This document shows, in pieces, positions 1 to 64,000 of a DNA stretch of 64,000 nt (the stretch's first letter is position 1; every line of letters begins with the position of its first letter). The stretch is from Geosiphon pyriformis uo1 (lineage: Eukaryota; Fungi; Glomeromycota), in the NCBI GenBank assembly GCA_016748015.1, contig JAAOMT010000213.1:216485-280484 (forward strand), in the 5' to 3' direction. The notes beneath the pieces are model-generated. The model made no database searches and had not been told where the DNA came from. It saw nothing but the letters and a program-made list of their open reading frames with translations. A program made the translations under genes and the position numbers.

Positions 1-1279
1 GTTATAATATGTAAATTTAATATAATTTAACTATATATACAAATTTTTTATTAATTTAAAAAAGTATTGATTTTATATTAAATTAACTTTTTATCTTTTT
101 TTTTTATAATGTTTTAAATAATTGTTATTAATATTTTAAATATGTTTTAATACTTATTATTAAGATTTTAAGTTAAATTACTTTAATAATTTTTTATATG
201 TTTATTATCAATATTTTAAGTTTTTTATTATTAAAATATATATTATTAACATTTTATATTATGTTTTTTTTAATCAAAAATAATTATTTATTATTTAATT
301 TTGTTTTTATTATAATATTAAATAATAATAAAAGTTATTATATTATTTAAAAATATTATTTTTATAATAGCTTTAAATTAATTATTTATTTTAGTTTTAT
401 TTTATTTTAAAAAATTTTTAAAATTTTTTTATTCTTGTTTTTTAAATTTAGACTTTTAAATATTACATATTTTTAATAATTAATTGAAAAAATTCTGGCT
501 TAATTTAATAATATAAGTTTGGTTTTTTGTTAGTTGTATTTTTTGTGTTTTTAATAAAAACTTTTTTTATAAAAACTTATATTAAACTAATTTTTGTTTA
601 AAAACAAATAATAATAACAATATTTTTTTTATTTTAAATATTTATTTTATAACTTTTTTACTTTTTTTTAAATATTAAAATAGTTTATATACTTATATAT
701 ATAATTAAAAAAGTTTCTAAATTTGTAATTTTGCTAAATAATATTAATTAATATAAAAGAAAAAATATTAAACAAAAAAAATATTTTTATTAATTAAATA
801 TTTTAATTTAATTATACAAAAAATCAAAAATCAACTTTAAATATTTAAAATTAAATTATTATGTATTAATTAAATTCAGTAATAATTACAAATTTTTATA
901 TTATTAAAAATTACAAAAATATTTGGATTTTTATTTACAATATATTAAATATTATTATTAAAATTTTATAAAACATATTTATTAATTATTTAAATACAAT
1001 TTCAAACTTTGTTTATTATAATATTATTTTGTAAACATAAAAACCAAAATAAATATAATTAAAAATATTAATTAATAATAAAATAATAACTTATTAACAA
1101 TTATAAATTATTTTTTGCTTTTAAATTTTTTTAAAAAAATTAAACAATTATAATTTTAAAAAAAACTTCTTTCTCTCTTACCCCCAAAAACCCCAATGAA
1201 TTATTTTCTGAAAAAGAAGTTTTTGTTTTTTTCTTGTTAATATTATATCAACATTTCTTTAACTAATAACCCTTTTGTT

Positions 1280-3141
1280 ATGGATTCAGAGGCTGCTTCT
1301 AGTGGCAGTATGTCAAAAAAAAAGACGCCTAAAGGTGCTTTTCATGGTCCTGCTGGTGGTTCTTTTACTCAGTCATTCTTGGGAATATTAAACATTCTGG
1401 CGATGAACGGAACATCTCTCTGAAGTTTGGTTCTGGTTATAGTGTTTTTTCTGATGTGGAAAGCTTATCTGATAATGAAAATGAAAATGACATTGATATG
1501 TCTGGTGGTGGTAATGGCTCTCTTCTGGGTTTAGCTGTTAATACTCCAAGAACAAATAGATTAAGTACTGGCATGGATTTTGGCTCCTCTCTCAGTTCCC
1601 CCAACTTCGCCATGGATGAAAAGGTGAAACCTTTTCCTCTTCCAATAAAGAAAGCCTCTTCTGATAGCAAATGAGTCGATCCTATTATCATCAAAACTCA
1701 AGTGGAGATGTCTGTCAAAAAATCTTTTGCCTTGGATATCAATCTTTTAGCTATTGAAGACAAATCAGTGACAGCAAAAACTTAATTGATCAGAAAATTT
1801 TTTTCAAAGATCAATGGTTTTGGGAGGGCCACTACCTCCTCAAAATTTAAAGAAATCATCCAATCGACATTTACTTCTGAGAAGAGCATGAGAAAAGCTG
1901 CGTCATTGGCCGAAAAAGAAAGAATCATCGTAAACAATAATGTGAAGAAACAAGGACTTCGTTCAAATTGGACTGTAGTGATCAAAGAAATTTCTATGAA
2001 TACGCCTAAAGACATAATTATCGCTGCAGTTTCTGAGTTTGGGATAATTAAGTCGATCAAAATCCAATTGGTTGGTATGTGGCAAAAGGCTGTGGTAGAA
2101 TTTGCTAACTCAGACCAGGCTGTACAATTGGCTTCAAGATGGTCATTCCTAATTGGGAAAGATTCAGTTCATGTGGCTATGGCCATGGGAGATCATGATA
2201 CATGGGCTTCTAGAGATCAGTTTAGAGCACTGTTGTTTACTTTGCCTATAAGCACTATTGTGCATGATCTTAGTATGCTTTTGGATGGGGCTGGAAGAAA
2301 AACTTGTGTCATCAATAGATCATTGGAGACTGGCAATCAGTTCTGCTGTGCTGTGGTGTGCTTTGAATCTGATGAAATGTTAGAGTCTGTTTTTTACACT
2401 AAGCCAATTTTTGGTGGTATTCGATTGTTATGGGCTAGGTTGGAGCTGGTTTGGTGTAGTAGATGTGGGCATTTTGGACATTCAGCTCTCGAGTGCGATG
2501 CCTCTGATGTATCACCTTTTGTGCCTTCTAATTTGATGAAAAAATCTTCTTTTGGTGCATCCTGTTTTCAGCTAGCCAAATTGTACACCAGAAAAAATGT
2601 TCCTATTTCTTGCCCAACTGCCTTTGGTGGTAAATCATGGGCTCAAGTGGTGTCCTTTGCCTCCCTTCCTGGTGGCTCTCCTTCTGGCTCTGGGTTGCTT
2701 TCTAATGGTGCGTCTCCATCATTTGGTTCTTCTTATCATTAGGTCAATGGCTTAGGTGATTGTCTGGTAGTGTTGGAATGATTTATGGAAATCCTTTCTG
2801 ATCAGATGTCTGTTATTCTCAGAAAATTGAGTTCTTTTGAGTTGGTGCCATTGGTGTCTCTTTTTTGTGCTCCTCCTTTGGCTGTTTCTGTGCATTCAGC
2901 TCCAGTTGTGGACTCGGGTATGGCTCTGGATGATGTGTTAGCCTCGTCTGCTCCCTCTCTTTCTGGTGGTAGTGATTCTGCTGCGGTTCTTAGTTCAAGT
3001 GGTTTAAAGGTTCTTACCTCCAAATTGGGTGGTTTGGAATCCAAGATGTCTGGTCTGAAAGCTTTGTTCAGTTCGATCCTGGTGAGATTGGATCTTTTGT
3101 GTTCTGGTTCGGGTTTGTCTCTACCTCATTTGTCCCAATGA
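1280..3141 (+). pseudogene. LINE copy 1 ORF1 (RRM-like domain, CCHC zinc knuckle, C-terminal coiled coil), with premature stops
   Basis: RRM-like WTVVIKEISMNTPK...KAVVEF; knuckle CSRCGHFGHSALEC; heptads LTSKLGGLESKMSGLKAL; ends CAA-TGA at 3141. Start position is approximate. Confidence 0.88.
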
Positions 3142-6100
3142 CCAGTTTAGTTTGGAGGATTGCCACGTGTAATGTGAGAAGTATGAACAATTTGGCAAAA
3201 CAGGAAGACATTATACATTGGCACAAGAATTCTAGCAATTTGGTTTCCATTCTTATGGAGACAAAGTTAAAGGATAAGGTCTACCCTTGGCTGGCTAGCA
3301 AATTTGATGGTGTTCGTGTTTTCTCTTTTAGATTGAACTCTGACTACGTTGGTGCTGGTGTTGTGGTCATTATGAACAATTCTTTAGCTAAGCATGTCAG
3401 TAAAGTTTCTGAGATTCCAGATCACCTCCTTTGCATTAGATTACTCTTTAAAAACAAACTTTTGGTTTCTGTCCTAGGGCTTTATGCTGGTGTCTCCTTG
3501 ACTGCTTGGTTCTCTCAAGCTGGTGAGATCAATTTTTTGATTGCAATGGCTGTGAATGAATCTTCTTTTGTTATTCTTGGTGGCGATTTCAATGAGAATG
3601 GCTCTCATAAGTGTGCTAGCTTCAAAAGATGTTTTGATTTGGGTTTGGTCAATTCTCTGAATGGGAGCCCTTTTGTGAAAGCACCAACCTGGTGCAACTT
3701 TTGTGGTGTTACTAAAATGATTGATTATGTTTTCATCTCTTCTGATTTGGTTGGTGCTTTGGTGGATTATGGTGTGGTTGGTGTTAAGAAATTTTTTGAT
3801 ACTGATCACAAGGCCGTTTCTGTTTCTGTGGGCTTGGATGGTTGCCTTGATGTCTAGTTGAATTCATTATGCAGGCAGACAAATAAAGATCATTGGAAGT
3901 ATGATGTCAAAAGTGCTGATAAGATCAAGTGGTCCGATTTCAGAGTCACTATGGCCAACAATGTTTCTACGTTCTTGGATGAGTTTGTCACAGCTAAATG
4001 GTTTTCAGACTTGGATGTGATGTGAGATGCTGTTTGCAAGATTATTGTTCTCTTAGCAGAAAGAACATTCAGAAAAAAGTGGTTTAAAGGTTTTGATAGT
4101 GTTTTTAATAAGGTGTCCTCTAGGTTTCATAAACTTGAGCTACTCATGTCTAAGCTGGTAAGATCTTTTCGTTTGGTTTCTGGTGGGGATTTTGTTTTGT
4201 TGCTGGATATTTGGGACAGGCTTGATTCAGTGAATGCTTCATTAGTAAAGTCTCTTTTTTTTTCTGGCTCTGGTTTTGATGCAATTCATTCTGAGCTGTT
4301 TAAGACAAGGAAGTCTTACCACTCTTCTAAGTTGATGGAATCTAAGTGCACTGAAGAATTTCATATAAGGCAAGCTGTCGAAAGGAGGATGGAGAGTTTT
4401 GAGGTGGACAAGAGTCATACCATTAGGAGCATTTTGGAGTGCCCCTTTCACAAGGTGGTGCTGGATTATTTGGTTGTGGAGGAGAAGCTGGTCTTGAAGC
4501 CTGGGTTGGTTAAGTCTAAGGTGAATGTGATTATGGAAGATTGAATTTGGAAGGATGTGGTTGTTTCTGATATTTTTGACGTTTGGGTGCACCAATTTTA
4601 GCCTTTGGAGTACATTTTTGATGGCATCTTCTCCAATGTGATGTGTTCAATCAGTTTTGAGGAAATGTTTGGTGTTGTTTCAAATTTGCCCGATGGAAAA
4701 GTGGCTGGTCTTTCTGGTATCACTAATGAACTTTGGAAGCATTGTAACAAGTCGGTTTTGCATATGCTTTTAGAGCTCTTGAATTTTTGCTTGATTTGTG
4801 AGTCAGTACCTGGACCTTGGAGGGAAGCTTAGGTTTCGATGATTTCTAAACCCTATGAGTGGGAGGGCATTCTTATGAATACTCAACCTATTGCTTTAAT
4901 TGAAACTGCTCACAAGATTCTTTCAGACTGGATCTCTTTGGCTTGTAGCTCTTTTGATGTACTCTGTGGGGACAATTTCTCTGTCTTGAAGGGGACAACT
5001 ACTCAGTCACCTATTTTTGCCATCAGTTCTGTGGTCGAGAATGCCCTAGAGAAAAACCGAGAGCTGTGGCTGGTGTTGCAGGACATGTGGAAAGCTTATA
5101 ACTCTGTTGGTTGGAAGCATCTTAGGAAGAGTCTGGTCAGGATTAAAATGTGTGATAGGTTCATTAGGTTCTTTGGTTCCATCCATAATGGTCATGTTAA
5201 CAGAGTAATGACAGATTTTGGGTTGACTAATGGTTATCATGTTCACAATGGTTTGGATCAGGAGGAGGTTTTTTTGCCACTTCTTTGGCGCATATTTTAT
5301 AATTCACTCTTGTGTGAGGTCAGGAGGCAGGAAAGTATGTGTGTTTACTGTTTGATTTCTCATTTTGTTTCCAAAACTGGCCATGTGGAATCTCAGAGTG
5401 GGCTAATTTTGTTTTTGACTGTTGGTGGTTTTGTTGATAATACGATTTGAATTGGTAGCAGCCAGGCTGCTACTCAATATATTCTTGACATTGCTAGTGA
5501 ATTTTTCAGATTTAATGACATTTCAATTAACAATGACAAAACTGTGGTCATTTCCATCAACTGTCAGGTTGTTGATCCAGTTTTGACTGTCAGTGGCTCA
5601 CCTATTTCCATTGCCAAGAAGGGAGAACTTCATTGTTATTTGGGCATATTTTTGTCTTCTGAAGGTCTTTCAAGGCCCAGCTTGGCTAAGGCGCATTCAA
5701 ACATTCGGTTTTTTGTCAATCTTATTTTGAAAAAAGTGATTTTGGATAAGCAGTTTGCTTATTTGGTGTTTTCAGTTATTTTTCCTATCATTGGCTATAG
5801 AACTCAATTCAGTTTCATTCCAGTCAGTGTGTATAATAAATAGGATGTTCTGATCTGCAAGGGTTTGAAATCTAAATCTGGGCTTCTGCTTGACTTTCCC
5901 AATGATGCACTTCATCATCCTTCTCTGTACAATTTAAAAACTTTTGAACAGGTTCAGGCTAAGAGCAAACTGGCGTCTGTTGTTGCTTTTGCAAATTCTG
6001 CTGGTGTTTTGGGCCGTCTGTTTTCTTATAGGTCTCATGACCTCCAGGTTTTTAGCTGGCGTTCTTGTTACCCTTTGTTGTTTCCAGTTCATGTTAGTAT

Positions 6101-7814
6101 TAGCCCTTCGAATAACTTTTTGGCAGGTGTGATTCATATTTTTTCTAGGTGTAATTTATTTTTGGGTGGCTTTCTGGCTGATGCTTTTTGTTTTCGAGGT
6201 GGTATCCCAATGTCTTGTGTTCTTGGTGAGAAAATTTTTTTTAAATGTGTGTCTTCTTTCAAGCGTTATGGTATTGCCTTCATGGAACAGCTCCACGACT
6301 GGAATGGTATTGTTTTTGCCTGAAAGACCTTCAAGCATTGGAAAAGACTGGACCCTTGTGGCCCAGTTCCCTTCTGGTTTGACCTGTCTGTTTGTTTTCT
6401 TGATGACATTACTTCTTCTTCCAATTGCTCTTTGCATGCAGAATTTCTTGACCCTTCTGATGTTCGTCAATCTTTTGGTTTTGGTGTTGTTTGTAATGAT
6501 CTATCGAATGCTGGTGCTGACTGCCTTTCTGTGTATACGGATAGGTTTCTGTGTAATTTGAGTACTGTTGACATGAAGGCTGGTGCTGCTGTTTTTTTTG
6601 AGGACATTAATTCAGGTTTGGGTGTGAGTATGTTTGGTTTGGTCTCTTCTACTTTAACAGAATTGCAGGCTATTACTCTAGCTTTGGAGTGTATTCCTTC
6701 TTTTTGCTCAGTTGACCTGTTCTCAGACAGCCAAACAGCTTTGGATGCATATAGGTCGAAGTCTTTGTTGGTTGGTCCAAACTTCAGAAATTGTTGCTGG
6801 ATTGAGCATTATCACATCGCTAATATCATTTGTCGGAAAAAATTAGATGTGAATTGAATTAAGGTTAAAGGTCATTCGGGCATTCTGGGCAATAAGTGTG
6901 CTGATGTGCTTACTAAAGATGCTACTTTTTCTGCCTGGTGTCTGCTCCATTTGGTCAGTGAGAGATTTCTAAAGACTGGTAGTGCTGCAGTTTCTGGTAA
7001 TTCTAAGCATTTTGTTTGTGATGTTTTCTGGTCAATCCATCATGTACACTGGGAGATTGGTTCTGGTTCACGGGTTGTCCCAGTCAGTTTGCATGCTGAT
7101 ATTGATTGGTTGCAGTCCTCTTTGATGTGGCACCCAAACTCTCATTTGGCTTCAGGTTTTATTAGTAAATGTACTGCTGGCTTACAGACTTACTTTATGA
7201 AGACTCTTTATCATCAGCTCCCTGTTGCTATGTGGAAGCATTTGTATGATAGGTGCTATGCCAGTGTGGTGTGTTTGTTCTGTGGTGACATTGAGGTCTC
7301 AAACCATGTTTTTTCTTGTCCATTTGATGCTGCTGGTTGTGCTCAGTTGTTTATTGCTCATGCATTGGCTTGGGAGGCTTGTTCTGGTTTGGTTTGGTCT
7401 TTTTCATATGTCTCCCAGTTGCTGTCTACTTGCATTGCAGATGCTGTGGTCAGTACAGCTCTGTGTAAGGGCTTTGTTTTCGGTGATTGGTATCAGAAGT
7501 TATTGTCAGTTTTTATGGATTCCATAGTTGTGGCTTCTAATATTGTGAATTTTGTATGCAGGTTTTGTGTGTCTTTTTGGAATGATATTTGGCTGGTTTG
7601 CGCTAAACACCAGGCTTTCATAAAGAAGAATAGGCTGATCCCATGTGATGGTTCTATTTTTGTTCTGGTTTCCAGTTTTCCTATGGTGTTCTCTCCTGAC
7701 ATGATTAGGTTATTGAGTATTGCTGATGCTGTTGGTATTGGTTTTGGGTTTCACAAACCTTGTTTGTTTTTTTCAGGTATTTGTGACATAGTCTCCATTC
7801 ATATAGGTGCTTAG
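3138..7814 (+). pseudogene. LINE copy 1 ORF2 (AP endonuclease, reverse transcriptase, RNase H, zinc finger), with multiple stops
   Basis: APE motifs TCNVR, ETK, GDFNE, IDY, TDH. RT motifs QDMWKAYNSV, GLDQEEVFLPLLW, FVDN. RNase H motifs VYTDR, TELQAI, SDSQ, KVKGHSG. Zinc finger CLFCGDIEVSNHVFSC. Confidence 0.95.
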
Positions 7815-8031
7815 TGTTGTTCTGGTTGGCCTGAGTGGCTGGTTACATGTGGAAAATGCATAATTTGCTCCTAGTTTAGATCATTTGATTGATGTATAGT
7901 ACTAGGTCGTGTTTGGATTTCACTCATTAAACATAATAAAAAAAATAAAATAAAAAAATTATAATTTTAAGATTATATGCATTAAATTTTTACCAATTTA
8001 ATTTGTTTTTTAAAATCATTTTTTATTTAAT

Positions 8032-8054
8032 ATAATAATAATAATAATAATAAT
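8032..8054. repeat. (ATA)n microsatellite between LINE copies 1 and 2
   Basis: ataataataataataataataat read directly. Confidence 0.8.
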
Positions 8055-8064
8055 ATATTTACTA

Positions 8065-11000
8065 TTACTATATCTTTCTCTTATTAATTCTCTAACTATA
8101 ATAAGAATAAAAAATTATTAAAGAAATAATTCTTCTTTTCTCTTTTTTTTCTTTGTTTTTTTTAGTTATTTTTTCTAATTTATTTTTTTTGTTGTAATAG
8201 AACTGGTAGGCTTTTTTGCTAGTGGTTTTGGTTTAGATTTGACTGGTTTGAAAACATGCTTAAGCACCAAAAAAAAGCAAATAGAAAGTATATACTTCTA
8301 CAGTATATTTTACAAAAAGCCAAAAAATTCTGATATGAATATTAGTATAATTAACTTGTTTATTGGTTTTTTAAGTTTTAAAAATATTGGTGTTTATAGT
8401 AGAAAGCTTGTGGTGTTTTAAGATAGTAAAGTTAACAGCAAAACCAGTAGTATTAGTAGTTTATTGGATGTGAAAAATATGAAAAACATGATTGCTAAAG
8501 AGACTAGTTATACAGATTTAGATACTTTAGTGATTAATAAGAATATGGATAATATTATGCTACAGAAAACTTATACTCAAACATATATGTTGAGTTAACC
8601 ACTAAAAGCTTCTTTATTTATGGATTTAAATAATAACAAAAACATTTTAATGCTTTTGCCATCTAAGTTTAACAATTTTAAACAATTTCTATTGGTCAAG
8701 TTATATGTTTTAAAAAAATAGAGTTTTAATTTGGCAAAATTTTTTACATTAAATATTAAGCTTTCTGCTATGTCTGGAAAATCTTTTAGTAATAAGTTAA
8801 TGGCAATAAAAAAAAATTTTATTGTGTTAATGGTTTTGGAGAACATTAATTTTTTTAAAATTTCCTGGTATAATTAGATTATTTTTTATATCTGAGTTTA
8901 GTTTGAAAAAAGCTAAGAAGTTGGCAATTAGTAAAAAAATTTTAGTTAATAATAATATCAAAATAGCAAACAAACATACAGATTAAGAAGTAATAATTAA
9001 GAAAATTTCTGTAAATCTTTCAAAATTGGCTGTAAAATTAATTTTTTCTAAATTTGGCAAGATTGTGTCTATTAAAATACAGTTAATTGGTCTTTGGCAA
9101 AAGACTTTGATAAAATTTGAGTTAGTTAAAGTCACTGATTTGGTTGCAGCCAAGTAATCTGTTTTTATAAAAAAGAATTTTGTTTGTATTACAAAGACTG
9201 TTAATAATAAACAAACATAGATACTTAAAAATTAATATTAGACTTTGCCATATACTTTGCCAATTATTATTGTTTATAATCTCTCTAAATTATTGGTTTT
9301 ATATGGTAAAAAAACATGTTTTATTGGTTGCAATCTAAGTTTATATGTATATGACAAATTTGCTATGATTTGTTTTGTTAATAAGACATCTAAAAAAGCT
9401 GTTATTAGTTTTATTCTAATATTTAAAAGTGTAAAGTTGCATTGGACTGGTCTTTTTTTGGCTTGTTGTGCTCAGTACAAACAATTTGGGCATGTTTCTA
9501 ATGCTTGTTTAGAGAGTAAAAATTTGAGTGATCACATTAAAAGAGTGGTTAATTTTTAGGATTGGATCTATTTAGCAAATATATATAAGAAAAAACAGAT
9601 ATTAATTGCTTATCTAGTTTTCTTTGATGAGAAAACTTGGACTTAAATTGCCAGTAGTTCTTTTTCTTGTGTAGTTTTCTGGTTTCTTTTGGTAATAATT
9701 TGTTTTCAGATATTAAACTTTTTTTATTAGTGTTTGTGGAAGTAAATAATAAATTTGCTGCTCTTAAATACAGTCTTATTAGTTTTATAAAGCAAGTTAA
9801 AAAGCTGACTAAGAGGTTGAATGCACTTGGGCCAATAGTTTCTTAGCTTAGTCTTAAATATTAATTATTAATAACTCTTTTATTACAAAATTAAGAGACA
9901 AATATAGTAATAAGTAAGAGTTCAAGTGCAACTACTAGTAATGAAATTGTTATAGAAATAATATCTTTGGATTTATTAGTAATTTCTAAATTGAAAAACA
10001 GTTTGCAAAGTCTTTTAGATATGGTTTTGGATCTTATAACTAAGATAGACAATATTGGTTTTGGTTTAAGGATCTCTTTTTCTTAATGACTGATCTTGTA
10101 TAAAAGATTGCTACATGTAATATTAAAAGTATCAATGTTTTTGTTAAGTAGACTGATGTTGTTTAATGATATGTTAATTTGGGTAATATAATTTCTATCA
10201 TCACAGAAACTAAATTAAAATCTAATATTAGGCTTTAGATAATAAATAAGTTTAAAGTAGTATGAATTTTTACATTTGGTTTGGATAAAAGTTTTTTCAG
10301 TGCTTGAATAACTATAATTATAAATAATGCTTTGGCTTGACATGTTTTAAAAGTTGATAAGATTTTAAACAAAATTATTTTAATTTGTTTTTTGTTTAAA
10401 AATAAACTTTTAGTAACAATTTTGGGGTTGTATACTGGTGCTTTTTCTAAGATTAGATTTGAATAAGCATTGAGAATTAATTTTTTTGTTGCTAAAACAA
10501 TTAATTCCAGTACTTTTGTGGTCTTGAGTAAGAATTTCAATAAGAATAAATCAAAAAAAGTGCAAGTTTTAAGTTTTGTTTAGATTTGGGTTTGGTTAAT
10601 ACATTTAATGAACATTCATTAACCAAAGCTTTTACTTAAAACAATTTTAAGGGTGTTGAAAAAATATTAGATTTTATATTTGTGAATAAAAATCTGGCAT
10701 TTGCAGTTACAAATTATAAGATTGATATTGTGTTAGAATTTTTTAATATAAATCACAAAACAGTCTTAGTTTTAGTTGGTTTGAGTGGTTTTTTGGATGT
10801 TTATCTTAATAGCATTTATAAGCAAACTAATAAAAATTAATAGAAATTTAAGATAAAAAATACAAATAAAGCCAAATGAGTACAATTTAAAAAGTGCTCT
10901 TTTAACAAGTTGCTAATAGTATCAAATGTGTTCAAAAAGACAAAGTATTGTAATAATTTAGATATAATATAGAAGATATTGAAAGAAATTTTATCATAAT

Positions 11001-14000
11001 TTGCCAATATAGTAAATATAATTGCTTAAAAAACAAACAGTTATCAAAATTTTTCAGATTAGAGCTGCTTATTGCTAAGATTGTGAAAAAATAGAATTTT
11101 AAAAATCTGTTAAAATTTGATCATTTTGTCAAAGTTTGGTCGATCATTAATAGTATTAAAGCATCTAAAATTGCTTGTATAATTCAAAATTATATAAGAT
11201 TAACAAACATTATTAAACATTTGTTATTAGTTAAAAAAAAGTATTGAAAATCCAAGTATTATAAATTGAAGATATCTGAAGACATGGCTATTCAAAAAGT
11301 GATTAACTGACATATGAAAAATTTTTGCTTTAACAAGAGGTAAATAATAAAAAGTATTCTAGAACAGTCTTTTTGTAAAGTTGTTTTAGATTATCTGGTA
11401 ATAAAAAATGAATTGGTTGTAAAGTCTGATAAAATGAAGCTTAAAATTGATAAGATCATAAAAAAGTGAACAAAAAAATGGTTAGTATCTCCAAAAATGC
11501 TTGAACTTTAGTCTTGTCAATATATGTCTTTAAATTATGTTAATAATAATATTTTTTCTGATATGATAAAAAAAATTAATATGAAAGAATTAGCTTTAGT
11601 GGTTAATAGTTTACCAGATGGCAAAACTGTTGGGTTATTGAAAATTCCAAATAAACTGTGAAAACATTATAGTAATAAGGTATTAAAATGTCTTTTGAAA
11701 ATTGTTGAATTTGTGCTTAACTTTGAATATAGTTCTAGTTTTTTGGAAAAAAGCATAGGTTTTGATGATTCCCAAATCTTATAAGTAGAATAGTGTTTTA
11801 ACAAATATCTAACCTATCACACTGATTAAAACAGTTAAAAAAATTCCATCAAAGATTCTTTTTAATTAGATATTCTCAGTATATAGCAAATTTAATGTTT
11901 TTTATGGTGATAACTTTTTAGTATTAAAGAATACTTTAACTCAGTCTCCTATTTTTGCCATTGAATTGATTATTAAAAATACACTAAAGAAAAATAGAGA
12001 ACTTTAGTTGGTTTTACAAAATATACACAAGGCTTATAATTTAGTAAGATGATATTATTTGAGAGCTAGCTTGTAGTACATTAAGATATGCAGTCAGTTT
12101 ATTAAGTTTTTTGTCAATATACATAAGAATTGAATTAATAAAATGATAACTAATTTTGAACTTTTAAATAGTTATAAAGTACATAATAAGTTAGATCAGA
12201 TGAAATTTTTTCTTTTTTTTTCTGAAAAATTTTTTATAATCCACTTTTGTATAAAATCAAGAAACATAAATACTTGTATAAATATCAAATTAATACAAGA
12301 TTTGTAGTTAAACTGGCAGAATTAAGGCTATTAAAGAAAAAACATCATTTTTTGCTGCTAATATCTTTGTTAACAACACAATTTGGGTTGAAAGTAGCCA
12401 AGCTTCTACTCAATATATTTTGAATATTGTTAATGAGTTTTTTGATGTTAATAATATTTTAATTAATAATAAAAAGACAATGGCTATTTCTATTAATCAA
12501 GATATTAAGACTGTTTTATTAATAATTAGTAATTTGCCAATTTTAATTGCTAAAAAAGGTGGTTCACACAGGTACTTAAAAATTTTTTTGTCAATTAAGA
12601 GTTTTTTTAAACTTAATTTGGCTTAAGCTCATATTAACATCAGGTTTTTTTCTAATGTGATGTTGAGGAAAGTAATTATAGATAAACAATTTTTTTATTT
12701 AGTCTTGGCTGTTTTGCAGCCTATTGTTAGCTATTAGTTATAAATTAATTTTGTTTTATCAAATATGTATTATAAGTAAGATGTAATAATCAAAAAAAGT
12801 CTTAAAGCCAAGGCTAGTTTGCCATATGATTTTTTTAGTGAGACTTTGTATTATCTATTTTTGTATAGTCTAAAGCTTTTTAAACAAATGTAGTCTAAAA
12901 TAAAAATGGCTTTATTAATTGTTTTTTTTAATGCATTTAGCATTTTTGAGTATTTGTTTAAACATAAATTCTTAAATTTGCAGGTTTTGAAATGGTTTTC
13001 TTTGAACTTTTTGCAGTTTTTTATTAAGTTGCATATTAGTTTAGTAAACAATTTTTTGGCTAAGGTGGTAAAAATTTTTTTGGACAATAATTTATCTTTG
13101 ATAAACAATTTTTTCAATGTATTTTATAGTCTTAGTAAATTCCTAATGTCAAACATTTTGGAGAAGTTCCTATATTTTAGCTTTGTTTTTTTTTTAAAGT
13201 GGTTTAAAATTGCTTTTGGTAATAGATATTTAAACAAAAAAGAGAATGTGATAAGTTAGAAGACATTTTGTTAATGAAAAAGATTGAATTTGAAAGACTC
13301 TTTGTCTTATTGATTCAAGTTAGTGTCTGAATTTTTGATTGATAAGGGTTTTTTGATGGTTGATTCTGTTAATGCTGGTGGATTATTTGGTCTGAATATT
13401 TTAAGATCTAAAGAGTTTTTTGATGTGTAGAAAGATTTGTTTGAGATTTGATCTAATTTTGTTGAAGTTTATACAAACAGTTCTTTAAAGTATACTGGTT
13501 TTTTTAAAGTTACTAGTAAGGTGACTGTTTACTTTCCAGCCATAAATGCAGGTTTTAGTGTTAAGATATATGGTCTTTTGTTCTCTATAATAGCTAAATT
13601 ACAGATCATTACATTGTCTTTGAAGTATATTCTGTTTTTTTGTTCAGTGATTTTACATTTAGATAACCAATATATTATTGATATATATGTTTTTAAGATT
13701 TTTTTTGTTGCATTAGACTTCTACAATCAATGTTAAATAAAAAAAAGATATATTGCTAATTTGATTAAGAATAAAATTTTTTTGTTATATAAATAAAAGT
13801 TAAAAGTTATTTAAATATTCTAGACAATGTTTAAGCTAATAGAATAGTGAGTAAGACTGCTTATTTTTCTTTTTTTCTGCCAATTGGAATTCAAAAACGT
13901 TTTATAATAATTAAAAATACAGCTATATTTAACAATATTTATTATTTTGTTTACAATTTGTACAGATCTGTTTGTTATACTTAATAGAAAATTGGCTCTG

Positions 14001-14882
14001 GTTTTGATGTAATTCCAAGTGCATTGATTAAGAAGATAGATTGGCTAGTTACCATAAGAGTTTGGCATTCTGATTCATATATGCTCTTTAAGTTTACCAA
14101 TAGAAAGTCTGTAAATATGTATACATACTTAATGAAAACTGTATATAAGTAATCATTGATAACAGTTAGAAAAAAATTGTATAATAAATTGTATTCTAAT
14201 GTAATGTGTTTATTGTATAATAAGGTAAAATTATCTGATTATGTTTTTGCTTATGCTGAAGATAGTATTCAGAAGAATATTTTGGTAGAAGTTTCTAAGA
14301 AATAGGTATCATTGGTAGGTATTTGCTACTTATTTTTTTTTGCTATTTTATAAATACTTTTTCAGTATTTATCAAACATGAGTTTGTATATAACAATTTG
14401 CAAAAAATTTGTGCTAAAAAACTAATATGTTGAAGCTGCCACAGTTTTTAATAGAAAACTAAAAATGGCTTCTGTTTTTGTTAAATATATGAGACATTTA
14501 GTAGAATTATATTAGACTAAGATATGGCTTATAAGATTAAAGCATAGAATAAACATAAAAAAAGCTGGTTTGGTTAAAGATAATAACATAATTTTAGATT
14601 TGTCTTGTTGTTTGATATCTATGTTGGTAGATAGAATAATTTAATTGCTTGGTATAGTAGAATTTTTTGTAGTTAGTTTTGATAAGCATAAATAATGCTT
14701 TTTTTTTGGTTTAGACAGAAATATATATATCAATATAAATATTTAATGTTGTTTTGTCTGATCTAAGTGGTTAGTCATATATAGTAAAAGCATAAACAGC
14801 ATTTAATTTAAGCCACTTAGTTTGGTTTTATGTACTAAATAACTGTTGGGCTTTATTTATTAAATATTTAATAATAATAAAA
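8065..14882 (+). mobile_element. Full-length LINE copy 2, heavily C->T/G->A decayed (ORF1 ~8197-10089, ORF2 10086-14746)
   Basis: Collinear with the other copies (TCNIKS, ETKLKS, IFVNN in place of AFVDD, VYTNS in place of VYTDG); (TAA)n tail; probable TSD ATATTTACTA at 8055-8064 and 14883-14892. Confidence 0.9.
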
Positions 14883-16079
14883 ATATTTACTAATAGAATT
14901 ACTGTAAATTTGTAAATTTATATAATAAAAGTACTGTATAAACAGTTTTTAATTACTGTTTAAAAGAAGTTATATAATAAATAATATTAAAATATTATTT
15001 GTTTTTATTATAATAATATAGAGTTTCTTAATTATGTTTTTACATATAAATCAGATATGAATATAAAAGTAAAATTATTATTGAATTTGGCAAAATTATA
15101 AAAATTGTTTATTAAAATTAAATTTATATTATTTATAATATTGAGTTTTTTTTGTTTATGTTTGTTTAATAATACTTTGTATATAATATTTTATAAGAGT
15201 TTTATATATAAAAATTAATATACTAAAATTGTTTTTGTTTTTAAAAAATTGAGATTAGTTTTTTTATGTTTAGTTTTTTTGGTATATTAGATAGTTTTTA
15301 GTTATAAAAAAAGTGTTCAGTTATATAAAATTAAATACAAAGTAATAATAAAAAAAGTAATTTGATTAATTTAATAATTCAATTTTATATAATTTAAAAA
15401 GACTTTTTATGAATTTGGCTAATAATATAGTTTATATTTTAAGAATTAACAAAGCTCTTTTGGTTTATTTTGGTTTTTATGAAAAATATTTGTTCTTTTC
15501 AAGTTTAAACAGTTAAATTAATATAATTATAAGAGAATAATATAGTCTTAATTAATTTAAATGACCAGTTATATGTAACAAAAACATAATTTGTACTTAG
15601 TTATGAACATTTAATTTGTTTATATATACTAAGTAGTATTTAAACAACATTTATTAATAAAGTTTAAAAAAAAAAGTTATTATTATTAAACAAATATTTT
15701 TTCCAAAAAAACAATTTTATATACATTAAAAAATTAATTTTTAATATTTTAAAAACACAGGATTATAAAATTAAATTATTGGCATGTTAATTATAAATAT
15801 ATAAAAATAAATATAAAATTTGAAAATTGGTTTTTTCAAAAACAATTATAAATATCAAAAGTTTCAATGTATATTATGTTGAATTATAATTTTCTTTTAA
15901 AGACATTAAGCAGAACTCATAGCCAACATAACATTAACCACAATTCGGTGTATGGTATTTAATATGTTATGTTTCTCCACTGGCCTTATTTTAAAATCAC
16001 ATGATGTTTTTGAATCATAAAAACCTAACACTAGGACCTAATATACCCATGCAAAGACTGATTTGTTATTCCAATTCAC

Positions 16080-19000
16080 TTATGCACCGCCTGTATACAT
16101 CCATTCTTTTAAATACTGAGCCCACAAATTTTGAAAAATTACTTTTCCCGCTTTATCCAAAGTAACCATAACTTGATCTCGTTCTCGTTCTCCGCATAAA
16201 TCCATTAACGAATAAATTCCACTTCTTAGTGCATCTTTAACTTGAACTCCAATTTGCTCATCAGTTTGAATTTCCATATATTCCCTGAGTAAAATAGGAA
16301 CATAGCTTCCAAAAACTTTTGCCGATCGATGCATCGTTGAATTTTTTGGTGATACAGCCTTCAACAAACTGGACATTATTTCAGCACATGGTAACAGAAG
16401 GGCTTCATTGTCTAGGGGACTTCCTGTGAGCTCTAAACATGTAAAGGAAAGGGTGTATGTTTGGAGTTGTTTTCGTGACCTAGGCAGATAAGATGAAGAC
16501 TTGAAAAAGTGGAATAATTCTTGTAAAATCGCGATGAAGGATGGAAGAGAATCAACAAGCTGGTTTCGACGGTGAATTAAGATCGTATGCAGCAGATGAC
16601 AAGTCACTTCGAAAATTCCTTTTGCTGATTGATACTCCAAGTTTTTAGAATTGAAAATCAACGTGATTGTGGTCGATAATATCAAGGGAATAAAATTTTC
16701 TATAAAGATCTAGGGCAGAATAAAATATGACTGTCGTTATCTTAATTGTATAAAGGCAAAATCATTATATAAAACTTATTTCAAACCTGATTAGTGACAA
16801 TAGAGGTCAAAAAATCGAAGATTTTTATGCGATGCTTTATAGATTCCATTTTCGGTCCAATAGTGCATAATTGAGTCAATATCCTTGTGGCAAATTTACG
16901 CAGTTCTTGGCGTTGATCTGGGTGAAGAGAGAAATAAGCCAAATATTTATTTCAGGCTCCAATATTATTCCATACCTTGGTTTGAGTCTCTTATCACAAC
17001 TTCAATTAAGTTTAGAGTCACTTCAATCTCTTCATTCAATTTGGTTCTAATGTTGGAAGGGTCCAGTCTTGTGTAAAAACCGTCAAGGATTGTAGAATAT
17101 TGCTCTTTAGACAATTTTTTGATAAAATTTCCAAAACAGCTTAAAAGTTGTGTTGAATATACTCCACTAGAATCTAAATTAATATTTTAGTAACTGAATA
17201 GCAACATACGTAGAAAAATAAGAGATAAATTATTTTCTTACCTTTTTCGTGAATTATTTTCAAAGAGACCCAAAGGAGGGCAAAAATCTTTAATATGGTT
17301 CCATTACTAAGAGGTGGATCGAAAAAAGGGGAAGCCTCAAGTGCTATTGATAAAATTGTTGTACAACTCTGAAATGTCTCTGAATCTTCCGCAACTGATG
17401 AAACAAGTCGCAACAAAGGAATAGGGAGGGCAAAAAAGCTTGGCAAAAACATGAAAAGGGGTTTTGATGGGCTTTCTGGCGGAGACGCTTGGACGAAGGG
17501 ATGATACCGCATCAAAATCCCATAAATCCTCACCAAATTTTTCAATCTTGAAAATTTGGACATTACCAAGACCTGGTCTTCTTTATCATCCAACTTTTTC
17601 AGTGCAAAATCAAAAAAAGTACCAAGGGCCATCCCTAAATCTTTTTCTATCGAATCACACAGTTTTGTAAATGAGCACCATATCTTTTCTTCGTTCATAT
17701 TCAGCTCATCAATAGGGTTACGTTCATATCTTTAAACAAATAAAGGTCAGATATTATATCTTGATAGCTTAGAAATTTGTAACATATCACACCTGTTTTT
17801 TTTCAAAAAATGAGATACACAGGCATCCATAAAATCACAAAGAAAACTCATTTGGATGTCATATTCCAATTCATCTCGAGTTACTGAATTGATCCATTGA
17901 GAAAATCTAACAGGAGAACTTATGTAAGTGGGAAGTGACTTAAAAAAGGTCACGACTCCTTCCCAATATTCTTGTCCAGGTGTAGCACTTCTATCATGAG
18001 CTCGCAGAAGGAAATGCCTATAGAAGATAAAAAAATATTATACCTTTGACTTGACATCTGATAAGCTCAAATAAACCACTTACTCTACGCTCATAGATAA
18101 AACTTGACCAGAAACCCGAACAAGATCCTCAATTGCTTTGCTAAATACTTTATCAATTTCATTTTTTTTAGATCGGAGCTCATTGGATCGCAGATGGTAA
18201 GTGTGGATTGACGTTAACCACCACGCTAGAAATGCTTGATGGTGCCGCTATATCAATACACCTTACAATTATTAGAGCACTTTGCTCAAAAAGAAAATAG
18301 ATTCAGAATATGTACTAACCATACAACTTTCTCGATTTCCAAGTTTTATCAATTGAGCTGTTAGATTTCTGCATGTGAAAGAGAAATCTAATAACGAAAT
18401 CATATCATTTCGATCTTGGACGTGGAACAAAGAGGAAATGAGTTTCTCCACGAGAAATGCCACGGTAATCAGAGAATCTTTTTCCTCTTTTTTGAAATAT
18501 TCGCTGGGAAAAAGAAGAGCCATTTTGAAAAAAAGAGTAGTTTGAAAAAGAGGAAATGTTCTCTTGTTATGAGATATTGGTTGCACAAGAAATAATGGCA
18601 AAATAGATTCCCAGAAATCAATCGATGAAGTTTGATTTTGAAATAACAGAATAGTTTTCAGATAATTTAATAATCTGCTAGCAAAATCAGAATCCAATCC
18701 AAAATATTTTAATTGATCTTCCAAAAAGCGGAATAGCTCCTCAAAGTAGATTTTCAGAAAAACTCCTTTATTGCAAAGCAAGGGTGTCACCCTTGAGAAT
18801 TAGAAATAACGTGAAATTAAGGTGGAACAATAAATAATTACCTCTGAGGGCATATAACTCGAAAAATTCCGCCGATCGAAATATCTCAAAGCATACACTT
18901 TCATAACTTATTTCACCAACAAATTGAGATTTTGATGGTATTGATATAAAAGCCTTGACGATCAACCTGGCAATTTTTTCCAATTCATTTTCTTTACTGT

Positions 19001-22000
19001 AATTGCTTTAATAATCAAGAGATTCGGTTACTATGATTTTGCTAAATTTTTAATCCCAACTATTAATCCTACTTACCATATTAAATCAAGCCATTCAGAT
19101 GCAAGTTTTAAATTTGCTAAATCAAAGTTTTCTGAAGTCAAATCAAGAAACCGTCCAGTCCACGAGCAAAAATTGTTGTTTTTTGGAAGGTTCAGCGTAT
19201 TCACAACAGAATATATAAAACCTTGAATCTGAAGTTCTCTATTTTCTTTTACTATTGCTGTGTCCTCACTAATTGAATAAAAAGTGTGATGATTTCGACA
19301 AACATGTTTAAGGATAATTTTGTTCTAAAGGGATAATTATAAATTATTAAACAATAAGAATTGATTAATGCTTCTTTAAAGCATCAGCTAGAAATAAATA
19401 CCGTTAAGAGTTTTATTTTTGGGTGATCAATCAATGATAGCATCTTCACCAATTCATTAGCTAAGCTCAAACCCGAAAAGTTGTGCGAATAAAACGATAT
19501 ATCCAATAGGTGAGAATGTAAAAGTAATGCCGGGTAAAGGTGATCTTCAAAAAAGGTTATATCTAAGTTGTCAAATGTCCGGGATATGATGGGAGAAATG
19601 AATCTTTCAAAAAGATTTTTAAGAGATCGTTCGATATTTTCTGCATAGGGAGGAGTAATTTTCAAAGCTTTCAAAAAATGGACAAACGTAATTATAATAA
19701 GGCTTGAAGAGGGAAGAGGAATAACTTGAAAATTGGGATTATCGTCAAAAATAATATTTAGATTGTCGTTTTTACTCGATCTGGGACGTTTCTGTGGGAG
19801 TGTTTCTGCGTCAACATTTTGGGTATGGATGCAAATCGAATCAACTGGGTCCAAGAGCTCCTTTGTAAAAATTTCAATGAGGTCTTGTGCTTGTACCATT
19901 TTTGAGAATCTGGAAAATATAAAGTTTAAGTTAGGATTCAAATAAAGAAAAGATCGAGACTATAAGATACTTAACTGTTGTAAGAAATCCCTGCGAAATA
20001 GGGGTTTTCTAAGGACATTATCGTTTTTGGATTGCATGATTTTGAAACCATTCACCATGGTTGTAAGAAATCTTTTCATTTCTTGGGATTTAGCGTATGT
20101 CTCTAAAAGCACAGTTAACAAAGATATACACTCTGCTTCTACTTCCGTAAAAGGCTATAGAAATTTAGAAAGTGATATATGAAAATTTTTTGGAAAGATG
20201 GCAAAAAATACCAATAGAAAAATCTTTTCTAACCATTAATAAATATTCCCATAGTTGAGGGAGATAATGATCGACCACGCGGTAATCAATTTGCAATAGG
20301 AAAGTAATTGCTGTGAGAAAATAGCGCTGGATTTCTTGTACTTTTATATGAATCAAACATGGATTTTAAAATTAAACAGAATAATTGTGAGATAAACAAT
20401 CCTTTAAAACCCAAATACTAACCTTGGCTTGACATTTTGGCCAACTCTACTAGGAGACCAGTCACTTTGTAAAGAACCTTGTTTTGCCGGGATGATATTT
20501 GGTCATTTGAAGGCACATATAGGTTGTAATGCAGGAGCTGCGATAACATTTGGGTTAAAGTACTCATCGAAGTAAGCAGTAACGTAATTTTACTCTTTTC
20601 TGAGATTGCGGAATCTATGGCTTGCTCCAAAAAAACATAAAGTTCTTCAAAGAAATTGAATTCAAAGAGTCTTTCTTTCTCTGAAGATAAATGTTTTTTA
20701 TGGGCCCAAGTTTCGTTGGAAAGATTTTTTTTGCGAATCTCTTCAATAAAAAATCTAAAAAGTAGGGGAAAACCTTGGATAACTGATAAATCTTAGAATG
20801 GTTAGTATATTGCGGGATACAAAGAGAAATATAAAGACAATAAACTTATATACCAATTCTTTGGTGTAAAACCGTCCCCAATCCAGATGATGGAGACTTT
20901 AACATTTCACTGATTTTATTAAAAAATTGATTTTGATATCCAGCAGGAACTTTTTCGGGGCTTTCCGAGCTTCCGGAAATATTTTGAGGTTCATTGAAAC
21001 CGTATTCCATAATGTGCTCCTGTTGAAATAGCCCAATTTGAAGAATCTCCTTGATATGCCCAATATTATTGACTATCGTTTCGGACTGATTGTCATTTTC
21101 CCGGTTCAAAACAAAGTTCTTGGTTTTGAAATCCTCCGAAAAATAATAGGCTTCAAGTAGAGGATAAAACAATTTTCCAAAAACAATAGTATAGACCTGG
21201 TATCGATATAAATGAAAAGGTTATAGATGTTCAAGAAATGAGAAATGGATATGCTTATCTTACCTTTTTTGAGTTTGGGCTAGAAATCAAGAATTTTTTA
21301 AAAGATGAAACTATGGATGATGCGAGTTTCAAAAACAATTCTTTTAGTGTGATTAGCTTCTTTGACAAACATGAGTGGTTTTCTTCGATTTCCTTCTGTT
21401 CGAAGTCTCCTTGAGCCTCATCACAAATGAGACTCAAGATGCGAAACAGAGCCGGATAAATTTTACAAGTGTTTAACACAAGAGCTGCTAATTGATCTAA
21501 TGTTGGCTGGTATAACGTAGTATCAAGCTTATGAAAGCAAGGAATGACTGCTTGAATCAATACTGAAGCATGGTTGACGGATATTAGAGCCGAGTGAAGA
21601 TCATAATCCTCAATGCTTTTGATGGCATGAAGTATTGATATTTCAGCAAATTCCATAACTGCCGAAAAAGCAGCTGTGATAGGTGTTTTTTTCAAATAAT
21701 TTGTTATATTTCGAATCTTTCGAAGATAAACATCGTCAGAATCGATCTTATGATGAGGAAAAACATTTGAGGAGAGGCTTTCAAGATCGCGAAAATTTTT
21801 TTTGTTGCCAGAAACATAATCCAGCGTTTTTAGGAAAAGGCTCCAATAACCTTCACTTAAATGAGGTACTCTTCCAAAACTTTGTGGGTGATTAGGAGAG
21901 GTTGAGTAGCAGATTTTAGAAAAAGACAAAGAAAACCTCTAAAGAAAATAAAAAATACCCACCCTAAATCAGTTTCTTTCCCTGTGGATTTCACTAAACT

Positions 22001-22162
22001 AGTGACAATCCATTCTGAAAGAAAAACTTCTCTATGTGGGAGGTATCCCTTCCCAGAACATAATTTTTCAGCAAGATTTAATTTTTCAGAGGCAGAAAGA
22101 GGAGGGCCTCTAAGCGCTTTCACAAGATCTTCGGAACAAGTGAAAGACAACTCTTCACTCAT
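16080..22162 (-). CDS. URB2: URB2/Npa2 nucleolar pre-ribosomal protein, multi-exon (ten or more short GT-AG introns)
   Basis: N-terminus MSEELSFTCSEDLVKALRG...YLPHREVFLSEWI. C-terminal Urb2-like block LRSGIYSLMDLCGERERDQVMVTLDKAGKVIFQNLWAQYLKEWMYTG. ORF fragments are separated by short introns and CpG content is normal. Not all exon borders were resolved. Confidence 0.8.
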
Positions 22163-25100
22163 TACCAACTGATTTCACAAATTAACTGGAGAAAAATATT
22201 TGTTACTACGCGTCATGTTTGTAGATCACGCTTGTCAGCATTTAATAATTATAAAGAATTATTATCATAATCTATTACTTTTTAACCATAAATCAAGTTA
22301 TTTGGACTTATGTTAATATTATATTAAACCAAATCAAAAACTTTAAATATTTAATTATTAATTATAAAATTTATGTTAATATTAACATTTATAAACTTGT
22401 TTAACTAAATTTCAATGAGTTTTTTGCTTTAAAAACTACAGATTTCAAAGAATTAACAATTTATTTATTGTGTTATTACTTAATAAAAATAATTTTATTT
22501 CTTTTATTTTATTATTATTAAAAGAATATATATTATATTTTCTTTTGATTTTTGGTAAAATTTTTTATTAAATTAATAATTATAACAGAAATATTTTTAA
22601 TATTTAATAAAAAACAATTATAATTACTAAAAATTTAATAGATTTATTATAAACTTTATTAAAAAAATAATATTTTTAATTAAAAATTTCAAAAAATTTA
22701 TTTAAATTTAAGCTTACTATTAAAAAAACAAAATCTAATTTTATAGAAAAAACAACTGTTTTAATATTTAAAATAACAGTTTTAATATAAAACATTAAAG
22801 TAAAAAACTGATTTTAAAAATTTTAAATATAATAAAACATATTTAATTACATATTTAAATTATATTACTTATATTATAAACAATATTATTAAAAATTAAA
22901 GTAACAAGTTAATAAATAACAAAAAAAAACTATTGAAAATAATTAAAATAATCAAAATTAAATTTGTAAGATTTTAATATATATTATTACAAGTGATTAT
23001 TTAGAGTGTTAATACAAATAACAAACCCATAACTTGATGCTTAATAGCTAATGATATTGGTTTCTAAAGGTTTTGGTAATCTGAAAGTTTTTGTATCTGA
23101 AGATTTTAGTTGTTTGAAGGTTTTGTTTGAGTTTTTTGTATAATAAACAGAGATTCAATATTAGTAGTCTCTCAGAATTGCAATTCCATTAAATTTCTTT
23201 CTTTAGCATAGTGGCCAGTTTATTTTAACAGTTATGTTCTTTTGGTAAGCTATTCATAAATTCTTTAAACTGTATATTCTTTCTTTGGGATTTTTTACTA
23301 GTCTATTTTTAATATCAATCATTCAGTGCTTAATTTTTTTAATCAGTTAATAAACAACAAACAAGACAAAATAAAAGAAAAGAAAAGAAATAAAAAAGAA
23401 AATAAAAGAAAAGAAGAAATTAGTATTTTGTCAATAGCTGTGATTAAAAGCTATTGTTCTAATGTGATTAAGTATTAAATTTTATCAACATAAAGTATTA
23501 ATAAATAGAAAAGTAATTAAATTTTCAAACAAATGACAATAATATGGATTGAATAATAATAAGTATGTTTTATTCAATATTTTGTTAATAAATTCATTTT
23601 GGTTGATAGTAGCTATCTATAAAATAAAGGTTAATAAATAGAAAAAAAAAAGATTGTTCTAAATTAATAAAACTCTATTGAATTCTCTAGGAATTGCTTT
23701 TTCTGTTTTAATACTTTTGCTATATATATATAATTTATATTATAAGATTCTTTGAATTTCTCAATTCTCTAGCCAGGAATTCTGTAATTTCTCATATGGG
23801 AATTCTGTAATTCTAAAATTCTGCAATTCTTCTAAGAGAAATCCTGGAATTCCACTTTTGCTATGTCTATTCTGATTGGCTAATTTATGTACTAATATTT
23901 AATTCCTATATTCTATAAATAACAACATAATTAATCTTAAATTTATAATTACTTAATTTTTTTTGAAAAATCTAAAAGTAGAAAAATAGTTTGTAATTAT
24001 TAATAAAATAATACTGCTGCAATTATTTTATGTTTTATTTAATAATTTTTAGAATAAATAACAAATATTATTATGTTTTTTAATTATTTTTTTATTTAAT
24101 AAATAACAAAAACAAACAATTATTTCTTAAGCTAATTTTAATAATATATATAAATATTAACAATTAATTTTTTATTTATAAATGTTTAAATACTTAAAAA
24201 TTAAAAAAAATAAGCAATATAAAAAAAAATATTAAATAATAATAATTATTTTATTATTTTAATTTCAACATGTTTTTTTATAGTTAAAAAACTTATTATT
24301 TATATAATTATTTAAAGTAGTTAATAATTAAATTAACAATTAAAACAATAATCAAATTATTAATTAGATTAATAATTAAAAAAATAATTAGATTAATAAT
24401 CAGATTAATTTAAAAATAAAATAGCTAATTATATAATATTATTAATTAATACATTTAATAAAAACTATGGTTTTTAACTGTAATAATTTAATTAAAAAAA
24501 GCATTATAAAAAACAATTGTTTTTTTATTAATATTAACAAATAAGCAAAAACAATTTTAAAAACACAAAATATGTAATAATAAATTAATAAATTTCAATT
24601 TAATATTAAAAATATTATATAAAAACTACAACAAAAAAATAAAAACATAAAAAATTTACAATTTTAAAAATAAAATAAAATAAAATTGTAAACTTAATTA
24701 TAATAAAAATATTTAAAAATATTTAAAATATAAATTTTTATAATAAATTTTTTTTTGTTTTTTATTTTATTTTTAATAAGTGAAATTTAATTACTACTTA
24801 ATATAATATAACTATCTAAAGTTTTAAATTAAATATAATTTATATGTTTACTATATATAATTAGTTAGTTAACCAATTAAAACATTATTATATAACTATA
24901 TTAATAGAAATTTCTTTAATAGTATTAGCAAAAAATAAATATTTGATCTAAAAACCAAAACCAATAGAATAATTTTTCTCAATTTTTAACAAACAAACAA
25001 TTTTATCAAATACTTTAGCAAAAAACTCTTAAATAATATTTAACATTAAGCCATTTTTTTTAATAATTCTTTACAAACCAAATTGGTTTAAAGCTTAAAA

Positions 25101-25506
25101 TCAAATAATCATACATATTTTTTATAATTAATCATCAAATTTTGTACAAAATTAACTAATTTTAATGTGATTAACTTGATATTTCTAAAAAAAATTTTGG
25201 CTTTTACCAATTAATTCTTAAACAAAAATTTTTTATACAGTATAATATACAAGTTAAAATCAAAAAAACTATAAATAAAATCAACTTAACACTAATTAAA
25301 AATTTTTACAAAAAAAAATATTTATTTAATAGATTATGCTAAACAAATAAATTTAAATTGTAAGTAAAATTTTATTTTATTACAATACATATATAATATA
25401 CTTAGATAACTGTATTTATATAAGTGCTTTTTAATTATTATAAGTAATTTTTTATGTAAAATTTTTATTATATATGTATACAAACTAATAATAGCTTAGT
25501 TTATAT

Positions 25507-26173
25507 TGTTATGGATTGAAGTAACAAGCTAATGGATAGCAAGGAAGAATAGGATTGCAGAGTAATAGGAATAATCAAAAGGGAATTCAACTTCAAAGAG
25601 CAAATTGAATAAGTAGAAATTCAATGTGCGAGATCAGTCTCATAAAATATCTCAGTTGCTATACTTTTCAAAGATAACTGGGGAATTTGAAGGTAGAGGG
25701 ATAGTCCATACTGTCAACAAATAATCACACACTGGTATAATTCTATGTCTCATGTCGGCGTTCTTAGAATTTAATATCAGGTATCAGATGTACTCTTCAG
25801 TCACGTTTTATTTAATAATCTTCAAATGCTGCAATTACATGTTTCAGGAAAAGGGTAAAGAATAACTAACAAGTAATCTTTTATTTTTAAGATGTTCAGA
25901 TACTTGAAAGTAGAGAAAGAGAATTTAGTAATAAGAGAGATTGAGATAAAAGTTGTTATTTTATTTATTTAATTTCCTTGATTTTTTTATGCTTTTCTAT
26001 AGCTAAAAGATTTATTGCTTATATAGCTGTCAAAAGTAGTCAATGATCAGGTCAATGGTCAGATCATTAATCAGGTCAATAATCACTTTCTAAAAATAAA
26101 GTGGCTAATTTATGTGATATTAGTGGCTAATACATGTAATAATTAATAAGAAGTATAAGTTTCAACCATAACA
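25507..26173 (-). repeat. 3' LTR (667 bp) of the Ty3 element
   Basis: TGTTATG...CATAACA termini; about 85% identical by eye to 32504-33230. Confidence 0.95.
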
Positions 26174-26799
26174 TCATCCTTTCCAAAGAGATTGAACTCT
26201 GGCGAAATTAAGCTATTTATGGTGTAATCTATTGGAAAAGTTTTATCTAACTCAAAGCTAACTAGTTTGTTGAAGTTTTTTGTGAATAAGATATATAATA
26301 CTTGAGGCGAAATAAGTTTTGTATCCAAGAGACCAAATCTTTGTATTAGAGTTTTGGCTCTTTTAGCAATAGTTAAAACTCTTGGAATATTTAACCATAT
26401 AATGCCCAAAATTTCTGCCTGTATCTTTGAAGTTGTTTTTTTTATGAGTTTCATATCCTCTATAATTTCACCAAGGTGACCATAGAGTTCTAATTGCCTT
26501 CTATATAACAAGTTTTTGTTTATAGATAAGATTTCTTAAAGTGTTTTTCCAATTGTGTTGGAAGGTAGAAGTATAGCTGCTGTTATACTTTCCAACAGAT
26601 ATTTATTCATTTTACTACCAATTTTTTCTCTTCTGGTAGTGGTTTTTTTTGGTCTAATAACAGTATGTGTTCCACTGTTATCAGTTATGGTGGTTTGTTT
26701 TCCAATAGTTAGAGTAGCATTTGGATAGTTTTTGATCCAATACTTATGAAGAGTATAAAAGGCATTTTGAATGTTTTGATCCAGAAAATAATTGTTCAT
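26143..26799 (-). pseudogene. Accessory ORF3 (~218 codons, one in-frame stop) between pol and the 3' LTR
   Basis: ORFs 26536..26799 and 26143..26511 share a frame (starts 288 nt apart) and are split by a single TAA; ATG start. Confidence 0.65.
26174..26185 (-). other. Polypurine tract of the Ty3 element
   Basis: Minus strand TGGAAAGGATGA directly precedes the TG of the 3' LTR. Confidence 0.7.
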
Positions 26800-26840
26800 G
26801 TCAATTGAAGATACTTCTGTTTTGGGAATGGTGCATTTAT

Positions 26841-29800
26841 TTATACTTGATTTTTGCTAATCATTTGAGCCGGTATTACCACAACAGGCAGCCAATTAGA
26901 TTATTTATGATATTTTTTGAGTTGTATATCATGAACAAGACAATCATTGAAGATTGTTCCAGATTGATTTTGAAGAATATAAGAACTATTGTTCAAAACT
27001 TTGTTGACTATAAAGAGTTCTTTCTATCAGCTAGAAAATTTATCATCATAGACATTGTTTTTGTCTAAACAATATTCCAATACCAAGTCACCAACACTTA
27101 AAGAAAGTGTTTTATAGGTTTTTTTTTTCTTAAGCTTTTTTTGGAACTGTTTTATTTTTTCAAAAGCAATTATTTGTGCTTTAACCAAGAAGTCAAGAAT
27201 GGTACCAAGTCTTTTTTGCAAAATGTCTTTGTAATTCTCTATTGTGATTTCTTCAAAAGGTATTGTTTCAATATCAGTTTCTATTGGTAATGTTGCTATG
27301 TGTTCATAGAACAGATAAAAAGGTTCATAACTTGTTATGTCATAATTTACAATTCTATAAGCAAACAAAGCTGAAGGCAGTACTTTGTCTCATAAGTTTG
27401 TTTTTTCACTGGTTTTGGCTAGGGTTTCACATAATGTTCTATTGAAATGTTTCACTAGGCCATTTGTTTGGGAGTAATAAGGGAAGAAAAGTTTATGATG
27501 TATTCCCATTTTTCTACAAAGTTTCTCAACCAGTGTACTGAGAAAAGCTCTTCCTCTATCAGATAAAAGTTCTTTGGGGCAGCCATGATGGCAGATAATA
27601 TCTTTATAAGTGAAATTGGCTATTGAGACAGCTGTTTGGTCTGGGGTGGCTCTTGCTTCTATCCACTTTGTAAAATAACTAGTAGCTGTGATAATATATC
27701 TGTTGTTATCAGGAGTGATTGTTAAAAATCCAACAACATCTATACCAATTCTGTCAAATGGTTGACCAACAGAGATTGGATGGATATTTTCTTTGTGATT
27801 GGGTTTGCCTCTTTTTTGGCAAATGTCACAAATTTTAATGTATTTAGCAATGTCTTTTTTCAAGATAGACCAATAATAATGAGCTAAAGTTTTCTGAATT
27901 GTCTTTGTTTTTCCAAAGTGTCTAGCTAATGGGTTAGTGTGCATGTTGTATATTACAATTTCTCTTTTTTCAAATCTGATGACTTTTTGGAAGTGGTTAA
28001 GATCTTTTCTGTTTCTTTTGTATAATTGGTTCTGACAGATCAAATAGAAATTTAATTGTTTGTGCAAATATTCTCTTTGCTGTCAAGTGTATTTAGGTGG
28101 ATATTGTTCTTTACCCAAAAATTCCATTAAAGCAGAGTAGTTGTCTAAGTCTATTATTGTGTTTGTTTATGAAGAAGTTATTAATAATTAAGTTGGTTTG
28201 GTTTGAAAGATTGTATTGTCACTGGCTGGTAAATCTAGATAAAGCATTAGTGTTTTGATGATTTGCTCCTTTGCAGTGTTAAATATTATAGTCAAATTCA
28301 TCCAAGTGGAGTATTCAATAAGTTATTCTTTTGTGTTCCAGCTTCTTTTTCTTGTACAGCCAAACCAAGGCTTGATAATCTGTTACCACTAAGAATTTTG
28401 CACCAAGAAGATATTGATTCCAGTAGTTGGTAGCCCAAACTACTGCTAAACATTCTTGTTTAGTAACTAAATAGTTCTTTTCTGCTGGTGTAAGGGATCT
28501 ACTGGCATATGCTATGACATGTTTTCTGCCATTTTCATCTTTCTGTAAAAGGACAGCACCAAGTCTATAGCCAGATGTATTAGTGTGGAGAATAAAAAAT
28601 TGGTCCAGATCAGATTGTTTGAGAATTGGTTTAGTAACAAGTTTTTTCTTCAAAAATTTAAAAGCTTTTTGTTAATGAGTGCTCCAGTGATAATTGACAT
28701 TTTTCTTGAGTAGCTGATTGAGAGGAAATGCAATTTTGGAGAAATTCTTGATAAATTTGTGATAGTAAAAGGCCAAACCAAAAAAAGAGCATAGTTCAGG
28801 GACATTCATTGGTTGTCTAATGTTTTGAACTTTTTTAACTTTAGTTGAGTCAGAAAAGATTCCATCTTTTGTAACAAGATAACCAAGAAATTGGGTGGAT
28901 TGGTGTTCAAAGAAAGATTTGATTGAATTGATCTTAAGGCCAGTATTTCTGAGCAGGTCAAAAACCTTCTGTAAATGTTCAAGGTGTTTATCCCAGATTT
29001 TTGAATATACTATTATGTTATTCAAGTAAACCAGAACAAAGTTTTCTTTTACTAATTCAAACACTTTATCCATTAGACATTAAAAGATGGAAGGAGCATT
29101 AGTGAGACCAAAAAGCATGATTGTGAATTCATAGGTGCCATACTTGGTGATAAAGGCAGTTTTCTTTCTGCTTTCTGGATCCATTTCTACTTGCCAGAAT
29201 CCAGCAATTAAATCAATAGTTGAGAAGAAAGCAGCACCATTGAATTTATCTAGCAATGTATCAATTTTGGGGAGTGGGTACATATTTTTTATAGTGATGG
29301 CATTTAATTGGTGGTAGTCAACACAGAAGCATAAGGTTCCACCTTTCTTGGATACCACTACAACTGGGAAAGCCCATTTACTCTTGATTTTTTGTATGAA
29401 TCCAAGATCTTTTATCTGGTTTATCTCTTTCTTGATAAACTTATCATTGTGTTGATTGAATTGATAAGGCTTCAAATGGATGAGATGAGTTTCTTTGGTA
29501 GTGATAGTGTGTTGTATCACATGGGTTCATCTAGGGGCATTACCTTCTTTTAAGATAACTGGATTATTTCTAGTCAACAGATTTTTAATGTTCATTTTTC
29601 TTTCTTCAGAGGAAGATTCTCTTTGTTCTACAACTAGTAATTGGATTTCAGGTGGTTCATTCTCAAAGGACTTTTGTACTTCTTTAAGTTCTTCTTGAGG
29701 TATCAAGCTAATTGGTTTCCAATCTTTGTAGTAGATTAGGCATGATTTGCATTCATCACTTGGTAAATACAAAAATTTATTACACTAGCACCATGCACAA

Positions 29801-30815
29801 GAACCATGCCATCAATAACTGTATTTTGCTTTCTTGCTAGGTTTTCTGTTAAAGGTTCTTCTGAGGATATCATATTAGGGCCAGCAGATCAGCTTGCCAT
29901 TTACTATGATTTCTTCTTTGTCAGCTTTAACATTATCTAGTGGCTTGTCATTGCTGGTGAAGATGGTATAAGCAAGTTCAGCAGTTTCTTCTGGTTCTTT
30001 TTGATCTTCATTATTATTACTCTCATCATTATCTGATTTATCTGATTGTTCTTCTTCTTGGTTCTGCTTGAATACTAGAGGGGTTTTCCAATATCAGCAT
30101 TTAATCATAATGGGTTTCTTACCACATCTGATGGTTAGTTTATAAAGTTCATAATCAAGTAATGCTTTGGCTTTTTTAAGCCATTTATTACTAACAATAA
30201 TGATGTACTCTTTTGTTTTAAATACTTTTATATCTGTTTCAATGCTGATACTATTGATGCAAACAGGAATAGCTTTGGCTATGCTCAGGCCTTTTTTTTG
30301 TTACTATGTAAATTAGTCATTGGTTTTGTGGAAGGCTCATCAATCTTTCTGCCAATTGCTTCAAGAAAATGTTTGGCAATTACACTAACAGATAATCCAC
30401 TATCTAGGATCAGATCAATGAAGTAACCAGCCACTTGGGCTTTACAAATCAGAGGAGTAATATTGCTGTTATCAGCAAATCCAGCTTGGCGAGGATGTTT
30501 ATTGGTTTTTGGTGTTTTTTTCTTTGGTATCAATGATTTGCAAAGATCTTTTCTGAATTGTGGATGGGTTATCAGTTGGCCAAATGTAATGTGTGCTGGG
30601 ATTTCTATGAAATCTTTAACAACAGAATAGGATCCAGATTTTTGTACAATTTCTGAAGATTCTAACTTTAGAGAATTTTTAAAAACCTTAGTTTTTGGTG
30701 GCTCATTGTTATTAGCAGATGATTTGGATGCTTTGTTTGGGTCCAAGACAAAATCAACCTTGGCTTTCTTCTTCTTTCTAGTTAATTCAGAGGTGTTGAT
30801 TGCTAGTTTATCCAT
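26841..30815 (-). pseudogene. Ty3 pol (aspartic protease, Cys-rich insert, RT, RNase H, integrase)
   Basis: Protease LILDSGLSVS. RT FCVDYHQLN, TAFIT, FGLTNAP, VYLNN (from YLDD). RNase H HTNTSGYRLGAVL, QECLAVVWA. Integrase H..H..CDICQ, IGIDVVG, SDRG, QTNGLVK, and a GPF-like tail. Confidence 0.93.
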
Positions 30816-30899
30816 ATCATGATCATCATTAGTTAGGTTAAAAACATAAAAGGGGTTTTCTTCTAGTTGGCTTACACTCTCACCCTTTGGAGGGTGCCT

Positions 30900-32498
30900 A
30901 CCAGTTTAAAGACTGATAAACAGTGACTTCAACTAAGAGATTCTCTTCAAAGAAATTGATGTTGACATGAATGGTTTTTTGGTTGGAAACACTATTATTA
31001 ATGGTTCTGTTGTTTTGATTGTCATTGTTTCTAGAAGCTAAAGAGAGCAATAGAGGATTGTTGCAGTCTCTTGAGAAATGTTCAGTTAGTCCACAATGAT
31101 AGCATACAGGTGGGCCATGATTTTGCTGTCTTTAATATGGTGATTGTTGGGGCTGATTGAAACAGGGTTCAAATCTGGGTCTTTGGGGTTGTTGATTTTT
31201 TCTAACTGCTTGGGCCAATGGTTCTAATAGCCAGACAAAATTAGCTGTAGTCTATCTATTAACTGTTCATATGGGTCTTGAGTTTAGGCAGCAAAAGAGA
31301 TAGCAGCCATTTGGAAAGCAGGAGCCATAACAGAAGCAGAAGCAAAAACTGGAAGTGTGAATCCTAAGTGCATCCTTTGATTGTCTTCTATTCTTTAAGC
31401 AAGTTCAATGGCCATGTCTATTGTGGGATTATCTTTCAAGGCCAGAAGGGGCCAAAAAGCATATAATAGATCAGTTCTCAGTCCTTTTGTAAAGGAATAT
31501 ATTTTCTGCTCTTTTGTCTAATTTTTTCCAGAATCTACCCATTTAATGAGTTTTCTTATTGCTTTGGCATATTCTGTTACAACCTCACCAGAACCTTGAA
31601 TTCTTCTTTCTAATTCCATACACCATTTTGAGATTAAGATGGAAGTTCTAAATTTTGTTTCAAATCAGGTAGTAAAAGAGATGTTATTTTCTCCAGCATT
31701 TGCCAGTGCCCATCTAATGATTTTTTGCTAAGCATTGGCATTGGTTTCTTGTGAAAACCAAGTAGCAGGAGAGCCTTGGAGGTAGCCACCAATGATTTGG
31801 AACTTATATTCATTATCATATTGGTTTGCTGTGGCAGCTCTTTCAAAATCATCCAACTATTCAATTAGATCTTGGGCATTACTTCTGAATAATAGTAATG
31901 AGGTGTTGTTTTTTCACCCTAAAGCAGTCTGTATACCTTGAAGAGCAATCAGAATGTTTTGTTGTAAAGGGTCTTGAGCCATTGGTTCAGGTGTAACTGT
32001 TTGTGTGAAGTGTTCTGATTTATTTGAAAAGAGATCAAAAACAGAAGTGGTTTAATAGCTTTTTTTTTCTGTTTCAAGAGAAGTTTCTGTTGATTAATGA
32101 GCAGCAATCCAAATGTAGATTTGATGATTCAGATATTCGAGATCAGAGGGCTGTTGTTCAAAGGTTGTAGAATATAAGAGCTGATTGATACTGTTGTTTC
32201 TTTCTTCAAAGTCATCTTCAAAATAAGCTTGGTCAAAGTAATAGGTTGTATAAGCTGTGTAGGTTTTAGCTGAATGCTCATTCAGGAACCAGTTCCAAAA
32301 GTCTTGGAATTGTCTGCTGAATTGTTTTTCAATGGAAAAGCAAATCAAGCAGAAGGACAAAGGATTAAGTTCAATAAAGTCTAGATCATTTTTGTTGTGT
32401 GCTTTAAAGTGTTCTTTTGATTGTTGTGGCAGATATAAATAATTACCTATACAAATAGGAAACAAAGTGGATTTTGACAACTTCATAGGAAGCACCAC
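30900..32498 (-). pseudogene. Ty3 gag with long N-terminal extension and CCHC knuckle
   Basis: Reading through the stops gives ...LDDFERAATANQY...QGSGEVVTEYAKAIRKL...FTKGL, then CYHCGLTEHFSRDC near 31065-31105. Boundaries are approximate. Confidence 0.85.
32481..32497 (-). other. Primer-binding site (complementary to a tRNA 3' end)
   Basis: Minus strand TGGTGCTTCCTATGAAG begins 6 nt after the 5' LTR; TGG pairs with tRNA CCA. The tRNA identity was not determined. Confidence 0.75.
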
Positions 32499-32503
32499 TT
32501 TTA

Positions 32504-33230
32504 TGTTATGAGTTGGAATAACAAGCTAATGGATAGCAAGGGAGAACAGGATTGTAGGGTGATGAGAATAATCAAAGAGGAATTCAACTTTAAAGAGTGA
32601 ATTGAATGAGTAAGAATTCAATGTGCAAGATCTGTCTCATAAAATATCTCAGTTATTATACTTTTCAAAGATAACTGAGGAACCTGAAGGTAGTGGAATA
32701 GTCCATACTGTCAATAAATGATCACACATTGATATAATTCTATGCTTCATGTTAGCACTCTTAAAATTCAATATCAGGTATCAGATGTACTCTTCAGTTA
32801 CATTTTATTCAATAATCTTCAAATGCTGCAATTATACATTTTAGGAAAAGGGTAAAAAATAACTAACAAGTAATCTTTTATCTTTAAGATATTCAGATAC
32901 TTGAAAGTAGAGAAAGGGAATTTAGTGATAAAAAAGATTGAGATGAAAGTTGTTATTTTATTTATTTGATTTCCTTGATTTTTTTATGCTTTTCTACAGC
33001 TAAAAAATTCATTGCTTATATAGCTGTCAAAAGTAGTCAATAATCAGGTCAACAACTAAGTCAATGATCAGATCAATAATCAGGTCAATAATCAGGTCAA
33101 TGATCAAGTCAACAGTCAGGTCATTGATTAAGTTAATAATTACTTTCTAAAAATAGAGTGGCTAATTTATGTGATACTAGTGACTAATACATATGATAAT
33201 TAATAAGAAGTATAAGTTTTAATTGTAACA
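32504..33230 (-). repeat. 5' LTR (727 bp) of the Ty3 element, with TATA box and 12-bp tandem array
   Basis: TG...CA termini; minus-strand TATATAA at ~33016-33022; nine 12-mer units at 33036-33143. Confidence 0.95.
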
Positions 33231-35399
33231 ATATATTTAGCTACTATATGAAAATTAAGATGTTAATTCAAAGCTGTATATTACTAATTAATATTATAAT
33301 AAGAAAATAAACCATAACTTTAAAATTAGGCCTAAATTTTTACTAAAAATATCTTATAATATTATTTATTAATCTAACAAAATACCAAGTATTGTTAAAA
33401 CTTATTTTACTATTAATTATTAAAATTGTTTTATTAATATTTACAAAAAAAATAAGCCCAGAATAAGTAGTTTAGTTTGCTAATACATTAGTATATTTGT
33501 TGTTTAATACATCAAAATAACTTTTTATTTTGATTTAATTGACCAAAATATTTTTTTTCTTGACTAAATTACCAATGTAATATTATTTTATTCAATATTT
33601 ATTTTAAAAATCAGAAGTTATTAATTTTAACTTGGCTTAATATATACTTAAAAAAACCTGGCTGTCTGAAAATATTGTAATATATAAAGACACTAAAATA
33701 TACTTAAAAGTCAATATTACAGTCTACAATTTAGCCAAAATCAAAGACAGTAAATCATAAATTTTTACATTTATATTTAAGTCAATATCAAAAAAAATAA
33801 GCAGCCATATTATCAATAACATTAATAAAACTAAAGTGCTTAATAAAACTATTTATGTAGATTAAAATTTTAGGCAGAGATATGTTTTTTAAGTCAGATT
33901 GAATAGCATTAAAGTTACATATATTAAATATACTTAATCTAAAAAAAGATTAAATAGTAGACAAAAAACTTTTGACCAAACTATTATCTTTAATAAACTC
34001 TAAAACACAAATAAATCAGAAAAAAATTAAATCTTTAAAATTTAATTGTTTTTAATGTTAAAAAATTTTTTAAGTAAAATACTTATTATGCTTATCCAAT
34101 AATTAGTTTACAAAAACAATATTAAAGCACTTCAAAAATCTAAAAATTCGAAAATACTTCAAATAACTTAGTATATTTATAATAAAGATATTATATTTAA
34201 GATAAAAAGCATTAAAAAAGCCATTAGTTAAGAAAATTTTATTGTTTATAAAAATTTTTATAATATTAACCAAAAAGTTGTTCTTAAAATTAATTTTAAG
34301 CTTAACAGAAAATTGAAAGAAATTTCAAAAAACCCAATCTAAAATCTGTAAATTTAACAACTTGTTCTTAAAAAACTGACCAAAAATTTTATTAACATTA
34401 AAAAAATAAACCATTAAAGCCACTTTTTTTTAATTTAAACTTGATTAAAAGACTTTAAATTATATAAAAATAAGTGATATACAGTCTTATTTGAGAAATT
34501 TTTAAGCAAATTAATCTTTGATTTTAACTCTTTTCTAATTAAATAATCTTATTTTTTATATATACTTTTACTAAAAAAGCTGAATTAAGTCTTATATTCA
34601 ATAATAAACTATAATATAGTAAAGACCAAATACAAAAATTGTTTATCTAATATAGCTTTATATAAGATTATAAAAAAAATCTTATAACTGTATTTATTTT
34701 TTTTAAATTTAGATCTAAAAAACTTTTTATTAACAAAAATATACTCAAATACTAATAAGCTTTATTAGTTTTTACAATTATAATTAAAAACTTATTAATA
34801 TTTAAAAAAAATCTTTAATTCTAAAATTAATTAAGATAACTACTATTTTGTTTATATTAATTAAAATGTTTATTATATTAAAAAATTTACTAGCAATATT
34901 TAAAATATTTTGTGTTATCATATAACAATTATCAATTTAAATTATATTATTTACAAAAATACTGGCAATCAAGTATGAGATCAAATTTGTATTAAATTCA
35001 ATTTTATTAGTTTTAGTAATAAACTTAGAATCTACTTAATATCTAAACAAAAATTTGTGTAGTTTTATCTTACATAAAAGAAAATTATAGAAGATTTTCT
35101 AAAGAAAAAATAAAAAAACTTTATTTTAATTTAAATTATTATGTATTTTATAATTATTTAACAAATTAAAATCTGTTATAACTCTATTTATATATTCAAT
35201 ATAAATATAACCAAAAAATTTTATAAATTTGTCACATATTTTAATCTTTTTTAAACAATTGTTTAAATGTATTTATCTTATTAAGTTATATACTTTATAT
35301 ATATCTTAAAACACCAACCAAATTTTTTTACTCTTTTATAAAATATTTTTAACAACAAATTTAATATTAAAAATTAAAAACTGAGTTAAAATGCTTTTT

Positions 35400-35780
35400 A
35401 AAACTGGAAAATTTTGAAGTTATCTTATATTAAAAAACATATTAGCTTATAAAAACACTAGAAAACAATTGTAAAACAACAGTTAATAATATTAGTAACT
35501 CTCAAAAACAACAAAAAAAAGATATAACAATAATTTATTTAACCAACCAATTGAATTTAAGATTAAAGACAAAATATTATTATATTGTATTAAAGTAAAA
35601 AAAACAGTAAAGTAAAAAATTTGATCCAAAATAAGATGAATTATTTTATATACATAAAGTTTTTAACAATGAAGCTTATAAACTATAATTGAAAAACAAA
35701 ATTCTGAAAAAAGTCACACATAAAAATTGTTTAAAATTTTATTATATAATACAAAAATTATTATTAGTTATATCTTAACT
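35400..35780 (+). mobile_element. Ancient Ty3 integrase C-terminal relic, probably part of a larger decayed element (~33.2-37.1 kb)
   Basis: Reads EFKIKDKILL...KFDPK*DELFYIHKV.NNEAYKL, which reverts to FKIGDKVLL...KWDGPF...GxYKL when G->A/C->T changes are undone. Confidence 0.65.
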
Positions 35781-37186
35781 AAAGACACAAATTTCATTAA
35801 TCAGATCTAAAGATATTTTATAAAATTTAAAACCAATTATTATTATTGAACACAACTTATTTATAGAAAATTTGAATTATAAAAATTAAAATATATAACA
35901 CTAAAAAACTAAATAAAAAAAGCTTAAAACAATTTTATTATAAATTTTTTAGACAAAATTTTAAAACTTTTACAACTATTTAAAACAATATAATAATTAA
36001 CAACTTTAATAAAAGTAACTATTAATAAAAGAGAAATATAATACAAAACTACAAACAAAAAAAGAATAAGTAAGAGTTTAATTAGAATTAAACATTTTTA
36101 ATTCTATTTGGTTTTAAACAAAAAAACTTTAATATCTAAGCAATAAAAAAATTAAAAAAGCCTTAAACAACTTAACTATAAAATTAAATACAGAAAAAAA
36201 AACAATAAAAATCTTTATAATATAAAAAAAAACTTTTATTAATATATTAGTTTTTTAAACTTGGAGAAAAATTAAATATATAGATATCTTATATAAACAA
36301 TAATAAACAAATATTTAATAAAAAAACTTTTTAACAAATAGAAATTTTTTTTGGAAAAAACAACCTAATACTACACTATAAAGCAATATATTAACTATAT
36401 ATTAGCATTCAAATATTGTTTAATCATATTATTAAACAGTTTATTAAAAACAATTACAGTCAACAATATTGAATAAATAAATAAATTTTAATTTAAGAAA
36501 TTACAAAAAGCAATATTTAATATAATACTTAAATATTATACTAAAAAAACAATTTTTAAAGATATATACAGTTTCACAGAAATTCAATATTAAAAATAAA
36601 TAAATAAACATAACTGAAATAAATAAATAAATAATTAAAATATTATTATTAAAATTTAATCTTTAATAATATAATATTTTTTACTATTTAATTAATATTA
36701 TAATAAAAACAAAATTAAGTAATAAAATTAACAACTTATTTAGTAAAATAAAACATAATATAAAATGTTAATAATATGTATTAAAAGACTAAAAAATAAT
36801 AAAAAATTCGAAAAAGTAATAAAAAATACATATATATTTTGAATATTAATAAAAAATACTTAAAGCTTAAAGAAAAAAAAAAGATATATAAAAAAGATAA
36901 TTAACTATTTACTATAAAGCTACAATATAAAAAAGAATTGGCTTAATATAAAACTAATACTTTTCTTAGTTTATGAAAAACTGTATATATAGCTAAATTA
37001 CATAAGATTTATATACTATATTAAGACTATTTTAAATACATTAATTATTTATATACATTAAATTAATTAATTTAATTGTAAACTTATTCAGCATGTTATT
37101 TTTTTAGAAGCTAGTAATTTAGATAATTAGATTTAAATAGCTAAATTTAAAACTATAATAATATATCAAACAATTATTTTAAAAAT

Positions 37187-40100
37187 ATAAATTTTTTTTT
37201 TCTTGTTGATTTCCTAACTATAACAAAAGCAAAAAATTTTTTGGAGAAGTCACTTTTTTTTTTTCCTTTGTTTTCTTAAGTCATTTCTTTTAACATATTT
37301 CCTTTTGTTGTAATAAAACCAATGGGCTTGTCTGCTGATGGTTTTGGTTTGGTTTTGGCTGGATTGGAGACCCAGTTTGGCAATAAAAAAAAAGCACATG
37401 TTAAGAGTATTTACTCTTATGGTTTTTCATTTAAAAAACTAAAAAAACCTAAGACTCTTGATGTTATGATGGATTTGTCAACTGAATTTTTGTCTGCCAA
37501 CATGTTGCAAGCTATCAGTATTAAGCATACTAAATCTTGAGGCAGTAAAATAGACAGTAAAAAAAACAGTATTAGTAAGATATCAGATATGAAGAACATA
37601 AAAAACACAATTACTAAAGAAACAAGCTATATTGACTTCAATGCTTCTAAGACAGACAACATAATAGATAACACTACTTCAAAAAAGATATGTATAAGAA
37701 CTTATGTCTTAGAACAATTGCCAAAAGTGTCTTTTTTCGAAAATTTGAGTGATGATAATACCAAATTAATGCTTTCAATGTCTAAATTTGTGAGATTCAA
37801 AAAATTGTTATTGATTGAATTGCATATTAGAGATGTCCAGAATTTTGACTCGAAGAAATTTTTTGTATTAGATGTTAAACTTTCTGCTGTGTCTGGCAAA
37901 ATTTTTGGTGATAAGTTGTTGTTTATTAAAAAATTTTCTATCAAATAGATGGTTTTGAGAGAGCTTTCACTCTCTTAAAATTCTTAGAGATTATCAAATC
38001 TTCATTTACATCTGAATTAAGTCTGAGTAAGGCTAAGAAATTGGTAATTAGTAAGAAAATTCTGGTTAATAATGACATAAGAAAAACAATTAATCATACA
38101 GATTGGGAGGTAATTGTCAAGAAAATTCCAATTAATCTTCTTAAATCAACAGTAGAGTTAGTTTTTTCAAGTTTGGTAAGGTGGTTTCAATTAAGATACA
38201 ACTGATTAGTTTTTGATAAAAGACCTTGGTAGAATTTGAGTCAGTAAATATAACTAGTTTGGTTGCTTTTAAATAATCAGTTTTTATAAATAAGAATTCA
38301 GTTTGTGTGGTATTGGCTATCAATGACAAACAATCATAAGTTTTAAGGAATCAGCATCAGACTTTGTTGTATACTCTTTCAGTTGGCATAACTGCTTATA
38401 ATTTGTCTAATTTATTGGAATCATATGGTAAAAAAACTTGTTTCATTGGCTGTAATCCTAGTTCATATGTTTAAAATAGATGTGCAGTGGTTTGTTTTGA
38501 TAATAAAACATCTATGTTGGCTGCTATTAACTCTATTCCAGTTTTTAAGAGTGTGAATTTATGCTGGGCTGGGCTTTTTTTAATCTGTTATATTCAATAC
38601 AAATAGTTTGGTCATATTTTAGTTGATTGTTCAGTGAGTGGGAATTCTGGTAGTCATGATAAGTGGTTGGTAACTTCTTAGAATCAGATGTGTTTGACTA
38701 ATATTTATAAAAAAAAACAGACACTTATTACTTATTCAGTTTTTTTTGGTAATAGAACTTGGGCCCAAATTGCTGATGGTTTTTCTTGTGTGGTTTTGTC
38801 AGTTTTTTTTGGTGCTGGTTTGTTTTCAAATACAAAACTCATTTTAATGGTTTTCAATTTTCTTGGTAATTCTCTTTTGGCTAATTACTTGATTTCTTTG
38901 AAGTGTTTTTTGGAGCTTTTAGCAAATTAAGTTTCTGGTATTAAGAAAAAATTGTGTTTAATCAAATTGGTGTCTTTGGCACCCTCTTTTTAAGTCTCTT
39001 CTCTGATTATTCCTAAGTCTTTGGTTTCTGATTTAGAGTTAAATATGGTCTTGGATAATGTTTTGGTGTTATTTGCTCCTTTTTTTTCGGCTGTTGTTGA
39101 TATGATTACAGACTTCAGTTTAAGTAGTTCTAAGATTTTAACCACCAAGGTGAGTGGTTTAGAGTCAAAGATAGTGGTTTTAAAAACATTAATTGATTCA
39201 GTTTTAAAAAGGTTGAATTGTTTATGTTTTGGTTTGAGTTTATTAGCTTTTTTTTTCTCTAATAAATAAGTTGGTATAGAAATTTGCTATGTGCAACATT
39301 AAAAGTATAAACAATCCTGTTAATCAGAAAGATATTATTTATTAACATAAAGATATAAACAATTTGGTTTTTATTGTTACTAAAACAAAATTGAGGAACA
39401 AGGCTCATTTTTAGATTATAAATAAGTTTGATAGTGTTCATGTATTTACTTCTGGTTTGGAGTCTGGTTATCTGGGCTCTGGTGTTGCTATTATAATGAA
39501 CATTGGTTTGGTAAAACATATGTGTAAAGTTTCAGAGGTGGCTGGCAGATTCTTGTCTATAAAGCTACTTTTCAAGAATAAGTTATCTGTTTTAATTTTG
39601 GGTCTTTATGCTAGTGCTGTTCTGGTTGTACATCTGTTTTAGACTAGTAATGTCAACTCTTTAATTGCAAGAGCAGTAAATGAATCCTCTTTTGTTGTCT
39701 TGGATGGGGATTTCAATGAAAATGGTTTGTGTAAGTGTACTAGTTTCAGAAAATATCTTAATTTGGGTTGGTAAATTCTCTTTCAGGTAGTTCAATAATT
39801 AAAAGCTCTACATAAAAGAATTTGAGAGGTGCCAAAAAAACAATAGACTATGTGTTTGTTTCCTCAAATTTGGTCAATACAGTAATAAGTTATGATGTTT
39901 AAAATGTTATTGAGCACTTTAATACTAATTACTAAGCTGTTTCTGTGTCAATGGATTTGAGTGGTCTGTTGGATACACAGTTGATTTCTCTTCACAAACA
40001 GGCAAATAGAGATCATTAGAAATTTGATGTTAAGAATACTGGTGAGACTAAGTGGTATAAATTCAAAGAGTTTATGGCAGCTAATATGGTGATGCTTTTT

Positions 40101-43100
40101 GATAAGTTTGTTATAGCCAAGAGGTTTTCAGATCTGAACATTATGTGAAATATTGTTTACAAAGTGATGTGTTTTTTGGTAAATAAGGTTTTCAAAAAGA
40201 GATGATTTAAGGTCTATGATGATATTTTCACCAAGAAATTTTCTAAGTTTTATAAGCTAAAAATTTTGGTATTAAGGATTGTTAAGTGTTTGTATAAGAG
40301 TGTTAATGGTGCTTTTGAGTTTTTAATAGACTACTGGGCATCTTTGAATATTAATAAGGCTTTGCCTATACAGGCTTTGTTGGATTTTGGTACGAATTTT
40401 AATTGTGTATATTCAGCTTTTTTTAGTATAAGAAAATCATATTATGCCTCTAAGTTTGCTAAATTTTTGCAAGCTGAGAAGTTAAAAATTAAGTTAGCTA
40501 TTAATAAACAAATAGAAAATTTTGCAATCAATAAGAGTTACATAATTAGGAGCATGCTTGAGTGTCTTTTTTGGAAGATGATTTTAAACTATTTAATTAT
40601 TGAAGATGAATTAATTTTAAAATCTGAGCTGGTTAAGACCAAGATAAACATAATTATGGAGAGCTAAACTAGGAAGCATAAAGTGGTGTTAAATCTCTTT
40701 GATGATTGGTCTCATCAATATTGGTCTTTGGAATATATTTTTGATAATGCTTTCTCAAATGTGATGTGTTCAGTTAGTTTTAATAAGTTGCTTGGTGTGA
40801 TTTCTGATCTGTTTAATGGCAAAGCTGTTGGTCTTTCTGGAATCTTAAATAAGCTCTGAAAGCATTGCAATAGGTCAGTCTTGGATATGCTTTTGGTGCT
40901 TTTGAATTTTTGTTTGTTTTGCGAATTAGTGCCCAGTGCTTAAAAAAAAGCTTGGGTTTCAATAATTCTCAAGCCATATGAGTGGAAAGATGTTCTTACA
41001 AATACTCAACCTATTGCTTTAATTAAGACTGTTTGTAAAATTCTCTTCAAAATTTTTTTAGACAGAATTTCATCAGTATACAGTACTTTTGATGTTTTAC
41101 ATAAGGACAATTTCTCAGTATTGAAGAGCATGACAACACAATTTTCTATTTTTGTCATTGGTTTAGTCATTGAGAATGCTTTGGAAAAGAATCATAAACT
41201 TTGACTGGTCTTTTAGAATATGTGAAAAGCCTACAATTTTATTGAATGGAAGCATCTTAAAAAAAGCTTGGTCAAAATAAAAATGTGTGACAAGTTTATT
41301 AAATTTTTTGGTGGCATTTACAATAATCATGTTAACAGGGTTATAACTAATTTTGAGTTGACAGATGAATATTGAATTCATGATAGTCTTGATTAAGAAG
41401 AGGTGTTTTCGTTTTTTCTGTGATGTATATTTTATAACTTTTTTTTGTGTAAAGTCAAGAAACAAGAAAGCATGTATGGGTACAAGTTGGACTTTCACTT
41501 TGTTGCTAAAACTGGTCACATGAAATCTCAGGTTGGTTTAACATTTTTTTTCACTGCTGGTGCTTTTGTTGATAATACTATCTGAGTTGGTAACAGTTAG
41601 ACTATTACCCAACATATTCTCAATGTTGCTAGTAAGTTTTTTTGAATCAATAACATTTCTATAAACAATGACAAAACAGTGACTATTCTCATCAATTGCA
41701 AAGTCAGAAACTCTTTTTTGTTAATTAGCAGTTTGCCTATTTTTATTGCCAAAAAGAGAGAATCTCATTATTATTTAGGTATTTTTCTGTTTACTGAAGG
41801 AATGTTAAAGCCTAGTCTGGTCAAAGCACATTTGAATATCTGGTTCTTTTCTAACATTGTTTTAAAAAAGGTCATTTTAGATAAACAGTTTTCTTATTTG
41901 GTGTCAGCAGTTTTCTATCTTATTGTTAGCTATTAAACACAATTCAGCTTTGTCTCTATTAGTGTATGTAGTAAGAGGGATGTTTTGATTCACAAAGGCC
42001 TGAAGTTAAAAGCCAGTTTACCTCTTGATTTTTTTAGTGATGTTCTCTACTATTCTTTTTTGTATAGTTTCAAAACTTTTGAACAGATCCAAGCTAAGGG
42101 CAAGTTGGTTTCCATTTTGTGTTTTGTAAACTCTGGTGGGATTTTGGATTAACTGTTTTTATACAGGTTTTATGACTTACAAATTCTGTGCTGGCATCTG
42201 ATTTATTCTTTGGTTTTTCTGGCTTGTATTAGGGTCAGTCTATCTAATAATTTTTTGGCTGGTGTGGTTCATATTTTTCTAGAATACAATTTGTCCTTGA
42301 GTGGTCCAATGAGCAATTCTTTCTGTTTTCAGAGTAGCACTCCCATGTTAATTGTTCTTAGCAAGTCTAAGTTCATCAGGTTTCTTCCCTTACTTTGGTA
42401 ATATGGCATAGCATTTGTTGAGCAGCTTCACAGTCATAATAGTACTATTTTTGATTGGAAAACCTTCAAATGTTGGAAAAGATTAGATCCACATGACTTT
42501 GTTTCTGACTGGTTTAAGCTTTCTGTTAAATTCTTAAGTGGTGTGGTTTTTACTCTTATCTGCTTATTTTTTTTGGATGTTGTTAAATCTTTAAATACTT
42601 TGGGGTTTCATGAGTTTGGAGTTGTTCATGATAGTTTGTTAAATGTTGTGGCTAATTGTTTTTCTGTATATACAAATAGGTTTTTAAAAGACATAAGAAG
42701 TGCTAACATAAGGGCTGATGTGGCAACTTTCTTTAAGAACATAAGCTTGGGTTTGGGAGTGGGAATTTCTGATTTGATTTTCTCTACTTTGGCAGAGTTG
42801 CAAGCTATTGCATTGGCTCTTGAGTACACTCTTCTTTACAGCTCAATTCACATTATGACAAACAATCAGGCTGTTTTGGATGTATGCAAACTAGAATTGG
42901 GTCTAGCAAGTCCGAATTTTCAGAATCAGTATTGGGTTAAATGTTAGCACATCAAAAATATTGTTCATAAAAAAAATTTAAATATTAGCTAGTGCAAAGT
43001 AAAGAGTTATTCAGGTATCTTGGATAATAAATATGCTGATGCTGCTTTTTTTTCTTCCTGGTATCTTCTCTTTAGATTAGAAAAATGTTACTTGTTGGCT

Positions 43101-44070
43101 GAAAGTAGTGTAGTTTTTGGTAGTTCTAGACATTTTGTTTATAGAGTCTTTCAATCTATTCATCATATACATTGGAAAGTTGGTTCAGGTTCTAAGACTT
43201 TGGATAATAGTTTGTTTTTGAACATTGATTGGCTTAGCTTGTCTTTGGTGTAACATTCTAATTTGTATATAACTGCTGGTTTTACTAGTAAGTCTATTGT
43301 TGGTGCTCACATATATTTTATAAAAACTTTGTATTATTTGTTAGTAGCAGTTTGAAAGTGCCTATACAACAAATGTTATCCTAATGTATTGTGTCTGTAT
43401 TGTGGTGATATTAAAATCTCAGATCATGTTTTTTCTTGTGTGGTTAATATCTCTGTCTGTTATCAATTGTTAGATGTCTATGCTGATATATGGGGCATAA
43501 TTTCTGGTCTTTCTTAGTTCTCTTCATGTGTATCTTAATTATTGAACTCTTGTGATTCAAATATTGCAATATGTACAGCTCTTTGTAAAGATTTTGTTTT
43601 TAAAGATTGGCTTTAAGAGACTATATCTGTTTTCAGGAATTCCAAAATTGCAAGACTAAAGATTGTAAACTTTTTACATAACTTTTGTCTTGCTTTTAGA
43701 GATGATGTTTGGTTGGTTCATGTTAAGTATCATGCTTTTATAGAAAAAAATGGGCTAACATCAAGTGATGATTTGGCTTCAGTTTTGGTTTTTGGATTTT
43801 TATTGATGTTATCTGCTAATGTGGTTAGGTTGCTTGGTATTGTTGAGATATTTGGAGCTAGTTTTGGATTTTGTAAATCTTGTTTATTTTTTTCAGATGT
43901 TGGTAATCTAGTTTCAGTTTATATAGGTGTTTAGTGTTGTCTTAATTGGCTTAAGTGACTGGTTACATGTAAAAAATGTATAATTTACACCTATTTTAGA
44001 TTGATTATTTGATGTATTGTACTAAGAAGTGTTTGGATTTTATTTGTTAAATGAATAAAAAAAATAATAA
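37187..44070 (+). mobile_element. Full-length LINE copy 3, intermediate decay (ORF1 ~37313-39265, ORF2 ~39262-43934)
   Basis: Collinear APE/RT/RNase H remnants (GDFNE, AFVDN, TLAELQAI), C-terminus VSVYIGV, A-rich tail at ~44054-44070. No clear TSD, so the ends are approximate. Confidence 0.9.
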
Positions 44071-44569
44071 TCATATATTATTAATATTAATTGTAATTAT
44101 GATTAATATAATTAGATATATATTAATTAATTACATTTTTTAATACCTATTTTTGAATAATAATTACAGATCTGAAATATTTAAACTACATAAATAAGAA
44201 TATAAAAATCTTAAAATATAATAAAATCTATTGTTATTAGATTATATATGTTAATTCTTAATTTTTATTAATGTTTTTTAGTTTGTTAAGATTTTTTTGT
44301 ATTTAATTTAATTAAACAATTAGATTGTACCATATTTTTTTGTCATTATTAAGCTAATTGCTGATCTTTTATTTGTTATTTGCCAGCTAATTTTGTTAAT
44401 TAAATATAATAAAGTAGATTTTTTATATATATTTTTAATAGTAATTTTTATAATATGTGTTGTAATTTTTGTATTAAAAAATTGTAAAAATTTTTAATGA
44501 TACCAAAAAAATTAATAAACTCAATCTTGAAAATTTAAACACTTTTTAACAAATACAATTTAAAGTTTT

Positions 44570-45420
44570 GCTAAATTAATATGCTAATATTTTTGCTAAT
44601 AAAAACAAATTTGAACATATTAATATTATAAAACACAAAATTAATATTAGAAATACCAAATCAATTAAACAACAAGTTTATTGAATTATTTTAGATAAAA
44701 ACAACTTAATTAAGCAAAAAATATAGTAAATATTAAACAATGACTTAATAAAAAAATTATTAAGCTTATAGTCTTTATCTGTTATTTTAATTACAAAAAA
44801 AATAAAAAAATCTGTTTTTATATTAATTATTAAAAACTCAATAATATTATTCAAGAAAATAATTATTTGACTTTTTTTATCCAGAAAATTTTAAACAACT
44901 TGAAAAATAAGAAATATTTTTTATTATTAAATTTAGCCAGTAAATATTAACAAGTTAAAATTAGATTCTATTAACAAAAAAAAACTGTTTTTATTACACA
45001 AAATAAAAATTTTGAGTTTAATGTAATGTCTTTTAAACTCTGTAATATTCCAGTTACTTTTCAATGTTTAATAGATGTTGTTTATAAAAAAATCTTGTAA
45101 AAGTCAGTTGTTATTTATTTAGATAACACCAATGTGTTTTTAAAGATTTTTAATGATTATTTACTCCACTTTTAACAAATTTTTAACTGTTTTCGAAATA
45201 CAGAACTCAACTCTAATAAATGTTTCTTTGAAAAAATTGAGCTTAAATTTTTGGAACATATTATTGAAAAAATGAAATAAAATCTGATTCAAATAAAGTT
45301 TAAAAGAGTAAGAATTTTTTTGTTTTAATTAATCTCTAAGAATTATAAATTTTTTTAGAACTTACTAAATATTATCACTATTTTATTAAAAATTTTTTGA
45401 ATATTACCAAATCTTTTTGT
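44570..45420 (+). mobile_element. Highly decayed Ty3 reverse transcriptase relic
   Basis: Residual motifs KHKIN..IKQQVY, NLASKY*QV (DLASGYWQV), KTVFITQ, FNVMSFKLCNIPVTFQ (VMPFGLCNAPATFQ), IYLDN, KFLEHII. Confidence 0.85.
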
Positions 45421-46938
45421 TTTTGATAATATTTGAAAAATAATTTTTATTTATTAAAAGTTTTTTGAATAAATAATATTACTTAAGTAAAAAACTAATC
45501 AAAAATTTATTGAAAAATATAATTAATATGTAATAATACAAAATAATACAGAATAATATAAAATAACATAAAATAATATACAATAATGCAAAATAATACA
45601 AAATAACTAACAATAATTAATTATAACATAAAAAAGCAAAACAATAACTAATTAACAAGCAATAGTTAATAATAATAAACAATTAAAAGCAATTTTGTAA
45701 AATTAAAAAATATATATAAAAATAAATAATTATAATAAACAGAAAAAAACAGAATTGAATTTACTTTAGTACTTAATAATATCTTTAGATCTATTATTTT
45801 TATTATATTTTTTTATATTTTTTATTATTTAAATAAAAATATTATTAATTTATTTAAACTTATAATTTTGAAAACTTGTTATTGAAATTTGATTTTTCAT
45901 TAAAATTAGTTATTTCTATTCTAAACCAAATATAATTAGCATAAAAACTTTTGATTCTTAATGACTTAAATTAATTATTTTTGATTATAACAATTAATAA
46001 AAAACTAATTTTTTTATTTTTTTAAAGAGTAGTAATATTGAAAATTAATTGTCTTGAAATTAATCTTTATAATAATTTGGTAAAAAAAAAAGCTTTCTCT
46101 AAAGTATTAAATATTAACTTTATCTTATTAACTTATTAAAAAAACAAAAAAATATTATTAAATTTTAACAATTGTAATTAATTAATATAGAATAAAACTA
46201 TTATAATAATATAATTACTAATACAATATTTATGTATTTTATAACTAAAAAACTCAATAAGTAAAACTAAAATTACAACAAAATTTTAAGACTAATAGAT
46301 TAATTTATTAAAAAACCAAATATAGCTATAAGATTTTTAAGCTTTTATTTTTACTTTAAAAAAATAGCTTCTATTTTTAAAACTTAAGCACCAAATATTA
46401 TAATACTATTAACCAAATTTACTTGTAACAATAGTGTTTACTCTAATACTTGATATTATATTTAAGTTTAAATTAGTTTTAGTTACTTTTTTATTTTATT
46501 TGTTGTCTGATTTTGTTAAATTTAAATTAGTTTTAAAAAACAATATTAAGTTGTTTTGTGTAGATTTTGCTTTTAAAGCTTTTTTTAGTTACTGCTATTA
46601 AAATTTTTATTAGTAATTCTCTTTTTTTAATTACACTTAAGATTGCAAAATTTTTTGTAATAACTTTTGGTTTTTTTTTTCTATTTTTGTTGTATTTTAT
46701 AATGTTTTTTTTAACATATTTTTTAATAATATTAAAAATGTTTTTGGTATTTTTAGTGTTGTTACTTTAATTAAATTAAAGTTTATTAATTTGTAACAAT
46801 ATGCTGTTGTATTAAAAAAACTTCTTTCTTTTATACATCCCAAATTCTCTAAAGAGCACAATTTTGAAAGAAGTTTTTTGTTTTTTCTATCTGTTTTATT
46901 TCACTATTTCTTTTACACATAACCTATTTGTTGTGGAT

Positions 46939-48818
46939 ATGGAGGCTGCCTCTAGTGGCAGTTTGTCAGGTTCGAAGGCCCCCTTGGGTGCTTTCTTTGG
47001 TCCTGCTGGTGGCTTCTTTTCACAAAAAAAAAGGGTTTCTCTTCACAATGTCAAGCATTCTGGTGTTAAAGGTGGTGTTTTTTTGGCCAAACTTCATTTT
47101 GATAGGGGCATATACTCTAATATAGAAAGTGATTCTAATAGTAGTATTGTTGATGACATCCTGGTTGGTAGTAGTGATAAATCTTTTCTCAGTTCAGCTG
47201 CTACTACTCTTAAGGCAAAAAGAGTTAAAAATGGTTTGGTCTGTGGTTCCCCTCTTGGTTCTCTGGATTATGACATGGATGATGATGATGGTGGTTTCCT
47301 CTCTCCTCTTCTTGGTATTTCTTTGGAAAGAAAGTGGTTAGATCCCAAAATAGTCAAAACTCAGGTGGAAGTTGCTGTGAAAAAATCTTTTGCTTTGGAC
47401 ATTAATCTCTCAGCTGTGAAAGGCAAATCGACTACAGCCAAAACTCAGATCATTAGAAAATTGTTTTCGAAAATCAATGGTTTTGGGGGGCCACTACCCC
47501 CTCAAAATTTGAAGGGATCATCAGATCAATGTTTATTTCATTAGAGAGCATGAAAAAAGCCGTCTTATTGGCCAGGGAAAATAATATCATGGTAAACAGT
47601 GATCTTAAGAGACAAGAAATTTGTTCAGATCGGGCCGTAGTAATCAAAGAAATTCCCATGAACATGCCAAAAAAAATGATAGTTGCTGCAGTATCCGAGT
47701 TTGGTCAAGTAGTGTCAATCCGATTGCAATTCATTGGGCTGTGGCAGAAGGCTGTAGTAGAGTTTGCCAAATCAAGTCAGACAGATCAGTTGGCAGCTAA
47801 GTGGTCTTTCTTGATCGGAAAAAATTCAGTGCATGTGACCAAGACTGTGGAAGATCATAAGACATGGGCATCTAGAGATCGGTATAAGGCGCTTTTGTTT
47901 ACTTTGCCAGTAAGAACAATGGCTTATGATCTTGGTGATTTTTTGGCAAGAGCTGGTGGGAAAACTTGTGTCATAAATTGATCCTTAGACACTGACAATA
48001 GAGTTCATTGTGCTGTGGTTTGTTTTGAGAATGACGAGGTATTGGAGTCTGCATTTTATGCGGAGTCTGTTTTTGGTGGGGTGGAACTTTCTTGGGCTAA
48101 ATTGGACCTAGTTTAGTGTGAACAGTGTGGAAAACTTGGTTATTCTGTTCTAAAGTGTGGTGCTGAGATCTCAACTCCTCTTAAACTTTCCAAGTCATTT
48201 AAAAGAGTTGTCTTTGATAAAAACCACCTCCAGTTGGCCAAGCTGTATGTGAAAAAGAGTGTGCCTATTTCTTGACTGGCTGCATTTGGCAGCAAATCAT
48301 GGGCCCAGGTTGTTTCTCTGGTATCTTCGTCTAATGGTCTTCACTTTGGTTCTGGTTCTGGTTTTGGCTTTTCTTCTGGTGCCTCAGGTGTGATTAGTCA
48401 CTTGTCTTCTGTGGTTCCTGTTTATTCAATTTTGGAAACTCGTCTCGCTTTTTTGGAGTGTTTTTTGGAACTTTTCACAGATAGGGTGTCTGGTATTGTA
48501 AACAAACTTGACAATTTAAGCCTGGTGCCTATAACTTTCATTTCCTCTTCTTAGCCCTTGGTTATTCCTGTTATGGCAAATATGAAGATTGGTTCGGATA
48601 TGGTTCTGGATGATTTTAAGCCTGTGGTTCTTCCTCCCTTTTCAGTTTTCTCTGGTGTCTCAAATTTGGGTTTGAGTGGTTCAAAAATTTTGACTTCAAA
48701 AGTGGGCTTTTTGGAGTTGAAGTTGATGGCGCTCAAAGCTTTGGTTTGTTTGGTATTGGAGAAGTTAAATCAGATGTGTGCTGGTTCGGGTTTTGCAGTC
48801 TCTTCTTTATCTCAATGA
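46939..48818 (+). pseudogene. LINE copy 4 ORF1
   Basis: MEAASSGS...KKSFALDINL...AVVIKEIPMNMPK...KAVVEF; one frameshift near 47490 and several stops. Confidence 0.88.
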
Positions 48819-51800
48819 ACAGTTTGGTTTGGAGAATTGTGACATGTAATGTGAAGGGCATGAATATTCTTGCCAAACAGGACAATGTAGTTAGATGGCA
48901 CATGGACTCTGGAAATGACATTTTTATCATTATGGAGACAAAGTTAAAATCTGGTGTTAAGCCGTGAATCATGAATAAGTTCTCTGGTGTTTGCATTTTC
49001 ACATTAAGGCTTGATACAGGTTCTTCTGATGCTGGCGTGGCTGTTATTATGAACTCTTCTGTGGCTCGGCATGTTTCAAAGATCAATGAAATTCCTGGTC
49101 AGTTGATTTCAATTAGGCTCTTGTTTAAGGACAAACTTTTGGTTACAATCTTGGGTATCTATGCAGATGTATCTGCTGGTGTGCGATTTGGTCAAGCTCT
49201 TACTGTCAACTTCTTGATTACTAGTGCTATCAACTCAAGTTCTTTTGTCATCTTGGGTGGGGACTTCAATGAATCAGATACTAAGAAAAGTGCTAGTCTC
49301 AGAAAATGCACGGATCTGAGTCTTGTTAATTCTTTCAAAGAACATTTTTTGGCTAGTTCACCTACGTGGAGCAACTCCAGAGGTGTGGAAAAAGTTATTG
49401 ATTATATTTTTGTTAGTGAAAACTTAGTTTCTGCTCTGATGAAGTGGAACATTGGCGTGATTACAGAGTTTTTTGACATGGATCATAAGATGATTTCAGT
49501 TTCAATTGGATTAAAGGGTCTTCTTAATGCTCAGCTAAATAGTATTTACAAACAGGCCAATAGAAACAGATGGAAGTTTGACTTTAAGGATGCTGACCCT
49601 TCCAAATGGTTACAGTTTAAGAATAATATGTCTGCTGCTCTGTCCTTGGTCATAGGCAGTTTTCTGAGTGCTAAGGTTTTCAGTAATTTGGATAAGATGT
49701 GAGACGTGTTGTGTGGAGTTATGGTAAGAGCCGTTGATGCTACGTTTTCTAGGCACTGGTTTAGCAAATTTGACTGTTCAAGAAACAGACATTCATTGAG
49801 ATTTTTTGGACTTGAATTGTTGGTGGCTAAGGTCATCAAGAGTTTGAATACAGGTGATAAGCGTAAGTGTGATTGTCTAATCAAGAGGTGGTTTCTGGTC
49901 AATTATAAAGAGGCTTTCAAGTTTGATTTTTTGGTTCAAAATAGGGCTGATTTGATGGAGGTGTTCAAGTATCTGTCTCAGGTTAGGAAGTGTTATAGGA
50001 AGTCTAAGTATTATGAATCCAGAATGACAAGGAATACAGTGATTCAAAGTGCCATTAATAAATGCATAGAGAATTTCAGTTCTAACAAAGGTGGCATAAT
50101 TAGGAATATTTTGGAGCGGTCTTTTTGTAAGGTTATTTTGGACCACTTGGTTATAGGCGATGAACTGGTTTTGGATCTAATTGAGGTAAAAAGCAGAGTC
50201 AACAGTATCATGGTTAACTGGATGAGGGAGTGTATTTCATCTTTAGTGATGTCTTCCAAATGGGCCCACCAATATGCGCCTTTGGATTATGTGAAAGATG
50301 ATGCCTTCTCTAATATTATGAATGACATCTATTTCAGTAAATTGGTGAATGTGATTTTGGGTCTACTTAATGGCAAAGTGGCTGGCCTGTCTGGTATCTC
50401 TAACGAGCTATAGAAACATTGTGGTGATGATATGCTTGAGTGTTTGTTGGGTTTCTTAAATTCTTGCCTAAATATCAGTGAGATTCCGGCTCTTTGGAAA
50501 AGAGCTTGGGTTTCTATGATTCCCAAACCATATGAATGGAATGGCATTCTTACAAATACAAGGCCCATTGCGTTAATCAAAACAGCCAGAAAGATATTTT
50601 CTAAATTATTGTCTGACCGTATTTCTTTGGTCTGTTTCAGATTTGATGTTTTCCAGAGTGACAATTTCTCAGTCCTAAAGGGTACTTCCACTCAATCTCC
50701 AGTTTTTGCTGTTGGTTTGATTGTGGAGGATGCTCTGAAGAAAAATAGAGAGGTTTGGTTGGTATTGCAGGATATGCATAAGGCCTATGATTCTGTTGGT
50801 TGGCAGCAGTTGGAAGCCAGTTTGAAGTGGATCAAAATGTGTGACAGATTTGTGTTGTTTTTCGGAAACTTACATGTAGGCAGGATTAATAGAGTGATAA
50901 CTGATTTTGGCCTCTTGGATGGATATTGTGTGCTGGATAGTTTGGATCAAAAAGAAGTCTTCTCTCCTCTCTTGTGGAGGATTTTTTATGACCCTTTGTT
51001 ATGCGAGGTTAAGGATCATAAACATTTATATGGTTACAGAATCAATACCAACTTTGTAACAAAATCTGGCTATATTGAATCTAGTGGTAGTTGGTCTTCA
51101 TTTTTTGTGGCAGGTGCATTTGTGGATGATACTATCTGAATTGGTAATGGTCAGGCATTGACACAACATATTTTGGATATTGCAGGCAAATTTTTTGAGG
51201 TCAATGATATTGCAATTAACAGTGAAAAAACTGTGGCAATTCCTATCAACAAAAGAGTTTCAGATGCATCTCTGCATATTAATGGACTATCTATCTCTAT
51301 TGCTAAACAGAGTGAGGCTCATAGATATCTGGGCATTTTTTTGTCGACTAACAGGTTGTCTAAGCCCAGTTTAGCCAAAGCTCAATCGGATGTTAGGTTC
51401 TTTTCCAATATGGTTCTCAGGAAAGCTTTGACAGATAAACAATTTGTGTACTTGGTGTCTTCAGTTCTGCAATCCATTGTCAGCTATTGCACATAATTCA
51501 GCTTTGTTTCTAAGAGTGTTTGCTTGAAATGGGATGTTATGTTGAGAAAGAGTCTCAAATTTAAAGCGAATTTGCCTCAAGATTTTTTCAGTGAGGCTTT
51601 ACATTATCCCTCTCTTTATGGCATAAGGACTTTTGAACAGATTTAGGCTGAAGAGAAGGTGGCTTCATTGGTTTGGTTCTCAAATGCGTCTGGTATTCTG
51701 GGACATTTATTTAAACACCATTTTTTGGATCTACAGATATTAGAGTGGGCTCTGTTAAACCTTTTGCGACATCCTATTAAGTTGAGAGTTAGTCCCTCTA

Positions 51801-53500
51801 ACAATTTTCTTGCTGTTATGATTAGAATTTTTTTGGACAATGATATATATCTGGCCAACAATTTGCTTTGTGCTTTTCATGGTGCTGGTCACTTCTCTGT
51901 GTTGACAATCTTGGGTAGCTCCTTTTATTTTGGTGTGGTCCCCTCTTTAAAGTGTTTTGGTGTTGTCTTTGGTGACAGATTATTGAGCAAAGATGGATCA
52001 GTTCTCAGTTGGAGGACTTTTTACCACTGAAAGAGACTAAGTTCCAGGGGTCCTGTACCCTTGTGGTACTCCAAAGTTTCTGCATACATGGATGATCACT
52101 GTCTCATTCCTGGTGGTCTGTCCACAGTCTCTAGTGGCTCAAACTTTTTTGATTTGGAAAGATATTTGGTTGTTCGGGAATGTTTACATGAATCCTGGTC
52201 TGATGTCTTTACAGTGTATACTGATGGTTCTCTGTCTTATTTGAGCACTGCCGAGATTGTGGGTGGGGCTGCAGCTTATTTTCCTGATGCTGGTATGAGT
52301 ATTGGCGTTGAGGTCAATGGGTTGCTTTCTTCTACTATGGCTGAACTTCATGCTGTTGTCCTGGCACTGGAATGTGTTCCTTTTTCATGCTCAGTTGTTA
52401 TTAACACCAATAGTCAGGCTACTATTGATGCATGTGCTTCAGAATTGGGTTTAATTGCTCCTGATTTCAGGAACAAATGTTGGGTGGAGAGGTGTTATAT
52501 TCGCAAGTTGATCGAGGATAAAGACTTTTCTGTTGGGTGGATGAAAGTGAAGAGCCATTTGGGTGATGCTCACAATGACAAGGCTAATGCTTTGGCTGGA
52601 TGTGCTGCTCACTCCAATTTGTCTCTTCCTATGTGTGTTCAAGAAAAGTATGTCATGGCTCGTGGTCAGGTTGTCTTGGACAATGCTCGACATTTTGTTC
52701 AGGATATTTATAGGTCTATCTGTCGTGCTCAATGGAAGGCTGGTCCTGGCTCTGTGGTGATTGATGAAGAGTTGATTGTGAGAGTTGATTGGAAGTGTAT
52801 GGTTTCAGTTTGGCACTTGAACTCTCATATGCTGTTGGGTTTTATAAGCCAAGCTTTAACTGTTCTCCATACCTATTTAATGAAAGTGGTCCATAGGAAG
52901 TTACTAGTTGCCGTTCATAAAAGGTTATATGATAAATGTTATTCTGGGGTTTTCTGTTTGATGTGTGGTAATGTTAAATTGTCAGATTATGTGTTTACTT
53001 GTCAAAGTGAGACAGCTGTACGTGCTGATATTTTGTTGGGCAGGACCACTTTTTGGAAGTCATTGCTGGTGGGCTGCTCTTTGGCATCCTCTCTTATGTT
53101 GCATACTCTGTTTGCTGGTTGTCATGATTCAGAGGTGTATATGCAATTATGTAAAGGCTTTGTACTAAGAGAATGGGTCAATGAAGCTACTGCATATTTC
53201 AAGGATCATAATTGGGCTGTTTTGGTGGTGGCTAATTTTGTTTGACACCTGGCAGAAAAACACCAGTGTGGTTTGTGGTTATCCAGAGCTAAGTTTAAAG
53301 TAAACATGGAACATTGTGGTTTGGTTTGTGCTTCGGAAATTCCCATTGGTCTTTCAGTTAATTCTATTAAACATTTGTCTGGTAAAATTGTTTGTCTTCT
53401 TGGAATTGATGAGGAGTTTGCCATCAGTTTTGGTTTGTGCAAGACTAATCTTTTTTTTTCTGGTATTTGTGATAGTGTCAAAGTTTACGTAGGTGTGTAG
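48815..53500 (+). pseudogene. LINE copy 4 ORF2 (APE-RT-RNase H-zinc finger)
   Basis: GGDFNE, NTRPIALI, QDMHKAYDSV, FSPLLW, AFVDDT, VYTDGS, MAELHA, WMKVKSH, CLMCG. Confidence 0.95.
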
Positions 53501-54144
53501 TGTTGCCTAGATTGGCCTGAGTGGCTAGTCACATATAGCAAATGCGTAAGCCACATTTAATTAGATTCACTTAGCTTGTATCTGTATATTAGATAGTGGT
53601 TGAACTACACTCGTTAAATGAAATATAAAAAAAAAATGCTGTTGTTAATTTAAGAACTTTTTTTCTGTTATTGTTGTTTTTAATAATTGGTTTATGTTAA
53701 TAAAAAAAGACAATATTCAAAATATTTTCTTTTTTAACCAAAAAAAATAAAAATTTTATTGTAAAAATTAGAAAAACATTAAAAATTATTAACTTTCTAT
53801 ATTTTTAAATTAGAAAAACATATTAAGTAATTGTAAGAATAGTCTTAAAAAAAATCTTAATACAGCAAATAAATTTCAGTTTAGTCTTTGAAAAAAAGTA
53901 TATAAATATATATAATAATTAGAAATTAAAAAATAATTTATATTATAATATCAAAGAAAAAGCTTTTAGTATAAAATCAGTATTATTATATAAATAAAAT
54001 TAAAAAATTTATAAAAAACTGATTGCAATTAAAACAGAAAAATTAATATTTAATATACCAAGAAAATTATTTTATAATAGTAGTTTCTAATTTAATATTT
54101 AATTATATTTTAAATTAAATTGGTCTTAATTAATTTTTTGTTTA

Positions 54145-54520
54145 AATTATTGTCTGGTTTTGTTAAATTTAAGTTAGTTTTAAAAAACAGTATTAAGTTG
54201 TTTTGTATGAACTTTGTTTTCAAGTTTTCTTTAGTTATTGTTATTAAAATTATTATTATTAATTATTTTTTTTGATTATATTTAAAATTGCAAAATTTTT
54301 TGTGATGGCTTTTGGTTTCTTTTTTTTTTACTTTTGTTGTATTTTATAATATTTTTTTTAACATATTTTTTAATAATATTAAAAATGTTTTAAGTATTTT
54401 TGGTGTTATTATTTTAATTAAATTAATATTTGTTAATATGTAATAATATATTGTTATTTATTTCAAAAAAAATTTCTTGTTGTTACTGTTTTTAATAATT
54501 GATTTATGCTAATTAAAAAA
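54145..54520 (+). repeat. Direct repeat of the sequence interrupted by LINE copy 4 (46495-46810 plus 53646-53705)
   Basis: Long shared strings such as ttttgttgtattttataat...ttttaacatattttttaataatattaaaaatgtttt; the copy continues across the insertion point. Confidence 0.85.
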
Positions 54521-57500
54521 ATAAGATTAAAATTTTTTTTTTATTATCTTTAAATTTTTGAATATCTTAAATTTTGGTATTCTAAAAACTAGTATTTTAC
54601 ATAAGAATTGTATTTTATAAACAATTTTTAAATATTGTTACTACTATAAGTATTAGAATTTAAATTATTTAACTATAAATTATAAAGTACTTTTATTATT
54701 GTTTCTTAAATTTGTTTTTAAGTTCACTAATAGTTTTATTGCTTTTTTTATTTTTATTAATACAAATTTTATATTAAAGTTGTTGTTTTTATAATTTTTT
54801 TTTGTTACTTTTTTTGTTGTTTTTATTATTGTTTTTAAAATTAAATTTAGATTAAATTCTTTAAAATTTCAGATCTTAAATTTGGCTTTTTTAATTAAGT
54901 TTGTTGTTAAATTAATTAGTTTATTAATTATATTAGTTATTATTCTTTTGAATACTTTTTTTGTTGTATATATAGAATTTAAAAATATGGTTATAACTGT
55001 TTAAAATAAAATATCTACTTTTGATAAAATTTTAAACAAGGTTAATATTAAAAAAATTAAAATTAAAACTAATATAATATTAAAATTAACTTAATAAATA
55101 ATATTAATAATATGTTAAATAAAAATATTTATTTTTAGTTAATAGCTCTTTAAAAACATTAATTTTTTAAAATTAAGTAAGTTCAGATAAAATTGTTAAA
55201 TAATTAAGTAATTTAATTATAAATAATAATTTTTTAATTGTAATTATGTATAAATATTTTTTCAAAATAGATTTTCTTTTTAAATTCAATATAATTTGGC
55301 TTAAATTAAATTTATATCTAGTTATATATAAAAAATATGTAAATCATACTTAATTTAAGATATTTAGATTTTTGTATTATTAAGTTGTAATTGAATTTAT
55401 ATGCTAAATAAATAAATAAAAAATATATATATTTTGTAACTAATTATAATTTTATAAATAAATTTAACCAATTTAATTATTAAAGTTTTTATATTATTAA
55501 ATATTAACAAAATTTTATTAACTTAATTTTTAAATATATTATTTTTATTTATTATAATATTTATTAATATTCAAAAACAAAAACTAAAACACAAAAAAAA
55601 TACTTGAATTTACACCAATTAAAAATTATTAAAATAGTTTAAATTTAGCTTGTTATTAAATATTATTTTAATAAAATACCAAAATTACCAAAAATTATTT
55701 TATTATTAGTTTAATTGCTTTTTGGTAATTTACTTTGTTTTTTGTGCTTTTAGTAGAAATTGATTATTATTCCTTAAATAAAATTTTAAGCTGGTTTTTG
55801 CTTAAAAACAAATAATAATAACTTTATAATTTTTTTTGCTTTATAAATATTTTTTATAACTCTTATTTTTTTTTTTTTATGTATATATTGAAATAAACCT
55901 ATATAATTAATATTAAACTTATATTATTAGTAATAATATTAATATTTAATAATAATACTTAAATTTATAATATTATAAAATAATAATATTTTTTTGGTTT
56001 TATATATTAAATTAAAAAAAATGTTTATAATTTATAAAAATGTTGTTTTTAAAAAAGTTATTAATAAAATAAGTAAAAAATTGGTAAACTTAAAACAAAA
56101 TATAAAATTAAAAATAATAAAATATAAGTGTTTTAAATAATAAAATTAATAAAAAAATATTTGCTTTTTAAAAGTATTAAATACTTAATATTAGATTATA
56201 TACAAATAAAATTGCCAAATAAATAAATAATATAATTAAAAATAGTTGTATATTAGATATTTATATAATAAAATGTTTTTTCAAAATAATTTTTTTATTA
56301 AATTTAATATAGTCTTAGCTTAAACTGAATTTATGTTTAATTTATATGTAAGTTATATTTATTTTGAAACTTATTTTATATTGTAATAGATAATAATTAA
56401 ACTTAGCATATTAAAAAAATTGTTACAGTATTTAATATAATATAGTATTAATATAAATTTAAATAATTGGCTACATATAATTTAAATCTAATATGTATTA
56501 TTTTTGTTATATATTATTAGATTATAATTAATTAACACAATTAAAATAAGTTGATTTTTTTAATAAATAAAACCTAATAAAAACAAATTTAATGCAAAAA
56601 TAAAAAATTTTAGTAAATTTGTAATAAATCTATATTTTTTTAAATATAATAAAATAGATAAGTATTATAAGCTTTTAATAGATGTAAATTTTAAATTCTA
56701 ATGTAATTACATGTTATGTTTGATTAAATAATCGACTAAAATTAAGCCCATTTATATACTATTCATGTTGAATTCGTACCAAATATTAAGCCCAAAACAT
56801 CATAATTATACTAATTTCACAAAATTCAAGCTTTGCACGTGAATATCTGCTGTGAATATATTCTTCCTTTTAACGATCAAGAATATTGTAAGCCAATAAT
56901 TATCTATATTTAAGCCGCACAAGACTAATATTTTAACGAGAATCTATGAGATTTAAATGGAAAGAAACAACCCACATAATTCTCAAATAAATTAATCCCC
57001 TCATCTTATTTTTGCCTCATACTCTGTTGTCAGCATCTAGTTGAGATAGGTTCATTAAATATATCCGCAACATTTTTTAACTTATAAAAAATTGAATGAT
57101 TTAGTCTCCCAATGATAATCAACGCATCAAGAAACCAACAAAAACAAGATTAAAGAAATTTATACGATTCTCTGTCAGGTGAAGGAGGCCAGAGGCTCTG
57201 AACGCGTGTTCCGATGATCCGCCGTGGGTAGGAGCAAGAAAAAATGTGTTCAAGTGCCTTTGAGAGTTTAGGTGCTTTTGTTTTTGTTTAGTTTTGTCGC
57301 ATAAGAAATAAAAACAAACAGAAAAACAAAAAGGAAAACTTTTTTCTTTGCTGCTTAGTCGGAATTTTTGACTTTGCTCATCTCTAAAAAGAGAGAAAAA
57401 ACTGTCAAGTAAGTAGCGTGCGCAGCCGCGCACCGTTTTTTACACCCAATGACCACTCGCCACCCCCATTTCTCTTGATTGAATAGTTTGATTCGAAACG

Positions 57501-57577
57501 AACAACAAGAATCGCTTATCAAACAACCCAGCCATTTAATAGAACTCGATAATAAATAAGATTAGAACTTTTTTATG

Positions 57578-59963
57578 TTATTTACCAACCTCACTGTCAT
57601 ATGATTCCGGTGGCGGCACTGCATGATAAGATGATGAATTATGCTTCTTCTCTTCATAAAAGGTAGTAGATGCCGAAGCAATAGCACCACTTGGTGTTGA
57701 AGAGGCAGATTGTGATGCAGATGTTGGTGATTGTGGAGTACCAGTTGTTGTATATCCAGCAGAATTTGCATAAGGCGCTGTTCCATAGCCAGTTGTGGTA
57801 GCTTGATACCCCGAATAACCATAATAATAACTGTTGGGATCAGTTGTTACAGTTGTTTGAGCCTGATTCTGTGGATAATAGTTGGTATACTGTGGATATT
57901 GATAGTATCTTGATTGGTTATATGGATTATATGGGTTATAAGCGGTGTTATTGGTTGTTGAAGCGGCAGAAGCAGTACCGTATGCGGTGCTCGAGTTTAC
58001 ACTGTATTGAGCCGAGTTGGCACCAGTATAAGGAGTAGGATTACTAGCATTGTAAGAATTAGTGCCATTAGATGGAGGTGGCGGCGATTGTGTAGTAGGA
58101 GTTGTTGGGTTAGAAATTGAAGAGTTGGATGGTGGGGGAGGTGGAGGCGGATATGAAGGAAGGGGTGGTTGAGATGATGTGGTAGGAGGAAGAGGTGGTG
58201 GCGGTGGTAATGGTGGATTACCGCTAATTGGAGGTGGTGGACCAGTAGGCAAGGGTGGATTCGCGGGAGGTGGGGGATATCCCTATTATAAAGGTATGTA
58301 AAAGTAATTAGATTAATACAGCCTAATGATCCTGAATGCTATTTAATCTATTTCATACCCCTCCAGGTGGTGGTGGAGGCCCGTAAGCTGGTGGTCTGGG
58401 ATACGGTGAACGTCCATAGGGAGGAAATACCGCTTGCTGTGCTCTATGTCGTTCCCATTCAGTTTTAACTGTATTTATAAGATCTTCACATAATTCTTTC
58501 GCCCTTTCTAGACCTTCTTGACTCCAACATCTTACGTCAGAAAGAGTGGATCAATATTAGCGAAATATTCAAGAATATAAGGTCATCTGTTACAGACATA
58601 CGTGATATGTATATGTAGGGGTTCAAAAGCTTCTGCCCCGGAGGTCGGCTCAATATATCCAGAACCTCGGCCTTTCAACTGAACTTTGGCAGTTGTTTCT
58701 TGTTGTATATGTTTTACAAAGGCCCCTTGAGGTCCGACTATTTTGGCTCGAGGATTAAAGCTACGGTCTGGTTCTATTCCAACAAAGACTTTATCCTGAA
58801 AAAATTGACGCTAATATTCAATGTTTAAAAAAGTAATATCGTCTTATTAGTTGTCATGCCTGAGAAAAACAAAAGTGAAATAAGAAATCCAAAATACAAA
58901 CCCCGCCTGAACTCGACACAGGTCCTTGACGAGGTGAGGCAACAGGAGGTGCGGGGACAAAAGATTGTTCCATTAATTCTTCGATTTTCCTGACAGCTTC
59001 ATCCAGCGATTCTTGAGTTGGAGCTGATACATGCAAAAAAAGTGGTGGATCTTTTTCAGTTGCGAGACTTTTATCAGGATAATATTTTCCACGTGTAGTC
59101 ACATCTGAAATAAGGCATTAGAGTGTCATATCATAAATCAGTATCACGAATTCATGAGCAGTTTAACGACGAAATATTTTAAATGCATACCTGCGCCTGT
59201 TTCTTTGTGTATCTAAATAAATTATCCCAAGTTAATTCATACAGAGACATATTAAAATTACTTTGAAGATCTATGTTCTTGCCTGTTGTTGTGTGGCTCC
59301 TTTCGTCAGCAAATATCTGTTTTTACAATCGTTGATTATAATGTCTTTCAAAAATTCCATATCGGACTCTTTGACACCAGATGGGGTAAGTTTCCCATCC
59401 TAAGTATTTGTAAATAAATATATAATTATAAGAATGAATTTGGACTAGATATTCCAAATATGAATTTGTTGATTACCTCAAGACTTCCGTTTTCTCTCCC
59501 TTCCGTTTTCACGCCAGCTTGAGCAGATAGTTTGAGAGCAGTGATAGGAGGCTTTATTGGTACTTGAATTCCTTTTGCTGCTAGCATTGCATTAATCTTT
59601 GCAGCCGCTACAGCTGTAATGTTTAATTTTAACAGGGGTTGATGAAACTTGTATTATAACAATAGATCTTGTTTCGAGAAAAATGCATACCTGCTGCGAT
59701 GTTGGGATCGAGAGTATCAGAGTTAGACGGCGTTGGAGAAAGTGGTCCAGAACCAGATGCATCATTGATGGTTTCAAACTTAAGCTGTTTAGAAGTAGGT
59801 TGGGAAGCATCAGTAGCGGAAGGTGGGGCTTCTTTGCCTTGATCATCGAGGTCCCATTTACGCTTTCGACTAAATCAGTTATAGGAAGGGGAATTAGGTA
59901 GAATAGGGAACAAATTCGTGGTTAGGTGAACAGCTTAACCTACTTTTTATTTTGATTGGGCAT
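57578..59963 (-). CDS. KHDC4: KH-domain splicing-associated protein KHDC4/BLOM7 (KIAA0907 family), multi-exon, with Pro/Tyr-rich tail
   Basis: Spliced product includes RKRKWD, DIYINDCKNRYLLTKGATQQQIHKETGADVTTRGKYYPDK, AKIVGPQGAFVKHIQQET, VQLKGRGSGYIEPTSG..EPLHIHIT. Confidence 0.88.
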
Positions 59964-60207
59964 TTCGTAGAAAGCAATATTTTCTGGTAAGAAAAATCGC
60001 AGAGAAGTTGCCTCGGAAATGGGAAGATGTGTCACACGATGAAAGAAGCAAAAAGATGTTTCAAATATTTTGGTTGTAGTACAAGTATTAAAAACACGTG
60101 CTATTCAAAGTCCCAACACACAATACGTTATCCGATGTCACGAGATAACATACGAATTCACACACCAATTTTTTTGCTATTTGACCTTGACACAATACTT
60201 CTTTAAC
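59964..60207. promoter_or_regulatory. Putative bidirectional promoter between KHDC4 and SmG
   Basis: Divergent ATGs 244 bp apart; CpG-retaining; contains CACGTG. Confidence 0.5.
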
Positions 60208-60589
60208 ATGTCAAGAGCCTCTCAACCAGAATTGAAAAAGTATAAACAACCTTTCATATTAAATCTTATATTCATTAATTTATACGATAAAATAATTTGT
60301 TTTTAATTAAAATGTCAATATTGATAGATACATGGAAAAGCACTTGTTCATTCAATTAAATGGTGGGCGAAAAGTGACAGGTATTCTTCGTGGATTTGAT
60401 CCATTTATGAATTTGGTCCTGGATGAAACGGTGGAGGAAGTCACTGCAACAGAAAAACATAATATTGGAATGGTGGTACGGAAAATTTTTTCATATTATT
60501 GATTAAATTGACATCTTATAATTTTATTTTAAAATTAGGTCATTCGAGGAAATTCTGTCGTAATTATGGAGGCTCTAGAAAAAATTTGA
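60208..60589 (+). CDS. SNRPG: Small nuclear ribonucleoprotein Sm G (3 exons)
   Basis: Spliced product [47 protein letters not shown]...[20 protein letters not shown]; two GT-AG introns. Confidence 0.95.
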
Positions 60590-60750
60590 TTATTTGTGGC
60601 AAAAGAAAGCGATGATAGGCTTAATAAAAATGTGAACTATCTCAAATATTGATTTGTTATTATTTGAGAGATCGGTTATAAGCAGATTATGGTGACCGGG
60701 TATAAATTCACCAGCCACAAACATCGCCGACATAGTCTTGAACAAAAAAG

Positions 60751-62091
60751 TTATAAATCTGGATATTTGAATTTAAAATAATCTGAATCGAAATGATGTA
60801 CACGAACATAACCATCCTCCCCTCCTGAAGAAAAGCTTTTCCCATCAGGATGTACCGATATTGTATTGATAGGACCAAAATGTCCTTTGACTCGACCAAC
60901 TTCTTCCTCCAAAATTTTATGCCAAAATCTGCATTCAAATTTTCCTTGTCGTGCTCCGGTAGTTGTAACCTGCATGGCATCTTGCCCTCCTCCCAGTATT
61001 ACAAAATCTTGGACGGGAGTAATGGCCGCAGAGTTAAGAGGAGCATCGGTGACGTACTTTTTAAGAGGACTGAGCGTATTCGATTCAAAAATTTGTGCAG
61101 ATTTATCCTTCGATGATGTGATAAAATATGTTCGATCTTCTGACATTTGAAGATCGGTAATTTCAGCAGTATGTGGATGAATTGATTGAATTAAATCACC
61201 ATTCTGAAAATGCAAAATACTTATTAGATCCATGACATTCAAAATGTAGAATTCGAACATTATGGGGATTTTTTTAATACCTTCCAATCATATTGTGATA
61301 TAGTGCCGTTCTCATGTCCAGTGATTATATATTTGTTTAAATAACCCCAATCTGCCACCATCACCTTAGATCCTTCCGGATAAATTACAACAATAGGTTC
61401 CTCTAATTCTAAAGGATCGAAAACATAAGACTAAGATTATAAATCAAAAAATAAATAAATAGTTTCCTACGTTGGGCATTAAGATCAGAGTCGATTGATA
61501 AAATCACCACAGTGCCAGGAAAACCCATGCGTGGTTCAGTCACTGCGAGTGCCATTGAGTCATCTTCTGAGAAAGCGATTCTTCTAACTGCGGTCTTAAA
61601 TTCCCAAGTATGTAAGCATTTGCCAGTTTGGACATTCCAAAGCTTTGCACTATTGTCTGCGGACCCTGTTAAAGCTAGTGTACTCATAGCTTTAATGATG
61701 ACACGAGAGAAGATTAGATTGTTAAAGAAAATAAGAGGAGCTTCATGGTAATGTCCCTTGGGCAAATTTATCAAGGATGGCAGTTAGTATTCAATCGAAT
61801 GATGTTAACGAAATGGTTCACAAAAGTACGTAGGATACAGTTTACGGCCACAGTCCAAATAGCCCCGTTATGCCCATTATAAGTGCCTAATCGTTCGCCA
61901 TTATGAGAGTACCAAACATTTACAACGTGATCCTTAGAAACAGAGAATAAAAGGTCCCCTTCGATGTTGTATTTTATTTGTGTGAGAGATCGCGTGTGCC
62001 CTTGTAGTAAAATGGGTCTCTGTTGGGTTAAAATATGGTGAGTAAAAGAAACCCAAATTTCAAATTCTTCTGCAAAGCTTTTTTTTACCAT
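60751..62091 (-). CDS. EIF3I: Translation initiation factor eIF3 subunit i (WD40; yeast TIF34), first exon is ATG only
   Basis: M|[30 protein letters not shown]...[37 protein letters not shown]. Confidence 0.97.
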
Positions 62092-62310
62092 TATTGAAGT
62101 TAAATTCTCTTATTCCAAAGGTCAAATCATATTTTTTCTGTTAAATATACATTTTGTTGTTACACAATTCGCGTATTCCAATGATAATCTATTCACCTGA
62201 TTTTAGAATTTTGAAAGTATCGAATGCATTTTTGCCTTTGTCCTTTCTTTTTTCTTTTTAACCGTTTTACAAAAAAACCCTCTTAAAGTTTTTGGCTTTT
62301 TGTCGTAAAA
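62092..62310. promoter_or_regulatory. Putative bidirectional promoter between eIF3i and LSM6
   Basis: Divergent ATGs 219 bp apart. Confidence 0.5.
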
Positions 62311-62762
62311 ATGTCACAGCCAGGTCCACCGCAATCAACTTCAACCCAACAACACCATCAGCAAGAAAGATCACCCACAGATTTTTTAAATAATGTAATT
62401 GGGCGACCAGTTGTAGTAAAACTAAACTCTGGCGTTGACTATCGAGGTAAACATTCTAATTTTTTTGATCGATTTTCATTCACGTTGAGCATTACTTATT
62501 CGTGTATATCGTTCTTTCTTGCCTAGGCATCCTTTCATGCCTTGATGGCTATATGAACATTGCCCTAGAACAGACTGAAGAGTGGGTGAATGGTCAACTC
62601 AAAAATAAGTATGGAGACGCGTTTATTCGTGGAAATAATGGTATTTTATTATTTATTTTCTATATTTATACAAGACTCTAGTATAAGAAGACGCTTTATT
62701 TTTTTTTATATTTTTGTTCATTGACAGTATTATATATTAGCGCGGATAAGAGGCGAGATTAA
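62311..62762 (+). CDS. LSM6: U6 snRNA-associated Sm-like protein Lsm6 (3 exons)
   Basis: SPTDFLNNVIGRPVVVKLNSGVDYRG|ILSCLDGYMNIALEQTEEWVNGQLKNKYGDAFIRGNN|VLYIS. Confidence 0.96.
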
Positions 62763-64000
62763 TAATGCATTTAGAACTGGAAATGAAAGAATAACTTCTA
62801 AATATAATTTTTCACTCAAGAGGTTTATAGAAATCCCACAATATTTGTTTGTCGCATTTCGATAATCTCCACCACTTCGATCATAATTTATATCCTATAC
62901 ACGTAATTGGCAAGAGACGTCTATTCAAAATTTTAATTATACCTATAGAAGATTAAAACACTTAGAGATAAGTCAAAGTAGTTTTGATGTAACCCCCAGT
63001 ATTGGAGAAAGTCCGGATAATTTGGATGGCAAAAACAGTTTTTAGAAAATAAATTCTCATGTGCTTCATAAGTGACAGGTTAATATTGGTAAACTGAGTT
63101 TATTTTTGCGTTTTTTTTTTTGATATCCGAGATTCTCAAAATGGGCAAGCAATTGTAACTGGGCATCACTAAACAACTACCCGCGAACTGAACGTTCTCA
63201 CGAAGAAGTTTCCAGGAGGCAGTCCCGGTCACAATTGTGTACCACTCATGAAGTTACCTCTCAAGCTTAGCCTTTCGTTTGTTCCACATCTGGCAGTTTA
63301 AATTGAAATCTTTTGGCAAGAGACAATATCAGATCTAAATCCTCACATCATCAAATATCAAAAGAATTTTATTGTATTTCTCTTTAAGTCTCATCCTTGC
63401 TGCATCGGCTGATACTTTCTAGAAAGCGTAAATACGAACATCCATCAAGCGCTAAGACTAGTTTATGGAAAGTATGTATACCCCTTAAAAAATGGCAAGC
63501 TCCAAACAGTCAACTCATTAATTTATGTTCACACAGAATTTCAGCTTGGACGATAAAGGGAGTGATTACGGCAAAGGGATATGTGAAAAAGATGAGGGTG
63601 AAAGTGAAGATAAATGTGCTTAAGCCATCAATCCTGCTAAGGTTTGTACCGGTGCCTTGAAACATCCTCAATGAATTCTTGAAGAGTCTCTTTGTCTTCA
63701 ATGTCTCACGTAATTATACTGCTGATCATTATTATTCTAATTATTCTTCATCACATCAGCTTTGTTTCAGCAGCTATTTCGGCGTTGAACGACCTTCCTT
63801 TTGTTTCCCGTTCCAGTTACTGCAGCTGAAATCATTAGGGCACACATCGGAAATCAATGTTTTCTTGAAGTGCTTGGTAGAGGGTTGCCCATATCTGCCT
63901 TTTTAGTCGTCAGGACGACATCGTGCGAAAGGGGAGTTAAAACAAATCATCCATACAACATATTGAAAGCTGTCATTCATCCGACCTACAAATTTCACTC

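Follow-up and report, generated by a model that had tools for sequence, protein, structure and literature searches.

Does a fungus outside Dikarya erode its transposons by targeted mutation? The question is raised by a 64,000-nucleotide stretch of DNA (the window, analysed here in full), in which an earlier note had proposed repeat-restricted, broad-context C:G>T:A hypermutation, acting on CpG first, in an apparently non-Dikarya fungus. The host is indeed one: Geosiphon pyriformis belongs to Glomeromycotina and is a relative of the mycorrhizal fungi. The window contains four LINE copies, a Ty3/Gypsy insertion, older relics and A/T deserts, together with gene blocks that served as spared controls (Table 1).

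Table 1. Features of the Geosiphon pyriformis window (o/e, observed/expected; scores are those of the match between copies)
Feature	Position	Strand	Details
A/T desert; counterpart of the relic at 36621-37020, inverted and further decayed	3-391		Score 186.5 (shuffle maximum 41)
LINE1, lightly decayed	1276-7814	+	ORF1 with RRM; ORF2 endonuclease-RT-RNase H from 3138; CpG o/e 0.22
LINE2, heavily decayed	8250-15902	+	3' end passes into desert, which stops at the 15,902 border; CpG o/e 0.02
URB2/NPA2 gene, spared control	16080-22162	-	16 exons; CDS CpG o/e 0.76; introns ~26% GC
A/T desert	22240-25506		0 CpG; old LTR relic within, also an inverted LINE relic represented by its 3' end (24772-25012)
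Old relic of the Ty3 LTR family, outgroup for direction	23963-24486		Score 250 (shuffle maximum 52.5)
Left LTR of Ty3/Gypsy insertion	25507-26173		ATAT just before (25503-25506)
Ty3/Gypsy interior	26174-32503	-	gag, protease, RT with YLNN, RNase H, integrase; 5 CpG remain in 6.3 kb; high-copy family
Right LTR	32504-33230		ATAT just after (33231-33234)
Older LINE relic, split by the Ty3 insertion	33246-35413	-	Compared with LINE4
Repeat relic, decayed, paired in inverted orientation with 3-391	36621-37020
LINE3, intermediate decay	37400-43950	+	CpG o/e 0.05
Ty3 RT relic within desert	44623-45407	+	YLDN motif
LINE4, lightly decayed	46800-53620	+	FVDD intact; CpG o/e 0.22
A/T desert	53620-56733		GC 11%, 0 CpG; one short match to 537-669
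Single-copy expressed gene block, spared control	56733-64000		eIF3i by Pfam; spliced in two RNA runs; CpG o/e 0.81; introns 26.9% GC

Direction and progress of the erosion

The two LTRs of the Ty3 insertion, which has TG...CA ends and ATAT flanking it on both sides, differed at 71 of 667 aligned columns, by 68 transitions and three transversions. The first 270 aligned columns held 40 differences, two of them transversions, in exact agreement with the earlier count. As had also been stated, both LTRs carried both types of change (12 C>T and 18 G>A in the left, 14 and 24 in the right), and C>T per C and G>A per G occurred at equal rates. The 68:3 ratio rejected a transition/transversion ratio (ts/tv) of 2 (P=2e-9), 4 (P=1e-4) and 6 (P=0.006), but not of 10 (P=0.10). 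Of the 68 transitions, 57 lay outside CpG. The earlier note had allowed for a fall to background once CpG sites are removed, but non-CpG transitions did not drop to it, the 57:3 ratio rejecting a ts/tv of 4 (P=0.001) and 6 (P=0.02), but not of 10. Assuming an ancestor of maximal GC, C>T-type changes were found at 11/14 CpG, 24/83 CpA, 17/38 CpC and 16/86 CpT sites (CpG against 57/207 non-CpG, P=2e-4). Per site, non-CpG C>T was ~77 times as frequent as transversion (lower bound 27) and CpG transition ~460 times (lower bound ~160), CpG exceeding non-CpG about sixfold.

A high ts/tv is not diagnostic by itself, because two of nine related metagenomic Ty3 pairs reached 54:2 and 26:1, mostly at synonymous sites; direction was balanced in the first (29 vs 25) and 18 vs 8 in the second. 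The changes were also polarised. Against the LTRs, the old relic of the same family, scored symmetrically, had lost C/G at 90 of 134 positions and gained G/C at 11 of 337 A/T positions, and the LINE relic split by the insertion had T/A at 501 of 854 C/G positions of LINE4 and G/C at 88 of 1303 A/T positions. The desert copy at 3-391 had T/A at 30 of the 42 C/G of its inverted partner. At sites where the other three LINEs agree, LINE2 had changed C/G to T/A at 327/735 and A/T to G/C at 109/1950 (0.445 vs 0.056), and LINE3 had changed 152 of 527 conserved C/G; these rates include pre-insertion divergence, the four LINEs being subfamilies 51-60% identical.

Protein-level comparisons were in agreement with this. 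The Ty3 integrase departed from 120 outgroup proteins at 26 of 116 conserved columns, by 15 single C>T/G>A changes, two reverse changes, two single transversions and seven multi-step changes. In six LINE proteins elsewhere in the assembly, 115 replacements were of C>T/G>A type, 13 were reverse and 14 were transversions; the corresponding counts in four control protein clusters, taken from other hosts and subject to selection, were 157, 83 and 130 (P=4e-14). In DNA run X1, the 69,242 contigs on the Ty3 element gave 1,595 transition and 151 transversion variant places. Taken together, the LTR pair, the relic, the LINEs and base composition support a directional, broad-context change that hits CpG first, its restriction to repeats being read from composition; the erosion is C:G>T:A in all contexts, on both strands equally, on transposon copies.

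Decay progresses from intact LINE to desert of 10-15% GC. The series proposed in the earlier note was recovered by GC content (LINE1 39.8%, LINE4 39.0%, LINE3 30.1%, LINE2 23.2%, deserts 13.5%), and the drift of catalytic motifs was seen as FVDDT in LINE4, FVDNT in LINE1 and LINE3, and FVNNT in LINE2, alongside the motifs of the Ty3 copies (Table 1). The claim that all stops derive from TGG, CAA, CAG or CGA was somewhat overstated, although the majority did trace to C>T/G>A: 8/9 stops in LINE1, 6/8 in LINE4, 23/32 in LINE3 and 35/57 in LINE2 lay one such change from a sense codon of another copy, mostly TGG, with one stop per copy being the shared terminal stop. The untraced stops probably sit in out-of-frame or subfamily-divergent stretches.

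What could drive the loss of C:G pairs

We consider chronic, methylation-linked C>T mutation in repeat heterochromatin, through CG and non-CG methyltransferases, to be the best explanation (probability about 0.6). Repeat heterochromatin would be methylated at CG cytosines by a DNMT1/DNMT5-type enzyme and at non-CG cytosines by a DIM-2 or RID/Masc1-type enzyme. The methylated bases would be steadily deaminated and the lesions left unrepaired, so that C:G would be lost to T:A a few sites at a time, across many nuclear generations and without premeiotic bursts, with the irreversible inactivation of retroelements as the presumed outcome. Deamination could be either spontaneous or enzyme-assisted; the large excess of CpG transitions over transversions tilts towards assistance by an enzyme, or towards a background in which replication errors are very rare. 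DNMT1, DNMT2, DNMT5, DIM-2 and RID are listed as present in arbuscular mycorrhizal fungi (AMF; PMC8298701, citing Bewick 2019), most Rhizophagus irregularis transposable elements (TEs) are described as highly CG-methylated (PMC8647823), and CG and CHH methylation is reported for Phycomyces TEs (PMC11258239). The data do not demonstrate an undescribed genome-defence pathway, which the earlier note had suggested: no clear strand clustering or other RIP-like burst sign was seen, and C>T that depends on methyltransferases acting on repeats, a process of known type, explains the data with a context profile that is new. A bolder extension, which we put forward only tentatively, is that early-diverging symbiotic fungi possess an active, meiosis-independent repeat mutator, ordered CpG > TpC > other C and invisible to RIP indices. 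Archaeosporales may in this way have kept an ancestral mutator of broad context, of which the CpA-RIP of ascomycetes and the TpCpG mutation of rusts would be specialised descendants.

A true RIP-type defence seems unlikely. Such a defence would sense duplicates through their homology during a sexual (cryptic) or parasexual stage, whereupon a RID/Masc1-like enzyme would set off C>T bursts; its order of preference, CpG > TpC > other, would be novel among fungi. RIP of the Neurospora type needs RID (and DIM-2), is premeiotic and homology-triggered, and within a copy its mutation is burst-like and strand-coordinated. The excess over transversions was of RIP scale, the borders were sharp, all six subfamily-A LINE copies showed C>T/G>A-type changes (2-9% of residues), and CC pairs in LINE2 were lost jointly above chance (P=0.003), although such an excess can arise from TpC preference once the first C has changed. 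RID is, moreover, reportedly kept in AMF (PMC8298701). In contrast, CpA was not preferred over CpC and CpT (odds 0.89, P=0.40; polarised loss in LINE2 0.44 at CA, 0.45 at CC and 0.49 at CT), and the composite RIP index was negative on every recognisable copy (-0.13 to -0.94 on LINEs, Ty3 and LTRs), being positive in deserts only (+0.20). The check for per-copy strand clustering proposed by the earlier note gave no clear clustering: five of six runs tests showed none (P=0.10, 0.59, 0.04, 0.24, 0.22, 0.85; many mutation rounds would blur the signal), the exception being a weak effect in LINE1, and strand heterogeneity was absent between six young LINE copies (P=0.54), while LINE3 showed a strand skew (P=0.035). 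Loss was roughly even along LINE2, and the depth of the Ty3 family exceeded that of single-copy DNA by a factor of hundreds to thousands, summed depth being a rough proxy.

We regard as quite improbable a combination of ordinary CpG methylation decay and genome-wide, strongly AT-biased mutation, in which genes, introns and promoters would hold their GC by selection or GC-biased gene conversion while repeats relax to equilibrium. The two RNA runs were identical to the window sequence in genes and gave no single-copy differences to set against the repeats, so that the evidence for gene sparing is compositional, and composition could also be upheld by selection or by biased gene conversion; the ts/tv of up to 27 in Ty3 pairs elsewhere, and a transition-rich baseline (reverse transitions ~4 times transversions per opportunity in LINE copies), also fit this account. 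However, neighbouring introns and gene flanks retained their C:G pairs, and genes close by kept CpG and TpC, as the earlier note had held: introns had 26.4% GC, CpG o/e 0.87 and TpC o/e 1.16, against 13.5%, 0.04 and 0.68 in deserts (GC of 29 short introns from two gene blocks against deserts, P=9e-42), although the introns of URB2 were CpG-poor as well (o/e 0.44). The shift occurred within tens of bases, the borders that had been noticed at ~15.9, 22.2 and 56.7 kb corresponding to change points at 15,902 (15,892-15,913), 22,240 (22,239-22,245) and 56,733 (56,696-56,747). C>T was ~10 times the reverse in repeats, and the implied GC-to-AT bias was 10-34 there against 2.8 in introns.

Sequence context bears on two further candidates. 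The proposed preference for C after a pyrimidine held for a 5' T, which raised the rate at non-CpG sites (odds 1.95, P=1.6e-6), and failed for a 5' C (odds 1.0), giving the order CpG > TpC > other contexts; GpC was the best survivor in deserts (o/e 1.93). A TpC-preferring, APOBEC-like cytosine deaminase acting on repeat DNA or retroelement cDNA, together with CpG methylation decay, would match this 5' T effect and the TpC depletion of the deserts, yet appears very unlikely, as a pooled loss of 0.53 at TpC against 0.33-0.39 at ApC, CpC and GpC amounts to little selectivity by the standard of such enzymes. APOBEC3 signatures show a far stronger TpC restriction. Editing of a single cDNA strand is excluded, because C>T and G>A proceeded at equal rates in LINE2 and in both LTRs, and the two LTRs diverged after insertion. 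UV dipyrimidine damage, poorly repaired in the heterochromatin of a surface-living photosymbiotic fungus, would produce the TpC bias and the CC>TT excess in LINE2, but is largely refuted, since non-dipyrimidine ACA/GCA sites were hit at nearly the same frequency (15/39 vs 69/144 in LINE2, 7/30 vs 24/81 in LINE3, and 8/29 in the LTR pair) and a 5' C was without effect.

A polarised C>T excess of such magnitude, confined to repeats, in one fungus of Glomeromycotina would place repeat-directed mutagenesis below Dikarya and extend it to a lineage without observed sex, and DIM-2 and RID, whose genes are reported from AMF, would gain a candidate role. The case also reveals something that the standard composite RIP index overlooks, its value being negative on the recognisable Geosiphon copies. 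TE ages could be affected as well: no obvious recent bursts were seen in the age landscapes of Geosiphonaceae (PMC11952901), but these ages could be overstated, given that the LTR pair diverged by 11.9% in Kimura distance and by 0.45% in transversions alone.

Comparison with known systems

Our literature searches turned up no earlier description of such erosion for this lineage. A kingdom-wide screen reports a RIP signature in Ascomycota only, its species table including Rhizophagus, Gigaspora and Diversispora but not Geosiphon (PMC12543289), and neither Gigaspora nor Mucoromycotina is reported to show a RIP-like signature (PMC8647823, citing Venice 2020). Zoophthora radicans and other Entomophthorales, which lie outside Dikarya and have TE-rich genomes, do give a hint of RIP (PMC11105155), although that signal is a CpA-based dinucleotide index in another phylum, while the polarised spectrum of Geosiphon is one that the index would miss.

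The erosion shares with RIP of Neurospora crassa and Pezizomycotina, as described, both-strand C:G>T:A change in repeats, Trp/Gln nonsense codons and sharp-bordered A/T-rich relics (PMC12543289, PMC4352252, PMC13297926). It differs in showing no CpA preference, a composite index that is negative on recognisable copies and no clear strand-coordinated tracts, in TEs that still reached high copy number, and in a host outside Dikarya. As in the TEs of Pucciniomycotina, for which TpCpG hypermutation with non-CpG cytosines at background is reported (Horns et al., PMC3318451), mutation falls mainly on CpG and is influenced by a 5' T; in Geosiphon, however, non-CpG sites are heavily mutated and the surviving CpGs are not short of a 5' T (1.42 in LINE1, 1.08 in LINE4). 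Passive 5mCpG decay in CG-methylated TEs, as in Agaricomycotina (CG methylation is also described for R. irregularis TEs, PMC8647823), likewise removes nearly all repeat CpG and spares genes (CpG o/e 0.02-0.22 in Geosiphon TEs, far below the introns), but does not account for a majority of LTR transitions outside CpG at 27-77 times the transversion rate.

For Zymoseptoria tritici, Dim2 is reported to drive mitotic C>T in methylated repeats, requiring functional Dim2 and 5mC, with ~95% of repeat mutations being C>T and >98% of C>T falling at CpA while CG is spared (PMC8016269). There, as in Geosiphon, C>T dominates and TEs are eroded, the change being confined to methylated repeats in the former and to presumably methylated ones in the latter, and neither would depend on meiosis; transitions made up 68 of the 71 LTR differences, with the direction taken from the relic. 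The two differ in context: the described Zymoseptoria mutator is CpA-specific, whereas in Geosiphon CpG is lost fastest, TpC is favoured and CpA is not preferred.

Layout of the window and divergence of the LTR pair

Two gene blocks share the window with four LINEs, a single complete Ty3/Gypsy insertion, nested relics and A/T deserts. Among the 28 LINE protein matches, 27 were named as Geosiphon pyriformis, a member of the Archaeosporales, Glomeromycotina, according to the available sections of PMC11952901, and the remaining one was a protein from the window itself. Most deserts held recognisable relics: an LTR, a Ty3 RT, an inverted-repeat pair, the 3' end of LINE2 and an inverted LINE that the Ty3 insertion has split. 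The Ty3 element lies within this inverted LINE, and the much stronger decay of the older host relic relative to the insertion dates the nest.

Positions of features in the window
Feature	Position	Strand	Remark
LINE1	1276-7814	plus	
LINE2	8250-15902	plus	
URB2 exon	16083-16709	minus	100% identity to Geosiphon pyriformis protein
Desert	22240-23900		no match to any element within the window
LTR relic	23963-24486		
Inverted LINE relic	24772-25012 and 33246-35413		
Target duplication	25503-25506 and 33231-33234		ATAT, 4 bases
Left LTR	25507-26173		outer flank ATAT
12-base tandem unit	26026-26097; 33035-33142		in the LTRs
Extra ORF remnant	26143-26856	minus	between integrase and LTR
Integrase start	about 28085-28320	minus	
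Right LTR	32504-33230		outer flank ATAT
LINE3	37400-43950	plus	
LINE4	46800-53620	plus	
Desert	most of 53620-56733		no match to any element within the window
RNA joint	59213-59282		CT..GC ends
Small spliced gene	62313-62755	plus	

Several observations accompany this layout. The integrase of the Ty3 element begins in another reading frame than RT-RNase H; the extra ORF remnant gave a weak, sub-threshold Pfam match, and ORFs behind the integrase were also present in related metagenome loci (e.g. L033). The tandem array differs in length by 60 bases between the LTRs. The RNA joint, located in a proline-rich multi-exon gene, suggests a minus-strand GC-AG intron, and the small spliced gene presumably encodes an Sm-like (LSM6-type) protein. 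Many Geosiphon pyriformis 'hypothetical proteins' among the LINE matches (P0002-P0029) represent degraded pieces of LINEs that were annotated as genes, which may inflate the gene count and the TE-in-exon statistics of this species.

When the two LTRs were compared, the first 270 columns held 40 differences, two of them transversions, reproducing the count made in the earlier note, and the whole pair (667 columns) held 68 transitions and 3 transversions, counts that reject a ts/tv of 6 and do not reject 10. With C or G taken as ancestral, the changed fractions were 11/14 at CpG, 24/83 at CpA, 17/38 at CpC and 16/86 at CpT, C and G being mutated equally in both LTRs. After correction for double hits, the rates per site per lineage were 1.04 for CpG and 0.17 for other C, a difference of approximately sixfold. 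Relative to the per-site transversion rate, C>T was ~77 times as frequent at non-CpG sites (lower bound 27) and ~460 times at CpG (lower bound about 160), although these ratios are loose because there were only 3 transversions. All three were A<->T, a change that was also foremost in old relics. A mismatch of LTRs from two separate insertions was ruled out by the identical ATAT flanks; the ATAT duplication could be a fully decayed ACGT.

A high ts/tv alone is not diagnostic, since two of nine cross-locus Ty3 pairs from metagenomes, which were mostly synonymous and used solely as a caution on this point, reached 54:2 and 26:1. The changes in these two pairs were mostly synonymous; in the 54:2 pair, whose hosts retain CpG, the two directions were balanced (29 vs 25). 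What is diagnostic is the direction of change, the load of nonsense codons and the difference from introns. Both LTR ends were present in only 3 of 80 metagenome loci (L016, L025 and L026), where 139-155 bases without any substitution were uninformative. Four loci (L046, L070, L010 and L018) had a CpG o/e of 0.06-0.21, as compared with 0.5-1.4 in most of the 80, and their hosts may also methylate and erode repeats.

Direction of change

Four independent polarisations, using the LTR relic, the LINEs, the integrase and the LINE proteins, agree that the direction is C:G>T:A. Aligned to the real left LTR with symmetric scoring (score 250, shuffle maximum 52.5), the relic had changed to T/A at 90 of 134 C/G positions and to G/C at 11 of 337 A/T positions. 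Alignment bias was ruled out as the cause, as the result held with symmetric scoring against each real LTR. Where the other three LINEs agree, LINE2 showed transitions at 327 of 735 C/G positions vs 109 of 1950 A/T positions, with changed fractions of 0.44, 0.45 and 0.49 at CA, CC and CT, respectively, and the same polarisation in LINE3 gave 0.29 of C/G vs 0.08 of A/T. Change was near symmetric in LINE1 (0.15 vs 0.12) and LINE4 (0.17 vs 0.13), which is expected because their reference copies are the decayed ones.

At the protein level, comparison of the Ty3 integrase with 120 outgroup integrases revealed 26 departures at 116 conserved columns, including 15 single C>T/G>A changes, 2 reverse changes and 2 transversions. 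Ten of the 28 LINE matches (6 + 4) were analysed. In the six close proteins encoded elsewhere in the assembly (subfamily A), 115 private replacements required only C>T/G>A changes, 13 were reverse and 14 were transversions, the shares expected under uniform mutation being 12%, 14% and 65%, respectively; 41 residues were masked, 35 shared replacements were left out, and the count also excludes 8 ambiguous replacements, 7 multi-step ones and 1 that was reverse/transversion. For 52 of the 115, the codons involved preclude a CpG change, according to a tally of the replacement list. Subfamily B (four copies, weak consensus), set beside these figures, gave 29/14/1. Related integrases from other hosts, grouped in four control clusters that took in 68 of the 120 matches, gave 157/83/130 vs 115/13/14 (p=4e-14), the control being imperfect because the clusters are under selection.

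In the DNA sequencing run X1, which may be the source of the window, 69,242 contigs lay on the Ty3 element and showed variation by transition at 1,595 places and by transversion at 151, indicating that the pattern is family-wide. The run's transversion places (A>T 43, T>A 40, G>T 28, T>G 29, C>A 5, A>C 3) form a strand-asymmetric set, possibly owing to subfamily differences.

Tempo, restriction to repeats and sequence context

The simplest account, to which we give a probability of about 0.6, is repeat-wide cytosine methylation with its deamination products fixed. Repeats would be methylated heavily at CG and less so at non-CG sites, and the products of deamination would become fixed on both strands over time; under this model, 5mC at non-CG sites is expected to reach about one sixth of its level at CG and to favour TpC.

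In runs tests for strand clustering, the p values were 0.10, 0.59, 0.04, 0.24, 0.22 and 0.85, the C>T:G>A ratio did not differ among six young LINE copies (p=0.54), and C/G loss along LINE2 was roughly even. Steady accumulation accounts for the strand data and the evenness in LINE2 more readily than a small number of bursts, although RIP acting over many rounds would leave the same picture. Joint loss of CC pairs in LINE2 was above chance (p=0.003), which can be explained by the TpC lean or by regional rate differences. A CpA preference was absent (odds 0.89, p=0.40), and the composite RIP index was below 0 on every recognisable copy, reaching +0.20 in deserts only; we regard homology-triggered RIP with a new context preference as unlikely.

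The 29 introns studied, 15 from URB2 and 14 from RNA joints, had a GC content of 26.4%, a CpG o/e of 0.87 (0.44 in the URB2 introns alone) and a TpC of 1.16, and the gene flanks had 30% GC and a CpG o/e of 0.77, as compared with 13.5% GC, CpG 0.04, TpC 0.68 and GpC 1.93 in deserts. GC steps were placed at 15,902, 22,240 and 56,733, to within about 20, 6 and 50 bases, respectively. A genome-wide AT bias against which genes hold GC is rather improbable: the composition of the introns implies a GC-to-AT bias of 2.8, and the values for repeats ranged from 10 (LINE2 and the protein set) to 34 (the relic). The spliced RNA runs X2 and X3 listed no variant in the gene block at 56850-64000 and thus provide no single-copy substitution spectrum, so that the control is compositional only. 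C>T erosion is real, directional and broad-context and, so far as can be judged from composition, it occurs only in repeats.

The earlier note had also claimed a preference for C after a pyrimidine. When six comparisons were pooled, non-CpG loss was higher after a 5' T (odds 1.95, p=1.6e-6), unchanged after a 5' C (odds 1.0) and lower, without reaching significance, after a 5' G (odds 0.76, p=0.17), so that the claim holds for T and fails for C. A TpC deaminase as the source of this lean seems very unlikely. TpCpG-type mutation was ruled out, since surviving CpGs were not depleted of 5' T. UV damage has a negligible probability and was rejected, as the mutation frequency at ACA and GCA comes close to that at dipyrimidine sites; cDNA-strand editing was rejected because both strands changed equally.

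Relation to methylation and RIP in other fungi

In support of the methylation account, AMF reportedly retain DNMT1, DNMT2, DNMT5, DIM-2 and RID (available text of PMC8298701, citing Bewick 2019). A 2026 review table, in the excerpt at hand, places RID under Ascomycota only (PMC13297926), so the RID entry for AMF is tentative. TEs are described as CG-methylated in Rhizophagus irregularis (PMC8647823, in part) and as carrying CG and CHH methylation in Phycomyces (accessible portion of PMC11258239).

A literature search that covered few subscription papers and none of the Geosiphon genome papers found neither RIP-like nor non-CpG hypermutation described for Geosiphon. In the AMF TE survey that covers it (PMC11952901), 'RIP' and 'point mutation' are absent from the main text. 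As far as the accessible passages go, a kingdom-wide screen found the signature only in Ascomycota, Geosiphon being outside its species list (PMC12543289), both Gigaspora and Mucoromycotina are described as lacking detected RIP signatures (PMC8647823), and a RIP-index hint was noted in Entomophthorales (PMC11105155). The outcome in Geosiphon repeats is similar to that of RIP, but the context preference does not match that of RIP. In Zymoseptoria repeats, Dim2 causes mitotic C>T changes, which also speaks for the methylation account, although it does so at CpA (PMC8016269, available sections).
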